From a virus (taxonomy: Duplodnaviria > Heunggongvirae > Uroviricota > Caudoviricetes): a stretch of DNA of 64,000 bases. The stretch is from IMG/VR virus record IMGVR_UViG_3300013307_000015; one strand, 5' to 3'. The notes beneath the pieces are model-generated. The model was not told the origin of the DNA and made no database searches. It saw nothing but the letters and a program-made list of their open reading frames with translations. How positions within the stretch are numbered: position 1 is the first letter of the stretch; the number at the start of each line of letters is the position of its first letter. The translations under genes were made by a program, and so were the position numbers. Shown here piece by piece: positions 1-64,000 of the stretch.

Positions 1-231
1 AATATTTTGGCAGTGGATTATCGACTGGGGTTGCAAACGCCATATCCGTCGTCGTCTGTTGCGGCTCAACTGCAACAAGGAGCCAACAATGTACCAGCGT
101 CATTACCGATTAACGACAACAGTATGAATCTCGGCCGGCGCGTAGCGTTACTGCGAAGCGCACCCGATAGCGGGAATTGGACGCCGGCGAAGATTGCCGC
201 GACTTCATTAGTCGTGACTCCCGCTTCTTAA
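1..231 (+). CDS. C-terminal fragment of upstream (likely structural) protein, partial at window edge
   Basis: Open frame from nt 1 with no stop until TAA 229-231; sits before the tail-fibre genes. Confidence 0.35.
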   Translation, partial: NILAVDYRLGLQTPYPSSSVAAQLQQGANNVPASLPINDNSMNLGRRVALLRSAPDSGNWTPAKIAATSLVVTPAS

Positions 232-251
232 CTTTTTTGGATGTGGAAATC

Positions 252-1925
252 ATGTCTAAAGCAAAAATGATGTACGCCTTTGACCACATTCCGACTGGAC
301 AAAGTGGGACAGGAGGTAACGTACCGACGTACGCTGTCGATTACCCGTTTGTGTGGAACGGCGCAACTACAGGTGGTGGTCCGGGTACTGGTGGTACTCT
401 GTCGGATACAGGCGGTGTGTGGTTGGCAGCAAATGGTGCGTACGGTTTTTCCGGCAACTTCTACGTGGGTGGATGGCTCATTCCGGTCAATCTGTTCGAT
501 TTGACCAAACCACGCGGTTATTATGGTTTTCGTTTTAAAGCTGCCGGCCCGAACCGCGTGAATCACCCACTAGTCATCATGAACAGCGCCAAAAGCGCCT
601 ATGGCTCGGTGATGGTGAACATCAACGATTACAACTGGATCACCAACCAGGAGTACTACGTTGAAGTACTGATTGATCGCCAGAACAATCTGCGCACCGT
701 GTGGGTCGACGGAGTGATGGTGATCAACGCCCAAGTGTTCAGCCAGACTATTCTCTCGACGGATTATCTGTCGATGGGTCAGATTTTGGGAACAGGCGGC
801 TCAAGCGGGCAGTCTTATCAGTTCAAAGACATCTATTTGATGGACGATCCGGGTGACGGCAGTGTATCGCGACTCGGTCCGATCAAAGCGTATCCGATTT
901 CGATTGCCTCAAGCAGCGGCAACGGCTGGGGTTCGAACATCGCAACCTTCAGTGGTACAGCTGGGGTTTCATCGCAAGCTAAGTTTGGCGCATCAGCGTT
1001 GACGATGGGAGCAACCGCATCGTCGGCTTGTTCGATTCCGGATAAGTCTGGTGTGAAATCCACCAGCACGGCAGACTTTACGATTGAAACGTGGTGTTTG
1101 TCGAATAACAATGCTCAAGTCGGGATACTGTTTGGTAAAGATGGTAGCGCGGCTCCGTTTGCGCACCTCACATACAACGCAGGGACTTGGCAGATGTGGG
1201 CTGACGGCAGCAGTGCGGTGATCAGTGCAGCCTCGGGTGTGGCTGTCAACACCTGGATGCATATTGCTCTGGTGAAATACCAGAACACGTGGTATCTCTA
1301 CCAGAACGGTGTATTGCTGGGTTCGGTAGCAGGCAGTACGTTCGGCAATAACTCGAACAACTTCGTGATCGGGAATTACGGCGGACTGCTCAATCAATGG
1401 CAAGGTTCCATTGACGAATTCCGCATCAGTACCAATGCGCGCTACACTGGCGCATTTACGCCGCCGTCCGCTCCGTTCACCACGGATGCGAATACGGCTT
1501 TGTTGATGCACTTCGACGCATTCAATAACGGTTATACGCCAGATGCATCGATCACGCTTCAAAGCGTACTGAATACGGCTCTTAACGCCACCACACCGAC
1601 GATGCCGAACCTCTCGGCGGCAGTGGATGGTACACCTTTGGTTTCTGCACTTCAGTCGACAGCAGACCAAGGAGCAAGTATTCAAGGGATTTTGTTGGTT
1701 GCTTCGGGCCAACGTGCTCCAGCATCAGGCACGACGCTTCGCACCACGATTGCTGATCAAGCTCAACCGCCCAACCAGCAAACCCTGAACGCGCTTCAAT
1801 TCCCAGCGGGTGCTTTTACTTACGGCAAGGTATTGGGTTTCTTGGCCAATGCACCAGATGGCTCGCAACTGACGACAGCAAAAGTGGCGCAACTTAGCCT
1901 GTCGTCTGTCGCGACAGCAACCTAG
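252..1925 (+). CDS. tail fibre protein with C-terminal LamG/ConA-like jelly-roll domain
   Basis: C-terminal TWMHIALVKYQNTWYLYQNGVLLG...GNYGG...DEFRIS matches LamG_3-type lectin fold used in phage fibres. Paralog of the next gene. ATG 252 (MSKAK) chosen over upstream in-frame ATG 177. Confidence 0.6.
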   Translation: MSKAKMMYAFDHIPTGQSGTGGNVPTYAVDYPFVWNGATTGGGPGTGGTLSDTGGVWLAANGAYGFSGNFYVGGWLIPVNLFDLTKPRGYYGFRFKAAGPNRVNHPLVIMNSAKSAYGSVMVNINDYNWITNQEYYVEVLIDRQNNLRTVWVDGVMVINAQVFSQTILSTDYLSMGQILGTGGSSGQSYQFKDIYLMDDPGDGSVSRLGPIKAYPISIASSSGNGWGSNIATFSGTAGVSSQAKFGASALTMGATASSACSIPDKSGVKSTSTADFTIETWCLSNNNAQVGILFGKDGSAAPFAHLTYNAGTWQMWADGSSAVISAASGVAVNTWMHIALVKYQNTWYLYQNGVLLGSVAGSTFGNNSNNFVIGNYGGLLNQWQGSIDEFRISTNARYTGAFTPPSAPFTTDANTALLMHFDAFNNGYTPDASITLQSVLNTALNATTPTMPNLSAAVDGTPLVSALQSTADQGASIQGILLVASGQRAPASGTTLRTTIADQAQPPNQQTLNALQFPAGAFTYGKVLGFLANAPDGSQLTTAKVAQLSLSSVATAT

Positions 1926-1939
1926 CGCGGAGTGTTGAG

Positions 1940-3262
1940 ATGACAACAACCTTTCGTAAAACAAGTGCAATTGTCTGGACGAAAGACCCTTCGCCGATTA
2001 GCACGCGTGCTGCTTCGGCAGTGGCGTTTGCCAGCGATTTAAATTTGATGGTGCGTAACGTTCAAGGTTACGCATTTGAGTCCCCGCAAGCGAATGTGGC
2101 TTTGCGCAACATCCAAGGCTATGCGTTTGAATCGGTCAAGCAGTCGTTGAATCTCTCTGTTACGGGAAATCAAGCGCTGTACGCGCTGATCAACAACAAC
2201 AGCTTGTACCAGAGCTGGAGTGCAAGTAACAGTACGCTGGGTGCACCAGTCGTTGATAACAGCGTGACGAACTGTAACACCAGAGTCAATTTGGCAGCCA
2301 AGACGGCAAGCGGGTACAGCGGCAACATCAATCTGTACTACAACCGGCGTCCTATTTCTGATGCGATTAACACCAGTGTCAGTTTGGGAACCATCGCCAG
2401 TAACACAGACGTCTGGACGTTGCTGCCGACCATCAACAGTAAGTACGGGACTAACCTCACGACAAGCGATGTGCTCAACGCATCGGTGAGTGCTGGTGCG
2501 ACCACGGTAATGCTGACGGTGGCAAGCGGCAGTTACATGTTCGTTCCGGGTTCGGTGGTGGCTGCTGGTCTGGTGAAGGATCTGGCTTCGGTTACACCGA
2601 GTAACCTGCTGTTTGGTTTCGACAATGCAGCAGGCAATGGTCCGAAGGCAACGAAAACGGTGATGTTGCTGCACTTCGAAGGCGGCAGCATTGTTGACAC
2701 GTCAGGTAACTTCACTCCGACGATTGTGAGTACCGCTGCGCTGACGACGCAGCAAGCGAAGTTTGGTACTCAGTGCCTGAGTTTGCCAGCCTCTGGATCT
2801 GCTCTGAAGTTCGCAGACGATCCGCGACTGCGCTTTACGAGCGACTGCACGCTTGAAGCCTGGGTGATGTCGACTAACAATGCTCAGAACGGCGTGTTGT
2901 TTGGTAAAGATCCGTCCTCTGGCAGCCCGCCTACGGAACTCCAGTATTTCAATGGTTCTTGGCGCGTGTGGCTTGATTCTGCCACTGTGAACATCTCAGC
3001 AACTTCCGGCGTTGCAGTCAACACCTGGATGCATATCGCGTTGGTGCGCTACAGTGGTGTCTGGTATCTGTATCAAAACGGTGTGCTGCTTGGTCAGTTC
3101 ACCGGTGGCACCTTCGGCAATAACACCAACCCCTTCTACGTGGGTAACTGGGGTGGCTTGGCGAATGAATTCCAGACTTACGTGGATGAAGTTCGGATCA
3201 GTAATGTGGCGCGCTACACGGCTCCCTTTACGCCTCCGGCAACTGCGTTTGCATTGGATTGA
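1940..3262 (+). CDS. tail fibre protein, LamG-domain paralog
   Basis: RBS GGAG before ATG. C-terminal NTWMHIALVRYSGVWYLYQNGVLLG...DEVRIS is near-identical to the module in the previous gene. Confidence 0.6.
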   Translation: MTTTFRKTSAIVWTKDPSPISTRAASAVAFASDLNLMVRNVQGYAFESPQANVALRNIQGYAFESVKQSLNLSVTGNQALYALINNNSLYQSWSASNSTLGAPVVDNSVTNCNTRVNLAAKTASGYSGNINLYYNRRPISDAINTSVSLGTIASNTDVWTLLPTINSKYGTNLTTSDVLNASVSAGATTVMLTVASGSYMFVPGSVVAAGLVKDLASVTPSNLLFGFDNAAGNGPKATKTVMLLHFEGGSIVDTSGNFTPTIVSTAALTTQQAKFGTQCLSLPASGSALKFADDPRLRFTSDCTLEAWVMSTNNAQNGVLFGKDPSSGSPPTELQYFNGSWRVWLDSATVNISATSGVAVNTWMHIALVRYSGVWYLYQNGVLLGQFTGGTFGNNTNPFYVGNWGGLANEFQTYVDEVRISNVARYTAPFTPPATAFALD

Positions 3263-3351
3263 TATCCAACGTTTCGCTTAAAAAATGTTGTCATCCTATG
3301 CGGGATGCTGGTAGAAGGTCCCGTTATTTCGTCTCCTTTTAAGGATCTCTC

Positions 3352-3894
3352 ATGTCAAAGATTGACTCCACCAAGTCAGCCATCGACAACCTGCTCGTTC
3401 TGGTGAATGCGGCCAACACCGGCCAAACGCTCCTGAACACGCAGGTCTCCGCTGGCACTCCGGCAGCTCAAACCGCTGACGGCCAAGGTCGCAACACCAA
3501 CGTCGTGCTGTCGGCCATCGCTGGTCACGGCTACACCGGTTCGCAGACGTTCACCTACACGCGTCGCGGTCTGAACGACTCGGTGCTCAGCCCGGTCGAC
3601 AGCTACACGGCCACCGTCGGCGTCACCGCCGCTTCGCTGCTCACCGCACTGGCCTCGCAACTGGGCCTGGTCGCAAGCGAACTGCATCTCGAAGATGCAG
3701 CCAATCCGGGCACGACGCTGTCGGGCGCGATCAGCAACAGCCCGGCCACGATCAACATCGTGTCGGCTGCCGGCTCGCTGCTGTACGTCGACGGCTCGAC
3801 CCAGGGCATCACGATGACCTGGAACCAGCCGACGGTTGACCTCGCAACGGCTACGCCGAACACCGCACTGAGCGGCTTCGACGCAGCAAGCTAA
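3352..3894 (+). CDS. hypothetical protein (paralog of 4016-4474; possible fibre-associated)
   Basis: RBS AAGGA. N-terminal MSKIDSTKSAIDNLL and GxTGSQTF motif shared with the downstream paralog. Confidence 0.55.
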   Translation: MSKIDSTKSAIDNLLVLVNAANTGQTLLNTQVSAGTPAAQTADGQGRNTNVVLSAIAGHGYTGSQTFTYTRRGLNDSVLSPVDSYTATVGVTAASLLTALASQLGLVASELHLEDAANPGTTLSGAISNSPATINIVSAAGSLLYVDGSTQGITMTWNQPTVDLATATPNTALSGFDAAS

Positions 3895-3926
3895 TCCAGA
3901 GCGCTTCGGCGCAATGGTTTAGGGAA

Positions 3927-3950
3927 CAGCCGGGGAGCAATCCTCGGCTG
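3927..3950 (+). terminator. hairpin terminator followed by TTTTTATGCCGTCACC box (second TTTATGCC copy 28 bp later)
   Basis: cagccgggg..cctcggctg stem then T-run. Confidence 0.5.
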
Positions 3951-4015
3951 TTTTTATGCCGTCACCGCAAACGCCGCAATTTTATGCCCTTCCCCATCCT
4001 GCATTTGGACCTGAC

Positions 4016-4474
4016 ATGAAAATCGATCCGACGAAATCTGCATTGCAAAACCTTCTGGCGTTGGTGGATGCAGCCAACCCCAATGGACCGACCAACGCTG
4101 CACAGGTGACATACACGAACCTGCAAGCTGCGACCCTTGAAGGCGATGCCGCCGCTAACACCTCGGTGGAACTCGACGGTGTAAGCAATCAAGGCTTCAC
4201 GGGTTCCCAGACCTTCTATTACGGTCGTCTTGCCTTGGCAGACGAAGCCGCCAGCCCGACAGGTTCGGTGAACATTCCCAACGGCTCCACCAGCGATCAA
4301 ATTCTGGCGCTGGTCGCCACCTACTATGGTTTCATTCCTGCTGAGATCTCTTGGCAGAGTGTGCCGGTCGCTCCGGGTACGTTGCCGGGGGACACCACCG
4401 CAACAGTACAGTGCAGTGGCTCGCTGGTGTATCTGGATGGCACCGCGACAGTCAACCTTCACTGGGAAGCATAA
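4016..4474 (+). CDS. hypothetical protein (paralog of 3352-3894)
   Basis: MKIDPTKSALQNLLALVDAAN resembles the N-terminus of the previous gene. Start taken at ATG 4016 rather than track ATG 3956. Confidence 0.5.
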   Translation: MKIDPTKSALQNLLALVDAANPNGPTNAAQVTYTNLQAATLEGDAAANTSVELDGVSNQGFTGSQTFYYGRLALADEAASPTGSVNIPNGSTSDQILALVATYYGFIPAEISWQSVPVAPGTLPGDTTATVQCSGSLVYLDGTATVNLHWEA

Positions 4475-4495
4475 GTGAGCTAAGGAAACTCAAAA

Positions 4496-4963
4496 ATGCA
4501 GATGAACCTACCATACCCCTATTTGGGTTTGAGCGCGCAGAGGTTGACTGACTGGATCAATTCTGACAACAGTACGAGTTATCAGTTGGGGGTGGACTTC
4601 ACGTTCAGTGGTCCGGCTCTTTACACTGATAGTCTGGGGCGAAACACCAAGGTAACGATGCAGCCGGTGGATTCGACGAAGTATGCTTCGACCGACATTC
4701 ACTACTGGAGACTGCCGCTGACGATTTTGAACAACTTGCCGCAAGGCAATGTCAACCCGGTTCCGATTTCTCAGTTGCCGTTTTCCATCCATGGAATTCT
4801 GGATGCGATCAACACCGCACTGGGATTGAACCTGACGCCCGACGAAGTACCGGACCAGACGTTCACCACCGAGCTTGCTTCCTATCCGCTGCACATCAAC
4901 GATGCCGTGAGTCTTGCTTGGATTGATTCGGACTTTCAATTCCAACCGCAGTTCATGTTTTAA
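4496..4963 (+). CDS. hypothetical protein
   Basis: RBS AAGGAAA 8 nt upstream; ORF-track frame. Confidence 0.5.
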   Translation: MQMNLPYPYLGLSAQRLTDWINSDNSTSYQLGVDFTFSGPALYTDSLGRNTKVTMQPVDSTKYASTDIHYWRLPLTILNNLPQGNVNPVPISQLPFSIHGILDAINTALGLNLTPDEVPDQTFTTELASYPLHINDAVSLAWIDSDFQFQPQFMF

Positions 4964-4974
4964 CGGTTGCGTGA

Positions 4975-4996
4975 GCCTAGGGGAAACCCCCTAGGC
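4975..4996 (+). terminator. hairpin gcctagggg-aaac-cccctaggc followed by TTTATGCCC box
   Basis: perfect 9-bp stem, GNRA-like loop. Confidence 0.5.
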
Positions 4997-5053
4997 TTTA
5001 TGCCCGAAAAGTGAGAATTTACGTAGAGCATCGATAATGTAGATTCTAGAATC

Positions 5054-5097
5054 TTTCAGTTACATATAACCTCATCGAGTTGGTAAGCCTATCAACT
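5054..5097 (+). promoter_or_regulatory. conserved intergenic element TTCAGTTACATATAACC + hairpin GAGTTGgtaagcctatCAACTC (copy 1 of 4)
   Basis: Repeated at 60853-60894, 29235-29280 and 43972-44008, with compensatory base changes in the stem. Confidence 0.45.
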
Positions 5098-5135
5098 CTT
5101 TCTCCATTTACATTCGAACAAACTAGGAGCTAATC

Positions 5136-5309
5136 ATGGTTGACTACGCAAACAACAACTATTCCGCAGGCAAGAAAACCTTCAAGGCAAAGGCATTGCG
5201 CTTCATTGGCGTGACGCTTATCTTCGCACTGCTGGGTGGCACGATCGTCGCGGCTGACCACGTCGGTCACTACCTGCAAACGCACCGCACCGGTTACACG
5301 GGCAACTGA
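5136..5309 (+). CDS. small membrane protein (57 aa), not in ORF track
   Basis: Strong RBS AGGAG 7 nt before ATG; ACATTCGAA leader motif; one hydrophobic helix IGVTLIFALLGGTIVAA. Confidence 0.55.
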   Translation: MVDYANNNYSAGKKTFKAKALRFIGVTLIFALLGGTIVAADHVGHYLQTHRTGYTGN

Positions 5310-5319
5310 GGAATCGGCG

Positions 5320-5700
5320 ATGGAACAACAGAAACAAGACTGGATGTCGTTTCTTGCAGACTTCGTTGATCTCGTCAAAAACTTGAACCGTAAGTTTGGC
5401 GACAACGAAATCACTGAACAAGAAATACTCGATTCAGTCGGAGAGAAGTTCGTCGATGCGCACAACTACGCGCAAGTGTCAGAGCTTCATCCGAAGATGG
5501 TTCATGCTTGGTCGCAATTGCAGGAATCGATCCAGAAGATCAAACTCATTCGCGCCAAGAAGATGACGCAGCGCCAGCGTTATCTGTACCACATGCGGGA
5601 ACTCTTCCAAGACCCCGCCAAAGTCTGGGATACCAGCATTCCGTGGTCAACGCGCTGGTGGTACAACCACTGCGTGGAGTTGCAAGTAAGGCCGCATTAA
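5320..5700 (+). CDS. hypothetical protein
   Basis: RBS GAGG before ATG 5320 (MEQQKQDW). The track ORF's upstream extension overlaps the previous small gene. Confidence 0.5.
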   Translation: MEQQKQDWMSFLADFVDLVKNLNRKFGDNEITEQEILDSVGEKFVDAHNYAQVSELHPKMVHAWSQLQESIQKIKLIRAKKMTQRQRYLYHMRELFQDPAKVWDTSIPWSTRWWYNHCVELQVRPH

Positions 5701-5732
5701 ACAGTATCCAACATTCGAATAACGAGGAATTC

Positions 5733-5942
5733 ATGAGAATCAAAGAAATGGTCGTGATCGATAACGACACGCGAGAAGTTTTCGTCGATGGCATCAAGTG
5801 GCAGCCGTCGCCGGAGTCGTACATGCATCTGGCTCGCTTCGGGACGGGTCCGTATAGCGAACGTCCCATTGAGCCGCAACGCATTCATCCCGGCATCGCC
5901 ATGTACCGTACGGTTTCCAACATGGGGGTGCGTCGTGCTTAA
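5733..5942 (+). CDS. hypothetical protein (69 aa)
   Basis: RBS ACGAGGAA; ACATTCGAA leader at 5711; start MRIKEM. Confidence 0.45.
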   Translation: MRIKEMVVIDNDTREVFVDGIKWQPSPESYMHLARFGTGPYSERPIEPQRIHPGIAMYRTVSNMGVRRA

Positions 5943-6204
5943 GATCTTCATCCTCTTCGGCCTGTTCGCATGGTACAAGAGCAGCTGGATGATCGCGCGC
6001 TACCTTACGCGCCGGGTGATGTTCAAACACGTAATTCGTGCAGACATGGCTGTTGCGTTTGCACAGATGACCGGAAGGAGAGAATTCATCGTCCAGAATC
6101 AGAGGAATCTCATTCTGCCGATCATCGCAAGTTGGTTGTTGTTCATCGCGCTCCTGTATCTGGGAGCGGCATTTACAGTCCAGTATCTTGGGCTGACGTT
6201 GTAA
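5935..6204 (+). CDS. small membrane protein (2 predicted TM helices)
   Basis: GTG start after GGGGG; LKIFILFGLFAWY and IIASWLLFIALLYLGAAF hydrophobic segments. Confidence 0.4.
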   Translation: MLKIFILFGLFAWYKSSWMIARYLTRRVMFKHVIRADMAVAFAQMTGRREFIVQNQRNLILPIIASWLLFIALLYLGAAFTVQYLGLTL

Positions 6205-6322
6205 GAAAGGCGTCGACACCTATAAGTCCTACAAGTCACACGCCTTCACGGGGCTCGACTATTCGAGACAGTCGGGCTAATCACTCTTAAAAAAAGAAGA
6301 ACTGTGAAGTTTGGGAGCTATC

Positions 6323-6637
6323 ATGCGAAGCTTATATCGCAGACACATCAAAATCTCGCTCTTGGAAGCGAGTCAAGCTGAAAGGGCCCATGGTTGGGCC
6401 AGCACGGAAGACGGAACGGGTACCGAAGTTCGCCACTACTTTGTGTGCGACCAAGAACGCTTTCTCCATCACCTGAAACAACCGGGGATTGCGTCCTTGC
6501 GCTTGCAGCTTGAAAAGCTCGGCGTCCATCCGAAAAGCATCACGATCAAGCGGGCCTACAACACGCTCACGTACAAGAACCTGTCGTATCGGCGGGAGCG
6601 CGCTGTGAATCAATACGAAATGCCGGTCGCAGCCTGA
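6323..6637 (+). CDS. hypothetical protein
   Basis: RBS GGGAG before ATG 6323. Confidence 0.45.
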   Translation: MRSLYRRHIKISLLEASQAERAHGWASTEDGTGTEVRHYFVCDQERFLHHLKQPGIASLRLQLEKLGVHPKSITIKRAYNTLTYKNLSYRRERAVNQYEMPVAA

Positions 6638-6737
6638 TCGCCGGAGGAGCCGTGGAAACGGGGGTAAGCGGTTCCTCTTCTCTGTCCCCCGGAAGTACCT
6701 TAAACATTTTTCGCTCAATCATCTTTGGAGATAACAA

Positions 6738-7670
6738 ATGAGCATCAAAGAAACCATCCTGAACGTTCTCGGCGCTAACCCCAAGAACAGCTTCAACGAA
6801 GTCGAAGTGAAGTTCTACAAGGACTGCAATCGTGACGGCCAACACGGCATGGTGATCGTCTCGCACCGCGTGAAACGTCTGGACCACGTCGCTGTCCCGT
6901 TCCTCTTCCCTGGCCTGACCGAACCGCCGGCGCTCACCGCTCGTGTCCTCGCAGACATCGAGTCGGCTGGCGCGTCGCAAGGTTATGTCGTCCACTGCCT
7001 GCTGCCCGAAACGTACGGTCCGAACCTGGCCGAGGGTGACGATCTGTCTGCCGATCACGATTCGTCGAACCGTCGGCAGATGTTCAGCGATCGCCTCGCG
7101 AATCCGGTACGCGTGCCGGCTGTTCAACGTGAACAAGGCATGATGTTCGCTGGTGTGCTGCCGAGCGATGTCGATACGTTCCTCAAGCACTACTTCGCAG
7201 CGGACGTCAAGCGACAAGCTGTGCAGCTCGCGCTGAACGGCAAGCAAGCCGCTGACCTGCGCGAGCGACTCGGCGAGCGCGTGGCGCAAGCATTCACGCG
7301 CAGCGAGAAGGTCGGCGTGATCTACATCGTCCTCGACCGCATGCTTAATCAGTTCTGCAAGGAGATCAACCTGATGGTCCTCTCGCCGAATGTAGACGAG
7401 CGGCCGAGCGGGTTGCCGTTGCCGTTGTCGAAGCTGAAGGAAGGCAGCACTCTGGAGCAGATCCAATCGGCATCGGATCTCGTCGATATGCTCTTCCCGC
7501 ACGAAGAGTACGACACGCTCACGCAGATCCAGAAGGATGAAATCCAGTCGCGTGTACTGATGTCGGTGAACAACGATACGGCTCGCAAGCTGCCGTCGTC
7601 GGTCGTACAAGCCAACGTCGAGCAGATCATCACCACGTTCCGCGAAATCAACGTCGTGTCGAAGTCGTAA
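6738..7670 (+). CDS. hypothetical protein (310 aa)
   Basis: RBS GGAGA before ATG. Preferred over the 380-aa Arg-rich antisense ORF on the - strand. Confidence 0.6.
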   Translation: MSIKETILNVLGANPKNSFNEVEVKFYKDCNRDGQHGMVIVSHRVKRLDHVAVPFLFPGLTEPPALTARVLADIESAGASQGYVVHCLLPETYGPNLAEGDDLSADHDSSNRRQMFSDRLANPVRVPAVQREQGMMFAGVLPSDVDTFLKHYFAADVKRQAVQLALNGKQAADLRERLGERVAQAFTRSEKVGVIYIVLDRMLNQFCKEINLMVLSPNVDERPSGLPLPLSKLKEGSTLEQIQSASDLVDMLFPHEEYDTLTQIQKDEIQSRVLMSVNNDTARKLPSSVVQANVEQIITTFREINVVSKS

Positions 7671-7676
7671 GGCGGC

Positions 7677-7696
7677 GAGGAGACTTCGGTCTCCTC
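7677..7696 (+). terminator. UUCG-tetraloop hairpin gaggagac-ttcg-gtctcctc
   Basis: 8-bp GC stem, then TTTCCC. Confidence 0.4.
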
Positions 7697-7736
7697 TTTC
7701 CCAACACATTCGAAGAAATTACAGAGGGAGTCAATC

Positions 7737-8030
7737 ATGTTGGAACTGTTTGGTCTTGCCGATCACAGCGTGCAAGTCGGCATCAGCAATCTCGCTCTTC
7801 AGTCGCACCACGGCACTGCTACCACCACGCAAGGTCGCTTTCCTTTCGTCGTGGATCGTCCGGGTAAGTTGAAGCGCCCGCGCACCAGCACGGTCGAGAG
7901 CATCTTCAAGCAGTTCGAGAAGCTCGGTGCACCTGCAACGGAAGTGGAAGTTTCAGTTGGCAATCGTCGGCGCGTCTATCGCATCGAGAATGGCCAACCG
8001 AAGCTGATCACGCAATCGTTTTCCGCCTAG
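7737..8030 (+). CDS. hypothetical protein
   Basis: RBS GAGGGAG; ACATTCGAA leader at 7706. Confidence 0.5.
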   Translation: MLELFGLADHSVQVGISNLALQSHHGTATTTQGRFPFVVDRPGKLKRPRTSTVESIFKQFEKLGAPATEVEVSVGNRRRVYRIENGQPKLITQSFSA

Positions 8031-8061
8031 AGTGCTGTTCCCGTAGACTGGGCGGGTTTTA

Positions 8062-8099
8062 AGAGGGTGCGTCTGTCCACGCGCACCCTCTTTTTTTTG
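8062..8099 (+). terminator. rho-independent terminator
   Basis: agagggtgcg...cgcaccctct stem followed by T8. Confidence 0.7.
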
Positions 8100-8115
8100 T
8101 CTTCGATGATAAAAC

Positions 8116-8568
8116 ATGGATAAGAAAACTGGCATCATCGTGCAATGCCTCTTCGGAGTGGAAGTCGTCAATGAGTTCCGCAAAGCGTACAAGGAGACCA
8201 AAGAAGTCCAGACATTAACGGACTCTTCCATGCGCTCGATGTTGTATCATGGGGATGCGATTCCGCACATCGAGTATGGAAATCTCTTCGTGGTGAAAGT
8301 GGGTCGTCCTGTACACATCCTCGGTATGTCGACTCGCTTTGGTCCGGTCATCATGCGCGTGACGCATCGGCGGGAAGTCGAGATCTTGATGAATCGTGCA
8401 GTGAGTCATTACTACCACAAGAAGCTGCACGAGATTGGCATGCATACGTCGAACATCTATAACGAGATGACGAAGTTCATGGGGTTGAATTCCGATAAAA
8501 GAAAATATCCTGGCGATAAACCTATGGTGAATTTGGGCCAGATGATCGAACGTGAATCGACCCATTGA
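8116..8568 (+). CDS. hypothetical protein, GDAIPHIEY family (paralog of 28767-29219)
   Basis: Shares YHGDAIPHIEYGNLF / YGDAIPHIDYMNSIGKLF motif with the second copy. Confidence 0.5.
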   Translation: MDKKTGIIVQCLFGVEVVNEFRKAYKETKEVQTLTDSSMRSMLYHGDAIPHIEYGNLFVVKVGRPVHILGMSTRFGPVIMRVTHRREVEILMNRAVSHYYHKKLHEIGMHTSNIYNEMTKFMGLNSDKRKYPGDKPMVNLGQMIERESTH

Positions 8569-8645
8569 AACGGAAATCGAACATATATCACTGACGTAGG
8601 CTAGTGTTAGCCACGACAATTTTTTCGTACTTGGAAGAAAGAAGA

Positions 8646-9296
8646 ATGGAAAAGAAAGGGGTTTTCATTTCGATGGAAGGACCGGATGGTTCGGGCAAAA
8701 CTACGAACGTGGGTTTCCTGCGCGAGTGTTTGCAAGAACACGGTTTTCAAGTCGTGACAACGCGCGAGCCTGGCGGCTCTCCGATCGCAGAACAACTGCG
8801 CCAGATCATCCTCACGCAGTACATGGAGTCGGATGCAGAATTGCTGCTCTTCGCAGCAGCGCGGGCAGACCACATCAGCAAGACGATCAAACCGGCATTG
8901 GCCGGCGGTTATGTCGTTCTCACTGATCGCTTCTGTGACTCGACCGTCGCCTATCAGGGGTATGGGCGCGGGTTGTTGGAGAAGGTACGTGAACTGGAGC
9001 AATTCGTTCACGCGGGGTTCTATCCCGATCACACGCTCTTTTTCGACATCCCTTTCGAAGAGTGCATCAGTCGGCTCTCGAAACGAGTCGACAAGCAAGA
9101 TCGCATCGACCAAGAAGCGGTCGAATTCAAGCGGCGCGTTTGGTTCGGCTACCAGCGGCAATTCAACGATAACCAACATCGCATGGTCCGGATCAATGCG
9201 TTGGAGGATCTGTCGGATGTACAGCGGCAGATCCAAAACTGGGTGCATGAGGAGTTCGCTCCGAAGCATCGTCACTTGCAACATTATCCGAGATGA
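8646..9296 (+). CDS. tmk: thymidylate kinase (dTMP kinase)
   Basis: P-loop GPDGSGKTT, TREPGG, and DRF..S..AYQG lid region. Confidence 0.9.
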   Translation: MEKKGVFISMEGPDGSGKTTNVGFLRECLQEHGFQVVTTREPGGSPIAEQLRQIILTQYMESDAELLLFAAARADHISKTIKPALAGGYVVLTDRFCDSTVAYQGYGRGLLEKVRELEQFVHAGFYPDHTLFFDIPFEECISRLSKRVDKQDRIDQEAVEFKRRVWFGYQRQFNDNQHRMVRINALEDLSDVQRQIQNWVHEEFAPKHRHLQHYPR

Positions 9297-9469
9297 TTCA
9301 CTATTTGTTTCACACCCCTGATGGCGTCATGCTTTTGATCGTCATCTGTTCTGTCGTCGGTTTCTTTATCGGCCGTACTCATCGACGTTACAAGAAGAGT
9401 CTTAAACATCGGACTCCTCATCGTAAGCTCGATGGTTTTCATCCAGCGGACAAGAAGAAAGATTTCTAA
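9293..9469 (+). CDS. small membrane protein (58 aa), not in ORF track
   Basis: ATGA overlap with tmk stop; hydrophobic LLIVICSVVGFFIG then basic tail. Confidence 0.35.
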   Translation: MIHYLFHTPDGVMLLIVICSVVGFFIGRTHRRYKKSLKHRTPHRKLDGFHPADKKKDF

Positions 9470-9595
9470 TTCGCTGGAAGATATTTGCGGTTTCCATCGT
9501 ACTTTATACGCCTCCTCTCCATCATGCGAAGCAGTATAGGCCAATTGAACTTGATTGACACAGGCAGCAGTGAGCGTAAGTCCTAGGAGATAATC

Positions 9596-9886
9596 GTGAG
9601 TATCACATCGCAGGAGCAACTCGCTCAACGCCTCGCCAGCGAATTGGCTCCACTTCGTCAGCTGAAACAAAGCGAGGACATGGAAGACTTCTATCAAGCG
9701 GTCGACTGGGTTCGTGGCAATTGTGCCTTTACGTCTGAAGGCGATGTGGTCTTTCACGGCGGCACGCAAGAAAGCATCCCGGTTCGTTGTCCGAACCTCT
9801 CCAAACGCGATCCGTTGTATCGGCTGCTCAAGGCAGAGGCGGAGCGCAACAACACGCACCTCAACCCGGCAGTCACCACTGCCTAA
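9596..9886 (+). CDS. hypothetical protein
   Basis: GTG start with RBS TAGGAGA. Confidence 0.45.
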   Translation: MSITSQEQLAQRLASELAPLRQLKQSEDMEDFYQAVDWVRGNCAFTSEGDVVFHGGTQESIPVRCPNLSKRDPLYRLLKAEAERNNTHLNPAVTTA

Positions 9887-9897
9887 GGAAAAGAAAG

Positions 9898-11205
9898 ATG
9901 GCTGACAAGAAGAAATATCCCGGCTGGATTCTGGCAATTGACGCTGATTACTGCAAGCGCTTTTTCACTCAAGGCTTCAACGTCATGTCGCTGTCGCGCT
10001 TCATCGACGGCTTGCCGGCCAAGCGCATCGATCCGAAGACGAACCAGCCGATCCTCTACACCGACGATCTGGCGTCGCGCGTCTTGATGCGTGAGCGGCA
10101 CCGGCTGGAGTTCGACAAGAACTACCTCCAGCCGCTGAACTACATGGTGCTCAAGCAGAGTCAACCGGTCGGGTTCGCCAATCGGGAAGGCGGCTTCTGT
10201 GCGGTCAAGCGCGAGGACTTCTTTTCGACGTACTACCGCAACAAGGGTGTCGGCGAAGACCGGCTGGCCGACAAGATGTCGGTCGGCTGGGGCGGTCACA
10301 GCGAACGCTTCAGCGGTGCGTTCAACGAAGTCGGTGCGTTGAATTACGTGGCGACGGCCGGCAGCAACATGATGACGGAACTGAACGAGGAATGCCGTCT
10401 CAGGGTGCCGGATACGCTCAGTCATGAGATCCCGTTCGAGAGCGTGCCGATCATCTTCAAGGGTTTCATCTGGGACATGTCGGACGACGTCGGTCAGCAT
10501 CACCTCGCACTCGTCTGGGAAGTCGCGGTGCCCGAAGCGGTGGTGCTGGAATCGCGTGAAGACGAACACAAGCTTGGCCCGTGGTGCAACCGTGCTGAAC
10601 TCATGGCTGACAAGAACAGCCGTGCTGACAAGTACGAGAACTGGTCGAAGATCGTGATCGATCAGATCTGTCTGGACGGTTGGGATCTGCTCGGCACCGA
10701 CAAAGACTGGATCTCGAAGGCCAACGCAGAAGCCGCTTATCAGACAGCTGAAGCTGAACTGGTTGACCAACCCACGGGACAGTCGACCGAAGGCGGTAAG
10801 TGGTTTCTCGATCACGCAGGCGACCGGGAACTGATCGATTTCATTGGTCAGTTCAACGTGAAGGCTTTCGCGAGCGGCTGGAAACACCAACGGGTGCGCG
10901 GCGCGATGGCCAACATCCTGAACGACAAGGATCGGGACGAGATCATCAGACTGCCGATGTCGGCCTTCACGTTCGAAGCCAATGGTGCGCTCGCCATTGC
11001 AAGAGGTCCGGTGATCGCGCTGAACAGCGAAGAAGAACCGGCCATCGATTTGCCGAATAACGGTACGATGGTGCTTGGTCTCGACGAAGGTTCGCCGCAA
11101 GGTGATCAGACGGCAATCGGCGGCGAAATCGTCAGCCCGACGAACATGTACCTGCAAATCGATCCGGTGGCGCAGCTGGCCGACGAAATCGGTCCGAAGG
11201 CGTAA
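9898..11205 (+). CDS. hypothetical protein (435 aa)
   Basis: RBS AAGGAAAAG before ATG 9898. The antisense 459-aa ORF is Arg-rich and judged spurious. Confidence 0.6.
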   Translation: MADKKKYPGWILAIDADYCKRFFTQGFNVMSLSRFIDGLPAKRIDPKTNQPILYTDDLASRVLMRERHRLEFDKNYLQPLNYMVLKQSQPVGFANREGGFCAVKREDFFSTYYRNKGVGEDRLADKMSVGWGGHSERFSGAFNEVGALNYVATAGSNMMTELNEECRLRVPDTLSHEIPFESVPIIFKGFIWDMSDDVGQHHLALVWEVAVPEAVVLESREDEHKLGPWCNRAELMADKNSRADKYENWSKIVIDQICLDGWDLLGTDKDWISKANAEAAYQTAEAELVDQPTGQSTEGGKWFLDHAGDRELIDFIGQFNVKAFASGWKHQRVRGAMANILNDKDRDEIIRLPMSAFTFEANGALAIARGPVIALNSEEEPAIDLPNNGTMVLGLDEGSPQGDQTAIGGEIVSPTNMYLQIDPVAQLADEIGPKA

Positions 11206-11216
11206 TTCGGCAACGT

Positions 11217-11248
11217 GAGAGAGGGTGGCTTCGGCCACTCTCTTTTTA
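11217..11248 (+). terminator. UUCG-loop hairpin + T-run, followed by TTTTTATTCCC box
   Basis: gagagggtggc-ttcg-gccactctc then TTTTT. Confidence 0.5.
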
Positions 11249-11291
11249 TTCCCTCGATGCATCTAGTGTCACGTGCGCACAAAGGACAATC

Positions 11292-11957
11292 ATGACAGAA
11301 AGAAAAGAGTTGGTGGAGCCGTCTGAATCGATTCCGCTGAAAGAACGGTTGGACATGGTTGGTGATTTCAACTATGGCGTACTCACGGCGCAAGTCAGCG
11401 ATTACGTGAATGCAGCAAAGAAACAACCCGTGATGGAGTATCTGAACGGAATTCTCGGTGTTTCGGAATTCATCACCAGCAAGCTGGATGAACTCGGTAT
11501 TCCGGACAAGAAGTCCGAGAAAGCCACGCCGTTCAATCAGCCGCTGGTGATGATGACGCCGGTTGATCGCGAAGAATTCCTCAACGTTCTGCGTGATCAA
11601 ATCAAGAACGTGAAGATCATGCCGACATCATCGGATGGTGTTTTCGGCGGACAGTCTCACTCGAAACCCTATTACATCCAGGCAAAGGACTTCGATCAGT
11701 TCCTCATCTCCTCGATGGGCAGAAGTGATTGGCCGACACTGCTGCGATGGGATGATGGTCCGGAGCCTTCGGAAGAACTTTGGGCAATGATTCCGGTCGA
11801 CGGGATTTACATCTTCGCGGCTCTGACATCGCTCAAGATCCATGTCTGTGTCTGGACCGAGGATGCAGAGCCGAGTATCAAGTCTTGGGAATGGGAAGAA
11901 GGACAGAGCCTTCCTGTTGATCGTCAAGAATTTCAAAAACGCATCGAACTGCTTTAA
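11292..11957 (+). CDS. hypothetical protein
   Basis: RBS AAAGGA before ATG. Confidence 0.55.
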   Translation: MTERKELVEPSESIPLKERLDMVGDFNYGVLTAQVSDYVNAAKKQPVMEYLNGILGVSEFITSKLDELGIPDKKSEKATPFNQPLVMMTPVDREEFLNVLRDQIKNVKIMPTSSDGVFGGQSHSKPYYIQAKDFDQFLISSMGRSDWPTLLRWDDGPEPSEELWAMIPVDGIYIFAALTSLKIHVCVWTEDAEPSIKSWEWEEGQSLPVDRQEFQKRIELL

Positions 11958-11966
11958 GGAACCGCA

Positions 11967-13190
11967 ATGCAATTCATCGTCAGCAAGATCCGCATCCCGC
12001 TCGGCGACGAGCACATGGTCACCAGTGTCAAGAGCGGCAACCTGCTCGAAATGACGCGGCATGAACCGGGTGCCAATCCGACCGACTCAATCGCAGAGAT
12101 CAAACTCATCAAGACCGATATCGAAGGGCAAGTCGTCGACGCGTTCAAAGCAACGACGCGCGAGATCGAACCGGCGACTTTCGGCATGGGGATGTACAAC
12201 CGCCTCACCGAAATCGACAACGCATCTTACGATGTCGAAAACGTACCGGCAGGTTACGCAATCGGCATGATCTTCTGGTCGACGGAAACCGGCGACTACC
12301 AGCTGCGTCCGTCGATGATCGCACGCGGCAAAGACTGGCAAGCTATCATTGAAGTCACCCGTACGGTTTCCCAGTTGAAAGTCGAAGAAAGCGAAATCAT
12401 CGACTGGGAGCGCATGTCGCGCGCTGATCGGATGGAGTTCGTGCTGCGCAAGTTCTCCGAGCTGCTCGACCAAGAGCCGCTCACGAAAGACGAAGCACTT
12501 CGTATTGCCACGCATCGCCACTACAAGGGCGGTCTGTATCGTGAACTCGGCAAGATTCGCAATGCCGATGACGGCGACGCCGCATCGCGCGTGCTCTACC
12601 TGCATCTGTTCCCGCACGAGAACAGTGCATGGCATCGTGACGCAGAAGAATTCCACGGCTTTCTCAATACCGGTACGCAGCGTTTTGCACCGATCGAAGA
12701 TACGTTGCCGTTCATCCTGAATGACGACGGCTTGTCGACGGAAATCAAGGTCGTGCTGCGCCAACTCGATGACAAGCCCGAAACGGGTAAGGTCTTCTTC
12801 GGCGGCTCGGATGTCGACAAACATCTGACCGAACTGAACGAGCGCGCTCGCTCGGAACTGCTCATCGGTGAGTACGATCATCCGGAATACGATCAAGCCG
12901 ATGAGCGCCGCTGGTATGCGTTGCAGAACGAGCGCGCGTGCTGCCGTTTCATGGGCTTCTCGGTGTCAGACGTCACGACGCTCAAGGGCAAACGTGTCAA
13001 GGCGCTGGTCGCGAAGGTGCAACCGTACGGCCCATTGGCCATGGACTTCATGCAAGCCATGCGTACTTCGATGGTTGGCTTCGGCATGCGCGCCATGTGC
13101 ATGGACACGGTCGAAGATCTGGGCGATGGCAAGCTCGTCAACTATCGAACGGTCGATAAGATCATCACGTTCGACTTCGTGAAGAAGTAA
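11967..13190 (+). CDS. hypothetical protein with DUF1653-like segment (HRHYKGGLYREL)
   Basis: RBS AAGGAA. The YRHYKG-type motif is the only recognisable feature. Confidence 0.55.
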   Translation: MQFIVSKIRIPLGDEHMVTSVKSGNLLEMTRHEPGANPTDSIAEIKLIKTDIEGQVVDAFKATTREIEPATFGMGMYNRLTEIDNASYDVENVPAGYAIGMIFWSTETGDYQLRPSMIARGKDWQAIIEVTRTVSQLKVEESEIIDWERMSRADRMEFVLRKFSELLDQEPLTKDEALRIATHRHYKGGLYRELGKIRNADDGDAASRVLYLHLFPHENSAWHRDAEEFHGFLNTGTQRFAPIEDTLPFILNDDGLSTEIKVVLRQLDDKPETGKVFFGGSDVDKHLTELNERARSELLIGEYDHPEYDQADERRWYALQNERACCRFMGFSVSDVTTLKGKRVKALVAKVQPYGPLAMDFMQAMRTSMVGFGMRAMCMDTVEDLGDGKLVNYRTVDKIITFDFVKK

Positions 13191-13198
13191 AGTGACGT

Positions 13199-13218
13199 GC
13201 GGGGGATTCGTCCCCCGC
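13199..13218 (+). terminator. hairpin gcggggga-ttcg-tcccccgc
   Basis: GC stem with UUCG loop, no strong T-run. Confidence 0.3.
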
Positions 13219-13234
13219 CGGATGAGGAGGCTCT

Positions 13235-14110
13235 ATGGGCTTAGATGTGTCGCTGTATAAGTGTCCTAACCTCAACTACGCGATGAAGATGGAGCAGGCG
13301 TATGAAGCGGCTTTGGATCAAGTCTACGAAGAGTGGAATGATTTCTGCAAGAATCATTCGCCGACACAGCAAGAAGAGGATGAATTCAACAAGAAACGAA
13401 TGGCATTGAAGGACAAGTTCGAGATCGAGGGCTACAACCACAAGAGCCTCGAACGGATTCGGTTTGATTCGAGGACGGAACCGGAGCATCTCTTCAAGAT
13501 CGGCTATATGCGCTCCAGCTACAACGGAGCAGGGATCAACTCGGTAGCGAATGTATTTGGTCTGCCTGATCTGTACACGATCTTCGAGATCGACAACGAA
13601 GATTACTTTCAGGAACACGATTGGGACGTCATTTACCAGAACGTGAAGGACGCACTGGAGAAGTGGCAAGCACATGCGAGTAGTCCGGCTGGTAAGTATT
13701 GGGTGCATACCTTCCGTCCGAGACTTAACAGTAGTAAACTCAGCACTACTGGCCAATTGATTCCGGAAGGCATCACCAGCGAACACGAAGCAATTGAGCG
13801 TCTGAACGAGAACTACCTGAAGAAGAAGGAAGAGATCGACAAAGACGAATGGCGCTTGTCGGGATGGACAAGCCATAAAGGCGAGTTTTATCCCAAGCCA
13901 CTGAAAGTCGCTGCTATCGTCGCTGGTACTTGGAATCCTGAGCAGCCGCTTCATTTTCGCAATATGCCAGTAACGTATCTGGTGTGTGAGCGAGAAAACG
14001 AGGATACCATTCAGTGGTACGTCACAGCACTCCAGATCGTTCAAGAGATGGTTGAATGGATTCTGGAGCATCCGGATAAGGATCAGTTCTTCACAGGCTG
14101 GTCAGGTTAA
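13235..14110 (+). CDS. hypothetical protein
   Basis: RBS GAGGAGG. Confidence 0.6.
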   Translation: MGLDVSLYKCPNLNYAMKMEQAYEAALDQVYEEWNDFCKNHSPTQQEEDEFNKKRMALKDKFEIEGYNHKSLERIRFDSRTEPEHLFKIGYMRSSYNGAGINSVANVFGLPDLYTIFEIDNEDYFQEHDWDVIYQNVKDALEKWQAHASSPAGKYWVHTFRPRLNSSKLSTTGQLIPEGITSEHEAIERLNENYLKKKEEIDKDEWRLSGWTSHKGEFYPKPLKVAAIVAGTWNPEQPLHFRNMPVTYLVCERENEDTIQWYVTALQIVQEMVEWILEHPDKDQFFTGWSG

Positions 14111-14124
14111 GAAAGGAGAAAGCA

Positions 14125-14631
14125 ATGTCGATCTGGTCGGAAAGTAGATTGAAGTGGGAAATCGAGAATGGTCCGTTCTCGTATTTCAAAAAGTTCAAGG
14201 AGGAGCACGAGTCTCGCCTTAAGGAAGCGAAGACTACTGAAGATACCGAAGCATTGGAGCTTGCCAAAGACGCCATCGTGTCGATACCGGCACGTTACGT
14301 TTGCTGGAACAGCGACAACAACATGCCGATGGAACTGGATGGTCGATTGGTCAACAGATACGGTGACGGCCAATTCGTTTTCCGGTGTGACTTTGCGTTG
14401 CCTACTCCGGCGACCAAGACATATGCAATGCTGTTCGGACTCGACGTCGTCTTCGTACCGTTCTTTGAGTCCGAATTCTGTCTTCTCGATGTTCGTTCCT
14501 TCAGAGGCATCTTCGAGTGGATGACATCCAATGTTCCGGAAAACGAGAAAAGCTCGCTACCGGAACAACTGGAGAAGGAACTGCGTGCGTACCAACGTTA
14601 CCTTTCATTCGAGGGCTATGACACGGAGTAA
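14125..14631 (+). CDS. hypothetical protein
   Basis: RBS AAGGAGAA. Confidence 0.6.
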   Translation: MSIWSESRLKWEIENGPFSYFKKFKEEHESRLKEAKTTEDTEALELAKDAIVSIPARYVCWNSDNNMPMELDGRLVNRYGDGQFVFRCDFALPTPATKTYAMLFGLDVVFVPFFESEFCLLDVRSFRGIFEWMTSNVPENEKSSLPEQLEKELRAYQRYLSFEGYDTE

Positions 14632-14635
14632 CACC

Positions 14636-15007
14636 ATGGAAGAAGACGAGGTCAGAAGACCGACTCACGATCTGTTTTGTCGGCAGTGTATCGCAGACAG
14701 TCCCAACACGCATGTATCGTGGTTTCTGATGGCCTCATTCGCGTACTACTTCCTGAACGAGTCCCTCATTACCGATGCGTTGTACGATGAGATTTACCAG
14801 TGGCTGGAGAAGAACATCGAACAAATCGATCACGTCCACAAACATCTCATCGAAAAGGACATGTTCTCAATTGGCAGTGCGTACTACTTGAGAGAATATC
14901 CGAAGATCATTCAGGTATCGACGCACAACTTGCTTGATAACTTGCGCTTAACAGCAGCACCGCAACCGAGGGATTTATGGAAAAGGAAAACCTGCCCTAC
15001 GCAGTAG
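14636..15007 (+). CDS. hypothetical protein (weak resemblance to LigA adenylation-domain N-terminal helix: AYYFLNESLITDALYDEIY)
   Basis: RBS ACGGAG before ATG 14636. Confidence 0.45.
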   Translation: MEEDEVRRPTHDLFCRQCIADSPNTHVSWFLMASFAYYFLNESLITDALYDEIYQWLEKNIEQIDHVHKHLIEKDMFSIGSAYYLREYPKIIQVSTHNLLDNLRLTAAPQPRDLWKRKTCPTQ

Positions 15008-15213
15008 TGCAGCGCTTGCGACTGGTTGACATCTTGCTCGACCAGCAGGGCTTTATCAATCGCGGAGTATTGATGGAATACTTCGGGATTTCGATGCCAG
15101 CCGCGAGCAACGATCTCGGACTGTACAAAGAGATCGCTCCGAACAACATGACGTACGACTTGTCGAATAAGGCGTACGTGAGAACCGAAACCTTTCAACG
15201 GGTCTGGAAATGA
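14977..15213 (+). CDS. small HTH (HTH_11/DeoR-WYL-type) DNA-binding protein
   Basis: VQRLRLVDILLDQQGFINRGVLMEYFGISMPAASNDL fits HTH_11 pattern; overlaps neighbours by ATGA. Confidence 0.45.
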   Translation: MEKENLPYAVVQRLRLVDILLDQQGFINRGVLMEYFGISMPAASNDLGLYKEIAPNNMTYDLSNKAYVRTETFQRVWK

Positions 15214-15821
15214 AATTCATCTTCAACGATCGCAATCGAGCGATTTGCGATGTGTTTAGCCACGCATTGCAAGGTACTCTGCCCAATCTCGAAGTACGGC
15301 ATTGCAACTTCGAAGCCATTTCGAAGGACGATTACAAGATCCTTTTTACCCCCGGTAATTCGTACGGACAGATGACCGGGGGTTTCGATTTGGCAGTACG
15401 TAACGTCTGGCCGGCTGCTGAAGCCTATGTTCAAATGGCAATTAGCGAGTCCCGAAATGGGATGTTGGCGGTTGGTGATTACGTGATGGTTGGCTTGCAT
15501 GCGGCTATGTCTTTGATTCCGCAAAAGCGCCTCATCTACACGCCGACCATGCGCATCCCGATGGTGATTGCCGGTACGGAAAACGTCTACTGGGCGTATC
15601 GCGCTGCCTTCCAAGCATTAGAAGGAGCGGCGCGCGGGATGATCTTCACTGATGAAGACGCTGTGCTCATCCCTGCTTTTGGGACGAGTGCCGGTCACAT
15701 GGACCCGCTCAAAGCTGCGATGCAGTGCAGGCTGGCATACGAGCACGTCCATCGTCCGCCAGTCGAAGTAACGAGCCAGCAGATGTTTGCTGACCATCAA
15801 GCCATTGCTCAATGGATCTGA
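15210..15821 (+). CDS. macro-domain protein (ADP-ribose binding/hydrolase, MacroD-like)
   Basis: ILFTPGNSYGQMTGGFDLAV resembles NAANxxLxGGGGVDGAI. LIPAFGTSAGHMDP resembles the macro-domain AFPAISTGVYGYP motif. Confidence 0.55.
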   Translation: MKFIFNDRNRAICDVFSHALQGTLPNLEVRHCNFEAISKDDYKILFTPGNSYGQMTGGFDLAVRNVWPAAEAYVQMAISESRNGMLAVGDYVMVGLHAAMSLIPQKRLIYTPTMRIPMVIAGTENVYWAYRAAFQALEGAARGMIFTDEDAVLIPAFGTSAGHMDPLKAAMQCRLAYEHVHRPPVEVTSQQMFADHQAIAQWI

Positions 15822-15822
15822 T

Positions 15823-16116
15823 ATGAAATTTGCCATTGCACTGGAGAAGGACGATCCAGCTAGGGCCGACATCATCACGCCCGTGTACGGCGTGACGATT
15901 CCCGATCTGCCCGGTTGCCACTCGTGGGGCGATACCGTCGAGCAGGCCCTCGAAAACTCGAAGGAAGCCATCTTCGAGCATGTGCAGATCCTGCATCAGT
16001 TCGACGAGCAGTTCAGCCTCAAGCAGCAACCCATCGCCAAGCACCGGCTCAATCCGGAATTTGCCAAGGCAGAGTGGCATGAGGTCGAAGTCGATCTGTC
16101 TCAATTCGGACGGTAA
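15823..16116 (+). CDS. HicB-like antitoxin-fold protein (UPF0150), orphan
   Basis: MKFAIALEKDDPARADIITPVYGVTIPDLPGCHSWGDTVEQALENSKEAI matches the classic HicB N-domain; no adjacent HicA. Confidence 0.65.
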   Translation: MKFAIALEKDDPARADIITPVYGVTIPDLPGCHSWGDTVEQALENSKEAIFEHVQILHQFDEQFSLKQQPIAKHRLNPEFAKAEWHEVEVDLSQFGR

Positions 16117-16117
16117 C

Positions 16118-16435
16118 ATGAAACAAGCTGACGTTTTGGACGCGCTGGGTAAGACAGTCGTTGTCAATTCCCGACGGGATCTTGGCATCGATCCTGACAT
16201 GCGTCGCATCATCGGTCAGGAATGCGAAGTTGTTAAGCAGTGTAAGAGCGGCCTTGTGCAGATCAAGCACGGCAAAAGCTTTTACTCTGTTCCCCTTATC
16301 AATCTTGACTTGAAAATCACTGTAACGTTCGATGGTTGGAGTAAATGTGATTCGGGTATGGGGTGCGTAGAAACGGGCGTTTGCTATGCAATGGCGCATG
16401 GCGAACCGGATCAATGCGGCATGAAAAAGGAATAA
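16118..16435 (+). CDS. hypothetical protein
   Basis: ATG 1 nt after previous stop. Confidence 0.45.
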   Translation: MKQADVLDALGKTVVVNSRRDLGIDPDMRRIIGQECEVVKQCKSGLVQIKHGKSFYSVPLINLDLKITVTFDGWSKCDSGMGCVETGVCYAMAHGEPDQCGMKKE

Positions 16436-16437
16436 AC

Positions 16438-17529
16438 ATGGAACAAAACTATCTGAATACGATACAAGACGTGCTGGATAACGGCACATGGCAGAAAAAC
16501 GAACGCACGGGGGAATTGTGCTGTACCCTCGACGGCGCAATCACGCGCTTTGACATCAGTCAAGCGTTCACGTGTGCGGTCACGACGAAGAAGCTCGCGT
16601 GGAAGTCGATCACGGGTGAATTCTGCGGCTTCCTGCGTGGCGTAACGAGCGCTGCTGACTTCCGCTCATTCGGCTCGAAGGTGTGGGACCAGAACGCCAA
16701 CGAGAACGCTCAGTGGCTCGCCAATGCCTTCCGTAAAGGCGAAGATGACCTGGGCGACGTGTATGGTGCGCAATGGCGCAGATGGCCGGCATATAAGTTC
16801 TTTGACTGTCATCCCTCGTCCGGCGTCATCAAGAAGATCGAAGCCGATGGTTGGGTGTATCGCGGCCAAGTTGGCGAAAACATGTCGCGTGATGCCGACG
16901 AATTCAAAACCGAAGGGTATCTGTGGTCGAAGGAAGTCGACCAACTCGGCGAGTGCATCAAGAAGTTGATCCTCAATCCGTCCGATCGCCGGATTCTCTT
17001 CCATGGCTGGAATCCGGCCAAGCTCGACGAGATCGCACTGCCGGCGTGTCACTTGCTGTACCAGTTCCTGCCGAACGTCACCAAGGGCGAACTGTCGCTC
17101 GCCATCTATATCCGCAGCTGGGACACCTTCCTTGGCGGCCCTTTCAACATCGCTGAAGGCGGCCTGCTGCTCGAACTCGTCTCGCGTCTGACGGGCTTTA
17201 AGCCCAAGCGTGTGACGATCTTCTCGGGCGACACCCACGTGTACGAAAATCATCTGCCCATGGTCGAGGAACAGCTGAGTCGTAGCCCGCTTGGTCCGCC
17301 GCAACTGGATATCAATGATCGTATTCCGTATTTCAACGCTACGCTCACTCGCTTCAAAGACGAGCATGGCGAAGAACTGCACGATCTTGATCCGTTGGAA
17401 TTTGACAAACGGGCACGGGAACACGCAATCTCGGTTGCGATCGAATGGCTCGACAAAGTCGAACCGACGGACTTTACGCTGCCCGACTACATCCATCATC
17501 CGGAACTGAAAGCACCCATGGCGGTGTAG
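16438..17529 (+). CDS. thyA: thymidylate synthase ThyA-family (dUMP-specific; TS or dUMP hydroxymethylase), with insertions
   Basis: ERTG, VYGAQWRRWP, SDRRILFHGWNP, PACHLLYQF, YIRSWDTFLGGPFNIAE (Asn retained), GDTHVYENH, C-terminal KAPMAV. Confidence 0.85.
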   Translation: MEQNYLNTIQDVLDNGTWQKNERTGELCCTLDGAITRFDISQAFTCAVTTKKLAWKSITGEFCGFLRGVTSAADFRSFGSKVWDQNANENAQWLANAFRKGEDDLGDVYGAQWRRWPAYKFFDCHPSSGVIKKIEADGWVYRGQVGENMSRDADEFKTEGYLWSKEVDQLGECIKKLILNPSDRRILFHGWNPAKLDEIALPACHLLYQFLPNVTKGELSLAIYIRSWDTFLGGPFNIAEGGLLLELVSRLTGFKPKRVTIFSGDTHVYENHLPMVEEQLSRSPLGPPQLDINDRIPYFNATLTRFKDEHGEELHDLDPLEFDKRAREHAISVAIEWLDKVEPTDFTLPDYIHHPELKAPMAV

Positions 17530-17556
17530 CTCTAAAAACTCATCGGCTGGAGCATT

Positions 17557-17862
17557 ATGTGGAAGGCTGCAAAGTCTTCCACTCGTACGAAAGCAAAAAA
17601 GGAGACCGCGATGTCGGCTGCTTTGATGGGGGTTGTAGGTGAAACATTGGGGTTGATCCAAGAGAAACTTTTCCACGGACATTTCGACGCATCGGAGCGC
17701 GAAGAAATATACGGGGATGCGAGGGAGCTACTCTTCAACAACAAAATCCCGCCAGAGGAATCCAAGCTGCGCGCGAAGTCGCTCGATGAACTGGAATCGA
17801 GATATCCGGAACTCGTGTCCTATCTCATCTCCGGCAAGCTAACTTCGGTTCGTTGGTGCTAA
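17557..17862 (+). CDS. hypothetical protein
   Basis: RBS GGAG before ATG. Confidence 0.45.
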   Translation: MWKAAKSSTRTKAKKETAMSAALMGVVGETLGLIQEKLFHGHFDASEREEIYGDARELLFNNKIPPEESKLRAKSLDELESRYPELVSYLISGKLTSVRWC

Positions 17863-17991
17863 TCCAACAAGGGGGTTCCGAAAGGAACCCCTGATATGCT
17901 GTTAAGTGGTAGAACTTGGTATGTGTTTTTAATATGCCAAGGCATGGTTTGTAGCTGTATGTTCGAAGTGCAACCAAAGGAAAGACAAGAA

Positions 17992-18555
17992 ATGGCAAAC
18001 GACGCTAAGAAAGCCGCTCCGGCAAATAAAGAAACCGCAATGGGTTCGGCGCTGAAAGATGCACTGGCTAAGAGCGGGGGTCTGAAAACCGTACACACGA
18101 AACCGACTTCGAAGAAGAAAGAAAAGCCGTACAAACAAACCTACGAAGAAGGCACTGCACAAAGCGCAGAACAGACCAAAGCCGCATCTGCTGAACCGCA
18201 GAAGGTCAAGAAGGGTGAAGCACCGGATGCGAAGAAAGCCATCACGACGGTGGCTCGCAAGATCGCCAGGAAGGTGAGCACCAAGAAGCCCAACGCTCCG
18301 GGTGTTGCCAAACCGACCAACGCTCCGGCTCCCGAGAACAAGCCGGCTGAAAAGCCGTACTCGCCGTCGGTGGTCAAGGCGTACAAGGAGCAACTCACGC
18401 ATGAGCTGAAAGCGCTCATCCGTAAGGCTGACGATGCGGGTCTGCTCATCCACATCCCGATCGTCAATGGTCGTCCGTTCGTAAAGTTCCACGACAAGGC
18501 CACCTACAAGCCCAAACAACCAGTCAAGCAAGAACAACAGCAAAAGACGGCATAA
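17992..18555 (+). CDS. Lys/Ala/Pro-rich basic protein (histone H1-like, possible DNA-binding)
   Basis: RBS AAGGAAAG; KKAAPANKETA...KKKEKPYK low-complexity basic repeats. Confidence 0.5.
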   Translation: MANDAKKAAPANKETAMGSALKDALAKSGGLKTVHTKPTSKKKEKPYKQTYEEGTAQSAEQTKAASAEPQKVKKGEAPDAKKAITTVARKIARKVSTKKPNAPGVAKPTNAPAPENKPAEKPYSPSVVKAYKEQLTHELKALIRKADDAGLLIHIPIVNGRPFVKFHDKATYKPKQPVKQEQQQKTA

Positions 18556-18562
18556 AGTCGAC

Positions 18563-18588
18563 AGAGAGGAGTCTTCGGACTCCTCTCT
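18563..18588 (+). terminator. UUCG-loop hairpin followed by TCTATGACATCA variant box
   Basis: agagaggagtc-ttcg-gactcctctct. Confidence 0.45.
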
Positions 18589-18651
18589 ATGACATCATTT
18601 TATCAACCACCAGCATGGTTTGAGGATAAGAAGCAATTACGGAGATTCTAA

Positions 18652-19005
18652 ATGCTGGCACATGACGAACACATTAAGCAGTGGACGCAAGAGAAGTACC
18701 GAATTGCCTCTGTCGCGCTGGATGAGCCAGTGAGTCGGCCACCAGCCATGATGAAAGAAGGAGTCTATTACGATCTGATGGACTTCTGGATTGAACGCGC
18801 GCGTGTGCGGGCTTTGTTGTGGTCGCGTATGCGTGCGCAGAACTACGACGTCTACATGGCAAACCTGAAGATCGCAGAAAGCCTTGAGTATCGGCAAGGC
18901 GAACACGGTTTGCTCGATCGACTGGCGATGTCGCATTTCCAGCGAATCTGGTTCACCGAGAATAATCCCAACGACATGATGGAAAAAATGAGGGTGATTC
19001 AATGA
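18652..19005 (+). CDS. hypothetical protein
   Basis: RBS GGAGA. Confidence 0.5.
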   Translation: MLAHDEHIKQWTQEKYRIASVALDEPVSRPPAMMKEGVYYDLMDFWIERARVRALLWSRMRAQNYDVYMANLKIAESLEYRQGEHGLLDRLAMSHFQRIWFTENNPNDMMEKMRVIQ

Positions 19006-19532
19006 AGCATTACGAAATCAAGCCATACATGAATTACGCACGCAATCTGCAAGAAGGCAGCGTGCGCGAGAACGATAAAGGCATGATTCGCACCATTCTT
19101 GAGCGCAAGGGTTGGCTCAAGCGCAAGCTCGGCCTGTGCGTCATGTATCCGACGCTCACGGTTTCGAACCGCTACCCGAACCACGTGTTCTACTACGGTT
19201 ATGCTCGCACGTTTATGTCGCTGTGCAACAGCACCTCGGAAGAGTACATTCTGGGCGTGGCAGCGTACGACGAAGCGTCGGGACTCGTGTGGTTCTCGTA
19301 CCCGAAAGCTCGACATCACAATCTGTTGCACCTGATGGCTGAATACGGTTATTCGGAAGCACAGGTTGCCAATGTCAAGCAAGGCTTTCTGACAACGAAG
19401 GGCCGTTACGTCGATCGTGAGCAAGCTTTGGCTATTGCCAAAACAGCGAATCAGTTGATCAAGAAGACTGATCCGCCTCACAAACTCTTCTCGGAAGACC
19501 TCTTCACTGGTGGATTGACGCTCGTGAAGTAA
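19002..19532 (+). CDS. hypothetical protein
   Basis: ATGA overlap. Confidence 0.5.
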   Translation: MKHYEIKPYMNYARNLQEGSVRENDKGMIRTILERKGWLKRKLGLCVMYPTLTVSNRYPNHVFYYGYARTFMSLCNSTSEEYILGVAAYDEASGLVWFSYPKARHHNLLHLMAEYGYSEAQVANVKQGFLTTKGRYVDREQALAIAKTANQLIKKTDPPHKLFSEDLFTGGLTLVK

Positions 19533-19573
19533 CTCGGGTAATGGTGTGCACGTGACCTTTCTGAGAGAAAACG

Positions 19574-19900
19574 ATGAGCACACCTCCGACCACCATCAAC
19601 AACGAAACCCTTGACCAGATGTATCAGGACGCTTGTGCTGATACACGAGCAGTCTGGAAAGCCATTGACCAAGCACGGCGCAATGGCACACAAGTCTACG
19701 TCGAGATCCATCCGGATCGCGTAATCGTCCAAGGCTTGAAAGCGATGCAGCGCGTCTGGATTGACGCTCCCTCTGCGGTGGATTATTCGGGTTGGGTACC
19801 GTCCACCGTTCCGAGTGAAGGTGAAATCGACCCGGATAGCGGCGGTACACCGATGCAGGTGCATTTCGCTGAACCCAACCCCAACCAGCCTTCGTCTTAA
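19574..19900 (+). CDS. hypothetical protein
   Basis: RBS GAGAGAAAA. Confidence 0.45.
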   Translation: MSTPPTTINNETLDQMYQDACADTRAVWKAIDQARRNGTQVYVEIHPDRVIVQGLKAMQRVWIDAPSAVDYSGWVPSTVPSEGEIDPDSGGTPMQVHFAEPNPNQPSS

Positions 19901-19924
19901 TTTTTTGTCGACTTGGAGTATCAG

Positions 19925-20311
19925 ATGAGTGAAAGCCCCAACCTCAACAGTTCGGCTGTCCCCGCAGCACAGCGCGCCGGACTGCTCGATCCGAATGATC
20001 CGATGAAGTTCTCGGACAAAGCACTGCTCGACCCGCCGTCTTACGTGCGCAACTTCGCACATGCGGTCGCTGGCCATGAAGCACAAGTCATGCAAGAAGC
20101 GCAAGTGGCTACGGTATTCACCGACTCCAACCAAGTCTGGGACGTCGTGACGCAGCTGCTCAACCAAGCCGAAGCCGCTGGCTTCGAAGTCGACGTGTTC
20201 GAAGACGCCGGCCAGAAGCACTGTGTGCGTGTGGTGAAGTCTGGCGCAAAGCGTCTGGTGGTGCAGTCCTCCACTACCGGCCAGACGAACAAGCCCGCTA
20301 ATCCGGCGTAA
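19925..20311 (+). CDS. hypothetical protein
   Basis: RBS GGAG before ATG 19925. Confidence 0.45.
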   Translation: MSESPNLNSSAVPAAQRAGLLDPNDPMKFSDKALLDPPSYVRNFAHAVAGHEAQVMQEAQVATVFTDSNQVWDVVTQLLNQAEAAGFEVDVFEDAGQKHCVRVVKSGAKRLVVQSSTTGQTNKPANPA

Positions 20312-20365
20312 TGATACCCGTACTCTCGAACTACGTGCAAACCCTCGTGCGTACGTAGCTTTTTG

Positions 20366-20395
20366 GAAGGGGACTTCGGTCCCCTTCTTTTTTTG
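20366..20395 (+). terminator. rho-independent terminator (UUCG loop + T7)
   Basis: gaaggggac-ttcg-gtccccttc TTTTTTT. Confidence 0.7.
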
Positions 20396-20419
20396 TCGAC
20401 AACCAGGAAAAGGAAAGAA

Positions 20420-20743
20420 ATGAACGGTCAACCCCTTCGCTCGGCAGCAAAGGAAGCAATCGAAAAAGAACTTCAAAACCTGAAGCGTCAAGCCATGTTG
20501 GCTGGTTTTCGTATCGACGGTTTCCTGATCGATCCGGTCGAAGATGCCGTGGCTGAGGAATCGATGTTGGTTGACGCGCGTCAGATTCTGGAAGACACGT
20601 TTCGCGACAACGTCGAGATGGCAGACATGCTCGGCTACAACGTGCGCGTGGACCGCATCATCAACCCGTTGGATACGCACAAGCCGAAGATCGAAGTCGT
20701 GATCTGGGGTAAGCGTAACAGTGATGGCGGTTACGATGATTAA
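20420..20743 (+). CDS. hypothetical protein
   Basis: RBS AGGAAAAGGAAAG. Confidence 0.5.
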   Translation: MNGQPLRSAAKEAIEKELQNLKRQAMLAGFRIDGFLIDPVEDAVAEESMLVDARQILEDTFRDNVEMADMLGYNVRVDRIINPLDTHKPKIEVVIWGKRNSDGGYDD

Positions 20744-21110
20744 GATTCGGGATTTCCAGCGGCGTGTACTGGAATGGTTCGAAGCTTGCTTCAGCGCGCA
20801 GATGGCGAAAAAGAGAAAGCGTCGGCTTTACGCCTTCTTCGAGGAAGCCAACGAACTGATCCAATCCGGTGGCATGACGCGTGAAGAAGCGCATGCGATG
20901 GTTGACCATGTGTTCAACCGTGAACCGGGTGAATTCTCGCAAGAAGTCGCCGGAGTATTCACGACGCTGTGCATGGTGGCGAATTCCCACGACATCGATC
21001 TCGAAGACGCCGGCGAGAAGGAACTCGCTCGGATATGGGAAGCTATTCCCATCATTCAAGCCAAGCAGGCGCAGAAGCTGCGACCAAATGACGAGGGTGA
21101 AGATGGTTGA
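20736..21110 (+). CDS. MazG-like nucleoside triphosphate pyrophosphohydrolase (all-alpha NTP-PPase)
   Basis: FFEEANELIQ...EEAHAMVDHVF...EVAGVFTTLCMVANSHDIDLEDAGEKELARI matches the MazG EExxE/D motifs. Start could also be GTG 20721. Confidence 0.5.
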   Translation: MIKIRDFQRRVLEWFEACFSAQMAKKRKRRLYAFFEEANELIQSGGMTREEAHAMVDHVFNREPGEFSQEVAGVFTTLCMVANSHDIDLEDAGEKELARIWEAIPIIQAKQAQKLRPNDEGEDG

Positions 21111-21327
21111 ACTCATTCAAGCGGAATTGCAAGTCGATGGCCGTGAAGGCATGCGGTGTTACTGTGTGTCGCTTCGCTGGAGCAGCGGCGTCAGTCACTC
21201 CATGGTGATCTTCGAAAGTGAGTTTCCCAAAAAGGCGAAACAGATTCAAGACATCATGGATGCAACAAAAGACATGACGGTGTCGCAGAGGTTGAAGTAC
21301 ATCGGAGAACGAATCAATAACGCATAA
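21103..21327 (+). CDS. hypothetical protein (74 aa)
   Basis: RBS GAGGGTGAAG. Confidence 0.4.
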   Translation: MVELIQAELQVDGREGMRCYCVSLRWSSGVSHSMVIFESEFPKKAKQIQDIMDATKDMTVSQRLKYIGERINNA

Positions 21328-21336
21328 GGGGTTCAC

Positions 21337-21591
21337 ATGTGCGAACCGAAATTGCTGTTTTGTGGTAGCCGTACCGCAATCGGGGACTGTGGTGTCGAGG
21401 AGATTCACATCGAGTGCCGTTTTGCAGACGGTCAGAAACGTGCAGCTGTCAAAGTCGATGGCGAGTTCCCCGAACTCGCAACGATGATCGCCAAGTTCCT
21501 GAACGGCACTACTGGTATCCCGAACGATACCGCTCGCCGTCTTTTCAATCAAATCGATACACGGAGCGATAATGACAACATTACCCGTTGA
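21337..21591 (+). CDS. hypothetical protein
   Basis: RBS AGGGG. Confidence 0.4.
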   Translation: MCEPKLLFCGSRTAIGDCGVEEIHIECRFADGQKRAAVKVDGEFPELATMIAKFLNGTTGIPNDTARRLFNQIDTRSDNDNITR

Positions 21592-21961
21592 AAACTATTC
21601 CCCGGAACGCGGAATCATGGAAGGTTTCAAGAAGATGAACTACGCGGTGATCGATCACGACACCAAGCAGACTGCCTACCCGGCGTGGCAGTTCGTCGAT
21701 CCGGCACCCGAAGTGCTGCCGGAGGTCATGAAGCTCTTCCTCGTCAATGAAGCTATTCACGGGAGAATGCACGGGTTTCTCGTGACGAGCGAAGACAGCC
21801 TGAACGAATTGGCTCCGGCTGAAGTCTTGGTCGGCAAGACCTTCCCCAAGAGCGAACCGCTGCATTCCTCGCAACTGCGCATCCTCAACCTGCCGCAGGA
21901 GGAACGCCTGCGTCGGGTGCTGGAAGCCGCCGAGGACTTCATCGCCGAAATCACCCAATAA
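21572..21961 (+). CDS. hypothetical protein
   Basis: RBS ACGGAG. Confidence 0.45.
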   Translation: MTTLPVENYSPERGIMEGFKKMNYAVIDHDTKQTAYPAWQFVDPAPEVLPEVMKLFLVNEAIHGRMHGFLVTSEDSLNELAPAEVLVGKTFPKSEPLHSSQLRILNLPQEERLRRVLEAAEDFIAEITQ

Positions 21962-21971
21962 GGAGAATGCC

Positions 21972-22535
21972 ATGCGGGTAATCGGAAACGTGACTGCGTA
22001 TTACTCGAAAGATGATTACCCCAGTCATCACTACCTCTGTAACTTCCGAGTGAAGAACGTAGACTTCACCTCGATGGAACAGATGATGATGTTCAGCAAG
22101 GCGATGCTCTTTGGTGACAAAGAGGCCGCTCACGAGATCATGTCCACGCAGAACTGTCAAGCGCAGAAGATGATTGGACGGCGTGTCAAAGGTCTTAGGG
22201 GCGGGAAGTGGGACGACGAAGACAGGAAACTCTGGGACGAGAAGTGTGACCAGATTGTCTTCATCGGTAATCGCGAGAAGTATCGCCAGAATCGTGTTCT
22301 CTTATCGTTGCTTTTGTTGACAGGTGACACGATTCTGGTTGAAGCGTCTGTACGCGATCCGATCTGGGGCTGTGGCTTGGATGAGCGAGACGATCGCATC
22401 GCTGATCCGAAGAATTGGACCGGTCAGAATAGACACGGTCAGGTTCAGATGCGGGTAAGGCAATACTTCAAGGAACATCCGGAGGCAAAGAAGTCGGCCG
22501 ATAATGCTGTGCTCTTTAACTTCGATAAGGACTAG
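21972..22535 (+). CDS. NADAR (YbiA-like, DUF1768) domain protein
   Basis: YYSKDDYPSHHYLCNF, FTSMEQMMMFSKAML and LLLTGDTILVEASVRDPIWGCG match the NADAR signature blocks. Confidence 0.65.
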   Translation: MRVIGNVTAYYSKDDYPSHHYLCNFRVKNVDFTSMEQMMMFSKAMLFGDKEAAHEIMSTQNCQAQKMIGRRVKGLRGGKWDDEDRKLWDEKCDQIVFIGNREKYRQNRVLLSLLLLTGDTILVEASVRDPIWGCGLDERDDRIADPKNWTGQNRHGQVQMRVRQYFKEHPEAKKSADNAVLFNFDKD

Positions 22536-22537
22536 AA

Positions 22538-23050
22538 GTGGAACCTTGCAGCTGCGGTTTTGTGAACTATCCGGGGGCTTGCTACTGTGGTAAGTGTGGC
22601 AGACCTTTTGTGGAAAAGCCTCAACGGTTTTACTGTCGGCAATGCGCGTGTGAGCGTAAGCAGAAGGTCTGTCAGAAGTGCGGCGGTGAGTGCTTCACGC
22701 CTACGCATGACTGGGAAGAACCGAGGTTGCCTGACATCGACAAGATTCGCGCGCTTGCCAAAGAGATCGGCTACGCTATTGGCGTTCATGGCACGCTTGA
22801 GCGAGACTTGGATGTGATTGCGGCTCCGTGGACCGAAGAAGCACTCAAGTACAACTGGCGAGAAGTGATGGACTACATCGCCAAGGGAATGAACGGTCGG
22901 GTAGTAGAGACTAGCTGGAAGCCTTTTGGCAGACGAGCGTGCACGATTCTCGTCGACGGCTGGTACAAGGACATCGACTTGTCGGTGTGCCCGATTCTTA
23001 TTCAGAAAGGAATAGAAGAAGATGAAACATCTGGTGGTGTATCACAATAG
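22538..23050 (+). CDS. zinc-ribbon protein (Cys-rich N-terminus)
   Basis: GTG start; CSCG..CYCGKCG..CRQCAC..CQKCGGEC. Confidence 0.45.
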   Translation: MEPCSCGFVNYPGACYCGKCGRPFVEKPQRFYCRQCACERKQKVCQKCGGECFTPTHDWEEPRLPDIDKIRALAKEIGYAIGVHGTLERDLDVIAAPWTEEALKYNWREVMDYIAKGMNGRVVETSWKPFGRRACTILVDGWYKDIDLSVCPILIQKGIEEDETSGGVSQ

Positions 23051-23987
23051 CTGCATGGACGGCTTCGTGTCAGCATGGATTGTTTATCATTCGCTGATTC
23101 GTCGGGGAGTTGTGGAGGACGACATCGATTTCCTCGGTTCGGATTATAACGATCCGATTCCGGACATGACGGGTAAGAACGTCTACATCGTCGACTTCTC
23201 GTGGTACGACGTCGAAGGGCTGCTTAAGGAAGTCGCGAAAGCCATCGAAGTGAAGATGCTCGACCACCACAAGGAAACGTACAAGGTCTGGAAGGATGTG
23301 GTACTTCCGGGCAACATGACGTACGTGTTCGAGTTGCCGAAGTCAGGCGTGGGAGTGGTGTGGGATTATTTCCATCCGATCATCAAGCCTGTAATGCCGC
23401 CGCTTCTGGCACACATTCAGGATCGTGATCTGTGGAAATTCAACATCCAAGGATCGCGTCAGGTGCATGCTTTCTTGAAGTCCAAAGGCTTCTTGCTGCG
23501 TGAACCGAATCGTGAGCTTTTTTTGAACAAGCTCAAAGAGTTTGGTGCGCAATACGCTTGGCTTTCTGCTGATGCGCTGAAACCGATTTACACAATCGGT
23601 GAGTCCATCATGCAGGCAGAGCTTGTGCTGATCGAGTCGATTCTGGAGCGCAACATGGCCATGGCAGAGTTCACCTGCTATGGTCTGAAAGACGACGATT
23701 CGGGCGACATGGAGCCCAAGCAACGCTACGCCATCCCGGTGGCGGAAATGCCGTATGAACTCGCCTCCGAAGCGGGTAACCTCATGGCGCACAACGCGCC
23801 CTTCTCGATCACCTACGAGACGGAATGGGCACTGGGTAAGCGCAAGTTCTCGATTCGTAGTCGTAAAGGCTACGGAGTCGATGTCGGTGAGATTGCCAGA
23901 GCCATGGGCGGTGGCGGGCATGAAAACTCGGCTGGCTGGTACGGTTCGATCTGGCTGGACTTTCCGTTCCGTATTACCCGCAAGTGA
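23022..23987 (+). CDS. DHH/DHHA1 family phosphoesterase (NrnA/RecJ-like nanoRNase)
   Basis: HNSCMDG (motif I), IVDFSW (II), LDHHKE (III), GGGGHENSAGW (DHHA1 GGGH). Confidence 0.75.
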   Translation: MKHLVVYHNSCMDGFVSAWIVYHSLIRRGVVEDDIDFLGSDYNDPIPDMTGKNVYIVDFSWYDVEGLLKEVAKAIEVKMLDHHKETYKVWKDVVLPGNMTYVFELPKSGVGVVWDYFHPIIKPVMPPLLAHIQDRDLWKFNIQGSRQVHAFLKSKGFLLREPNRELFLNKLKEFGAQYAWLSADALKPIYTIGESIMQAELVLIESILERNMAMAEFTCYGLKDDDSGDMEPKQRYAIPVAEMPYELASEAGNLMAHNAPFSITYETEWALGKRKFSIRSRKGYGVDVGEIARAMGGGGHENSAGWYGSIWLDFPFRITRK

Positions 23988-23991
23988 GCAC

Positions 23992-24023
23992 GAGGAGGCT
24001 TCGGCCTCCTCTTTATGCCGTCA
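23992..24023 (+). terminator. UUCG hairpin + TTTATGCCGTCA box (second TTTATGACC copy 27 bp later)
   Basis: gaggaggc-ttcg-gcctcctc. Confidence 0.5.
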
Positions 24024-24064
24024 AGAGCTTGGCCATTTTATGACCAATTTAACCGGGACTCACC

Positions 24065-26959
24065 ATGACCAGTATTACTGATCAGACCGCTTTGATGGTC
24101 GCAGCCATCGAGGGGTTTAAGACTGTTCTGCCCGGTGCGCTTGCGGCTAAGGCTCAAGAAGCAGAACAAGCAGATGCGACCAATGAACTGCAAGGTCAAG
24201 ACTTTCCGACCCTTTCCACCAGCCTGGATGCAGACCTCACCTCGCACGTCAATAACCACAACAACCCGCACGGGGATACGGCTGATGCAGTCGGCACATA
24301 TCGCACGACCGACGTCGATACGAAAGTAAAGGGGATTATCCCCAGTGCGAGCTTGCCGCTGTCGCGCTACGGCTCGCTCAGCTATTTGCCGCCCGGTGTG
24401 TCAGGTTCATTCGAAGGCGCGACGATGAATTTCGAATCGCGTCGTTACCCCGGTATTCTGGAAAACGACGGTACGTTCGTCTTTTTGCGCAACGGCACCA
24501 CTGGTTCGGTCATGGGCGTGTATTACGCTTACGTGAAAAACGCATCGACCGGTACACTGGCAACTCCGACTCGTACCAACGCGCGATACCAGCCAGCGTA
24601 CTTTCCGGCTAACACGACAGCGCGATATGTTTTCAAGTCAGATGGCAACTGTATTCTGGGTCGTTTGCAAACTTCCGCAGGCGTGCTGAGTGATTACTTC
24701 ATCTCGCTGACCAGCGGTACGTTTGATGCCACCAAGCATGTCGGTGCAATCATTCCGGCTGCAAGTTTTCCGGCGCTGGCGAGTGGCTCGGTCAACATCG
24801 AAGCGTTCGTCGGAAACAGTAATCTGTATCTCGTAGTCACTGCTGATCCGACCAACAACGCCAATCCGGTGGATTTCCAGCTGTGGTCGATTCCGTTGTC
24901 TAGCATTCAGACAGCCAATGGCGGGAATGTTTCGCCCACACAAATCACGGGTTGGACGACAACGGGTTTTGGTGGAACTTTCTCCGCTACGACAAATATC
25001 CGAGTGGCGAATAAGTTCGCATCGTCGACAGCTTTTGATCTGCCGATTGTTGTCTACGATACGACCACGTCTGCTGGTTTCGATTTGTTCGTGGATAACG
25101 ATAACGACGTCAACACAGATTCGGCTCAAGACCCGTCTACGGGAAATATCCGAATCCGTGTAACGGGGTCTTCGTTTAGCAACACGTACAGCTCGGGCAA
25201 CACGCGCGTAGTTCCGATTGCTTTCTGGATCAATGTCAATCCGTCGGCTAAGACGGCAACATTGGAAGGTCCTGCAACCACACCGGGTGCTGTGACGTAT
25301 AGCGGCACCACTCAGGCGTATGAATTCAGCGGCGGAATGTTCCCCGGCACTGCAACTGGTTATCTCCCTGGTAATTATCAAGGAGGCGGTCCTACCTGGG
25401 TGTGGGCACCAAGTGGTTATTGGTTCGGTATCCGGGATTCCGATCCGCCTGATTATGGCGCGAATGTTTATCGCGCTACGACCAATGCACTGTACGCGAA
25501 TCGTTACGCAGCGTTGGCACCTTCGGCTGGTGTGAATTCCAATACGAACTCGGGCTTTACGCCGATGTACGGTTCGGCATTGGGTGGTCGGATGCTGGGG
25601 ACATGGCCTCTGCCAGGCGGGTACATGATGGCAGCCAGTTATGGCCCGAAGCAAGACGGGACGTATGAGTGGGGGCCGGTCCTCATTCAACCGGGTGCTT
25701 CGGGATATACGTACCAATCGCAATACAACGGTACGCTGTCGGGCTTTGCACCATCGATCCTGCGCACTCGTGTGACAGACATGGGACTGAGCATCGATAC
25801 TTTTACGGCATTGGTGTCTGAGATCTCGGCAGCTGGTGCAGTGACGACGAGTGGTGGTCGCTTCTTAGATGGTTATAACACCGTGGGTCCGGTGTCGGTC
25901 ACAGTGTCAGGGAACGTTCTGCAATCCTCCGGTGCAGTTGTGATGCCGACCTCGGTACCCGCTAACTTGAAGGCCGCTGCATGGTCTTTGCTTGGCGTCG
26001 CTACTCCTCCCGCGTCGAACATCGAGATTATCATCCCGCAGAACACGGCGATTCCTCCCTTCGGTTTGTTGACTTGGACGGACTCAAGCAAGAGACTTTG
26101 GGTGTGCTTGCTGGAACTCTCGATCACGAGCGGTTCGCGTACTGGTACGATCAACTCGATGAGTATCATATCGAACTCGTCTGCTCAGCAGACCAACACG
26201 GGTACGACCATTCAGCCTGTGAATGCATCGATCCTCTACACGGGGGGTTCCTGCTGTATTTACGAAGGCAGTGATGCGTACTTCGTCGGGTTCCTTTCGA
26301 AGGTATACCTCATCATTCCGGGTACGGGTGCTACGCACAACATCCGTTTCGCTATTCCGAAATCGACTAATCGTCCTGACTGGTCGACACGGAATGTCCA
26401 AGTTCAAGGTGGCTCGTATAGCACCTCACACTACACGGGCTACCCAGGATTGGGGTTTGGTGAAACGGATCAGAATCCGACCAGTTCGGATAACTACACC
26501 AAAATCATCCTGAGGGCAAAGTGCACGACGCTCGCGCAGTACAACGCGTGGTCAACGATCGGGACGACGGTGTTGACTTCGCAGGATGTGGCGCAAGGTT
26601 GGCTCGTTTATTTCACTGACATCACGCCGGTGATCTTGAATGGCCAGTACTTGCAAATCCAACCTGCAACGTTCAATCTGACCAGCACCAAGACCAATCC
26701 CGCCAACAGCACGTTCTACGTGTATGTGACGGTGAATAACGGCGTGGCGTCGTACGTAATTAGCGCAACCGCTCAGGCAGAAACCGCGAACAATATGTTT
26801 ATCGGGACAATTGTCACAGGCGCAACGTCGATCACGTCGATCAACATGCAGAAGGTCAGTCGCATTGATAAGTATCGTCTGTCGACGACCTCCCAAGGTT
26901 CAGCTATCTCCGTGAGTTCGGGCACACCGAATGCGGCGGGTCATCTGAACTGGACTTGA
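24065..26959 (+). CDS. tail fibre protein (964 aa)
   Basis: N-terminal HVNNHNNPHGDTADAVGTY fibre motif; Ser/Thr/Gly-rich beta repeats. Confidence 0.7.
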   Translation: MTSITDQTALMVAAIEGFKTVLPGALAAKAQEAEQADATNELQGQDFPTLSTSLDADLTSHVNNHNNPHGDTADAVGTYRTTDVDTKVKGIIPSASLPLSRYGSLSYLPPGVSGSFEGATMNFESRRYPGILENDGTFVFLRNGTTGSVMGVYYAYVKNASTGTLATPTRTNARYQPAYFPANTTARYVFKSDGNCILGRLQTSAGVLSDYFISLTSGTFDATKHVGAIIPAASFPALASGSVNIEAFVGNSNLYLVVTADPTNNANPVDFQLWSIPLSSIQTANGGNVSPTQITGWTTTGFGGTFSATTNIRVANKFASSTAFDLPIVVYDTTTSAGFDLFVDNDNDVNTDSAQDPSTGNIRIRVTGSSFSNTYSSGNTRVVPIAFWINVNPSAKTATLEGPATTPGAVTYSGTTQAYEFSGGMFPGTATGYLPGNYQGGGPTWVWAPSGYWFGIRDSDPPDYGANVYRATTNALYANRYAALAPSAGVNSNTNSGFTPMYGSALGGRMLGTWPLPGGYMMAASYGPKQDGTYEWGPVLIQPGASGYTYQSQYNGTLSGFAPSILRTRVTDMGLSIDTFTALVSEISAAGAVTTSGGRFLDGYNTVGPVSVTVSGNVLQSSGAVVMPTSVPANLKAAAWSLLGVATPPASNIEIIIPQNTAIPPFGLLTWTDSSKRLWVCLLELSITSGSRTGTINSMSIISNSSAQQTNTGTTIQPVNASILYTGGSCCIYEGSDAYFVGFLSKVYLIIPGTGATHNIRFAIPKSTNRPDWSTRNVQVQGGSYSTSHYTGYPGLGFGETDQNPTSSDNYTKIILRAKCTTLAQYNAWSTIGTTVLTSQDVAQGWLVYFTDITPVILNGQYLQIQPATFNLTSTKTNPANSTFYVYVTVNNGVASYVISATAQAETANNMFIGTIVTGATSITSINMQKVSRIDKYRLSTTSQGSAISVSSGTPNAAGHLNWT

Positions 26960-26982
26960 TTCTTTTTCTGACAAGGTGGTTT

Positions 26983-27693
26983 ATGTCATCGATTTCTGAT
27001 GCAGTCAGTGCGCTGAACACCTCGCTCAATGCGATGGTTCCCGCGCTGGCCAATGCAGTGAACCGCAAAGTCGCACAGGCGGCCTTAGCTGACAATGCCT
27101 TGGCATTGAATGGTCAAAGCGCCACCCAGATGATCTCGACTGCGGCGGCTCACACCGACGCTCACGCAGCGCTCACGAACAACCCTCACCAAGTCACGTA
27201 CGATGAAGTGGGGGCCTATTCGAAAGCATCGATCGATTCGTTGATCGCGTCTTTGATTCCGTCTGGTATCTTGCCGCTCAGCACGTTCGGCAAGGTCGAC
27301 GGTTCTGCCATTCCGGTGTCGGTTACGGTCAACGGCAACACGTGCAGTGTGTCGTTCTCAGCGAACATCCCCGCCATCATGGCAGGGCAGGCGTTCTCGC
27401 TCCCGGCACAGGTGCTGAACTACCCGTCGCCGAATGTGACGATGCTCATCTACCTGCAACTGATAGGGGGTGTGCCGTCGTACATGTATTCGACTGTGGC
27501 TCAGCCGGAAACCTCGACCATGATGTATCTGGGTACGGTGACAACCAATGGTTCGGGTCAAGTGGTGCAAAACACCATCGGGCACGTGGTGCGTATCGAC
27601 AATTACCGGATCTCCACGCTTTCCGCAGGTGGTGCGATTCCGGTCTCGGGGGGAACTCCCGATCAGACAGGGCAACACCTGCTCTGGCAATAA
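26983..27693 (+). CDS. tail fibre protein (short)
   Basis: RBS AAGGTGG; HAALTNNPHQVTYDEVGAY fibre motif. Confidence 0.6.
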   Translation: MSSISDAVSALNTSLNAMVPALANAVNRKVAQAALADNALALNGQSATQMISTAAAHTDAHAALTNNPHQVTYDEVGAYSKASIDSLIASLIPSGILPLSTFGKVDGSAIPVSVTVNGNTCSVSFSANIPAIMAGQAFSLPAQVLNYPSPNVTMLIYLQLIGGVPSYMYSTVAQPETSTMMYLGTVTTNGSGQVVQNTIGHVVRIDNYRISTLSAGGAIPVSGGTPDQTGQHLLWQ

Positions 27694-27705
27694 CAGGGAG
27701 GAATA

Positions 27706-28272
27706 ATGACAGCGATCTCAGATCAAGCCGCATTGTTAGTGCAAGCAATTGACGGGTTGGGGCCGGCCATTAAAAACCGACCCATCAACCAACCTGCCAT
27801 GAAGATTGAGCTAGGTAATAGCGCTCAAGCCAATGGCGGAAGAGGTATCGATAAGGGTTCGTATTTTCAAGTCGATATGTCGATTGGTCAGACACTGCTT
27901 AACGGTTTGACAGCAACAAACAACGCCGACGGAACGGTGACGTTGCCGGCTGGACATTACGAGGTAACAGGCACGATTAAAATCGTGGCAAATCCGGCTG
28001 GTCAATTTGATCTGCCGCCTCAGTTGACGCTGGCTACCGGGAATTCACCTTACTCGTTCCCTGGTGTCTATCAGACGGACGTTCAGTATCTCCCGCAAGC
28101 TAAAATCAGTTCGACGACGTCGGGTTCCAGTTTTGGGACCATGGCAATCTCCGGCATCATTGATTTGGCGGCGACTGACAGTCTCTGGTTGAGATTTTCG
28201 AAGATCGCAGACGCAGGAAATGCAGCGAATTTCCTTTCACTCCAAGGCTATCTGAATTACATCAAGCTCTGA
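27706..28272 (+). CDS. tail fibre-associated protein (N-terminus homologous to the 964-aa fibre)
   Basis: RBS GGGAGGAA; MTAISDQAALLVQAIDGL resembles MTSITDQTALMVAAIEGF. Confidence 0.55.
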   Translation: MTAISDQAALLVQAIDGLGPAIKNRPINQPAMKIELGNSAQANGGRGIDKGSYFQVDMSIGQTLLNGLTATNNADGTVTLPAGHYEVTGTIKIVANPAGQFDLPPQLTLATGNSPYSFPGVYQTDVQYLPQAKISSTTSGSSFGTMAISGIIDLAATDSLWLRFSKIADAGNAANFLSLQGYLNYIKL

Positions 28273-28356
28273 TTTGCTGGTTCTAAAAAACTACTGACAC
28301 AGAGCATGCTGTAGTGAGGTAAGAGCCCGTGAGACAGAGGAACACACGACGCTTTC

Positions 28357-28383
28357 AGCCCTCCCTTCGGGGAGGGCTTTTTA
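28357..28383 (+). terminator. UUCG hairpin + T-run, followed by TTTTTATTCCC box
   Basis: agccctcc-cttcg-gggagggct TTTTT. Confidence 0.6.
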
Positions 28384-28405
28384 TTCCCTAATAACGAGAA
28401 GCACC

Positions 28406-38684: not shown

Positions 38685-39584
38685 ATGGCCAGCCCCCTGA
38701 ACAAACAACTCGATCACGCAGAAAAGAAATACGCCGTTCGTTTCGGTTGGTATCGCTACGAAACCGAGCAAGACAAGGAAATGGAACTGGATCGCTTTAG
38801 CGAGCCTCCCGTTCAGCCGTTCATGTTCCTGAACTACGATCCCGAAGTCGGTACGTTCTTAGACGATTCACTGCAAGACGCCCGCGACCTCTATGATGTT
38901 AAGCGGATGGTGAGTCGCTTCATGGCCGTCGGCTTGCCTGCGACGCTGCGTGACGCTGATCGGATGGAGAGGATCAAATTCGAAGCGATGACCGACGCAA
39001 TCACGATTGACCAAGATGGTCAACTCTGTGTGAATTGGCATAACGGCGAACTTTTTATCGAGGTCGTTGAGATCTATGAGAACGACATCGATGACATCAA
39101 AAACGGCGAAGAGCTGTACGAAGTAACGAAGGTGCTCGCCCGTTGGGAAGTACTGGCAAAAGCAAGCGAAGATGCGTTCTTCCCGCCGTGGGAAATGGAC
39201 AAGAATCACCAGAAGAACAAGGAAGAAGCACAGCGCATTCAGGACGAAGAAATCGTCAAGCCGTTCATCGACGACGAACGTCTGCGCAATTGGGTCGCTG
39301 CTCTCATCAATGCGGCCAACGACATGAAGCTCGAAGCGCACCACTTCAAGATCTTTGGCGTCCTGCACGAATCGGGCCAGATCACTGCTCGCATCTGCTG
39401 TCAGCCGGATGCTCCCTATTCGGGCGATCAAGTCGTCTTGTTCAACCGATGCGATAACTTCGAAGACCTCACCACGGTCGGTCAGTCGGCCAAGCTCGGG
39501 GAAGTGCGCTGGTTCTTCGAGACTCACCATTCCACTCAAGCTCTGGAAGACTTCGACACGTGGTTTAAGAGCAAGAACAGTTAG
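38685..39584 (+). CDS. hypothetical protein
   Basis: ORF-track; AT-rich leader. Confidence 0.55.
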   Translation: MASPLNKQLDHAEKKYAVRFGWYRYETEQDKEMELDRFSEPPVQPFMFLNYDPEVGTFLDDSLQDARDLYDVKRMVSRFMAVGLPATLRDADRMERIKFEAMTDAITIDQDGQLCVNWHNGELFIEVVEIYENDIDDIKNGEELYEVTKVLARWEVLAKASEDAFFPPWEMDKNHQKNKEEAQRIQDEEIVKPFIDDERLRNWVAALINAANDMKLEAHHFKIFGVLHESGQITARICCQPDAPYSGDQVVLFNRCDNFEDLTTVGQSAKLGEVRWFFETHHSTQALEDFDTWFKSKNS

Positions 39585-39594
39585 TTAAAAGAAC

Positions 39595-39942
39595 ATGGTA
39601 CCGCAAACAATCCTCTTAGAGTTTCCGGATGAGATCAAAACACTTGCACTCACGTTAGAGTCGTTTCACTTCAAGCCCTCGTTTATCGAAGGTTTGTTGG
39701 AGGACGTGGTGCAGTGTCTGAGAGATCGTTCGGAAGCTTATTCCAAGCTAGACGAATACGTAGAAAATGTGCGAGGTAAAGAAGGGGACTATGTTGCGCG
39801 GTACGTCGACAGAATCGGAAGAAACATTTACCACCAACTCCTCGACATCAAGGCGTACTTCTCGAATGGAAAGCTGCCGTATGTCTACGGTGAATTCCAG
39901 ACGGACGTCTACTTGTCGTTGGAGTTGCACTGGGGTAACTAA
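39595..39942 (+). CDS. hypothetical protein
   Basis: ORF-track. Confidence 0.45.
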   Translation: MVPQTILLEFPDEIKTLALTLESFHFKPSFIEGLLEDVVQCLRDRSEAYSKLDEYVENVRGKEGDYVARYVDRIGRNIYHQLLDIKAYFSNGKLPYVYGEFQTDVYLSLELHWGN

Positions 39943-39945
39943 GAA

Positions 39946-40362
39946 ATGAACGAACACAAGTACCGAATCTCGCTGTGCAAGAAGCGCAGCAACGATCGCT
40001 TCCTCGGGGTGAAAGAAGCTCCGAGCTATGGCACGCGTGCATTGGGCGGCAACATGCTCTACCACTGGTTGCCGGAAGGTGAGTCGTACCCGCTCGACCT
40101 GACCAAGGAAGAAGCCCACGAAATCATCGAGAAGATCCTCGCGGCAAAGATGCCGGACAATGTACATGACTTTGATACGTGGTCTATCCTCAAGATGCAA
40201 GCCTGTCTTGACACGACTTGTTATCAGCCGGACGAGGACTACGAATGGAAGATGGATGAGTACTTTCATCCGGTCTACATCGGTCTGCACCGCACCGATA
40301 TTGGTTGCGACGAATCGCAGTGGGGACTCCAGCTCAACCAATCACAAGTACGGGGGTACTGA
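39946..40362 (+). CDS. hypothetical protein
   Basis: RBS GGGGTAA. Confidence 0.5.
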   Translation: MNEHKYRISLCKKRSNDRFLGVKEAPSYGTRALGGNMLYHWLPEGESYPLDLTKEEAHEIIEKILAAKMPDNVHDFDTWSILKMQACLDTTCYQPDEDYEWKMDEYFHPVYIGLHRTDIGCDESQWGLQLNQSQVRGY

Positions 40363-40363
40363 C

Positions 40364-40552
40364 ATGAGCTTGCTTCCCACTGGCAAGGAAAGCTGTTCGG
40401 AAACGGGCTGTCCGTTGTCGTTCTGTGATTGTCCGTGCCATCGCGGCATGGGTGTCATGCATTGCATGCCGTGCTGTCACATGGAAAAGTGCGAGAAGTG
40501 CGGTAAGACGTTCTTCAACGTCACGGCTAACTATTCCAAGCTCGGAGGTTAA
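40364..40552 (+). CDS. small Cys-rich zinc-binding protein (63 aa)
   Basis: ATG 1 nt after previous stop; CSETGCPLSFCDCPCHRG...CMPCCHMEKCEKCG. Confidence 0.45.
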   Translation: MSLLPTGKESCSETGCPLSFCDCPCHRGMGVMHCMPCCHMEKCEKCGKTFFNVTANYSKLGG

Positions 40553-40553
40553 G

Positions 40554-40853
40554 ATGGCAGTTGGGTATCCCGATACGTACGTTATCCTGATGTTGTTTCG
40601 TCGTGATCTTCTTGCTGGTGAGCGCGACAAGCCCATCGAAGAAATCACTTGGGCGGATCTTCGGGTGACGAGAAAAGACGCAGAACGCTCGGACCGGGTT
40701 GACTTCATTGACCTGGACGGCACCTGCCGGACGTTGAAACAACGCAATCAGCACGAAGAGTTTCCTAAGAAGGCACGTTCGATTGTGCGTCCGGAATCCT
40801 TCGATTTTCTTAAGGTACGCGACGCTATGCCGTGGTGGAATGGCCTTTATTGA
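40554..40853 (+). CDS. hypothetical protein
   Basis: RBS GGAGG. Confidence 0.5.
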   Translation: MAVGYPDTYVILMLFRRDLLAGERDKPIEEITWADLRVTRKDAERSDRVDFIDLDGTCRTLKQRNQHEEFPKKARSIVRPESFDFLKVRDAMPWWNGLY

Positions 40854-40864
40854 GAGGAAGCACC

Positions 40865-41296
40865 ATGTCACGAGTACCGATCAAGACGTGTGAGCGCGCA
40901 GACTGTCCGAACAACAAGTGCCTGTGTTCGTGCCATGGCGTTGCTTTTATCGACCACATGTTCGCTTGCTGTGAAACCATACAGTGCAGTACATGTGGCG
41001 AGAAGGTTGGTGGTGTTGCGGCTGACGGCGGCGTCTACTACAAGGAAGCATCGCCGGTCAAGAATCCGCTGATCGAGCAGGCAGCAGTGGATCGCCATGA
41101 GCGTCCTCTGCGCACGCGCACTTGTAGGGCGTGCGATTGGAACGTGAGTTCGTACAACTGCAATCCTACCTTGGTCGCTTTGCGTCCGGAAGCGAGTGTG
41201 TGGGACTGGTGGTACGCCTGCGATAATGGCAACTGCGAGCATGCGCATGGCGAGGGATACTTCCAAGCAACACCCGATTGGGTGAAGATAAACTAA
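40865..41296 (+). CDS. Cys-rich hypothetical protein
   Basis: RBS GAGAGGAAG; multiple CxxC-like pairs. Confidence 0.5.
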
Positions 41297-41306
41297 AGGA
41301 AAAGCA

Positions 41307-42140
41307 ATGAGCATCAAATCAGATCGCTGGATTCGGCGCATGTGTACGCCCCCGGATGGCACGTGGGGTATGGGTTACAGCAAGCTGCCGGTCAACAAAG
41401 TCGGCGAGCAATATGTGGTCCGCGAAAACGGACTGCCGCTCATCATGTGCAATCCCAACATGCGGGTCGAAGACTGTGAAGAGTTCACGCCGTACACGGA
41501 TGAACAGAAAGCGCAGTTCAAGCCGATGATCGAGCCGTTCGAAGCCGGCCAGGTGAAGGTGAAGCATCGGTATATTCATCCGGATCTACCGACGTGGAAA
41601 GCTGATCTGGAACTGGCGACTCAGCAACGCGGATGCGGACCGGATGTCGATGGTGACACCGTGTTGGAAAAGATCGTGTCCTACGGTACCTCTTCCTACG
41701 GCTACGATCTGCGATGCTCGAACAAGTTCAAGATCTTCACCAACATCAACTCCACGGTGATCGATCCGAAGAACTTCGACGAGAAGAGCTTCGTGGACTT
41801 CGAAGGCGACGTCTGTATCATCCCGCCGAATTCGTTTGCCCTGGCATCGAGCGTCGAATACTTCCGTATTCCGCGCAACATCCTGACCGTGTGTCTGGGT
41901 AAGTCGACCTACGCGCGATGCGGCATCATCGTGAACGTCACACCCTTCGAGCCGGAATGGGAAGGCTACGTCACGCTGGAATTCTCCAACACGACGCCGT
42001 TGCCGGCGAAGATCTACGCCAACGAAGGTGTCGCGCAAGTACTCTTCTTCCAAGGCGATGAAGTGTGCGAGACGTCGTACAAGGATCGCGCTGGCAAGTA
42101 CATGAACCAATCTGCGGAACCGATTCCGCCGAGGACGTAA
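41307..42140 (+). CDS. dcd: dCTP deaminase (Pseudomonas-type Dcd) with two insertions
   Basis: [12 protein letters not shown]...MIEPF...[30 protein letters not shown]...[11 protein letters not shown]...[49 protein letters not shown]. Confidence 0.9.
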
Positions 42141-42175
42141 ATCATGGATAACGATACTTTCCGGGAGACTTTGTC

Positions 42176-42415
42176 ATGATTGAATTCCGACGAGATTCGA
42201 CGGGTAAGATCACGCAAGTCGACGGTGATCGCGTGCCCAATGATTATCGTGAACCGGATTTTGCGGAACACGATAAACGACTAACAAGTGTCCACTGCTG
42301 GCTGACTTACATCACGCCTGCGATGCAGGAAATCTGGCCGACGTTTTCGGATGAGCAGAAAGCCATCATTGCAGTGGGCGCACAGGAAACGGCGGATGCC
42401 GAAGACTGGGAGTAA
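42176..42415 (+). CDS. hypothetical protein
   Basis: RBS GGGAGA. Confidence 0.45.
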   Translation: MIEFRRDSTGKITQVDGDRVPNDYREPDFAEHDKRLTSVHCWLTYITPAMQEIWPTFSDEQKAIIAVGAQETADAEDWE

Positions 42416-42551
42416 ATGGCGTCTGCCATGGTCGCAGCGAAACGCTTGGCTCGGACTCGCGTCCCGAGATTGATACGGCTCTCTTCCAGAAGAGCCTGGG
42501 TTAAAAGTAAAAGCAACAACAACCAGTAGTCCAACAAAGGAAAGTAAGAAA

Positions 42552-43463
42552 ATGGGATCGATCCTCTTTTTGGTGTTTCTGAGCATCATCGCTTTTACCG
42601 GGGTGTGTTTCTTGACTGCGCTACTCAAGAAGCGACCTATCGTCGCAATGGGACAGGAGCGCATTCCCCGCAAGCCGAACTTCTATCTGGCGGGCATCGC
42701 AGCAGTCGTGGTCTTCCTCGTTGGCTTGGCGCTTGCCAGTTTCACGCAGGTACGAGCCTCCAACGTCGGTATCGTAACGCAGTTCGGGGAAGTGATGACC
42801 GATACGCTCTCGGAAGGCCCGCACTTCGTCCGTCCGTGGGAAGTCGTGACTTCGGTATTCGTCGGTCTGGATGTGACCAAGGCGGAAGGCGCGCAAGCTG
42901 CCTCGAAGGACTTGCAGACGGTTCACACCGATCTCGTGGCGAACTTCCGTGTCGACCCGCTCAAGGCGAAAGCACTCTTCGAGAAAGACCCGGCGCTCAA
43001 TTACGTGGGCAACTATGTGAATCCGGCGATCTTCGAAGTGTTCAAAGCGGTGGTTGCACGCTACACGGCTGAAGAACTCGTGACCAAGCGCAATGAAGTC
43101 TCGGAAGCTATCGTGACCGCGTTGCGCACCAAGCTGGGCCAGTACGGCTTGATCGTGCAAGACATCAACATCACGAACTTCAAGTTCAGCAAGGCATTCG
43201 ACGACGCGATTGAAGCGAAGGTGACGGCAAGTCAGAACGCCGAGAAAGCTTCGCGCGATTTGCAGCGTATCCAGTTCGAAGCTGAGCAGAAGGTCGCGCA
43301 AGCCAAGGGTGAAGCCGAGTCGATTCGCATCCAGTCCGAAGCGATTCAACAAAACGGCGGTGAAGCCTACTTGCGCATGAAGACCATCGAGCGCTGGAAC
43401 GGCGCACTGCCGCAGTACGTCGGCGCAGGTAATCCGATGTCGATGTTCAGCCTCAACAAGTAA
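42552..43463 (+). CDS. SPFH/band-7 (prohibitin/HflC-like) membrane protein
   Basis: N-terminal TM, then SNVGIVTQFGEV...PAIFEVFKAVVARYTAEELVTKRNEVSEAI...coiled-coil QRIQFEAEQKVAQAKGEAE. Confidence 0.75.
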   Translation: MGSILFLVFLSIIAFTGVCFLTALLKKRPIVAMGQERIPRKPNFYLAGIAAVVVFLVGLALASFTQVRASNVGIVTQFGEVMTDTLSEGPHFVRPWEVVTSVFVGLDVTKAEGAQAASKDLQTVHTDLVANFRVDPLKAKALFEKDPALNYVGNYVNPAIFEVFKAVVARYTAEELVTKRNEVSEAIVTALRTKLGQYGLIVQDINITNFKFSKAFDDAIEAKVTASQNAEKASRDLQRIQFEAEQKVAQAKGEAESIRIQSEAIQQNGGEAYLRMKTIERWNGALPQYVGAGNPMSMFSLNK

Positions 43464-43483
43464 GCCTAGCGGTGCTAGGGGGA

Positions 43484-43514
43484 GCCGGGTGGACACCCAC
43501 CCGGCTTTATGCCC
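43484..43514 (+). terminator. hairpin gccgggtgg-acac-ccacccggc + TTTATGCCC box
   Basis: perfect 9-bp stem. Confidence 0.5.
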
Positions 43515-43572
43515 TCGATTTATCGCTTTTTACTGGGTTAGTCGATTGTGTGGAATAACTAAGGAGTGAATC

Positions 43573-43926
43573 ATGTCCGATAAGAAAGAGTACTACGTAG
43601 TGGACGCAGACGCCTTGCGGCGGATACTGAACGCTTTGAATGGTCCGAGCCATTACATCCGGGAATTGCAAGTGACCCGCAATCTTCCTGGCTCTGAACC
43701 CAATCCGATCGATGTGATCGAGAAGCAGGTCAAGATGCAGGAAAATCTTCCCTCTGATGTCGATCTGCGCGAAATGGAATTCGGGGGCAACAATGTAGAG
43801 ACACTGAAGTTCGCTATCAATGCGCGTACTGCTTCGCACAGTCCTAATGCAGCAGGATTAGCGCTTAAGGCATTGGAGCCGATTTACTGCAAGTCTGGCG
43901 GTTGGAAACTTCCGCAAATCGATTAG
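43573..43926 (+). CDS. hypothetical protein
   Basis: RBS AAGGAG. Confidence 0.55.
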   Translation: MSDKKEYYVVDADALRRILNALNGPSHYIRELQVTRNLPGSEPNPIDVIEKQVKMQENLPSDVDLREMEFGGNNVETLKFAINARTASHSPNAAGLALKALEPIYCKSGGWKLPQID

Positions 43927-43931
43927 TCGAC

Positions 43932-43960
43932 CGGGGTCTTCGGACCCCTTTCTTTTTTTG
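43932..43960 (+). terminator. rho-independent terminator (UUCG loop + T-run)
   Basis: ggggtc-ttcg-gacccc TTTCTTTTTTT. Confidence 0.7.
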
Positions 43961-43971
43961 TTTCAAACGGA

Positions 43972-44008
43972 TTTCAGTCACATATTACTCCTTGGATTAA
44001 CAGGAGTA
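43972..44008 (+). promoter_or_regulatory. TTTCAGTCACATATTAC + hairpin tactcct...aggagta element (copy 4)
   Basis: Same box as copies 1-3; the stem sequence differs but the hairpin is kept. Confidence 0.4.
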
Positions 44009-44014
44009 ATTCAA

Positions 44015-44392
44015 ATGAGAAACGAACTAATCTACAAGCTGATTCAAGACGTTTTGATTGCAGCAGAACACACACCGGTTGATCTGACGTACTTTGACAA
44101 GCATCCGGCAACGGGCATCATCTTCCGCCGGCAAAGAAGAAAAACCAGCCCGACTATCGTCAGCTGGCGTGAAGTTTCCATTCGCGTGTATGCACCTTTA
44201 CCCAATGCACGGCGCGTCTTGTGTAACGCGAAGTACTCGGTCAAAATCCTTGACCGCAGTCCTGATGTAAGTCCCAAGAACGCTGCACTTGAAGAAGACA
44301 TCTTCAAGCGTGAATACGACTTGACAGAAGATCACGATGCACTGGTGAAAGCCATCATTGCGTATCTGAAAAGAGAGAAAAATCCTACCTAA
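44015..44392 (+). CDS. hypothetical protein
   Basis: RBS AGGAG inside the element hairpin. Confidence 0.5.
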   Translation: MRNELIYKLIQDVLIAAEHTPVDLTYFDKHPATGIIFRRQRRKTSPTIVSWREVSIRVYAPLPNARRVLCNAKYSVKILDRSPDVSPKNAALEEDIFKREYDLTEDHDALVKAIIAYLKREKNPT

Positions 44393-44442
44393 GAACAGCA
44401 GCGGAAGCTTAAGAATACCTATTTACATTCGAAGGAAATAGC

Positions 44443-45117
44443 ATGAATAAGATCGAACAATACAAAGAACTCATCGAACAAATCGAAGCGTTCTTCAAGT
44501 CGAAGCTGGATGGGAAGTTCTCGGAATGGAGCCTCACTTACAACAACCATCACGGATGTTACGTCAAGCTTAAAGACGAGCACGAAGACTTCATGCTGCA
44601 TCCGAATTCCAGCCACAACGTTCTCGGCTACAACGTTCTCGCAATGGCAACATGGGTGCAGGGCGAAGCAGATCGTAGTCGTGCGGTGGAAGAAGACCGA
44701 GTTTGGGAACTCCACTACAATGCGAAAGATAACAGCCCGTCTGTTAGCTACGCTGCGTCGACTCTACTGGGCTTGCTTAGTGGGTTAGATTTCGTCAATC
44801 TGACATCGGCTAATGCTGAACCAGTTAGCGCGCTGGAAAGTATGCTTCAATCGCTGCTTGTTGGCGAGTACGCTGACCTCAGTTTCCGGTCGATGACGCA
44901 CCAACTGACCGACACCATGCCGCCGTGCGAGTCGTTCGATGAACTGATAAAGGTTCTCAGCATCCAGATGGACGAGTTTTCCACGCCGGAAGAATACGAG
45001 CGTTTCAAACAAACGCACTCCGAAGTGGAATTCACGTGGTATCCGAACACTCCTGTTGGCTGTCACACTGTGCGCGGCGTTGAGTTGTACTCGGTTCTGG
45101 CTGCTGTTTTTGAATAA
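44443..45117 (+). CDS. hypothetical protein
   Basis: TTTACATTCGAAGGAAATAGC leader. Confidence 0.55.
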   Translation: MNKIEQYKELIEQIEAFFKSKLDGKFSEWSLTYNNHHGCYVKLKDEHEDFMLHPNSSHNVLGYNVLAMATWVQGEADRSRAVEEDRVWELHYNAKDNSPSVSYAASTLLGLLSGLDFVNLTSANAEPVSALESMLQSLLVGEYADLSFRSMTHQLTDTMPPCESFDELIKVLSIQMDEFSTPEEYERFKQTHSEVEFTWYPNTPVGCHTVRGVELYSVLAAVFE

Positions 45118-45127
45118 GGAGAGAGCG

Positions 45128-45472
45128 ATGAGTGCAGTAAGCGAAGTAAAGCCGTGGATTGAACCGTGCGTTGTCTTTCTCTGCATGGTTCACGATCTCA
45201 ACTTTCCCGATCCACGTGGTCCGGACTTCGGTCGATGGTATCTGAGTGTCGGGGAAGATCTGACCATGGAAGATGGCACAGTGGTCGGGTTCGATCGTCG
45301 TCTCGAATATGCCATGCCGATGACGCTTGAAGCGGCGAATGCTCGGCTTGAAGAAATCAAGACAAATCCCGATGCGATGTGTATTCTGACATCGACACCT
45401 CCCGATAGGGAACCTCACCCCTATCACTGGGAAATGTTGATGTACAGTCATGCAGCTACGATACAGCCGTAA
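45128..45472 (+). CDS. hypothetical protein
   Basis: RBS AAGGAGAGAG. Confidence 0.55.
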   Translation: MSAVSEVKPWIEPCVVFLCMVHDLNFPDPRGPDFGRWYLSVGEDLTMEDGTVVGFDRRLEYAMPMTLEAANARLEEIKTNPDAMCILTSTPPDREPHPYHWEMLMYSHAATIQP

Positions 45473-45500
45473 CAAACTGGTCGGAGAAGTAACGGCATAA

Positions 45501-45520
45501 GGGGAGGCTTTCGCCTCCCC
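45501..45520. terminator. bidirectional hairpin between convergent genes (the - strand reading carries the TTATGCCGTTAC box)
   Basis: ggggaggc-tttc-gcctcccc. Confidence 0.5.
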
Positions 45521-45525
45521 GCGCA

Positions 45526-46272
45526 TTAGGAGATCTTGCTGATCATCCAGAAGTCTTCTGCCAGATTGGGGTTCAACACGTAGTCGAACGGAAGCGTGAA
45601 GTAGCCTTTCATACCCCAGCTTTCACCCCAGCTGTTACGAACGATGAAGTAGCGATCCTTGCGATCGTACCCTACGATCAGGACAGCGTGACCACCCTGG
45701 CATTGTTCGTTTTCAGCCGGCATCGGAACCTCACCGGTCTGTGCCACGGCATCCGACTCGAAACTGTCGTACACCATGATGCCGAACACGATCGGAAAAC
45801 CAGACGCGAGTGCATGCAGCAGATCGTCTTCCGTTTGCATCACACGACGGTATTCGACCGCACGATGATTTAGACCATCGGTGTAGGCTTCCATGGAAGG
45901 CTTGAACTTGAACTTCTTGGTGTCGTACGGCCAGAGCGTTTCATCGCACGCGCCGTACTGGACGAGTGTTTTGATGCCGTCACGGATTTGAGCACCGCCG
46001 TCTTGCCCGATGTCTCCTTCGAGCATGCGTTCGTTGTAGTACACGAACAACCGCGACAGACGAATCGGTTGTTCGCGCTGAGCGTTCTCAGCGTATTCGA
46101 GTGCTCCAACGATTGCATGGCCCGTACAGCAGCCAAGATCGCCTTGGTCTTCAACAGCAGAACAACCGGTACGCAGGTCGACACGATCGGGAATTGTGAT
46201 CGGTTCGACTGCCTTGTAAATGTGGTCTCGGGAATCGTGCTTGTCCTTGGCGTGGACATACTTGCGTTTCAT
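45526..46272 (-). CDS. papain-like cysteine peptidase (C1A family), cytoplasmic
   Basis: VEDQGDLGCCTGHA (Gln and Cys), GGHAVLIVGYD (His), YFIVRNSWGESWGMKGYF (Asn-Ser-Trp-Gly). Only - strand gene; its own RBS AAGGGTGAAAC. Confidence 0.75.
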   Translation of the reverse strand: MKRKYVHAKDKHDSRDHIYKAVEPITIPDRVDLRTGCSAVEDQGDLGCCTGHAIVGALEYAENAQREQPIRLSRLFVYYNERMLEGDIGQDGGAQIRDGIKTLVQYGACDETLWPYDTKKFKFKPSMEAYTDGLNHRAVEYRRVMQTEDDLLHALASGFPIVFGIMVYDSFESDAVAQTGEVPMPAENEQCQGGHAVLIVGYDRKDRYFIVRNSWGESWGMKGYFTLPFDYVLNPNLAEDFWMISKIS

Positions 46273-46346
46273 GTTTCACCCTTAGTTTTTTGAAGTGGGA
46301 TACTTCATAAAATTCGAATTATTTTTTATCTAGAAAGGAGTCTTTC

Positions 46347-46697
46347 ATGAGCACAATCACGTATGACGATCAGGAAAAGTTCATCGACTGGATGAACATG
46401 TCGTGCGCTACGCCCGACATATTTCGCAGCATCCGTAACTGGGTGGTGCAACACATCCGTGAAAGTATGGTCGAGCATCCGGAGGGTGATCCGGGTGTGT
46501 CGTATGTCCTCACGCCGGGCGAGATCGTTCTCTCGGATCAGTCCAACGCAACGGGCTACGAGTTCGAATTGCTGATCTCGTACAGCCGTACCGACATCAG
46601 CCGCAAGACGTGCTACTTGCTCGTCAACAACGAAGGCAAGATCGCCAACTTCGTCTACTTCGAGGACGTGCTGTCCATCAAGAAGGAACAAGCGTAA
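46347..46697 (+). CDS. hypothetical protein
   Basis: RBS AAAGGAG. Confidence 0.55.
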   Translation: MSTITYDDQEKFIDWMNMSCATPDIFRSIRNWVVQHIRESMVEHPEGDPGVSYVLTPGEIVLSDQSNATGYEFELLISYSRTDISRKTCYLLVNNEGKIANFVYFEDVLSIKKEQA

Positions 46698-46745
46698 CTC
46701 GCGATTAAAAGCTAGTGCGCCCGGAAAGCGTATGGGAGGTATTCC

Positions 46746-47105
46746 ATGAAAGTTGGCAAAACCATTCTCGGCTTTGACGCACTCGAAATCATTGCGAGGA
46801 CTTCGAATGATTCAGCAGGCTTAAAGACCTTGCTGGCGAATCTTGCAATGGAAGAGGTGGAAAAAGCCAAAGCAAGGCTGGCAGTCGAATCCGGCATTAC
46901 GTTTCGTGCGATGTTCGTCGAAGAGATGGACTTCGCAGGCAGGCCGTCTTTGACGGGTTATCTTCTCGACTACAAAGCAGGTCCTGCTCAGCCGGTTGAT
47001 GACCCGTCCATGTATCACTACGCGCATTACTTCATCGAACTCGATGCAAGTGGCGCGTACGTGCAACTTTACCGAATCGACAACTACCCTGATGAGGAGC
47101 AGTGA
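46746..47105 (+). CDS. hypothetical protein
   Basis: RBS GGGAGG. Confidence 0.5.
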   Translation: MKVGKTILGFDALEIIARTSNDSAGLKTLLANLAMEEVEKAKARLAVESGITFRAMFVEEMDFAGRPSLTGYLLDYKAGPAQPVDDPSMYHYAHYFIELDASGAYVQLYRIDNYPDEEQ

Positions 47106-47683
47106 TGCTTATCAAAAACTTCGGCATGAGTGCCAAGCGTGCAGATGCCATGCTGCAACGAATCATGAGCGACATCGAGCGTCGCGCGGCGCTGCCGCAA
47201 CTCGATCTGCGTTACCTGACGAGCGCGATGAGCATCCCCGTCGGCGGCAACATGGTGCCCGTGCCGTCCATCTCGGCATTCTTCGAAGATCGTGGTTTCC
47301 ATGCCCTCATCCTCGAAGAAGATCCGAACGCAGAAGAACTGACGATCATCCTCACGCATACGCGGCCGAACAACGACGGCGTGGCTGAACGCGGCTTTTA
47401 CACCACGTACAAGGCCAAACCGCAAGCGGCGGTGTTCGTCTCGTTCGACATTCTCCAGTTCTTCCTCGAACGCGTCGAGCACCTGAACGTGAAGGACGCA
47501 GAAGACGAATGGGTGCCGAACCCGGTGCTGCGCAAGCCGCTCGAAGTCGAGAACCTGCTCAAGGCTGCTTATCCTGACCTGCCGCAGGAATACACGTGGA
47601 AGCTGAACCTCGAAGCCAAGAAGCCGGACAACCAGCCGGTGGTCGAGTTCCATGCTACCAATCCGCAAGGAGACTCGAAGTGA
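47105..47683 (+). CDS. hypothetical protein
   Basis: TGATG overlap (alternative GTG at 47102). Confidence 0.5.
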   Translation: MLIKNFGMSAKRADAMLQRIMSDIERRAALPQLDLRYLTSAMSIPVGGNMVPVPSISAFFEDRGFHALILEEDPNAEELTIILTHTRPNNDGVAERGFYTTYKAKPQAAVFVSFDILQFFLERVEHLNVKDAEDEWVPNPVLRKPLEVENLLKAAYPDLPQEYTWKLNLEAKKPDNQPVVEFHATNPQGDSK

Positions 47684-48546
47684 GCGACGTATTCGAGAAG
47701 AGCGGCCCGGAAGTCCTTTTCTTTATCCGTGACAACCAAGTCAACCCGCATCTGCTGGAAAACTTGGCTGCACGGGTGATGGCGTTCGAGAAGGACTACG
47801 AAGGACAGCTGAACCAAGCAGTCGCATCGACCACGCATTTGCGTCAAGAAACGATGCGTACCGCTGAAGGTGAGCACGAGGGCTTTCTACTCACGGTCCA
47901 CTACTACAAGGAAGCGGACCCGAAGGACGCCTCTGTCTGGCACACGCAGTACTGGTTCTTGACCCAGAACGAAGACAAGCTTTTCAATTCGATCTGGGAA
48001 CTCGGTGAAAACGCAGACGCATCTCAGCAGGATGAATCGTCGATGAAGATGATGGGCTACGGCGGCCTGCCATTCAGCGGACAGCGCGCTACGTACAATC
48101 AGTCGGCACTTCAGCAGATCCGTGAAGCGCTGCTGCAAGTCTCAGGGCGACACCCGGTGCTCCTGAACGAAGAAACCGGACTCGCGATCAAGCCGCTGCA
48201 TCGTAACGGTGCCAACGATTTCGAGCTGGCTTTTCGTGATTCGTTCATCTCGCTGACGCTCAATTCCGAAGGACTACGCGTTATTGTGTTCTGGCACAAC
48301 GAAGGACGTGATCCGTTCGGCGACAAGACCACCGGCATTCGTTTCACGGTCGATCAAAACGATCCACTAGCGACTGCCAAGATCGTGCGAGAAGTGCTGA
48401 ACGTCTACGTCGAAGTAGTACCGGGTTTCCGAATCGACGTTTGGCCGGACATCGTGCTTTATCAGGCTAAGTCGAAGGAGCCGCTCGACGTCATCCTGAA
48501 GGACGAAGAACGCCCCGAATGGCAACGGTTCCCTGAACTGCCGTAG
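47680..48546 (+). CDS. hypothetical protein
   Basis: GTG start overlapping stop; RBS AAGGAG. Confidence 0.5.
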   Translation: MSDVFEKSGPEVLFFIRDNQVNPHLLENLAARVMAFEKDYEGQLNQAVASTTHLRQETMRTAEGEHEGFLLTVHYYKEADPKDASVWHTQYWFLTQNEDKLFNSIWELGENADASQQDESSMKMMGYGGLPFSGQRATYNQSALQQIREALLQVSGRHPVLLNEETGLAIKPLHRNGANDFELAFRDSFISLTLNSEGLRVIVFWHNEGRDPFGDKTTGIRFTVDQNDPLATAKIVREVLNVYVEVVPGFRIDVWPDIVLYQAKSKEPLDVILKDEERPEWQRFPELP

Positions 48547-48622
48547 TACGGGTAAGTAGCACGATTTTATGGGAGACGACTGACCACCGCTCCCATTTTA
48601 TCCACTTTTCGGGGCTAAGTTA

Positions 48623-49057
48623 ATGAGCAGCAAGGCCAAGGTGTTCTTCGATTCAGTGTTGAACGAAATGCGTTCGAGCAAGGTGTCTCGTCTGAACGGA
48701 ATGGTGAAGACGAACAAAGTTGAGCGTGGCGGGAAAAACCAAGAGACGATTGAAGTTTCGTCCTCGGCTATCTCGTTCAAAGATTCGGTGACCGGTACAA
48801 TGGAAATCACCGTGCTCGACCGACCACCTGGCTATCCGCATAAGTCAGGCGGGGGCGTGACGTTCTTCGTTGAACCGGGCGATAACAATTTCAAACGCAT
48901 TGCTCGGGACATTCTCTTCTGGATGTCGCTACACAGTACGGGGTTCAGGGACAAGATCGATCCGCGCTCGATCATCGACGCGTACAAGGATTGTCAGCTT
49001 CCGACACTTCAAAATCAACATTGGCGAACGAATCGTCAGACGGTTGCTTACGTCTAG
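48623..49057 (+). CDS. hypothetical protein
   Basis: ORF-track. Confidence 0.45.
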   Translation: MSSKAKVFFDSVLNEMRSSKVSRLNGMVKTNKVERGGKNQETIEVSSSAISFKDSVTGTMEITVLDRPPGYPHKSGGGVTFFVEPGDNNFKRIARDILFWMSLHSTGFRDKIDPRSIIDAYKDCQLPTLQNQHWRTNRQTVAYV

Positions 49058-49110
49058 ACGATGCTATGACACTAGGCAATATAGCCTAGGTCTATGCGGG
49101 AGAGACCCTT

Positions 49111-49305
49111 ATGAATACGAGCTATTTGGTTGGGATGTTGCTGGTGTTGTGGGTGGCAGGCGTGCTGGGAGCCATGTACTTTTCCATGGTACGCGCCACT
49201 GTCGGACTGACGCAGTTGCATGTGTTTCGCATCCGCATTGCGGTGGCGACCGGTGGACTCGTTTCCATTCTGGCTCTCTACCTGAACAAGATGTTGTTTT
49301 CGTGA
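49111..49305 (+). CDS. small membrane protein (64 aa, 2 TM)
   Basis: RBS GGGAGAG. Confidence 0.5.
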   Translation: MNTSYLVGMLLVLWVAGVLGAMYFSMVRATVGLTQLHVFRIRIAVATGGLVSILALYLNKMLFS

Positions 49306-49312
49306 GTCTACG

Positions 49313-49340
49313 GGGGGCCTTTGGCTCCCCGCTTATGCCC
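49313..49340 (+). terminator. hairpin + CTTATGCCC box
   Basis: gggggcc-tttg-gctcccc. Confidence 0.4.
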
Positions 49341-49502
49341 TAAGGAGGACAAGAGCCCAAAAGTTGTTTTATACGTACTACAACCATATTCTGGGGTAAG
49401 TCCCCCCTAGAATCGATAGTCAAAATAAGAGACTCGCAATCGCCGTAGATTCCGGGACATGAAGAAAAGCAGTTTCCTTCAACCAGAGCGAGGTTTTTAA
49501 GA

Positions 49503-49934
49503 ATGCGAATCAGGAAATCGAGACTATTGATGACCTTCGAACAGCTTTGCAAAGAGTTGGAACAAAGGTCATTGCGTGAAATTGACGTATGTGCGTTTCA
49601 CACGCGACTCATGGACAAGACAGCGTACGCGCTGTCGGTTTCCAAACAAGGGTTGTTTGTGGTACTTACACAGGCGGAGTCAGATTCTCCGAAACACGTC
49701 AAGTTGATCACGCTGAAGTTGAGTGGCGGTGAAACGGCTTACAGGGCAAAAGTCCATGTGATCCACGAGAACGACATCCAGACGATGGCGTTTATCACCA
49801 CATTCTTCTTCTACGAAGGAATCAGGCCGGATGACCTATCTGACCTGTATAAAGCATTTCCTGATTTGGACGATTATCGGCATGTGGTGCAGATTGACTC
49901 GAAAGAGTTGGATCTAAGCGGCTTTCCGATGTAG
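49503..49934 (+). CDS. hypothetical protein
   Basis: ORF-track. Confidence 0.45.
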   Translation: MRIRKSRLLMTFEQLCKELEQRSLREIDVCAFHTRLMDKTAYALSVSKQGLFVVLTQAESDSPKHVKLITLKLSGGETAYRAKVHVIHENDIQTMAFITTFFFYEGIRPDDLSDLYKAFPDLDDYRHVVQIDSKELDLSGFPM

Positions 49935-49959
49935 AGTCGTCCCTATTGGGAGAATAACA

Positions 49960-50400
49960 ATGCAGACGCAAGAGAAGATAAAAAAGGCGGTCGGGTTCTG
50001 GCAATACGTGAAGCAATCACCAACGGATGCGTGCGAAATTGACCGAGATCGCGCAATGGAATACATCCGTTGTAACACGTTAAATGTCAACACCTTTAAA
50101 TTGGTAATGCTGGGGGCAAGCATTGCGTTCAATCAGGCACGCAAAAAGGACAAGGATGTACTCGGCTTCTACGCGGATTTCGTAGCGGATGATGTCTACA
50201 ACACCGAAGGAAAACCCTTAGGTGCTGTGACTATCAGGGCTGAAATTCGCCGTGAAGAAGTGAGTCCAAAGGCGAAGGATCGTTCATCGTTTTACGAGTT
50301 CACGTTACTGGTTAATCTCGACGGCAAGATTGTCGATGTTGACTATCGAAAACTCCAAAGACAACTCGCCGCCAACCAACAACCTATGAGAGGTTATTGA
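49960..50400 (+). CDS. hypothetical protein
   Basis: RBS GGGAGAA. Confidence 0.5.
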   Translation: MQTQEKIKKAVGFWQYVKQSPTDACEIDRDRAMEYIRCNTLNVNTFKLVMLGASIAFNQARKKDKDVLGFYADFVADDVYNTEGKPLGAVTIRAEIRREEVSPKAKDRSSFYEFTLLVNLDGKIVDVDYRKLQRQLAANQQPMRGY

Positions 50401-50401
50401 C

Positions 50402-50767
50402 ATGCTAGGTTATATGCGGAACAGAAAGCGGATTGTGCAGGGTGAAACCATCGCTCAACATAGGCCGCGTACAATCCCTGAAAACATTTACATGTGGGGT
50501 GGTTCTTTCTGGGATGCATGGAAGAAACAATCCAGTCCTCTCGCGCAGCAGCAATTGGATCAGATGGTGGCTCAGTTCAAACGTTCGACACGGATGTCTG
50601 AATTGCGCTTTTACCGTTCTGGTTCGGTTTTAACCATTCAAGCAGGCAGCAGTAGCTTGCGTGTTGAGATGCTTTGGGAAAACGGACAAGTCGTAGAGGT
50701 AGTCGACTTGGCTCGCTCAGAGCGCTCAGCGAAGAATGCGTATCGCACGTCACAATCTTCCCTTTAA
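50402..50767 (+). CDS. hypothetical protein
   Basis: ATG 2 nt after previous stop. Confidence 0.45.
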   Translation: MLGYMRNRKRIVQGETIAQHRPRTIPENIYMWGGSFWDAWKKQSSPLAQQQLDQMVAQFKRSTRMSELRFYRSGSVLTIQAGSSSLRVEMLWENGQVVEVVDLARSERSAKNAYRTSQSSL

Positions 50768-50792
50768 CAACCTTTAGGAATAAGGTTCCAAA

Positions 50793-51050
50793 ATGAAAAC
50801 CCTGCAAGGACTCGTCCTCGCAATAAGCGCACTCACCGCACTGAGTGCTTCGGCCATCACGAAAGATGAAGTGGTTCGTGATGCAATCAAGAAAGGCGCA
50901 ATCGTCGTTGTGTGCGACAACGGATTGTGTAAGGACTACAAGACCCGAGAAGTGGTAGGCGAGGGTCAAAATGGAATGTACCTCATGTATCCGAAAGGGC
51001 ATGAGGAAGAAGAAAAGCAAACGGCGAGGCTACTGGCCAATGCCGAGTGA
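50793..51050 (+). CDS. small secreted protein
   Basis: signal peptide MKTLQGLVLAISALTALSASA. Confidence 0.5.
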   Translation: MKTLQGLVLAISALTALSASAITKDEVVRDAIKKGAIVVVCDNGLCKDYKTREVVGEGQNGMYLMYPKGHEEEEKQTARLLANAE

Positions 51051-51075
51051 GGTGTAGGAGAAGTCTTTTTCGGAC

Positions 51076-51104
51076 GGGGGCGATTTGCCCCCATTATGCC
51101 GTTA
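51076..51104 (+). terminator. hairpin gggggc-gattt-gccccc + ATTATGCCGTTA box
   Basis: 6-bp GC stem. Confidence 0.4.
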
Positions 51105-51124
51105 GGACCAAGTGAGGAATAACA

Positions 51125-51280
51125 ATGACACTTCCAGAAGAGACGGAGACAAGCAAGGCAAGGATCGGTAAGACACCGCTTGTTATCATTCTGATCGCAA
51201 TGGCAGGCGCAGCCTTGTTCTTCGCTTACCAGTTGGCACTTTTACTGTATCCAGCACTTCGCCATGTAGATTTATTGTAG
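51125..51280 (+). CDS. small membrane protein (51 aa), not in ORF track
   Basis: RBS GAGGAA 6 nt up; LVIILIAMAGAALFFAYQLALLLY. Confidence 0.45.
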   Translation: MTLPEETETSKARIGKTPLVIILIAMAGAALFFAYQLALLLYPALRHVDLL

Positions 51281-51423
51281 GGCTGTATGTAGTAGTGGAC
51301 AGTACCTGTTCCTTCAGTTAGTTTCAATCCGAATAGAAGCAGCCGCGTAGATTGGGTCTACGTTTGGCACTAGCTCGCTAAGCTAGGCAATACCTTGCCA
51401 AGGTAATCTATTTGGAGTTAGAA

Positions 51424-51849
51424 ATGACCACTGAAGTAAATGTGATTGAAGCGTTGTTGGGACAGGTGCTGGTGAAGGCGGAAAAGATTGAAGCGGGAGA
51501 TGAACGATGCGACAACGACCAGTTGGTGTTTTGGCTGGCCGATGGTCGCGTCTACATGTTCACGCACGATCAAGATTGCTGTGAACTCGTCTACATCGAA
51601 TCCATTGTTGGTGATCTGAATGATCTGGTAGGGGCTCCGTTGCTGATGGCGGAGGAAGTTGTATCCGAACCGGAGATTAAGGATTGCGAAGCAGGCGACG
51701 ATGGTGAGACATGGACGTTTTACAAGTTTGCTACCTTGAAGGGCTATGTCGATGTCCGGTGGATTGGTTCATCGAACGGCTATTACTCGGAGTCGGTAGA
51801 TCACGGCTTCTTGGATATCGAGGTGCAAAAGCAGTTGCCGTCTTCTTAA
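51424..51849 (+). CDS. hypothetical acidic protein
   Basis: RBS GGAG. Confidence 0.5.
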   Translation: MTTEVNVIEALLGQVLVKAEKIEAGDERCDNDQLVFWLADGRVYMFTHDQDCCELVYIESIVGDLNDLVGAPLLMAEEVVSEPEIKDCEAGDDGETWTFYKFATLKGYVDVRWIGSSNGYYSESVDHGFLDIEVQKQLPSS

Positions 51850-51865
51850 CCCTGTAGGAATGGAA

Positions 51866-51906
51866 AGCACGCTGGCGTCAAGCCGGTGTGCTTTTTATGC
51901 CGTCAT
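51866..51906 (+). terminator. hairpin + TTTTTATGCCGTCA box
   Basis: aagcacgc...gtgtgctt then T5. Confidence 0.45.
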
Positions 51907-51959
51907 TTTGTGTAGTCTTTCTTTTTTTGTCTTCATCTACACAAACTACGGGGGCCAGC

Positions 51960-52421
51960 ATGTGGCGTGGCTTTAAACGATTCTGGCACGACCAGATCAC
52001 GACCCCGAACGGCGACATTGATCCTGCTCGCGTTTGGGGGTATCTCATCATCGGCTGTGGCGGCATGCTCTACAACTTCTTCGAGTACTACGAAGTGGTG
52101 ATCAAGGGCCAGCCGTTTGATCCGAATGCTTACGCTGACGGCCTCATCAAAGTCGGCACAGCGCTGCTGGCAGCCGCTGCTGGTATCTGGATCAAGAAGG
52201 GTGCAGAAGCGCCTTACAACCCGACTGTAGCGGCTGCTAACATGCCGGATGATCCGGGCGTGCAAGCCGCAGCAGGCAACCCTGCTGGTACCGATCCGCA
52301 AGGCACACAAATGACGCTTGACGGTATGAGTGCCCTTGCGCAGGATGAGATCAATCAAGCGCAGACACTGGCTGACAAGTTCAAGCAACTGTGGCAGTCG
52401 GTCAAGAACATCTTCAAGTAA
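51960..52421 (+). CDS. membrane protein, possible holin-like (2 TM)
   Basis: VWGYLIIGCGGMLYNFF and LIKVGTALLAAAAGIWI. Confidence 0.4.
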   Translation: MWRGFKRFWHDQITTPNGDIDPARVWGYLIIGCGGMLYNFFEYYEVVIKGQPFDPNAYADGLIKVGTALLAAAAGIWIKKGAEAPYNPTVAAANMPDDPGVQAAAGNPAGTDPQGTQMTLDGMSALAQDEINQAQTLADKFKQLWQSVKNIFK

Positions 52422-52430
52422 GGAATAACA

Positions 52431-52970
52431 ATGATCACTGCACGCTACGTCGCATTTGTTTTTTTGTCCTTGTTCATCACGGTTGTGGCTTGGATCATCT
52501 CCCCGATTCTTGCCTGCCTGGTGAATGAGGAAGGGAACTTGCCGAACTGGCTCTACTGGTTCCAGACTTTCGACAACACCTGCGATGCCGGCTGGAAGGT
52601 GCAAGGCAGTTACGGCACCTATCTGAAAGATGGCGCGGTACCCACGGGATTTACGTTGTGGCGCTATCGCTGGTTCTGGCTGTGTCGAAACCCCGCGTAT
52701 GGTTGGGATTACTTCCCGTTGGGCATTGAATGGGACAAAGATGACTGGACTGTCATCAAGTGGTCGTCCCAAGATGCCAACCCGAACTTCTATTACGCCC
52801 GCTCGAAGCAAGGTTACTTCAGCTGGGTGTACATCAACGACCACATCCAACTGAAATTCGGTTGGAAGTCGTGGGGACTTTTTGATCGTGCGACTGGTAC
52901 ATACACCGATGGCCAATTCGGTCCGGAGAAACGCCAGCCGTTGTGTTTCACCATCGTTCCACGCTTCTAG
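52431..52970 (+). CDS. membrane-anchored hypothetical protein
   Basis: RBS AAGGAATAA; N-terminal TM. Confidence 0.5.
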   Translation: MITARYVAFVFLSLFITVVAWIISPILACLVNEEGNLPNWLYWFQTFDNTCDAGWKVQGSYGTYLKDGAVPTGFTLWRYRWFWLCRNPAYGWDYFPLGIEWDKDDWTVIKWSSQDANPNFYYARSKQGYFSWVYINDHIQLKFGWKSWGLFDRATGTYTDGQFGPEKRQPLCFTIVPRF

Positions 52971-52979
52971 GAGAAGATC

Positions 52980-53228
52980 ATGCCGTCGAAAACGCCGGAG
53001 CAAGCCAAGTTCATGCGGGCTGCTTGCCATGACAAGAAGATCGCGGATTCGCACCACATCAAGCAGGAAACTGCTTGCGAATTCGTCCGGGCAGATCAGG
53101 CACAAGCACGTGCACAAGCGAAAGGCCAGAAGCCTGCTCGCGAAGGCATGACCATCAGTCCGTCGGCTGCCGTGTTCACCACCGGCTACGTGCATCCGAC
53201 GGGCCAACCTCCCTTCAAGGTGTTCTAA
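52980..53228 (+). CDS. hypothetical protein
   Basis: RBS TAGGAGAAG. Confidence 0.5.
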   Translation: MPSKTPEQAKFMRAACHDKKIADSHHIKQETACEFVRADQAQARAQAKGQKPAREGMTISPSAAVFTTGYVHPTGQPPFKVF

Positions 53229-53293
53229 TGGCTTTTCCGATTCAGTGGTATCTGTTCTGGTCCGTCATGCTGCGGTCCTGCTGGGGGTTCTAA

Positions 53294-53692
53294 ATGGCTA
53301 AAGCCCAACTCGATTCTCAAGCGGTCTACATGCCGCCGCGCGGGATGCCGCTTGCGCAAATCCCGAACTTTCAGGGTTATCCCTGCACGATCATTGGCGT
53401 CGGTCCGACCGACCGAGTGAGCGCAGTGGTGAAGGCTCCGGCAGGCACGGGACCCTACACGTCGTATGCGGTCGAAAACGTACCGTATTGCGATGCGGAT
53501 ACCGATCCGTCGCAGGTACCCATCAAGGGCGGTTACGTGGCTCCGGTCGGCTTCACACCGCCGAGCTATACGCCGCCTCCGGTGACCAACGCAGCAGGTC
53601 AGGTGATCGTGCCCGAAACCATCTGGGCGAATCCGAATACGACGCCTTCGTCGACGGCGTTGAATACGCCGAACACCATTCCGCTGCCGTAA
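53294..53692 (+). CDS. hypothetical Pro-rich protein
   Basis: ORF-track. Confidence 0.4.
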   Translation: MAKAQLDSQAVYMPPRGMPLAQIPNFQGYPCTIIGVGPTDRVSAVVKAPAGTGPYTSYAVENVPYCDADTDPSQVPIKGGYVAPVGFTPPSYTPPPVTNAAGQVIVPETIWANPNTTPSSTALNTPNTIPLP

Positions 53693-53736
53693 TTCTGTAG
53701 GGACTCCCTACACAACCCTTTCCTGAGGAAACAATC

Positions 53737-54021
53737 ATGACCGTTGCAGTCAACAGCGCCGCTCTCTTTTTCCAGCAGTTCAATCACGTACCGGACAACA
53801 GCCCCTCCGAAGGGCTGAAAGCAACCGTGGTCGGCGTCTACGACGGCGGCCTGCGTGTGGACGTGGTCGTGCGCAAGCCGGCCACCGTACCGCAAACGCC
53901 GGATTCGATCTGGACCGAGCGTGCCGTTCCGTTCGTGGCTGACGGCGCTACGCCGCCGGCGACGGGTTTCTTCGTCACGCCGACGGACTTCACCTTCCCG
54001 GCACCTCCGTCGGGCAGCTAA
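53737..54021 (+). CDS. hypothetical protein
   Basis: RBS GAGGAAA. Confidence 0.45.
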   Translation: MTVAVNSAALFFQQFNHVPDNSPSEGLKATVVGVYDGGLRVDVVVRKPATVPQTPDSIWTERAVPFVADGATPPATGFFVTPTDFTFPAPPSGS

Positions 54022-54035
54022 GCTGGGGGTCCGTC

Positions 54036-54320
54036 ATGTATGGCAAGCGCATCTTCTCCGATGAGGAGGGTCGGTTCCCTTGTACCATGGAGCCGGGAAG
54101 TTACGGATGTGCGACGAACGATCGCATGAAAAGTACGTTTGCCGCATGGTGGAATGTCTGTACGCCTGATGGCTCGGTGGTGCAACTCGATCCGAACAAA
54201 CACACGGTCACTGAACACGACGACGGCAGCATCTCCGTGTGGCCTTCCATCACGACCCGTGAGTGGTATGGCTGGTTGATTGCCGGTGTCTGGACGGAAC
54301 ACCATCCGATCAAGCATTAG
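54036..54320 (+). CDS. hypothetical protein, W(Y/H)GWL-GVW family (paralog 1 of 3)
   Basis: VTEHDDGSISVWPSITTREWYGWLIAGVW. Confidence 0.5.
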   Translation: MYGKRIFSDEEGRFPCTMEPGSYGCATNDRMKSTFAAWWNVCTPDGSVVQLDPNKHTVTEHDDGSISVWPSITTREWYGWLIAGVWTEHHPIKH

Positions 54321-54325
54321 CGTCC

Positions 54326-54345
54326 GGGGAGGCTTCGGCCTCCCC
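54326..54345 (+). terminator. UUCG hairpin ggggaggc-ttcg-gcctcccc
   Basis: followed by GATATGTCCG variant box. Confidence 0.4.
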
Positions 54346-54370
54346 GATATGTCCGCAACAGGAGAAAAGC

Positions 54371-54709
54371 ATGTATCGCATGCAATCGGGGAAAGTTGTC
54401 ATCAGTGGTGACTGGCGTCCGTTTCGAGACGCTATCGAACGAGCGATGAAAGAGGAGGGAATCGAAAAGGAAGTCGTCGTCCACGAAGACGGACGCAGCG
54501 AGAGCATCCCGACGCAAGTCTGGAATATCGGCTGTCTTGCCATTCTCAGCTACTTGGAACAAACCAAGAAGACGTGTGGGGATTGCAAGAAGGAGTTGAC
54601 AAGCGGGGACGATATCCGTTGTCTGGATTGTCGCTGGTTGATGTGTCCTGCGTGTGCAGAGAAACACTTCTGGCCCAATGGACGACCCAAAGAGAGCCGT
54701 CATGCTTAA
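54371..54709 (+). CDS. hypothetical protein with C-terminal zinc finger
   Basis: RBS AGGAGAAAAG; CGDCKK...CLDCRWLMCPACAEKH. Confidence 0.5.
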   Translation: MYRMQSGKVVISGDWRPFRDAIERAMKEEGIEKEVVVHEDGRSESIPTQVWNIGCLAILSYLEQTKKTCGDCKKELTSGDDIRCLDCRWLMCPACAEKHFWPNGRPKESRHA

Positions 54710-55070
54710 AGGGATTCGGGTCTATGCGAATGAGAAGGGCTTGCTCGATCGCGAGCAGATGCGACAACCCGGCGCGTATGGTAAGCCGACGTTTGACTTC
54801 GTGAAGAAGTACGGACCGAACGTCTTTCGCATGACGTGGTGGGAAGTGACCTGTCCGGACGGCAGTGGTTGTACTTTGAATCCGGAGATCCACAGCGTCA
54901 CCATCATGGAAAACGGCAGCATCACCGTCTATCCGTCCATTGTCACACCGTCGTGGCACGGATGGCTTGAGTGCGGTGTGTGGCGACACGTGAACGAAGT
55001 TGCGAACCAGGTGGAGCTGGCTCGTCTTGCTAAAGAGGTAGGAGAGCAAAATGGGTTTGCGTCAAGGTAA
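54702..55070 (+). CDS. hypothetical protein, WHGWL-GVW family (paralog 2)
   Basis: VTIMENGSITVYPSIVTPSWHGWLECGVW. Confidence 0.5.
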   Translation: MLKGIRVYANEKGLLDREQMRQPGAYGKPTFDFVKKYGPNVFRMTWWEVTCPDGSGCTLNPEIHSVTIMENGSITVYPSIVTPSWHGWLECGVWRHVNEVANQVELARLAKEVGEQNGFASR

Positions 55071-55359
55071 GACCATCTACGAGATGCGTGAAGGGATGTT
55101 CTATTTCGAGTGTCCGGGTTGTAAGTACGGTCACGCCTTCTACACCAAGGATGGACCCATCTCGAATGGGGTGGAGCAGTTGTGGCAATTCAACGGCGAT
55201 CTGGATAAACCCACGATCATGCCGAGTCTGGATGTGTGTCGAGACGACCCGACACACCGCTGTCATTCGTGGATCAAGAACGGGATGATCGAATTTTTAA
55301 GTGACTCGCATCATTCTCTGCGAGGACAGACTGTCCCGATCCCCGAACTCGAAGATTAA
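55051..55359 (+). CDS. hypothetical protein, distant paralog 3 of the same family
   Basis: [33 protein letters not shown]. Confidence 0.45.
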
Positions 55360-55375
55360 CACTGGAGAAAAATCC

Positions 55376-55885
55376 ATGAGCAAGGTCCAACTCGAAACCT
55401 CCCTCGGCAATATCGTTCTCGAACTCAATGCCGAAAAGGCACCGAAGACGGTCGAGAACTTCCTCGCCTACGTGAAGTCCGGCCAATACGACGGCACGGT
55501 CTTCCATCGCGTGATCAACGGTTTCATGATCCAAGGCGGCGGCTTCGAACAAGGCATGAAGCAAAAGCCCACGAAGGAGCCGATTAGCAACGAAGCGAAC
55601 AACGGCCTGAAGAACGACGAGTACTCGATCGCGATGGCGCGCACCAACGATCCGCATTCGGCCACCGCCCAGTTCTTCATCAACGTCAACAACAACGACT
55701 TCCTGAACCACTCGACCCCGACGCCGCAAGGCTGGGGCTACGCCGTGTTCGGCAAGGTCGTCGAAGGCCAGAACGTCGTCGACCTGATCAAGCAGGTCAA
55801 GACCGGCAATCGCGGCTTCCACCAGGACGTACCGGTCGAAGACGTCGTCATCAAGACGGCCACCGTGCTGGAAGAAGCTGCGTAA
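55376..55885 (+). CDS. ppiB: peptidyl-prolyl cis-trans isomerase, cyclophilin (PpiB-like)
   Basis: [61 protein letters not shown]. Collinear with E. coli PpiB from memory. Confidence 0.9.
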
Positions 55886-55948
55886 GTCGTGCGTTGTTCT
55901 AGAGGAATTCTGTGTTGAATTCCTCTTAACCACCACAAGGAGAGCTTT

Positions 55949-56347
55949 ATGTCGGATCAACCGACTCTCGCAACACTGAAGACGACCAGTCCCGTTGGTC
56001 CGACTCATCCCGATCCGGCCAACATTCCGGCTGCGCCGACCGTCGGCGATCTGGAAGTACCGGTTCGACTGCGTTCCTTCGTGAACTCGGTCGTCGCCAA
56101 CCCGGATCAGCCGTTCACACCGGATGCGGATTTCATCCCCGTCCTTCAGCGTGCCGTGAACATGCTGGAAAAGCGCGGCTTGACTGCGCCGTGGCGTCGC
56201 AGCTATTCCGGCTCGGGCGAGAACAAGGGCTGGTCGGTCTACGCGGGCAACGATCTCATTGCCTACCTCGGCGGTGACGATACGTTCGGCCAAGCCGTTG
56301 ATGCGATGGTGCTTGCGCACAACAAAGCACTCGGTTACGTGGAGTAA
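55949..56347 (+). CDS. hypothetical protein
   Basis: RBS AAGGAGAG. Confidence 0.5.
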   Translation: MSDQPTLATLKTTSPVGPTHPDPANIPAAPTVGDLEVPVRLRSFVNSVVANPDQPFTPDADFIPVLQRAVNMLEKRGLTAPWRRSYSGSGENKGWSVYAGNDLIAYLGGDDTFGQAVDAMVLAHNKALGYVE

Positions 56348-56535
56348 TCCATGATCGTGCGTAACAACGCACTATGGCGGCGTCGTGCATCTAAGTGTCA
56401 ACCGAAGATGTACGGCGCTACCTGTCCAGTCAACTACGACTGGAAGTGCAAAACAGTTAGGGTGGTGTATTGGCGGGCTAAGCGAGACCATCGCAGACAC
56501 TGCATGATCTCACCCGGTAAGTACTGAGGAAAAAA

Positions 56536-56796
56536 ATGAGTGATGTGATCCGCTATAAAGACGTAGTCGTCAGTAAAGGCTCAGACCTTTACAAAGCGAT
56601 CGAAGACAAGAAACCTCTGGAAGCGGCTCGCATTTACTGGGAGTGTGAAGTCGAATTCCAAAAGTACTGGAAAGACACGTCTTGGGGTAAGCCTGCTGGT
56701 CTGGCAGAAGCTGAACTCAAGAAGGTGCAAGATCGCATCGAGGAAGAGCGGCTGAACGAAGAACTCCGGAAGAAAGGGGCTAGGACATTGAAATGA
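56536..56796 (+). CDS. hypothetical protein
   Basis: RBS TGAGGAAAAA. Confidence 0.5.
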   Translation: MSDVIRYKDVVVSKGSDLYKAIEDKKPLEAARIYWECEVEFQKYWKDTSWGKPAGLAEAELKKVQDRIEEERLNEELRKKGARTLK

Positions 56797-57335
56797 ATCT
56801 CGTGCTCGTTGAACACAAGTCGTCCAGCTACGGTCCGCGTACCTTCCACAACGCGAAGTCAGCCGATCTGACTCTGGCTATTGCGATGGATTTCACGACC
56901 TTCGGCGAGAAGTTGACGCATAAAGCCGCAGGGGATGATTACCTTGCGATTCCCTACGAGATGGATTCCGTCACAGCAGCACGACTTCTGTATCGGGAAC
57001 TCTTTCGTCGTAAAGCCAAGGTGTTGAATGTAGCTGGAAACGGTATCTATACATTCGCCAAGCATGGACACCAGCAGCATTCGATCAACATGCATTTGTA
57101 CTTCATCCTTGGCCTGACCAACAAACACTACCCGATCAAGAAGATCGTCTCAGGCGGTCAGACAGGGATGGACATAGCTGGAGGCATCGTCGGATGCAAG
57201 CTCGGCATACCGGTCGAAATGACGTTTCCTAAGGGCTTTCGGCAACGCGATGAGCACGGTGTGGATAGTGAACACACTGAAGCGGAAATCCGACAGCAAG
57301 TGCTCAACGGCATGAACCAGTTGGAAACTGTTTGA
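56793..57335 (+). CDS. SLOG-superfamily protein (YpsA/MoCo-carrier-like Rossmann fold)
   Basis: SGGQTGMDIAGGIVGCKLGIPVEMTFPKG matches the SGGQxGxD...GIP..G motif of MoCo-carrier/YpsA SLOG proteins. Confidence 0.5.
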   Translation: MNLVLVEHKSSSYGPRTFHNAKSADLTLAIAMDFTTFGEKLTHKAAGDDYLAIPYEMDSVTAARLLYRELFRRKAKVLNVAGNGIYTFAKHGHQQHSINMHLYFILGLTNKHYPIKKIVSGGQTGMDIAGGIVGCKLGIPVEMTFPKGFRQRDEHGVDSEHTEAEIRQQVLNGMNQLETV

Positions 57336-57463
57336 TTTCACAGGATTTTTTTAGTGCACGATGCATGTTGTGCGAGAAGACATCGAGAGATGTTTCCTGG
57401 GTAATACCACTGTACGGCTGCGGTGCAGGCGCATGGGCGAGGGGTATCCACTCCCAGACGGAG

Positions 57464-57509
57464 AGTCTGGCAGGCACAGACTTCGTTGGGTTCGAATCCC
57501 AACCTTGGC
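57464..57509 (+). other. tRNA-like 3' fragment A (anticodon-arm-like hairpin + T-arm TTGGG-TTCGAAT-CCCAA + acceptor-like CCTTGGCC); no matching 5' half
   Basis: Canonical GGTTCGAATCC T-loop. The required 5' acceptor GYYRRGG is absent within 200 nt upstream. Confidence 0.3.
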
Positions 57510-57637
57510 CTCAGCGACAGCAGAAGGATTGTGAGGAAGGCTCGACTATTGGTGAAGTCAGCAGTGCGACCCCGCGCACTGCCGGGTGGTGTATATTGGC
57601 TTATCTATCTCCGGGTAGACCCATGGCATCATCCTGT

Positions 57638-57662
57638 ACAGGTTCAAATCCTGTCCTCAACC
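57638..57662 (+). other. tRNA-like 3' fragment B (T-arm ACAGG-TTCAAAT-CCTGT + CCTCAACC)
   Basis: T-arm-like hairpin without a foldable cloverleaf upstream. Confidence 0.25.
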
Positions 57663-57956
57663 TCGATCTTATCAGACGACTTAAGCGGTGCACTTTGATC
57701 CCCGTATCCGCGCTTTCACTCCTGAACGCCTGACCCAATACGGCTGCCACGGATTGAGGTGCACCGGCCTTAAGTTGTTTGAACGAATTCCAGCGCAGTG
57801 CCTTCCAATGTTCATTCGGGGACTGCGAGCGGGTCATCCTACTGCGCTGGAATAACTGTACTTAGGTGGGCGGTTCTTCGGGGTGGTCATCCCTTTCTTC
57901 GAGCGAATCGGTTCCTCGGATGACTGCCTTCTTAAGTATTGTATGTGAGAAGTTTT

Positions 57957-58049
57957 GGAGATGTGGTTGAGTGGTTGAAAACACCGGACTGCTAATCCGG
58001 TACACCTCCTTGAGGGGTGTCGTAAGTTCGAATCTTACCATCTCCGCCA
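57957..58049 (+). tRNA. tRNA-Ser (anticodon GCT), class II with long variable arm, CCA encoded
   Basis: Acceptor GGAGATG/CATCTCC; D arm GTT-GAGTGGTTGA-AAC; anticodon arm CCGGA-CTGCTAA-TCCGG; variable stem ACACC/GGTGT; T arm GTAAG-TTCGAAT-CTTAC. Confidence 0.85.
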
Positions 58050-58146
58050 TTTTCAAGAGTAGTAAAACCTCGCCAACGGTAATGCCGGAAGCAGTACGTG
58101 TCCGGAGTGTTCAATTCACCAGCGAGGTCCAGTTTTCTGTTGTAGA

Positions 58147-58222
58147 TCCATGTTAGCTCAGTCGGTAGAGCGGCGGCCTGTTAAGCCGTAGGTCCCTGGT
58201 TCGAGCCCAGGACGTGGAGCCA
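58147..58222 (+). tRNA. tRNA-Asn (anticodon GTT), CCA encoded
   Basis: Acceptor TCCATGT/ACGTGGA (one G-U); D arm GCTC-AGTCGGTA-GAGC; anticodon arm GCGGC-CTGTTAA-GCCGT; T arm CCTGG-TTCGAGC-CCAGG. Confidence 0.85.
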
Positions 58223-58290
58223 GTTTCATGCAGTAAGTCCAGAGATCTGTAGTACCCCAGGCAGAGATGCCACTTTAGGAGAAGTAGACC

Positions 58291-58542
58291 ATGTTGTACT
58301 TGAAAGCGATGTCAGATGAAAATCTCGCGGATACCGATCCGATGAAACACTACACGCTGCACCCCATTCCGGATGATTCAGCGTTGTCGTTTGGTGCAAG
58401 TGATATCCGTGAAAACGGTGTACGCGCCAGTTGGTTCACCAACCGTGGTTTGCAAACGGTTGAACTTACCGGCAACGCCTACGTGCTGAACGCACAAGGC
58501 AAGACGATTGCCAGCCATGGCATTCCTGGAAAAGCTGTCTGA
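58291..58542 (+). CDS. hypothetical protein
   Basis: RBS TAGGAGAAG. Confidence 0.5.
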   Translation: MLYLKAMSDENLADTDPMKHYTLHPIPDDSALSFGASDIRENGVRASWFTNRGLQTVELTGNAYVLNAQGKTIASHGIPGKAV

Positions 58543-59002
58543 TGAGCCGTTCGAGTCGGCAAACTGAATCCTTAACCTAAGCCTCCTCAGCTTTGGTGGA
58601 TTTCGTTGGGTGCAAGGCCCGCGAAAGCAGAGGATCACATCCCAAGCTCTTGGAAGGACCTCGGGATGGTGAGCATGATTGCATAGGACGTAAGGGATAC
58701 AACCGCTTTGACCGGCGGTTTCTGTCCGGAGTGCATCAACTCTTTAGATCCTCGAACTAACAGCCGGATGCGCGAGCGTCAAGTTGTAACCTTCTAACCG
58801 AAAGGAGGAAGGACGCAGCCTGTAAGAACCTATCTAAGTGAAAGCAGACACTCGTGGACTGACCTCCGCGTGAGGTAACGACCGGTCAGGATCGTTATCG
58901 AAGATTTAGGTATCTTACGGGATGCGGAGTTATGAACCGACATCGCCTCCTAGCCGGGAGCGCCTGGGAGGGAATCGCTTGGTTCCCTCCCAAACAGCCT
59001 CT

Positions 59003-59088
59003 ATCTTCCCGCAGCTTCGAGTCACACCACCATTCGTGTTCGGCAAATCCGAGCGAGTTGGGGCAATGTGCCTAGGCTGCGGGAAGAT
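59003..59088 (+). other. 86-nt hairpin closed by a perfect 13-bp stem ATCTTCCCGCAGC / GCTGCGGGAAGAT inside a 640-bp ORF-free region
   Basis: exact inverted repeat read from sequence. Confidence 0.4.
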
Positions 59089-59218
59089 GTGGGTTGGCTG
59101 CCTGCGTCGATCGAAGCGTTGAGAGTACGGTGGTTCATGGGAGAGGGACGGGGAGGGAGCGGCGACTTCCTCCCCTTTCCTTTTTATGCCGAAAAGAAAC
59201 TGGAAGGAAACCAAGAAA

Positions 59219-59788
59219 ATGCGCTATTGGCTTGACACGGAGTTCAACGGTTACGAAGGTGCGCTCATTTCACTGGCACTCGTTCGTGAAGACAACGAGT
59301 ATCTGTACGTGATTCTGCCCAGACCGGCGAATATTACGGACTGGGTGAAAGAGAACGTGATGCCGATTCTCGAAGCAGTTCCGCAACGCGTGAAGCCGAA
59401 AAAGCTCATGCATTCGCAGCTGGGTCAAGCAATCGAGACCTTCATGAAGGGCGACGAGGATCCCGTCATCATCACGGACTGGCCGGACGACATCACGTAC
59501 TTCTGCGAGAATATTCTGACAGGTCCGGGTACGATGATCAATATCCCGCGTCTGTCGTTCCGCATGCATCGGGTGGACGCGTATCCGAACACGATCTTTG
59601 ATCGAGAGTCGGGCATGGCAGCTGTGCAGCACAATGCTTATTGGGATGCGCTGTCATTGATGGTCAAGTGCATCGACGAGAACCTCGAACAAGGTCCAGA
59701 AGTCTGCCCGATTTGTGGACTGAATGGTAAGCATCCGCACAAAAGACTCAAGGAAGCTTTTCTAGGAGACTCGAAGAAGAGTAAGTAA
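59219..59788 (+). CDS. DEDDh 3'-5' exonuclease (oligoribonuclease/DnaQ-like)
   Basis: RYWLDTEFNGY (Exo I D-x-E), ITDWPDD (Exo II), VQHNAYWDALS (Exo III H-x-A-x-x-D). 189 aa, Orn-sized. Confidence 0.65.
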   Translation: MRYWLDTEFNGYEGALISLALVREDNEYLYVILPRPANITDWVKENVMPILEAVPQRVKPKKLMHSQLGQAIETFMKGDEDPVIITDWPDDITYFCENILTGPGTMINIPRLSFRMHRVDAYPNTIFDRESGMAAVQHNAYWDALSLMVKCIDENLEQGPEVCPICGLNGKHPHKRLKEAFLGDSKKSK

Positions 59789-60307
59789 TTACTCCAGCAC
59801 CCCTATTATATGCGAGAGTAGCCCCGCCTTTCGCGATCACGGTTTGTCTGTCACCTCCTTTCTGGTAGATCGACTCTGATTGCACCTCCATCTTTAGGCC
59901 GGGCCTTAGGCTTTCGCAAGCCGGAGTCGTTGTCCGGACGCGCTAACTTTCCGTGTAGGCGCGAAGCCTGGTTTCCGACATTACCTGCGATAGCGCGTAG
60001 GCGTCGGATAAACGGACCGGGTAGAGCTACGCTAGGCTCTATCAAGTTGTACTGCCGGTACGCGGCCTGACGCTTTACGCGTCGCTGGGCCATTGCGGGC
60101 ATTCCTTGTTTCAGAAGGTTTGTACCCGCGCGCTGGTGCCGTGAATGTGCAGCCTACAATGCTTCTTTGCCCAAGTGCGCATAGGACAATGATGCATTGT
60201 GGGAAGTACATTCGAAACGCAAGACCGCAGTCGATTTCTGACGACTCCACTCGCTACGTGAAATTGACAAATCGGACTCGGTTTTGCTTTCTGTGCTTCG
60301 GTGTAGG

Positions 60308-60337
60308 GGGAGGCTTCGGCCTCCCTTCTATGCCATC
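60308..60337 (+). terminator. UUCG hairpin gggaggc-ttcg-gcctccc + TTCTATGCCATCA box
   Basis: read from sequence. Confidence 0.45.
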
Positions 60338-60359
60338 AACCAATGAACAAGGATAAGAA

Positions 60360-60842
60360 ATGGATCTTCTCTACCATGCCTCGGCATTCAAGCAGGATGA
60401 ACTGAAACCGGGCTTTCAGCATTCCGGTAATAAAGTCATGTGGGACCAGACCGAATCGAACATCTGGCTCTACGCGACAACGCTGCGTGACGAAGCCATC
60501 AGCATGGGCTTCGCTTCTGCGGTGGAGAAGAAGTACGACGTGATTCGCTACAAGACCGACGGCAAGAAGATTCACTTCGGTCATGCGCAAGGCGCGGACT
60601 TGTCGATTGACAAGGTACTGGACGTTACCGTCTATTTGTACACGATCCAGTACGACAAAAAAGATGGCTGGGAGAAAGTGAACAACAAGTTCAACGGCAT
60701 GGATCAGGAATACAAGACGACTCGCATGATCAAGAAGAATATCTTGAAGCGAGAAGAGATCAACCTGGACGAGTGGGTGAAAGATAAGCACATCACCTTC
60801 GCACAGGAGAGCCTGCCACTGCCATTATTCGCGAAGTGGTAA
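60360..60842 (+). CDS. hypothetical protein (AT-richer, K/D/Y-rich)
   Basis: RBS AAGGATAAG. Confidence 0.55.
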   Translation: MDLLYHASAFKQDELKPGFQHSGNKVMWDQTESNIWLYATTLRDEAISMGFASAVEKKYDVIRYKTDGKKIHFGHAQGADLSIDKVLDVTVYLYTIQYDKKDGWEKVNNKFNGMDQEYKTTRMIKKNILKREEINLDEWVKDKHITFAQESLPLPLFAKW

Positions 60843-60852
60843 TCTAGATTTT

Positions 60853-60894
60853 TTCAGTCACATATAACTTTCGCGAGTTGGTAAGTAGATCAAC
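60853..60894 (+). promoter_or_regulatory. conserved TTCAGTCACATATAACT + hairpin GAGTTGgtaagtagatCAAC element (copy 2)
   Basis: near-identical to 5054-5097. Confidence 0.45.
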
Positions 60895-60961
60895 ATTTGT
60901 TTCGGGGTAGGGTGCAAGCTCTATCCCGGAATATGCCCTAACTACATTCGAAGGAACTATT

Positions 60962-61408
60962 GTGATTGACGCCAAACTTGAAACCATTCTCGACAAGGAC
61001 GAAGAGGATTTCAAAATCGACGACTTGATCTACATGGTCCAGTTGTTGCGTGAAGATAAATCCCTTGTTGAGTATTACAAGAAAAGACGCATCGAGTTCA
61101 ACGGGGACAAGAACGTTCTCGATAGCTCCTGCGACATCTCATCGGAAATTCAGGCCATGTTTCCTGAATACGACGAAGATAACCTGGAAGCAATCCAAGG
61201 ATATCTACAAGACAATAGCAGTCTCAACTACCTGCTGGTAAAGCCGACGGGTAAGGACCAGGAAAACTACAGCATCAAGGGATCGATGCTTCGGAAACTG
61301 TACGCTGCTGGAATTCAGTTCTCCGTCGATTTCGAGTTTGTTCCGCAAGAGGATGATCATTATCCGGTGGCACTTCTCGAAGTCGAGCATTTCATTTTGC
61401 GCATCTAA
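60962..61408 (+). CDS. hypothetical protein (AT-richer)
   Basis: GTG start after CTACATTCGAAGGAACTATT leader. Confidence 0.5.
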   Translation: MIDAKLETILDKDEEDFKIDDLIYMVQLLREDKSLVEYYKKRRIEFNGDKNVLDSSCDISSEIQAMFPEYDEDNLEAIQGYLQDNSSLNYLLVKPTGKDQENYSIKGSMLRKLYAAGIQFSVDFEFVPQEDDHYPVALLEVEHFILRI

Positions 61409-61430
61409 ATCAATTCGAAGGAACTAAGAA

Positions 61431-62138
61431 ATGAATTTCGTCATTGTGGACAACACGTTTTCGTTCGAGCAAATCCTGAACTTCCCGTTTGCATTGGGAA
61501 GCTTTAATCGGGCATGCAAGAGCAACGAAGAAGCCATCCAGCTGATGATGGGTCATCGCATCCATCGGGCTGAACACAAGGAGCGTGAAATCCTGCGTGA
61601 GCTGCTCAAGGAGCTGAAGGCGCAAGAGCTGGTGGATCGTCTCGATCGGGTGACATATACCGACGAGATCCTGATTTATGAACCGAGTCCGGTACGTGGT
61701 GAGGTAGAAGACCTGATCGTGCCGGAATTGACGGTTCGCTTGCCGGATGCATTCGGCGAAGGCGTCGAAGAGACGTTCAGTTTCTGGGAACACCCGATCA
61801 TTCGGAATGTACCGGGCTTTACGCTGCTCGGTCGCTACTACGGCTACCCGGAATGCTGTATCGAGACGTTCATCGAACGGGTTCATCTCGGCATGGCTCA
61901 TCCTCACTTCACAGTGATCGGGGAGCGATCGCAAGGCTATCCGTGCATCGTTTGCGATAAGCACGCCGAGATGAAGTCGGCTGAAGTAGAGGAGATTGTC
62001 AACAAGAACCGGCACGCATCCTATCCCGTCGATAAGTTGGCGGGACCGGTTGCTGCGGATCGTCCGTATCAACAATTGCATTACTTGCTGGCTTTGCAAC
62101 AAGGCAAGCTCACCAAGAAGTATGACATTGGAGATTGA
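61431..62138 (+). CDS. hypothetical protein
   Basis: CAATTCGAAGGAACTAAGAA leader; preferred over the 323-aa antisense ORF. Confidence 0.55.
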   Translation: MNFVIVDNTFSFEQILNFPFALGSFNRACKSNEEAIQLMMGHRIHRAEHKEREILRELLKELKAQELVDRLDRVTYTDEILIYEPSPVRGEVEDLIVPELTVRLPDAFGEGVEETFSFWEHPIIRNVPGFTLLGRYYGYPECCIETFIERVHLGMAHPHFTVIGERSQGYPCIVCDKHAEMKSAEVEEIVNKNRHASYPVDKLAGPVAADRPYQQLHYLLALQQGKLTKKYDIGD

Positions 62139-62139
62139 C

Positions 62140-62259
62140 ATGCTCAGGTTTATACTCTTCGCCGGTTTCTTCATCTGGATCGGCATGCTGGTGGCGAAGC
62201 ATTCGAAAGCCAGCTGGATCGACAAGGCAACTGGGACCAAGGAAGATCCCAAGGAGTAG
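62140..62259 (+). CDS. tiny membrane peptide (39 aa)
   Basis: RBS GGAG; FILFAGFFIWIGMLVA. Confidence 0.3.
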   Translation: MLRFILFAGFFIWIGMLVAKHSKASWIDKATGTKEDPKE

Positions 62260-62406
62260 TACGAATTTACCCCGTCGGTTAATCTGATGGGCCGTAGCGT
62301 AGAGCTACTTGTAGCGAGTGGTCTGTTGATACGTAATGGGCGACAACAGAGCAGCACGGGAGACCAGCTCCCTTTCACCAATCATCATTCGAAGAAAGAG
62401 TTTATC

Positions 62407-62820
62407 ATGAGTGAAGCAAGCAAAATGAAGCTGGTACTCAGCATGGGTATCTATCAAGAATTTATCGGCGGGTACTGGCGCGACATTGAATACCTCGAAG
62501 CTCCACTGGAACTGTATGGCGTCAAAAGCATCTCGCAAGAAATCAACGATCCGGGCTGGCGCTTCGACGTCGTCTTCACGGACTTCGATACGGCCAAAGC
62601 GGCCGCCAATAAGACCGGCTGGGACATCAGCAATGAGGACAACACTGTCCTCTTTCCGACGTCATCATTCGATAGCAGCGCTGCCGCGATTCAAGTCATT
62701 CTGACAACGGAGACTTCGGCACATCGTCGGGTTCTTTGGCGTAAATGGGCAATCGAGATCTTCGAACGCAAACCGAAGAACATCTTGCCGCCGACGTTCG
62801 TTCCGAGTCACGGTTACTGA
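62407..62820 (+). CDS. hypothetical protein
   Basis: RBS GAAGAAAGAG. Confidence 0.5.
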   Translation: MSEASKMKLVLSMGIYQEFIGGYWRDIEYLEAPLELYGVKSISQEINDPGWRFDVVFTDFDTAKAAANKTGWDISNEDNTVLFPTSSFDSSAAAIQVILTTETSAHRRVLWRKWAIEIFERKPKNILPPTFVPSHGY

Positions 62821-62836
62821 TCAGGGAGAAAAGAAA

Positions 62837-63550
62837 ATGGGCGTCAAGATTGAAGTGTTGTACACGAAGGACACGCCGTTCGTTGACATGATCGCGCACC
62901 TGCGCGAATTGATCTACGACGTAGCGCAGCAAGACCCTCGCCCGTTGACGTTCATCCCGGTGCCGTTTCTTGAACGTGTTCTTGAAACGCGTTCGTTGAC
63001 GGTGATCCACGATGCAATGGATCAACTCGCGGATGTCTTCACGCAAGAATGGCGCGGAAAGGACTGGTCGATTGTCGACGGCAATCCTGATCCGAACGAT
63101 CTGAAAGCCGTACTCTGGATGAAGCAGACCAACAACCTAGACGCAATCTGGTTGTTGTGTCATGAATTGCTCGCGCAACCCAAACGCAACATCGACGCCT
63201 TGTCACGAGTCTGGCATCGGCGCGAAGCCGAAACGTTGATGGAGTGGATCAACAAACGCACTCCGGCAAAGAACACACCGGAAGACATCGAGTCGATCAT
63301 CAAGCTCGTCCGGGACACGGCAGGTGAGCCGGATAAAGCCGAACGGCAGTTGTACGACGACCTGCTCGCTAGTCGTCCAGTCTCATTGGAATTGCTTTCG
63401 CAAAAGCAGCAACCGAGTTCCCCGATGGACATCGCGGCAGCGAAAGTGCTGAAATCGCACCACGAAGCCGGGACGCTCGATTCGGTCACCGATGCGCAGC
63501 TGGAGCAGCAGGTGAAAGAGCAGTATCTGAAGGATCAGGAGCAGAAGTAA
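62837..63550 (+). CDS. hypothetical protein
   Basis: RBS AGGGAGAAAAG. Confidence 0.55.
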   Translation: MGVKIEVLYTKDTPFVDMIAHLRELIYDVAQQDPRPLTFIPVPFLERVLETRSLTVIHDAMDQLADVFTQEWRGKDWSIVDGNPDPNDLKAVLWMKQTNNLDAIWLLCHELLAQPKRNIDALSRVWHRREAETLMEWINKRTPAKNTPEDIESIIKLVRDTAGEPDKAERQLYDDLLASRPVSLELLSQKQQPSSPMDIAAAKVLKSHHEAGTLDSVTDAQLEQQVKEQYLKDQEQK

Positions 63551-63637
63551 ATTGCAGGTGTAGTACCGGGGGTTAGCCATCTCCGTTGTTTTAGGCCAGT
63601 AGTAAATCTCTTACATTCGATCAAGGAAATAGATATC

Positions 63638-64000
63638 ATGGCAGCTAAGAACCAAAAACAACGTAACTACTTCAACGAATACCTCGAAGCCGCGATGGAA
63701 CGCGTCAATCGAGCCAAGTCGAAGTTCTTCGCCCGTCTGACGATGGAATACTTCGAGAACCTCGCGATCGTCACGATCACCGTCGGTGAACGCCAGCAAA
63801 TGGCGTGCTTCGTCGATGACATGCCCGTCTTCACGTACTGGCTCACGAAGGAGCAGCGCACGCCGCTGGTGGCCCGTATGTACAAGCAAGGCATCAGTGG
63901 TGTGAAGATCGCGCAGTTCCTCAAGCTGTCGGCATCGACGATCTACAACGACCTGAAGTACATCCGCGAAGTCTCGCCGTTCAAGATCGAGAACCGCACG
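63638..64000 (+). CDS. HTH-containing protein (regulator or terminase-small-subunit-like), partial at window end
   Basis: CTTACATTCGATCAAGGAAATAG leader; QGISGVKIAQFLKLSASTIYNDLKYIRE helix-turn-helix; no stop before the window end. Confidence 0.45.
   Translation, partial: MAAKNQKQRNYFNEYLEAAMERVNRAKSKFFARLTMEYFENLAIVTITVGERQQMACFVDDMPVFTYWLTKEQRTPLVARMYKQGISGVKIAQFLKLSASTIYNDLKYIREVSPFKIENRT

Follow-up and report, generated by a model that had tools for sequence, protein, structure and literature searches.

The recurrent box that follows GC-rich hairpins in this stretch of phage DNA (the window, 64,000 nucleotides) is, judging from its sequence, very probably the conserved 3' tail of the intrinsic terminator of phiKZ-like jumbo phages: a GC stem-loop followed by (T)TTAT-G/T-Y-Y-G-T. 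The signal is real and of a kind already described, found here in an uncultivated soil relative of the phiKZ-like phages. In phiKZ, mapped 3' ends yielded the terminator consensus 5'-BCCYCCCCHWWDGGGRRGGBYTTATKYYGT-3', a stem-loop and then TTAT (PMC10914365, Putzeys et al. 2024), and the RNA 3' ends lie within TTAT (e.g., T001; PMC10914365). Terminator motif A of phage 201phi2-1 resembles this consensus (PMC11512511). The tail consensus of the window's phage, tcTTTATGCCgTcA, fits the phiKZ tail YTTATKYYGT, which TTTATGCCGT matches at 10/10 positions. The sites combine a GC stem-loop that can fold in RNA, TTAT and KYYGT directly after it, and a location at gene 3' ends or in intergenic DNA on the transcribed strand. 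Because of the fit to the phiKZ consensus and the phiKZ 3' ends within TTAT, we read the box as part of the terminator. The initial annotation had proposed a phage-specific transcription signal coupled to terminators, which the match to the phiKZ terminator tail bears out; its further suggestion of a separate promoter, activator, or processing signal very probably does not hold for the hairpin-adjacent boxes, which we place in the terminator, and survives as a candidate promoter for two hairpin-less copies (3981 and 24037).

Gene content marks the window as a strain of a phiKZ-like (nucleus-forming) jumbo phage of ~245 kb, uncultivated and known from rhizosphere metagenomes, of which 97 kb are assembled. 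The major head protein is of the phiKZ type (740 aa, phrog_3231), and a PhiKZ_MCP-domain protein is encoded inside the window. Three more genes lie just outside it in syntenic order. They encode a protease that matches Peptidase_S80, an SNF2 helicase that aligns across 90% of its length with phiKZ-like phage helicases at 38-44% identity, and a protein homologous to GP123, a subunit of the phiKZ non-virion RNA polymerase (nvRNAP; 28% identity, E=4e-83). The phiKZ gene order DnaB(-) / gp119-like / major head protein / gp122-like / gp123-like is reproduced, with a divergent DnaB. Together, these genes and their synteny identify the phage as phiKZ-like and as one that has a multisubunit RNA polymerase of its own; a homologue of one polymerase subunit, GP123, is identified in the 97 kb assembled of ~245 kb, and the phage's own multisubunit RNA polymerases presumably transcribe its genome. 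The GC content is 53%, compared with 37% in phiKZ. The window's genome is tightly packed and co-directional, and 17% of the sequence is non-coding.

The box had been described as a conserved 12-mer in at least 12 copies. Exact copies of TTTATGCCGTCA number only three (3953, 24012, and 51894); the count of 12 is reached at ≤2 mismatches, against 4.9 expected and with 0/100 shuffles attaining it, and 10 of the 12 matches adjoin a hairpin. Matches at 45971 and 62513 are within genes, have no hairpin, and seem to be due to chance. Among 6-mers, TATGCC ranks second in intergenic enrichment, with 16 of its 22 copies in non-coding DNA (p=1e-8). TTAT[GT][CT][CT] comes directly after 12 of the window's 151 strong hairpins, where 0.7 are expected, which confirms that GC hairpins followed by a T-run and a TATGCC box are too regular for chance. 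With looser variants included, hairpins with a tail number ~18, and the ~6 sites beyond the strict set are degenerate. Directly 3' of the hairpin, the core reads (T)TTATGCC(G/C)(T), and later positions vary. TATG is present in 13 box-type tails and in two second copies; the T-variant tails (TTTTATTCCC at 11243 and 28379, TATTCTCCC at 38657, and ATATGTCC at 54347) lack it. At every listed site, the stem has 6-17 bp and a predicted stability of -12 to -26 kcal/mol, and the hairpin sequence is different at each. The earlier statement that most hairpins carry a UUCG loop was too strong: this loop occurs in 12 of ~27 intergenic hairpins (44%), and only 2-3 of 13 TATGCC-type boxes follow it, the rest coming after GCAA, AAAC, ACAC, TTT, ATT, and other loops.

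Plus-strand tails all follow plus-strand genes. The first predicted terminator (3922..3964) has a hairpin at 3922-3955 (GCAA loop, -23 kcal/mol) and the tail TTTATGCCGTCA at 3953-3964; the second (4973..5008) pairs an AAAC-loop hairpin (4973-4998) with TTTATGCCCGAA. UUCG hairpins precede the T-variant tails TTTTTATTCCC (11217..11253) and TTTTATTCCC (28357..28388), the degenerate tails TATTCTCCC (38637..38665) and ATATGTCCGCAA (54325..54358), TTTATGCCGTCA after the hairpin at 23992-24011 (23992..24023), and TCTATGCCATCA (60306..60338). Loops of ACAC, UUU, and AUU are found at 43481..43517 (tail TTTATGCCCTCG), 49311..49343 (CTTATGCCCTAA), and 51076..51104 (ATTATGCCGTTA). A 17-bp hairpin ends in TTTATGCCGTCA at 51860..51905, and a 16-bp hairpin with a GCAA loop is followed at 60898..60940 by ATATGCCCTAA and then by a ACATTCGAAG motif; at 59150..59194, a T-rich spacer separates the hairpin (59150-59175) from the tail TTTATGCCGAAA. 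All of these lie on the plus strand. In strain variants, a compensatory change replaces a G-C pair by A-T in the stem of the 11217 hairpin, and the tail stays the same; variants are mostly identical at tail sites and too alike to show selection on the tail.

Three copies lie on the minus strand (18556, 34515, and 45501). The predicted terminator at 45490..45520, with a hairpin from 45520 to 45501 (GAAA loop) and the tail CTTATGCCGTTA, serves the window's only minus-strand gene (45526-46272), which it follows, and is convergent with the plus-strand ORF 45128-45472. The other two are second faces of two-sided sites. At 18545..18590, the hairpin 18561-18590, read on the minus strand, is followed by TTTATGCCGTCT (18556 to 18545); the site overlaps the stop codon of the plus-strand gene 17896-18555, and no minus-strand gene follows. 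At 34504..34570, an extended hairpin with a tail on each face lies between GGCATAAAG, which is the minus-strand tail TTTATGCCGGAC and overlaps the stop codon of 33894-34514, and the plus-strand CTTATGCCGTAA. Beyond the window, a minus-strand gene cluster carries minus-strand tails.

The same module is common to six phages, five cultured phiKZ-like phages of different or unassigned genera and the window's own. We counted strong hairpins followed by TTAT[GT][CT][CT], leaving the later G and T free, and found 17/225 in the window's phage (97 kb; 0.9 expected), 28/105 in phiKZ (1.5 expected), 19/110 in Ralstonia RP31 (0.6), 10/67 in Erwinia Deimos-Minion (0.5), 10/75 in Klebsiella Eowyn (1.3), and 13/115 in Xanthomonas LucasX (0.5). 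Enrichment is thus 8- to 30-fold in the five cultured phages, and the single control from outside the family, the non-phiKZ-like jumbo phage XbC2, is not enriched (2/40 vs 0.6 expected, none with TTATG). G is favored over T at the K position (14/17 in the window's phage, 22/28 in phiKZ, 17/19 in RP31; 70/80 in the five cultured phages and 84/97 with the window's phage added), and the following G and T recur in the tails although the search pattern did not fix them. Eowyn carries the exact TTTATGCCGTCA.

Could the box itself be a late promoter of the nvRNAP (TATG, its G being +1) whose place behind each terminator lets transcription start anew for every unit? Initiation by the phiKZ nvRNAP requires TATG and starts at the G (PMC4666361), and GP123 recognizes TATG through a pocket (PMC12809450). 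This essential core of phiKZ late promoters is found in the tail with its G preferred over T (84/97 overall), and the GP123 homologue keeps most of the stacking residues, with 8/14 TATG-pocket residues conserved or conservatively replaced. The tail G lies 23-35 nt ahead of many start codons, virion genes follow both hairpin-less copies (3981 and 24037), and in phiKZ a TATG just 5-8 nt past a tail is the start for P049 and P075. We nonetheless consider this reading unlikely. ONT-cappable-seq resolves starts to ~2 nt, and in rows P001-P004 and P008-P126 of the 149 phiKZ start sites, 0 begin at the G of a hairpin-adjacent tail; late starts after phiKZ terminators use a separate TATG 5-40 nt downstream. 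As promoters, the copies at 18556(-), 34515(-), and 45501(-) would lack a gene to transcribe, and the TTATT variants are placed like the others, although they would be dead as TATG promoters because G+1 is essential. No hairpin with a box lies upstream of the major head operon, which is the archetypal late unit. Boxes lie upstream of virion genes at some sites (3956/4016, 24065, and 11292); many precede small unknown genes, and three are without a downstream gene. Most boxes are ~24-90 bp from a gene start, close to the 30-90 bp first reported; 4997 (139 bp) and 49332 (171 bp) are farther away. This distance is uninformative because box-less terminators (7677, 8061, 20365, 31955, 33798, and 43933) have similar distances to the following start codon in a tightly packed, co-directional genome. 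We agree with the initial annotation that the box is not a sigma-70 promoter. The phiKZ start sites in the rows covered, the minus-strand copies that lack a gene to transcribe, and the like placement of the T-variants place the box inside the terminator.

The two hairpin-less copies on the plus strand are, most likely, late promoters of the nvRNAP, with the G of TATG as +1, 25-28 bp past a terminator. At 3981..3992, TTTATGCCCTTC lies 28 bp past the first copy (3953), and the G of its TATG precedes the start codon (ATG at 4016) of a virion-protein paralogue by 30 nt. At 24037..24048, TTTATGACCAAT, which has no strong hairpin, lies 25 bp past the copy at 24012, and its G precedes the start codon (ATG at 24065) of a 964-aa tail/virion protein by 23 nt. 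The spacing of 27-28 bp noted earlier for second copies is therefore right for the first pair and slightly too long for the other. The TATG of the tails may have a second, promoter role as well.

RNase E-type cleavage occurs in a single-stranded AU-rich segment beside a stable tetraloop hairpin, a layout that the box matches. An endonuclease cut in the AU-rich UUUAU beside the protective stem-loop would leave hairpin-protected 3' ends, yet we regard a processing site as highly improbable. The phiKZ 3' ends at the motif are treated as termination sites, and 201phi2-1 terminators, picked partly for such motifs, worked in vivo in a terminator-trap assay (PMC11512511). For RNase E, a requirement as long as the conserved GYYGT would be unusual, and the motif is kept across hosts from Pseudomonas to Klebsiella, Xanthomonas, and Ralstonia, which speaks for machinery of the phage itself over nucleases of the host. 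There is an equally slim chance that a DNA-binding phage regulator, such as an activator or antiterminator, binds the box, or that the box is an intergenic repeat spread by mobility or duplication. A conserved word of 9-12 nt in intergenic DNA is consistent with either, and the authors of the 201phi2-1 study suspected antitermination (PMC11512511), but hairpin sequences that differ at every site argue against a copied repeat. A regulator site fits poorly with a word that is strictly locked in strand and position to the 3' foot of the hairpin, lacks palindromic or dimer-site architecture, and is kept in six phages of little protein identity (28-44%), for which a core-polymerase signal is the better fit.

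Returning to the terminator, we infer termination at the box sites of the window's phage by homology. The hairpin would fold as the RNA emerges, and the RNA-DNA hybrid, weakened by the short U-tract (UUUAU), would release the transcript with its 3' end inside TTAT. Because G-Y-Y-G-T lies past that end, it would have to act at the level of the DNA or the polymerase. It may, for example, signal pausing or positioning and so make up for a U-tract this short.

Like canonical Rho-independent terminators, the sites have an intergenic GC hairpin, stable tetraloops, and a T-rich stretch next to the stem. Unlike them, their U-tract is only 3-5 nt long, is broken by an A, and is followed by conserved non-U sequence. 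Most box-type sites fall short of the canonical U-tract, which has ≥5 U among the 8 nt that follow the stem, and a standard scan of the first 20 kb (≥5 T in 8 nt) did not report the box sites at 3922, 4973, 11217, and 18563, returning only plain T-run sites such as 8061. The consensus elemental pause of bacterial RNA polymerase is G-10 Y-1 G+1, and class II signals of T7 RNA polymerase are also sequence-specific. An RNA ending at the U of UUAU would have G as its next base and the stem-foot G near -10, a likeness that is purely one of pattern; here, too, conserved bases downstream of the release point would imply recognition at the DNA or polymerase level.

The box shares with phiKZ late promoters TATG with a strongly preferred G, and a GP123 homologue is encoded nearby. 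Those promoters conserve nothing beyond TATG and have no upstream hairpin, whereas the box adds a conserved T-run, CC, G, and T and has T-for-G variants. The copies at 3981 and 24037, 23-30 nt before virion start codons, resemble phiKZ P054 and P107, which lie ~17-22 nt past a terminator tail. The closest counterpart of the box itself is the phiKZ terminator. The phiKZ stem is near-fixed (GCCCTCCC…GGGAGGGC), whereas the window's stems all differ and their loops vary (UUCG, GNRA, and tri-loops); the YY of the tail is nearly always CC in the window's phage and mostly T-containing in phiKZ; and the phiKZ terminators rest on mapped transcripts, the window's sites on sequence. Shared with phiKZ and with 201phi2-1 motif A is the order of parts, a GC stem-loop and then directly (T)TTAT, G/T, Y, Y, G, and T. 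Shared with phiKZ, too, are the position at gene 3' ends on the transcribed strand, some two-sided copies with CATAA upstream, and a hairpin and tail directly 3' of the major head gene.

Read site by site, the recurring unit in the window is a GC-rich hairpin followed immediately by a short T-run and TATGCC. Hairpins with such TATGCC-type boxes lie at 3953, 4997, 24012, 34559, 43506, 49332, 51093, 51894, 59183, 60327, and 60930 on the plus strand and at 18556, 34515, and 45501 on the minus strand, and variant tails, in which T replaces G or other bases differ, occur at 11243, 28379, 38657, and 54347. The recurrent box described in the initial annotation stands above chance as a regular, hairpin-linked unit: TTAT[GT][CT][CT] follows 12 of the 151 strong hairpins in the window (0.7 expected), and TATGCC ranks second among hexamers by intergenic enrichment, with 16 of its 22 copies in the non-coding 17% of the sequence. 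The exact 12-mer TTTATGCCGTCA, however, is present only three times (3953, 24012, and 51894); allowing up to two mismatches gives 12 matches in the window against 4.9 expected, a count that none of the shuffles reaches, and the matches at 45971 and 62513 are intragenic, lack a hairpin, and are probably chance. UUCG loops, which had been credited to most hairpins, are found in about 12 of 27 intergenic hairpins, and only two or three TATGCC-type boxes follow one. The hairpin-less second copies, placed earlier at 27-28 bp downstream, measure 28 bp in one case and 25 bp in the other. The closeness of the box to the next gene start is real, but box-less terminators lie equally near start codons, so closeness is uninformative on promoter function.

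By nucleotide comparison the phage has no close cultured relative, a 12-kb megablast query having found no near-identical phage among 50,697 phage records. The window represents one strain of a phage of ~245 kb that was recovered in separate assemblies of several rhizosphere metagenomes (contigs of 244,888, 244,894, and 244,636 bp), and the analysed sequence was extended to 97 kb of this ~245 kb genome. At the sequence level, an SNF2 helicase with 38-44% identity to helicases of phiKZ-like phages, a phiKZ-type major head protein of 740 aa, a 'polymerase' (phrog_2943), a prohead protease matching Peptidase_S80, a divergent DnaB, and the gene order DnaB(-) / gp119-like / major head / gp122-like / gp123-like, which is that of phiKZ, mark the phage as phiKZ-like. 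A protein of 523 aa is homologous to GP123 of phiKZ, the beta-like subunit of the non-virion RNA polymerase (28% identity, E=4e-83). Fourteen residues are reported to form the TATG pocket of GP123 (PMC12809450), and in the homologue eight of these are identical or conservative (F151, S144, H331, S334, and Q466; Y399F, Y406F, and K158R), three differ (S330A, N398T, and S402V), and the pairwise alignment is ambiguous at the other three. A Rak2-like affiliation and a T4-type late promoter (TATAAATA), both drawn from the first tail-protein matches, were dropped once the helicase, the major head protein, the GP123 homologue, and synteny indicated a phiKZ-like phage.

Several other genes were also noted. 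About 1.3 kb beyond the window end (12488-12949 in locus L003), a protein of 143-153 aa matches Pfam RNA_pol_A_CTD, the alpha-subunit C-terminal domain, an odd gene in a phage presumed independent of host RNA polymerase; a hairpin with TTTATGCC and ACATTCGAAG lies upstream of it. Paralogous virion proteins of 122-582 aa (DUF7941 and/or Laminin_G_3) form a long array at 177-4963 and over about 10 kb upstream (1-13024 in the variant locus L008). A 206-aa protein matches Pfam PhiKZ_MCP (33894-34514), although the full major head gene, for 740 aa, is found about 13 kb beyond the window end; the shorter protein may be a paralogue or a fragment of the head protein. The sole minus-strand gene of the window (45526-46272) encodes a papain-like protein (Peptidase_C1 / C39_2), has its own minus-strand terminator alongside, and has the look of a cassette acquired independently; the adjoining region varies by strain, with a 114-aa gene in some and a 95-aa gene in others.

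The best-supported reading of the box is that it forms part of an intrinsic terminator, at which phage polymerases would stop at the hairpin and UUUAU, with the transcript released within TTAT, as shown for phiKZ and as we infer for this phage. In phiKZ, 133 termination sites were mapped by ONT-cappable-seq (PMC10914365), and 59 terminators of 201phi2-1 share a closely similar motif (PMC11512511). The tail form TTTATGCCGT fits YTTATKYYGT, the tail of the published phiKZ consensus, at 10 of 10 positions, and the variants TTTATTCCC fit it with K=T. A hairpin and tail lie directly 3' of the major head gene in phiKZ and this phage alike, and the strand of the tail follows transcription, with minus-strand tails at gene 45526-46272 and at a minus-strand cluster beyond the window. 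Judged from sequence, the element has every testable defining feature of a phiKZ-type terminator.

We also took seriously the reading that the box is itself a phage late promoter. Late promoters of phiKZ require TATG, with G as +1, as their core (PMC4666361), and the box includes this word. Yet among the phiKZ start sites in rows P001-P004 and P008-P126 of a bioRxiv supplement, none coincides with a tail next to a hairpin. Where a late start is near a terminator, its TATG is a separate one, 5-40 nt beyond (P049, P054, P075, P078, and P107), and phiKZ RNA 3' ends fall inside TTAT (termination site T001); early promoters P001, P017, P028, and P099 lie 35-40 nt past tails. In the present phage, three box copies lack a gene that they could drive, since ORFs on the minus strand at these sites have coding scores that are negative or far below those of the overlapping plus-strand genes (a minus-strand gene downstream of 45501(-) was rejected on its negative score). 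T-for-G variants occupy the same position as the box, and no hairpin and box precede the major head operon. A sigma-70 promoter scan gave counts at chance level. By comparison with phiKZ, the best candidates for true late promoters are the second copies at 3981 and 24037, which lie 25-28 bp past the tail and 23-30 nt ahead of virion-gene start codons, reproducing the P054 / P107 layout.

Among 19 strain-variant loci (86-99.5% identity), nearly all terminator modules are identical, and the comparison therefore has no power for testing selection on the tail. Compared with loci L007, L008, and L009, the terminator at 11217-11246 shows the one compensatory change found, a double substitution that turns a stem pair from G-C to A-T in a strain variant, together with two G·U to A-U stem changes and an unaltered TTTTTATTCCC tail. 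Conservation of the tail through pairing with an upstream CATAA arm fits only about three sites (two in the window, at 18556 and 34515, and one outside it) and is not general, and an N4-like hairpin promoter was set aside on heterogeneous stems and loops, with RNA-type tetraloops and no conserved loop or stem bases. An Rfam search matched two tRNAs and no family over the terminator modules.

The terminator tail also makes spurious start codons: the ATG within TTTATGCC is used as a gene start at 3956 and 59186 by the longest-ORF rule and the JGI calls, and the ENA starts of the same two genes are at 4016 and 59219, both with ribosome-binding sites. The motif flags such wrong calls and, in chimallivirus contigs from metagenomes, is a cheap marker of the strand and boundaries of transcription units.

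Other sequence elements were noted as well. An AT-rich motif, TTTCAGTCACATATAAC, occurs on the plus strand at 5054-5070, 29235-29251, 43972-43988, and 60852-60868 (four matches at up to three mismatches, 0.09 expected) and about 3.1 kb beyond the window end (67135 in the extended sequence). Like the early (virion-RNAP) promoter of phiKZ, …AACAGTATATTAC, which it resembles, it is often located a few tens of nt past a terminator tail, and it probably marks early promoters of this phage. A second plus-strand motif, (T)TTACATTCGAAG, is found at 5108, 5709, 7704, 14603, 44423, 60942, 62383, and 63611, and at 65337, 67182, and 80698 in the extended sequence, 10-25 nt ahead of start codons, where it overlaps the ribosome-binding site; all 10 copies of ACATTCGA are intergenic, and both the gene of the GP123 homologue and the alpha-CTD-like gene have the motif ahead of them. 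It may belong to middle promoters or start sites, or act as a signal in the 5'UTR. Within 57336-60359, a mostly non-coding stretch of ~3 kb carries tRNA-Ser (57957-58049) and tRNA-Asn (58147-58222), and its GC-rich, seemingly structured segments at 57336-57950, 58543-59150, and 59789-60300, which match nothing in Rfam, may be novel phage RNAs. A 100-nt tRNA-Arg(CCG) called by ARAGORN at 23731-23830, inside a DHH-phosphoesterase CDS (23022-23987) and unconfirmed by Rfam, is probably a false positive.

Simple custom scripts, combining a hairpin finder with the tail pattern TTAT[GT][CT][CT], placed the tail after 17 of 225 strong hairpins in this phage (97 kb; 0.9 expected), 28 of 105 in phiKZ (95 kb; 1.5), 19 of 110 in Ralstonia RP31 (0.6), 10 of 67 in Erwinia Deimos-Minion (0.5), 10 of 75 in Klebsiella Eowyn (1.3), and 13 of 115 in Xanthomonas LucasX (0.5); in XbC2, the single, non-phiKZ-like control genome, it followed 2 of 40 (0.6), TTATG in none. 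Position K, left open in the search, is G in 84 of 97 sites over all, and G then T recur after YY, though free in the pattern; exact TTTATGCCGTCA is also present in Eowyn. Stems vary freely, but the TTATG-YY-GT tail persists between a Pseudomonas phage with 37% GC and soil, Ralstonia, and Xanthomonas phages with 53-54% GC, which argues that the tail is recognised directly by the phage RNA polymerases. The six phages, of different genera (or unassigned), have unrelated stems yet share G-Y-Y-G-T past the RNA end, and the polymerase should therefore read this part on DNA.

This comparison raises a possible link between the tail and the TATG late-promoter word. In an unlikely, speculative reading, the tail would be more than a weak U-tract, being the polymerase's own promoter word reused for termination via the GP123 pocket. 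The pocket reads non-template TATG at late promoters, its first use of the word, and during elongation might, speculatively, re-engage non-template TAT|G as the terminator hairpin forms; the enzyme would then pause with the RNA ending in U and with G as the next base, in a pause-like pyrimidine(-1)/G(+1) arrangement, and a pause so held by GP123 would let the short UUAU tract suffice for release. If true, one 4-nt word would signal 'start' when on free DNA but 'stop' when it follows a hairpin, which would account for the conserved untranscribed G, YY, G, and T in six phages with only 28-44% protein identity and for TATG alone not defining a promoter.

Set against known systems, the element falls short of the U-tract of a canonical terminator, and a scan for canonical terminators gave counts at chance level and missed most box-type sites. 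Its stems are heterogeneous, whereas those of phiKZ are near-fixed (GCCCTCCC…GGGAGGGC); its loops, unlike those of phiKZ, are varied, and its YY is nearly always CC, consistent with a 53% GC genome. The motif of an uncultivated 245 kb soil phage is thereby assigned to a known signal class and the phage placed in the phiKZ-like lineage. The phiKZ-type terminator class was known, and our addition is modest: the cross-genome conservation of the tail, including the bases past the RNA 3' end. Possible specialist interest lies only in this family-wide conservation of the untranscribed tail and in its overlap with the phiKZ promoter word.

What the first reader, a model, noticed from the sequence alone, without database searches (positions are those of the whole stretch)
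5044..5097. About 60-bp conserved intergenic element: TTCTAGAaTcTTTCAGTyACATATAAC followed by a hairpin whose stem shows compensatory base changes (4 copies)
Copies lie at 5044-5097, 60843-60894, 29224-29280 and 43972-44008. The 5' half is conserved in primary sequence, with a CATATAAC / TATATATAAC -10-like box. The 3' half is a hairpin whose sequence varies but keeps base pairing: GAGTTG/CAACTC, GAGTTG/CAAC, GAGCTG/CAGCTT (T to C on one arm paired with A to G on the other), and tactcct/aggagta in copy 4. The paired changes argue for a functional RNA or DNA stem-loop. The element could be a promoter whose transcript begins with a 5' stabilising or regulatory hairpin, or a binding site for a phage factor. 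Each copy precedes a gene at 5136, 60962, 29376 or 44015.
Basis: seen in the sequence. Interest (0 to 1): 0.6.

Follow-up and report, generated by a model that had tools for sequence, protein, structure and literature searches.

The report
Jumbo phage early promoter, hairpin leader
The repeated 60-bp element is the early-gene promoter of an uncultivated 245-kb phiKZ-like jumbo phage, probably read by the RNA polymerase the phage carries in its virion, and here it is usually followed by a hairpin at the very start of the transcript; this is a known kind of signal, so it is useful for annotation rather than surprising.

Summary
TTTCAGTYACATATAAC (up to 3 mismatches) occurs 4 times, all on the coding strand, against 0.12 expected by chance. 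A fifth, weaker copy lies at 34586, and two more lie in the same genome outside the window.

The element is best read as a phiKZ-type early promoter for the virion RNA polymerase. It has conserved blocks at -30, -20 and -10. A conserved G lies 6 nt after the block, the spacing of mapped start sites in phiKZ and AR9. Its sequence resembles validated phiKZ early promoters (TTTCAGATTTATATTAC-N6-G).

The same motif recurs in Ralstonia phage RSL2, which encodes split RNA polymerase subunits. It also recurs in Erwinia and Salmonella jumbo phages and in many uncultivated relatives with 31-57% GC.

The window belongs to a ~245-kb genome with PhuZ tubulin, a phiKZ-type S80 prohead protease and phiKZ-type terminators. 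I could not locate its polymerase genes with the tools available.

The hairpin is real but specific to some lineages. It starts at or near the predicted +1. Five homologous copies in this genome keep 87% pairing, with three doubly changed pairs. Its function, probably 5' mRNA protection, is inferred only.

This is a new member of a known kind.

The parts
5042..5077 (+). Promoter copy 1, predicted -35 to +1: GATTCTAGA box (-35..-27), TTTCAGTTACATATAAC (-23..-7), N6, G at +1 (5077).
   Evidence: Numbering follows the AR9 and phiKZ rule of a start 6 nt after the block.
5077..5098 (+). Leader hairpin of copy 1, GAGTTGGTAAGCCTATCAACTC. The stem starts at the predicted +1; -10.0 kcal/mol.
4974..5004 (+). 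phiKZ-type terminator just upstream of copy 1: AGCCTAGGGG-AAAC-CCCCTAGGCT followed by TTATGCCCG.
   Evidence: The motif TTATKYYGT after a GC-rich hairpin is reported for phiKZ in PMC10914365.
60840..60875 (+). Promoter copy 2 (core 60852-60868), predicted +1 G at 60875. It starts directly after the stop codon of the gene at 60360-60842.
   Evidence: best window hit, E 3e-7.
60875..60894 (+). Leader hairpin of copy 2 (GAGTTGGTAAGTAGATCAAC). It is weak, -4.7 kcal/mol. A second hairpin follows at 60902-60931.
29223..29258 (+). Promoter copy 3 (core 29235-29251, TTTCGGTTATATATAAC), predicted +1 G at 29258.
29258..29279 (+). Leader hairpin of copy 3, GAGCTGGTAACCCAGTCAGCTT. It carries the compensatory U-A to C-G change.
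43960..43995 (+). Promoter copy 4 (core 43972-43988, ...CATATTAC), predicted +1 G at 43995. The leader is 20 nt with AGGAG before ATG 44015. A canonical terminator lies upstream at 43917-43960.
43986..44009 (+). Its 5' arm is promoter DNA upstream of the predicted start. The stem could form only in read-through RNA, where it would cover the Shine-Dalgarno sequence.
   Evidence: The predicted own transcript is unstructured (0.0 kcal/mol).
34574..34608 (+). It lies upstream of ATG 34646.
   Evidence: E 0.83 alone, but intergenic, on the right strand, and followed by a hairpin.
34608..34624 (+). Hairpin GAGTTC-AAGCG-GAACTC, starting at the G of the fifth copy.
   Evidence: read directly from the sequence.
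8575..8613 (+). Possible degenerate sixth copy (AATCGAACATATATCAC, of the RSL2-like AATCAnnnATATAwAC type) plus hairpin GGCTA-GTGT-TAGCC. It precedes the thymidylate kinase gene at 8646-9296.
   Evidence: (E 14, not significant alone).
5136..5309 (+). Gene served by copy 1: a 57-aa protein with one hydrophobic helix.
   Evidence: no Pfam hit.
29376..31214 (+). Gene served by copy 3: a 612-aa trimeric autotransporter adhesin with a signal peptide, YadA stalk and YadA anchor.
34646..35140 (+). Gene served by copy 5: 164 aa, function unknown.
44015..44392 (+). Gene served by copy 4: 125 aa, function unknown.
60962..61408 (+). Gene served by copy 2: 148 aa, function unknown.

Best explanation
The element is an early promoter of a phiKZ-related jumbo phage of about 245 kb.

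Proposed mechanism (inferred): the multisubunit RNA polymerase packaged in the virion and injected with the DNA recognises a roughly 36-bp site. The site has a box at about -30 (GATTCyAGA), a T-rich/TTTCAGT block at about -20, and the AT-rich block CACATATAAC centred on -10. Transcription starts at the conserved G 6 nt downstream (5077, 29258, 34608, 43995, 60875). The genes served are mostly small proteins of unknown function, and transcription often starts right after the previous unit's terminator.

In this lineage the transcript usually opens with a stem-loop that begins 0-5 nt from the 5' end. The most likely role of that stem is to shield the 5' end of early mRNAs from 5'-end-dependent decay (RppH and RNase E).

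What is shown: the repeat, its conservation pattern, its homology to validated promoters, the phage lineage, and base-pair conservation in the stem. What is inferred: which polymerase reads it, the start site, the timing, and the stem's function.
For: 1. Non-random repeat on the coding strand only. A profile trained only on other genomes finds the window copies as its top hits.

2. The conservation matches the known class. Thirty distinct copies from 18 contigs give ..TccA.atttTTTCAGTcAcATATaACtta..tGA. [quoted passage not shown] 201phi2-1 and phiKZ early promoters are conserved at -10, -20 and -30 (PMC11512511).

3. Direct sequence similarity. phiKZ has TTTgAGATtTATATTAC-N6-G before gp54, gp58.1, gp68 and gp76, and gp54 has an early-motif primary start site (PMC8244752). 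RSL2 has about 14 copies of ttTCAnnnATATAwAC, 12 of them followed by N6-GA, on its main coding strand; one is TTTCAGAAACATATAAC, 15 of 17 identical to the window core. Erwinia phage pEa_SNUABM_48 and Salmonella phage SA002 carry intergenic copies followed by hairpins.

4. Lineage of the window's genome. The window proteins lie on contigs of 244,636-245,051 bp. The gene at 11967-13190 is Pfam Peptidase_S80, the phiKZ gp175 type. A PhuZ tubulin (PHROG E 1e-78) is recorded with the same longest-contig length, 245,051 bp, as a window protein. Eleven window ORFs have homologs in RSL2. The terminators follow the phiKZ motif of a hairpin plus TTATGCCGT.

5. Relatives that carry the motif encode the enzyme. 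There is a phiKZ gp80 (virion polymerase subunit) homolog in L020, two DFDGD beta-prime-like genes in L101 and L102, and gp55/68/71/73/74/80 homologs in RSL2.

6. The motif is kept in phages from 31% to 57% GC. In 596 Gb of bacterial genomes it gives only 7 single hits, no more than my estimate of what chance would give. This argues for a phage-encoded reader.

7. Hairpin. Seventeen of 30 copies have a stem of -4.5 kcal/mol or better starting within 7 nt of the G, against 8% in shuffles (p 1e-11). The figure is 5 of 6 in this genome. Covariation is seen in five homologous copies.
Against: - The polymerase genes were not found in this phage's own genome. Only about 40% of it could be read. The word-based and pattern-based searches did not return its contigs, and profile searches of the readable parts were negative. 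This is a limit of sensitivity and access, not a demonstrated absence.
- There are no transcript data, so the start site and early timing rest on analogy.
- Only about 7 strict copies were seen in 245 kb, against about 30 in phiKZ. Either many copies are degenerate or this is a subclass.
- One copy drives a 612-aa adhesin gene, which is unusual for an early gene.
- Hairpin energies in the window are unremarkable against random 32-nt windows of this 53% GC genome (percentiles 0.07-1.0; p 0.04). RSL2 and phiKZ show no enrichment.
- Many copies are paralogs, so the p-values overstate independence.
Confidence: 0.8

Rival explanations
1. It is a host sigma-70 (or other host sigma) promoter, with TATAAC as the -10 hexamer.
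For: TATAAC matches TATAAT at 5 of 6 positions, and the Y-G at -1/+1 suits bacterial polymerase.
Against: Position -7 is C in every copy. No TTGACA-like hexamer lies at a 16-18 bp spacing. The 'spacer' (-23 to -13) is the most conserved part. The sigma-70 scan did not flag the element, and sigma-70-like sites in 1-20000 are at chance level overall, 10 found against 12 expected. The motif is kept across phages of 31-57% GC and is no more frequent in bacterial genomes than my estimate of chance.
Confidence: 0.05
2. It is a promoter for a different phage-encoded reader: the non-virion polymerase (middle class), or a phage factor that redirects host polymerase.
For: The polymerase was not identified in this genome. 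There are few copies per genome. One downstream gene is a large adhesin rather than a typical small early gene.
Against: Known non-virion polymerase motifs are short and different: TATG at the start in phiKZ, and AACA-N6-TA/G in AR9. The phiKZ middle motif is TACT at -22. The present motif aligns with the early class instead.
Confidence: 0.1
3. It is mainly a repeated recombination cassette, like the promoter-stem-loop cassettes (PeSLs) of T4-type phages. On this view the pairing conservation reflects recent duplication rather than selection.
For: Five copies in this genome share not only the promoter but a homologous leader: hairpin, then CATTTACATTCGAAsnAAyTAGGAG. Several copies sit directly after terminators.
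Against: This does not exclude promoter function. The copies have diverged enough to show three doubly changed pairs that keep pairing. Unrelated leader sequences in distant relatives also fold.
Confidence: 0.03
4. The conserved part encodes a structured small RNA or cis-regulatory RNA rather than a promoter, or it is a single-subunit (T7-like) polymerase promoter.
For: There is loose resemblance of GTCACATATA to the T7 motif CTCACTATA. A hairpin follows.
Against: No Rfam family matches the element. The conserved 5' half has no predicted pairing. Conservation spans about -35 to +2, wider than T7-type promoters. The homologous sites in phiKZ are mapped promoters of the multisubunit enzyme.
Confidence: 0.02

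Closest known systems
Early (virion RNA polymerase) promoters of phiKZ, 201phi2-1, phiR1-37 and AR9
   Same: Extended AT-rich block centred on -10. Further conservation at -20 and -30. Conserved purine start 6 nt after the block. Located on the coding strand before operons of small hypothetical genes. Direct similarity to phiKZ TTTCAGATTTATATTAC-N6-G.
   Different: The consensus is lineage-specific (TTTCAGTCACATATAAC, with C at -14 and -16 and a GATTCyAGA box). There are fewer strict copies per genome. A hairpin usually sits at the 5' end of the leader, which the papers I read do not describe for phiKZ, 201phi2-1 or AR9.
Intergenic motif copies in Ralstonia phage RSL2/RSF1, Erwinia phage pEa_SNUABM_37/48 and Salmonella phage SA002
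   Same: Nearly the same motif and spacing (for example TTTCAGAAACATATAAC-N6-GA in RSL2). Same position after terminators and before genes.
   Different: These sites are unannotated in the records. RSL2 leaders mostly lack a 5' hairpin (4 of 14, not enriched).
5'-terminal stabilising stem-loops of bacterial and phage mRNAs (ompA leader, T7 gene 10 leader); from established knowledge, not tested here
   Same: The stem begins within a few nucleotides of the 5' end. Its sequence is free to vary while pairing is kept.
   Different: No half-life data exist here. Stems are short (5-9 bp), and some copies have none.
PeSL cassettes (promoter-early stem-loop) of T4-type phages; recalled from the literature, not re-read
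   Same: Short repeated cassettes that combine an early promoter and a stem-loop, scattered between small genes.
   Different: There the promoter is sigma-70-like and the stem-loop is a terminator. Here the promoter is of the phiKZ type, and the stem lies downstream of the start and has no T-run.
Hairpin promoters of the phage N4 virion RNA polymerase; recalled from the literature
   Same: A virion-carried polymerase and a hairpin associated with early promoters.
   Different: The N4 hairpin forms in DNA upstream of the start and is the recognition element. Here the hairpin is downstream of the start, varies in sequence and is dispensable in relatives.

Membership tests
phiKZ-type early (virion RNA polymerase) promoter | Highly conserved AT-rich block of about 10 nt or more, centred near -10 | tested here: met
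   CAyATATwAC is close to invariant across the 30 copies (positions -13..-10 and -8/-7 fixed by the search pattern). The class definition comes from PMC7598289 and PMC5312081.
phiKZ-type early (virion RNA polymerase) promoter | Conserved start nucleotide (G) 6 nt downstream of the block | tested here: met
   G follows N6 in all 15 copies collected without constraining that position. One window copy (34586) uses N5. This is tested at the sequence level only.
phiKZ-type early (virion RNA polymerase) promoter | Additional conserved positions around -20 and -30 | tested here: met
   TTTCAGT lies at -23..-17 and (GA)TTCyAGA at -35..-27. The feature is described for phiKZ and 201phi2-1.
phiKZ-type early (virion RNA polymerase) promoter | Sequence similarity to experimentally mapped members | tested here: met
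   12-13 of 17 core positions match phiKZ sites before gp54, gp58.1, gp68 and gp76, with the same N6-G. The gp54 early start site is mapped.
phiKZ-type early (virion RNA polymerase) promoter | The genome encodes a virion multisubunit polymerase (split beta/beta-prime genes) | tested here: inconclusive
   Met in motif-bearing relatives (L020 gp80 homolog; L101 and L102 DFDGD genes; RSL2). Not found in the readable ~40% of this genome. The database searches did not return its contigs.
phiKZ-type early (virion RNA polymerase) promoter | The genome belongs to the phiKZ-related lineage | tested here: met
   Peptidase_S80; PhuZ, recorded with the same longest-contig length of 245,051 bp as a window protein; RSL2 homologs; phiKZ-type terminators.
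phiKZ-type early (virion RNA polymerase) promoter | Transcription starts minutes after infection without new protein synthesis | not testable with these tools
   The phage is uncultivated and no RNA data exist.
Sigma-70 promoter | TTGACA-like -35 hexamer 16-18 bp upstream, and T at -7 of the -10 hexamer | tested here: not met
   C is at -7 in all copies. The best -35 candidates match 2 of 6 positions. The element was not listed by the consensus scan.
Intrinsic terminator | GC-rich stem followed by a T-run | tested here: not met
   No T-run follows the leader stems. True terminators of this phage look different: a hairpin plus TTATGCC.
5'-terminal stabilising stem-loop | The stem begins within about 0-4 nt of the transcript's 5' end, and pairing is conserved rather than sequence | tested here: inconclusive
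   In this genome the first paired nucleotide is 1 in four of the six copies folded, 3 in one, and copy 4 has no stem. Covariation is seen in 3 of 9 pairs. However, the 5' end is only predicted.
N4-type hairpin promoter | DNA hairpin with a 3-nt loop upstream of the start, serving as the recognition element | tested here: not met
   The hairpin lies downstream of the predicted start, has loops of 4-10 nt, and is absent in many relatives.
Rfam RNA families | Match to a curated covariance model | tested here: not met
   Only two tRNAs reach gathering scores in the window.

The most novel reading that the evidence does not exclude
The hairpin at the 5' end is a selected, functional module of virion-polymerase transcripts in one clade of uncultivated phiKZ-like phages. 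It would protect the first mRNAs from host 5'-end-dependent decay before phage degradosome inhibitors are made. Alternatively it could mark early mRNAs for translation, or for exit from the early infection compartment. Together with the promoter and a conserved ACATTCGAA leader box, it would form a portable early-expression cassette.
Probability: 0.3. Interest if true: 0.5.

Novelty: new member of a known kind. Interest (0 to 1): 0.3.

Why it matters
- **Annotation.** The element gives a transcription map for an uncultivated 245-kb nucleus-forming-type jumbo phage: which genes are probably early, where units start, and where they end.
- **Conservation of promoter recognition.** One promoter consensus is shared by a broad clade spanning 31-57% GC. 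This implies that the virion polymerase's promoter recognition is strongly conserved.
- **Practical use.** The motif is a simple search key for finding such phages in metagenomes and for predicting their early gene sets. Here that set includes a phage-encoded trimeric autotransporter adhesin.
- **Open question.** The leader hairpin is a modest, testable hypothesis about how early jumbo-phage mRNAs survive.

Tried and rejected
- **Close relatives among isolates.** Megablast of 20 kb of the window against 50,697 phage records found nothing. A 181-bp query gave only chance hits.
- **Hunt for this genome's polymerase genes.** All of the following failed to return its contigs:
  - three homologous-protein searches;
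  - profile searches of the readable parts.
- **Representative search.** A full HMM search found 1,834 members of the gp80 family, but I had no way to tell which, if any, belongs to this phage. An amino-acid composition filter was not discriminating.
- **Bacterial genomes.** The motif scan returned 7 single hits, no more than my estimate of chance, so there is no host clue.
- **Sigma-70 reading.** Rejected on the invariant C at -7, the missing -35 hexamer and the conserved spacer.
- **T7-like promoter reading.** Rejected because the conserved region is too wide and because of the homology to phiKZ sites.
- **Terminator reading of the stem.** Rejected for lack of a T-run.
- **Chance matches in the first scan.** Seven of the 21 loci (L001, L006, L013, L016, L017, L019, L021) lack the flanking conservation, so I treated them as chance.
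- **Repeated identical site in AT-rich contigs.** The site in L084, L086, L092-L094, L106 and L107 was set aside as unrelated or unresolved.
- **Literature.** The phiKZ transcription paper PMC4178840 is not held.

Full report
**1. The observation**

The four reported copies are present as described. TTTCAGTYACATATAAC with up to three mismatches matches four times, at 5054, 29235, 43972 and 60852. All four are on the + strand, where every plausible gene of the window lies. Chance predicts 0.12 matches, and no shuffle reached four.

A sequence profile found a further copy at 34586-34602, TTTTGATCACATATTAC. It is followed by the hairpin GAGTTC/GAACTC and by the gene at 34646. A weak candidate lies at 8583.

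I then built a profile without any window sequence, using copies from uncultivated relatives, Ralstonia phage RSL2 and phiKZ. It ranks the four reported copies as the top four window hits (E 3e-7 to 6e-4). The fifth scores E 0.83 and the sixth E 14.

**2. What genome this is**

No isolate is close at the DNA level. Exact look-ups place the window's proteins on contigs of 244,636, 244,888 and 245,051 bp from independent assemblies. The genome is therefore a jumbo phage of about 245 kb, and the window covers roughly 64-128 kb of it.

Several features tie it to the phiKZ lineage:
- The gene at 11967-13190 is Pfam Peptidase_S80, the phiKZ gp175-type prohead protease.
- An IMG/VR near-twin (98.5% identical over the 4.5 kb compared) is split into contigs of 159,105 and 85,894 bp.
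- The smaller contig encodes a PhuZ tubulin (PHROG E 1e-78).
- That exact PhuZ sequence and a window protein are both recorded with the same longest-contig length, 245,051 bp.
- Eleven window ORFs have weak homologs in RSL2.
- RSL2 encodes homologs of phiKZ gp55, 68, 71, 73, 74 and 80, the split polymerase subunits.
- The window's terminators are GC-rich hairpins followed by TTATGCCGT. This is the phiKZ terminator motif ...GGBYTTATKYYGT reported in PMC10914365.

**3. What the element is**

Exact-motif scans of IMG/VR found the same 17-mer several times each in other large phage contigs. Examples are 3300022744_000020 (270 kb, three copies), 3300017977_000066 (155 kb, six copies) and 3300035181_000377 (four copies). 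The same flanks recur throughout.

Thirty distinct copies give the consensus ..TccA.atttTTTCAGTcAcATATaACtta..tGA. In other words, there are conserved blocks at about -30, -20 and -10, and a G six nucleotides after the block.

This is the published description of early promoters of polymerase-encoding jumbo phages:
- AR9 early promoters read AAATATATATTAT-(6N)-G+1.
- In phiKZ and phiR1-37 the start site lies 6 nt after an extended AT-rich consensus (PMC5312081; PMC7598289).
- phiKZ and 201phi2-1 early promoters are conserved at -10, -20 and -30 (PMC11512511).

phiKZ itself carries TTTGAGATTTATATTAC-N6-G before gp54 and TTTCAGATTTATATTAC-N6-G before gp58.1, with similar sites before gp68 and gp76. 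The gp54 site has a mapped early primary start (PMC8244752).

RSL2 has about 14 copies of ttTCAnnnATATAwAC, 12 of them followed by N6-GA. One is TTTCAGAAACATATAAC, 15 of 17 identical to the window core. Erwinia phage pEa_SNUABM_48 and Salmonella phage SA002 have intergenic copies followed by hairpins.

Motif-bearing uncultivated relatives encode a phiKZ gp80 homolog and beta-prime-like DFDGD proteins.

The motif persists across genomes of 31-57% GC. In 596 Gb of bacterial genomes it appears only 7 times, always singly, which is no more than I estimate chance would give. This fits a reader encoded by the phage.

**4. Why it is not a sigma-70 promoter**

Numbering from the predicted start puts TATAAC at -12 to -7. 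Position -7 is always C, no TTGACA-like hexamer lies at the proper spacing, and the would-be spacer is the best-conserved stretch. The consensus scan did not list the element.

**5. The hairpin**

Five copies in this genome share a homologous leader: window copies 1-3, one copy about 3 kb beyond the window end (L005), and one on the second contig (L002). On their alignment a 9-bp helix starting at the predicted +1 has these properties:
- 86.7% of cells form standard pairs.
- Three pairs are changed on both sides while remaining paired (G-C/A-U, U-A/C-G, A-U/U-A).
- Registers slid by 1-3 columns reach only 20-44% pairing.
- The covariation score is reached by 5 of 500 shuffles.

RNAalifold predicts the same helix independently.

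Across all 30 copies, 17 have a stem of -4.5 kcal/mol or better beginning within 7 nt of the G. Shuffles of the same leaders give 8% (p 1e-11). These copies are not independent, because many are paralogs.

Three cautions apply:
- In this 53% GC genome such energies are common. The copies fall at percentiles 0.07-1.0 of random genomic windows, the enrichment against genomic background is p 0.04, and only copy 1 has a strong z-score.
- RSL2 and phiKZ show no enrichment, and one relative with six copies has almost none.
- Copy 4's stem is a different thing. Its 5' arm is the promoter's own -9..-3 region, so it cannot be in the promoter's transcript.

The stem is therefore a lineage-specific leader feature, not part of the promoter.

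A stem that begins at the 5' end, varies freely in sequence and keeps its pairing fits protection against 5'-end-dependent decay. phiKZ is known to target the host degradosome (cited). That function is inference only.

**6. Genes served**

The downstream genes are:
- a 57-aa membrane-type peptide (5136);
- unknown proteins of 164, 125 and 148 aa (34646, 44015, 60962);
- a 612-aa trimeric autotransporter adhesin with a signal peptide (29376).

Mostly small hypothetical genes is what is reported for 201phi2-1 early promoters.

**7. What remains unshown**

I could not find the polymerase genes of this particular genome. Only about 40% of it was readable. The available searches work through exact words or short peptide patterns, and they did not return its contigs. 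There are no RNA data.

**8. Verdict**

The element is a new member of a known class, the phiKZ-type early promoters. A modestly supported leader hairpin, not described in the papers I read, is the only possibly new aspect.

Noticed in passing
window 5110, 5711, 7706, 31294, 36091, 44425, 46312, 60944, 61413, 62387, 63613 (+ strand); also L002 and L005: The motif (y)ACATTCGAAGGAAnTA recurs 8-30 nt upstream of many start codons. ATTCGAA occurs 18 times on the + strand, about 11 of them just before a start codon. It lies between the hairpin and the start codon in promoter copies 1 and 2, and in the two copies outside the window. It could be a translation-initiation context or a second (middle or late) promoter class. 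The 11-mer alone is not over-represented at 2 mismatches (35 found against 30 expected).
   Followed up: partly
window 3925-3957, 4974-5001, 23991-24016, 43483-43510, 49311-49336, 51075-51097; variants at 11220-11249 and 28356-28384: Terminators with a conserved tail: a GC-rich hairpin followed by (T)TTATGCCsTC. This matches the phiKZ terminator motif ...TTATKYYGT reported in PMC10914365.
   Followed up: partly
window 29376-31214: A phage-encoded trimeric autotransporter adhesin with signal peptide [21 protein letters not shown], a YadA stalk and a YadA anchor, sitting behind an early-type promoter. It implies a Gram-negative host and possibly early remodelling of the cell surface.
   Followed up: partly
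window 43986-44009: The complementary arms TACTCCT/AGGAGTA could form only in RNA that reads through from upstream. There they would hide the Shine-Dalgarno sequence of the gene at 44015, whereas transcripts from promoter copy 4 would leave it free.
   Followed up: no
window 57957-58046 and 58147-58219: Two tRNA genes on the + strand (Rfam, 66.5 and 66.8 bits).
   Followed up: no
window 177-4963 and about 8 kb upstream in L044-L046: A long array of paralogous structural genes with Laminin_G_3 and DUF7941 domains, at least ten in a row. PHROGs hits are to baseplate wedge and virion structural proteins.
   Followed up: no
window 60902-60931: A second, GC-rich hairpin (cggggtagggtgcaagctctatcccgg) in the leader of copy 2, between the first hairpin and the ACATTCGAA box. 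The other copies lack it.
   Followed up: no
window 8646-9296, 16363-17529, 23022-23987, 41307-42140, 42552-43463: Nucleotide-metabolism and other accessory genes: thymidylate kinase, thymidylate synthase, a DHH-family phosphoesterase, dCTP deaminase (60% identical to one in relative L012), and an SPFH/Band 7 protein.
   Followed up: no
L084, L086, L092, L093, L094, L106, L107: An identical site, attccattggaagataTTTCAGTTATATATAACccaattGA, occurs in seven AT-rich (26-29% GC) viral contigs. It lacks the upstream box. I did not determine whether it is a promoter of another phage group or lies inside a gene.
   Followed up: no
L005 5046-8673 (- strand), about 5-9 kb beyond the window end: The gene direction flips just beyond the window. 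A 738-aa DNA helicase (phrog_62) and an unknown 504-aa protein lie on the minus strand.
   Followed up: partly

Follow-up and report, generated by a model that had tools for sequence, protein, structure and literature searches.

A stand-alone macrodomain gene of the predicted Macro2 class in a phiKZ-like jumbo phage

The 64,000-nucleotide stretch of phage DNA that we analysed (referred to in its entirety as the window) contains an open reading frame on the plus strand, at positions 15210..15821, whose product resembles a macrodomain, and this raised the question of which ADP-ribose-containing substrate such a protein could act on. The original prediction had described it as a MacroD-type hydrolase working like DarG, together with a NADAR gene about 6 kb downstream, to erase the ADP-ribosylation of DNA by DarT toxins, and had offered as a secondary idea that it handled breakdown products of NAD+. 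The coordinates of the gene were exact when read from the sequence, and the attribution of the genome to a phage was borne out, specifically to a jumbo phage. A megablast search with the 10 kb around the gene found no match among 50,697 phage records, indicating that sequenced phages are only distant relatives of this one.

The macro gene and the class of its product

The gene begins with ATG, encodes 203 residues, and is far more than a chance open reading frame. The same protein, residue for residue, is found on 10 metagenomic contigs (the longest 245 kb), 15 close homologues with 41-80% identity share the same N-terminus and 43 invariant columns, and a search with the family profile retrieved 2,613 cluster representatives at E<=1e-3, of which 1,726 passed E<=1e-10. 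We saw no compositional anomaly at the gene. Its automatic JGI name is "O-acetyl-ADP-ribose deacetylase", while several orthologues are labelled "tail protein" (PHROG 14717, MJ359, Noxifer), a label that we rejected, as having been carried over from prophages whose macro gene lies between tail-fibre genes.

Scored by itself against Pfam Macro_2 (PF14519), the window protein reached 21.5 bits (E 1.6e-4) over residues 38-128 only, which is below the gathering threshold of 27, and for this reason we base the domain call on the family profile and on structure. The predicted macrodomain with an ADP-ribose site was upheld. The three-layer alpha/beta/alpha macro fold (Pfam clan CL0223) is present, and the C-terminal helices are as in yeast YMR087W (Ymx7; PDB 1njr), the closest solved homologue, which was deposited as an ADP-ribose-1''-monophosphatase. 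YMR087W is the founding and only characterised member of Macro2, an ADP-ribose-1''-phosphate phosphatase, and the family's homology to it extends over the whole domain and clearly exceeds that to the other macro classes; in the PDB ranking, MacroD-type chains came below 1njr, TTHA0132, and DarG. The two proteins are only 19-21% identical and differ in length (284 residues in yeast, 203 in the phage) and in setting, as YMR087W belongs to tRNA splicing in a eukaryote whereas the gene studied here is that of a lytic jumbo phage.

The first glycine loop, N-x6-GG-x-D (residues 48-64 are PGNSYGQMTGGFDLAVR), holds Asn50 and Asp60, which align with Asn80 and Asp90 of YMR087W, and the second is FGTSAG (residues 155-166 are PAFGTSAGHMDP). 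Across 124 diverse relatives Asn50 and Asp60 were conserved without exception and Asp7 in 111, the loop glycines G53, G57, and G58 were found in 123, G162 in all 124, and G158 in 100. As judged from this alignment the ADP-ribose pocket is intact, including Asp7 for adenine N6, glycine loops 1 and 2, and an invariant PTMRxP strand, with residue roles that we took from the YMR087W alignment and from general macrodomain knowledge and which we presume to hold for the phage protein. Kumaran et al. are said to have proposed, in 2005, a catalytic triad of Asn80, Asp90, and His145 for YMR087W; His145 aligns with Tyr110 of the phage protein, a position occupied among the 124 relatives by Tyr in 63 (51%), His in 34 (27%), and other residues in 27, and with Tyr in this place the chemistry could differ.

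The retention of Asp7, Asn50, Asp60, and both glycine-rich loops across these relatives argues for a Macro2-type rather than a MacroD- or DarG-like protein, and on the strength of its sequence we regard it as a real macrodomain enzyme of the poorly studied class Macro2 (yeast YMR087W type). The earlier fit to MacroD stood in part: the glycine loop and the FGTSAG motif are real, and the N-x6-GG[GV]-x-D catalytic loop and two phosphate-binding loops are a true likeness to E. coli YmdB, Oceanobacillus MacroD, and human MacroD1/2. The class assignment did not stand, as Pfam Macro (PF01661) gave no match to the window protein at E<0.1 and NCBIfam PRK00431 matched it weakly (21.7 bits, cutoff 246). 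Among the 124 relatives, 94 reached PF01661 at E<=1e-3, almost as many as matched Macro_2. We consider the Macro2 class to be the refinement that matters, given that only one representative has been characterised across all organisms, and none from a virus.

Distribution and neighbourhood of the macro gene

Orthologues were found in Burkholderia phage FLC9 (gp267), PhiPA3 (gp271), Klebsiella phage MJ359 (MJ359_280), phiN3 (gp176), and phiRSL1 (ORF054), as well as among the macro genes of Gifsy-1/SEN5 and the macro proteins of Mimivirus and Marseillevirus, so that conservation reaches from phiKZ-like jumbo phages as far as the giant viruses of eukaryotes. They belong to the same family by its HMM (121-240 bits) and by BFVD structures (TM ~0.77), with 26-40% identity to the window protein, and their presence in tractable phages (PhiPA3 gp271 and Klebsiella phage MJ359) makes the question of function directly testable. 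Downstream of the macro gene in the window is a thymidylate synthase gene, ThyA (16438..17529, plus strand; Pfam Thymidylat_synt 242 bits), and this order is kept in FLC9, PhiPA3, MJ359, and the related genomes L104, L105, and L106. We view the macro gene as an old one, vertically inherited in the phiKZ-like jumbo-phage lineage, which forms part of a block of nucleotide-metabolism genes and directly precedes ThyA in it.

Beyond phages, stand-alone genes of the family are widespread among bacteria, where their contexts are housekeeping-like. Within 8-10 kb on either side of the gene in about 90 homologous loci we found no conserved partner, and no ART, DarT, toxin, or sirtuin; clustering of neighbours by BLAST linked at most 8 of 88 loci, and a Pfam search of 91 adjacent genes gave no domain in more than 4 and no ART or DarT in any. 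The lack of a toxin, ART, or sirtuin partner in these loci fits a metabolite-processing enzyme and not an antitoxin. The orthologue of the Klebsiella/Serratia jumbo-phage lineage is found 1.9 kb downstream of KptA/Tpt1, whose reaction leaves a by-product that becomes Appr-1''-p, the 1''-phosphate of ADP-ribose. We rejected KptA-coupled RNA repair as a general explanation, since this arrangement is limited to that lineage: we detected no KptA gene in FLC9 or the orthologue-bearing Pseudomonas phages, and KptA, 2H phosphoesterase, and RNA ligase are all missing from the 64-kb window.

The genes next to the macro gene are more unusual than the macro gene itself. Two genes upstream and co-directional with it is one for a 123-residue solo Nlig-Ia protein (14636..15007, plus strand), the NAD+-binding domain of NAD-dependent DNA ligase, which scored 27.5 bits against PF22745 (cutoff 27) and has orthologues in L104 and L106 scoring 42.4 and 41.2 bits. 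At this length there is no room for the ligase module. Solo Nlig-Ia proteins have been reported in 81 phages as putative NAD+ sensors (PMC9503650), although the association with the macro gene is limited to one sub-clade. Next is a gene for a stand-alone 78-residue winged-helix protein (14977..15213, plus strand) that by phmmer against PDB matched Stenotrophomonas maltophilia CapW 7tb6 (E 1.2e-12, residues 11-76 against 14-79; ~45% identity to its winged-helix domain) and further 7tb5, 7qfz, 9c5g, and 7t8k, and that has a precomputed match to PF26109 WHD_BrxR. The full CapW/BrxR family has a wHTH-WYL-WCX architecture, and by length this protein has neither WYL nor WCX, so that it resembles the DNA-binding module of the family and is not a full member. 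Its stop codon overlaps the macro start (ATGA), by which the two genes are predicted to be translationally coupled. One nucleotide after the macro stop begins a gene for a 97-residue protein with a HicB-like antitoxin domain, an orphan antitoxin (15823..16116, plus strand; Pfam HicB_lk_antitox 73.5 bits). This gene is absent from a 99%-identical strain (L006), which marks it as variable cargo, and the winged-helix gene is absent from L105 and FLC9; a fixed operon of the winged-helix, macro, and HicB-like genes was rejected on these grounds. All three neighbours are specific to the sub-clade of the window, and PADLOC gave no match to the macro, winged-helix, or HicB-like proteins or to the flanking small proteins. 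At a distance, the window also encodes a cpYpsA (SLOG-family) protein (56793..57335, plus strand; PF12694 40.3 bits, cutoff 26.2), which completes the Macro/NADAR/SLOG set, a trio whose co-occurrence in large DNA viruses has been described (PMC9503650).

Candidate activities of the macro protein

The explanation that we prefer, in which our confidence is about evenly balanced, is that of a stand-alone Macro2-type enzyme that hydrolyses low-molecular-weight ADP-ribose derivatives during infection. Such an enzyme would bind the ADP-ribose moiety, and Asn50 and Asp60, together with Tyr110 where YMR087W has His145, would position a water molecule for removal of the group at 1'' or 2'' of the distal ribose. 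The prime candidate substrate would be ADP-ribose-1''-phosphate, giving ADP-ribose and phosphate; O-acetyl-ADP-ribose and related esters, or ADP-ribose linked to terminal phosphates, might also be used. In the infected cell this activity may clear or recycle ADP-ribose by-products, toxins, or signals from NAD+-consuming host reactions such as immunity NADases and KptA-type RNA repair, and to this extent the secondary idea of handling NAD+ or ADP-ribose breakdown products was the better supported half of the original prediction. Phage Macro and NADAR domains have been argued to act mainly on low-molecular-weight ADP-ribose derivatives (PMC9503650, PMC7824862), and the Macro2 clade has been associated with Appr-1''-p processing, reportedly without de-MARylating activity (PMC6397177). 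The context that we counted for this role comprised the upstream Nlig-Ia gene, with which (and with the CapW/BrxR-type winged-helix gene) the macro gene is packed in one co-directional cluster in this sub-clade, the SLOG and NADAR genes of the window, and the KptA near the Klebsiella/Serratia orthologue. Counted against it were the precedent of a single yeast protein at 19-21% identity with His145 replaced by Tyr110, the missing KptA, 2H, and RNA ligase genes in the window, and matches to PF01661 in relatives that are nearly as common as those to Macro_2.

The frequency of PF01661 matches (94 of 124 relatives) bears on another reading, which we think unlikely, namely a de-MARylase acting on macromolecules (Asp/Glu-linked protein, or phosphate ends of RNA or DNA) that would counter host ART defences and toxins or erase modifications made by ARTs of the phage itself. 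MacroD-type hydrolases have the same N-x6-GG-x-D motif and pair of phosphate loops, these enzymes reverse the ADP-ribosylation of RNA and DNA phosphate ends (PMC11833690), and ARTs are common in jumbo phages (PMC7824862). Yet there is no ART in the 64-kb window or beside the ~90 homologues, the window protein itself has no PF01661 match, and the sole studied Macro2 member reportedly does not de-MARylate (PMC6397177).

The tight packing at 14636-16116 suggests a different role, one we consider doubtful and give little weight, as part of a compact counter-defence cassette. Its genes overlap or abut, and for three of the four there are cellular counterparts related to defence. The Nlig-Ia protein would serve as an NAD+ sensor, the winged-helix protein, having no ssDNA-sensing WYL domain, might be a non-inducible super-repressor of defence operons of the CBASS or BREX type, the Macro2 enzyme would break down an ADP-ribose-derived immune signal or toxin, and the HicB-like protein would be the orphan antitoxin; however, the composition of the cassette varies between close relatives. 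If true, this would be the first viral function for Macro2, with mimicry of a repressor DNA-binding domain as an anti-defence strategy, and the CapW/BrxR-like gene encoding a DNA-binding domain only is a separate lead on how phages could keep inducible defence operons off.

The NAD+-sensor-like and defence-regulator-like genes adjoining the macro gene would also suit an anti-signalling enzyme that cleaves a TIR- or NADase-derived signal (1''-2' or 1''-3' gcADPR, His-ADPR, or an ADP-ribose cyclic phosphate) and so silences Thoeris-like defence, a possibility that we find quite improbable. The 1''/2'' linkages of the distal ribose are targets of macro domains, degradation of such signals by them has been predicted for jumbo phages, and Thoeris II binds His-ADPR through a macro domain; on the other side, our literature search found no phage macro enzyme with such an activity, the anti-Thoeris factors it did find being sponges, and stand-alone family members occur widely among bacteria in housekeeping-like contexts.

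DarT, AdfM, and the NADAR gene

We regard as very improbable the proposal that the macro protein is a DarG-like eraser of DNA-base ADP-ribosylation which, with NADAR, neutralises DarT toxins. The phage macrodomain shown to counter DarT2 is AdfM (PhiKZ gp104 and PhiPA3 gp108), a DarG2-like macrodomain that strips the ADP-ribose added by DarT2 from DNA (PMC13309987). AdfM and the window protein are alike in being small, stand-alone macrodomains of phiKZ-like jumbo phages predicted to bind ADP-ribose, but they belong to different macro classes: BLASTP between the window protein and PhiPA3 gp108 gave an E-value of 28, and by local HMMER our family model scored AdfM at 9.6 bits, compared with 121-240 for true members. 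The DarG model among those of PADLOC did not match the macro protein at E<=0.01, and profile alignment with M. tuberculosis DarG placed the lysines of its "PTkkhWR" segment in an insertion that, by sequence, has no counterpart in the "PTMR" of the macro family. We take this segment to hold the catalytic Lys (K80 in TaqDarG, K78 in AdfM). PhiPA3 and MJ359 encode both an AdfM-type and a window-type macrodomain, and this coexistence implies a distinct substrate for the Macro2 protein; the literature further indicates that deletion of AdfM alone makes PhiPA3 sensitive to DarTG2 although gp271 is retained. The isoelectric point and charge of the macro protein gave no guide to whether its substrate is a nucleic acid, as AdfM itself is acidic.

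The DarT proposal also leaned on the pairing with NADAR, and this too was not sustained. No DarT-like partner occurs at any homologous locus examined, and the macro and NADAR genes are some 13 genes from one another, with 6,151 bp from the macro stop codon to the NADAR start and a strong terminator-like hairpin between the macro block and NADAR (20365..20388, plus strand; 10-bp stem with 6 GC pairs, and a T-run). This hairpin was the best site of our scan, in which the total number of sites was not enriched over shuffled sequence, and a scan for sigma-70 promoters found fewer sites than in shuffles. A NADAR gene within 10 kb on either side of the macro gene was seen only in the clade of the window and at 2 of ~80 bacterial loci. 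Given the distance, the hairpin, and the absence of NADAR near the macro family elsewhere, we rejected the linkage as a functional unit; macro is probably transcribed separately from NADAR, and the two are separate syntenic genes of the phiKZ-like clade, NADAR not being the partner of macro. Many macrodomains are binders and phage sponges against nucleotide signals are frequent, but we find it barely credible that the protein is instead a non-catalytic ADP-ribose reader or sponge: the proposed catalytic pair N50/D60 is invariant in the 124 phage and bacterial relatives and the closest solved homologue is an enzyme.

The presence of both genes in a large phage is a common pattern that has already been described (PMC9503650, PMC7824862); macro and NADAR are among the commonest genes of the NAD+/ADP-ribose network in such phages, with possible counter-defence roles already published. 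The NADAR gene itself (21972..22535, plus strand; 187 residues) was as predicted in its coordinates, and its domain is genuine with the catalytic Glu, Lys, and Asp motifs kept. It scored 125.5 bits against Pfam NADAR (cutoff 35.1, E 3e-36) and 117 bits against TIGR02464, and matched PADLOC PDC-M42C (4e-37) and PDB 8bau (E 8e-6). Mapped at the level of motifs from the sequence and the 8bau alignment, it has S-M-E36-Q, K43 at +7, and D129-P-IWG-C-G (SxEQ, K(+7), DxIWGxG), and the spacing of E36 and K43 equals that of E88 and K95 in the E. coli C7 NADAR. This solid domain with its three motifs is shared with AdfN (the T4, Bas32, and Bas60 NADARs) and E. coli YbiA. Every phage NADAR assayed has been able to reverse guanine ADP-ribosylation and to counter DarTG1 (PMC11825919), and the window NADAR is plausibly a guanine-ADP-ribose N-glycosidase like AdfN, although it scored best against the model for YbiA-type riboflavin N-glycosidases (TIGR02464). 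Its conserved neighbour is not the macro gene and is instead a downstream gene for a 170-residue Cys-rich, zinc-ribbon-like protein (22538..23050, plus strand; PHROG 35913), a homologue of which directly follows the FLC9 NADAR (E 9e-9). After it comes a gene for a DHH/DHHA1 phosphoesterase (23022..23987, plus strand; PHROG 4771 E 3e-64, with weak Pfam DHH and DHHA1 matches), and the order of NADAR, one intervening gene, and DHH is kept in L104 and L105.

Gene model and macrodomain class

The open reading frame at 15210..15821 (+, ATG start, 203 residues) was present exactly as in the original prediction, as were both of the motifs quoted from it, PGNSYGQMTGGFDLAVR at residues 48-64 and PAFGTSAGHMDP at residues 155-166. 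Ten metagenomic contigs, the longest of 245 kb, carry the identical protein, and 15 close homologs (41–80% identity), all with an MK[FLVI]I start, had 43 invariant columns in common; this is a real gene under selection. Searching 1.84 billion cluster representatives with a profile returned 2,613 relatives at E ≤ 1e-3, almost every one a stand-alone protein of ~200 residues.

Searched alone, the window protein scored 21.5 bits against Pfam Macro_2 (PF14519), under the cutoff of 27, and further evidence was therefore needed for a domain call. An AlphaFold2 model from a 15-sequence alignment was confident (pLDDT 86, pTM 0.86), and its first Foldseek match in the PDB was yeast Ymx7/YMR087W (1njr, deposited under the title ADP-ribose-1''-monophosphatase; E-value of 2e-8), followed by coronavirus Mac1, DarG, OiMacroD and YmdB. 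A profile of 124 diverse relatives matched 1njr over nearly its full length (7.9e-23), with the next macrodomain at 1e-8 and M. tuberculosis DarG at 1.3e-5; within these 124, Pfam Macro_2 matched 95 and the canonical Macro family 94. YMR087W defines the Macro2 type of macrodomain (PMC6500376), and since 1njr was the top match by structure and the best by family profile, we conclude that the window protein is a Macro2-type macrodomain encoded by a jumbo phage. The earlier assignment to the MacroD-type ADP-ribosyl hydrolases thus stands for the macrodomain, on the model, Foldseek and family profile, and falls for the MacroD/DarG class. The original observation was confirmed and its interpretation supported in part, the macrodomain surviving and the class not; what our analysis adds is the reassigned class, a separation from AdfM and DarG, and leads in the flanking cassette.

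Active site and candidate substrates

Asn50 and Asp60 are strictly invariant in all 124 relatives and align with Asn80 and Asp90 of YMR087W. Together with His145, these two yeast residues were reportedly proposed as a catalytic triad by Kumaran et al. in 2005. Asp7, aligned with the adenine-N6 Asp position of macrodomains, is kept in 111 of the 124, the phosphate-loop glycines of both loops in 123–124, and the PTMxP strand is invariant. Judged from this alignment, the pocket looks competent for ADP-ribose binding and catalysis, the sole uncertain point being a His to Tyr change at position 110: Tyr110 aligns with His145 of YMR087W, and the relatives have Tyr (63), His (34) or another residue (27) there.

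We favor, with evenly balanced confidence, action on soluble or phosphate-linked ADP-ribose derivatives, because of the KptA and Nlig-Ia associations, the lack of an ART partner and the biochemical precedent. Jumbo phages of the Klebsiella/Serratia lineage encode KptA/Tpt1 (PF01885, 149 bits) 1.9 kb upstream of the Macro2 gene (L113 2508-3074 and 4956-5552, respectively, in Klebsiella phage MJ359). The ADP-ribose cyclic-phosphate by-product of KptA is processed to Appr-1''-p, and this adjacency fits the YMR087W precedent. KptA was absent from the 64-kb window, and tblastn found none in Burkholderia phage FLC9 or Pseudomonas phages, so the KptA-Macro2 link is lineage-specific. We found no report of a function for any viral Macro2-type protein in the literature searched. 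According to published work, Macro2 enzymes process Appr-1''-p and lack de-MARylating activity, YMR087W being the only member studied (PMC6397177); that the window protein is a macromolecular de-MARylase is a lesser possibility. Cleavage of an immune signal seems unlikely to us; a 2021 jumbo-phage overview had already proposed that Macro and NADAR proteins break down ADPr signals and toxins of the host (PMC7824862).

A further reading is the DarG-like eraser of DarT modification that had been suggested. AdfM (PhiKZ gp104, PhiPA3 gp108) is a DarG2-like macrodomain that takes the DarT2 ADP-ribose off DNA (PMC13309987). By tblastn the window protein matched a distinct PhiPA3 gene, gp271; against gp108 its BLASTP E-value was 28. 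The family HMM gave AdfM 9.6 bits, versus 212 for the window protein, 208 for FLC9 gp267, 240 for SEN5_19 of Salmonella phage SEN5 and 121 for PhiPA3 gp271. Unlike the 'PTMR' of the window family, the 'PTkkhWR' of DarG has lysines in an insertion without counterpart in the profile alignment, and PADLOC gave no DarG match for the window protein. PhiPA3 encodes both AdfM-type and Macro2-type proteins, as does MJ359, yet PhiPA3 with AdfM alone deleted becomes DarTG2-sensitive (PMC13309987), and the Macro2-type protein is therefore no substitute for AdfM. On the BLASTP, HMM, PADLOC and PhiPA3 results we consider the DarT-eraser reading of the gene unlikely, leaving a slim chance that its product reverses DarT modification. 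With Asn50 and Asp60 invariant, a pure binder is very unlikely.

Neighboring genes and the NADAR locus

Among the macro loci surveyed (18 viral and 80 bacterial, plus close relatives), BLAST clustering of neighbors found no recurring family, the largest being shared by 8 of 88 loci, and in Pfam searches of 91 adjacent same-strand genes the commonest domain reached ≤4 of 91, with ART, DarT, sirtuin, KptA and NADAR all absent. Since no neighbor recurs, the family is a stand-alone gene, and we rejected the idea that it belongs to a two-gene toxin-antitoxin or writer-eraser unit. Family members repeatedly carry the labels 'tail protein' or 'tail fiber protein' (SEN5, L109 3998-4822; PHROG 14717; MJ359_280; phage Noxifer), which look like annotation carry-over. 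P2-like and Gifsy prophages have the macro gene between a tail-fiber gene and that of its assembly chaperone, and the SEN5 protein has ~75 additional C-terminal residues; in these temperate phages the protein may perhaps be virion-associated.

Directly upstream in the window, a gene for a 78-residue wHTH protein (14977-15213, +) is translationally coupled to the macro gene, its stop overlapping the macro start (ATGA). The similarity of this protein is confined to the N-terminal wHTH of CapW/BrxR, WYL-domain proteins that repress CBASS and BREX operons, and neither a WYL nor a WCX domain is present; the best match was S. maltophilia CapW (7tb6, E-value of 1.2e-12), and four more CapW/BrxR structures matched. 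Homologs were rare (six database clusters, all of 65–81 residues and all from the window clade), with a single one among 50,697 phage records, Stenotrophomonas phage Sonora gp088 (75 residues), and we found no mention of DBD-only phage copies in the BrxR/CapW literature searched. Between 13235 and 17529 no gap between genes exceeds 15 nt, so a local operator seems unlikely and the wHTH protein may act in trans; that it is a non-inducible mimic of a host defense repressor is speculative.

Overlapping the wHTH gene by 31 nt, and two positions upstream of the macro gene in the window sub-clade, is a solo Nlig-Ia (14636-15007, +; 27.5 bits versus a cutoff of 27), a domain that binds NAD+ in NAD-dependent DNA ligases but here comes with no ligase module. 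Its orthologs in the relatives L104 and L106 scored 41–42 bits, and it was absent beside the macro gene in FLC9, L105 (also a relative), PhiPA3 and MJ359; solo Nlig-Ia proteins occur in 81 phages as proposed NAD+ sensors (PMC9503650). Beginning 1 nt past the macro stop is a HicB-like antitoxin-domain gene (15823-16116, +; 97 residues, 73.5 bits), whose product is apparently a toxin-binding domain only and possibly an orphan antitoxin. It is missing from L006, a strain with a 99%-identical macro protein, and therefore behaves as mobile cargo, gained or lost recently.

The NADAR frame (21972..22535, +) was also exactly as predicted (Pfam NADAR 125.5 bits versus a cutoff of 35.1; TIGR02464 117 bits). 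The counter-defense argument built on its pairing with the macro gene is a generic one that has been published before, Macro plus NADAR in one phage being nothing unusual, and here the two are ~13 genes apart with a strong intrinsic-terminator-like hairpin between them (20365-20388, +; GGAAGGGGAC-TTCG-GTCCCCTTCT then TTTTTTG), the best site in an 11-kb scan. In DNA viruses, Macro, NADAR, SLOG and Nudix are reported to turn up together above chance (PMC9503650), and a cpYpsA (SLOG-family) protein (56793-57335, +; 40.3 bits versus a cutoff of 26.2) completes the Macro/NADAR/SLOG set described for large DNA viruses. NADAR homologs were found in 698 phage records, and NADAR lay within ±10 kb of a macro gene only in the window phage clade and two cyanobacterial loci; those phage NADARs that have been assayed (AdfN) remove ADP-ribose from guanine and counteract DarTG1 (PMC11825919). 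The conserved neighbor of NADAR is the Cys-rich 170-residue protein encoded directly 3' (22538-23050, +), a pairing kept as far as FLC9 (gp235, E-value of 9e-9; L115 5515-5937), and next comes a DHH/DHHA1 phosphoesterase (23022-23987, +) in the window clade but not in FLC9. The C-terminal half of the Cys-rich protein has 'GVHGTLERDLDV', which may resemble a pol-beta nucleotidyltransferase motif.

Phage lineage and synteny

An S80 prohead protease, a PhiKZ-type MCP domain and 245-kb contigs mark the source of the window as a phiKZ-like jumbo phage; the closest sequenced relative is FLC9 (322 kb, 40% identity). Relatives with 50–58% identical macro proteins keep the order thymidylate kinase ... 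S80 protease ... macro ... ThyA ... Y16D ... NADAR-x-DHH. Macro followed by ThyA (16438..17529, + in the window) is also found in FLC9, PhiPA3 (gp271..gp274) and MJ359 (280..282), the thymidylate synthase lying 0–3 genes after the Macro2 gene in MJ359, PhiPA3 (L110 3872-6700), FLC9 and the window clade; this order is best explained as ancient synteny inside a nucleotide-metabolism block. In the near-identical contig L002 (11229-12320) thymidylate synthase was called in two pieces (54 and 282 residues) but is intact elsewhere, e.g., in L003/L004; either a faulty assembly or a genuine frameshift could account for this. In the related phage L106 a gene for an Eco29kI-type restriction endonuclease (4059-4985) is inserted into the syntenic block. 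FLC9, the NADAR matches and the wHTH similarity hint at a host toward the Xanthomonadales or Burkholderiales. After FLC9, the next-best NADAR matches were Xanthomonas and Stenotrophomonas phages. The window has a GC content of 53%, and 17896-18555 (+) encodes a Lys/Ala/Pro-rich, low-complexity protein of 219 residues, assigned to no family, in a region with a strong AT skew of 0.51 (18000-18399).
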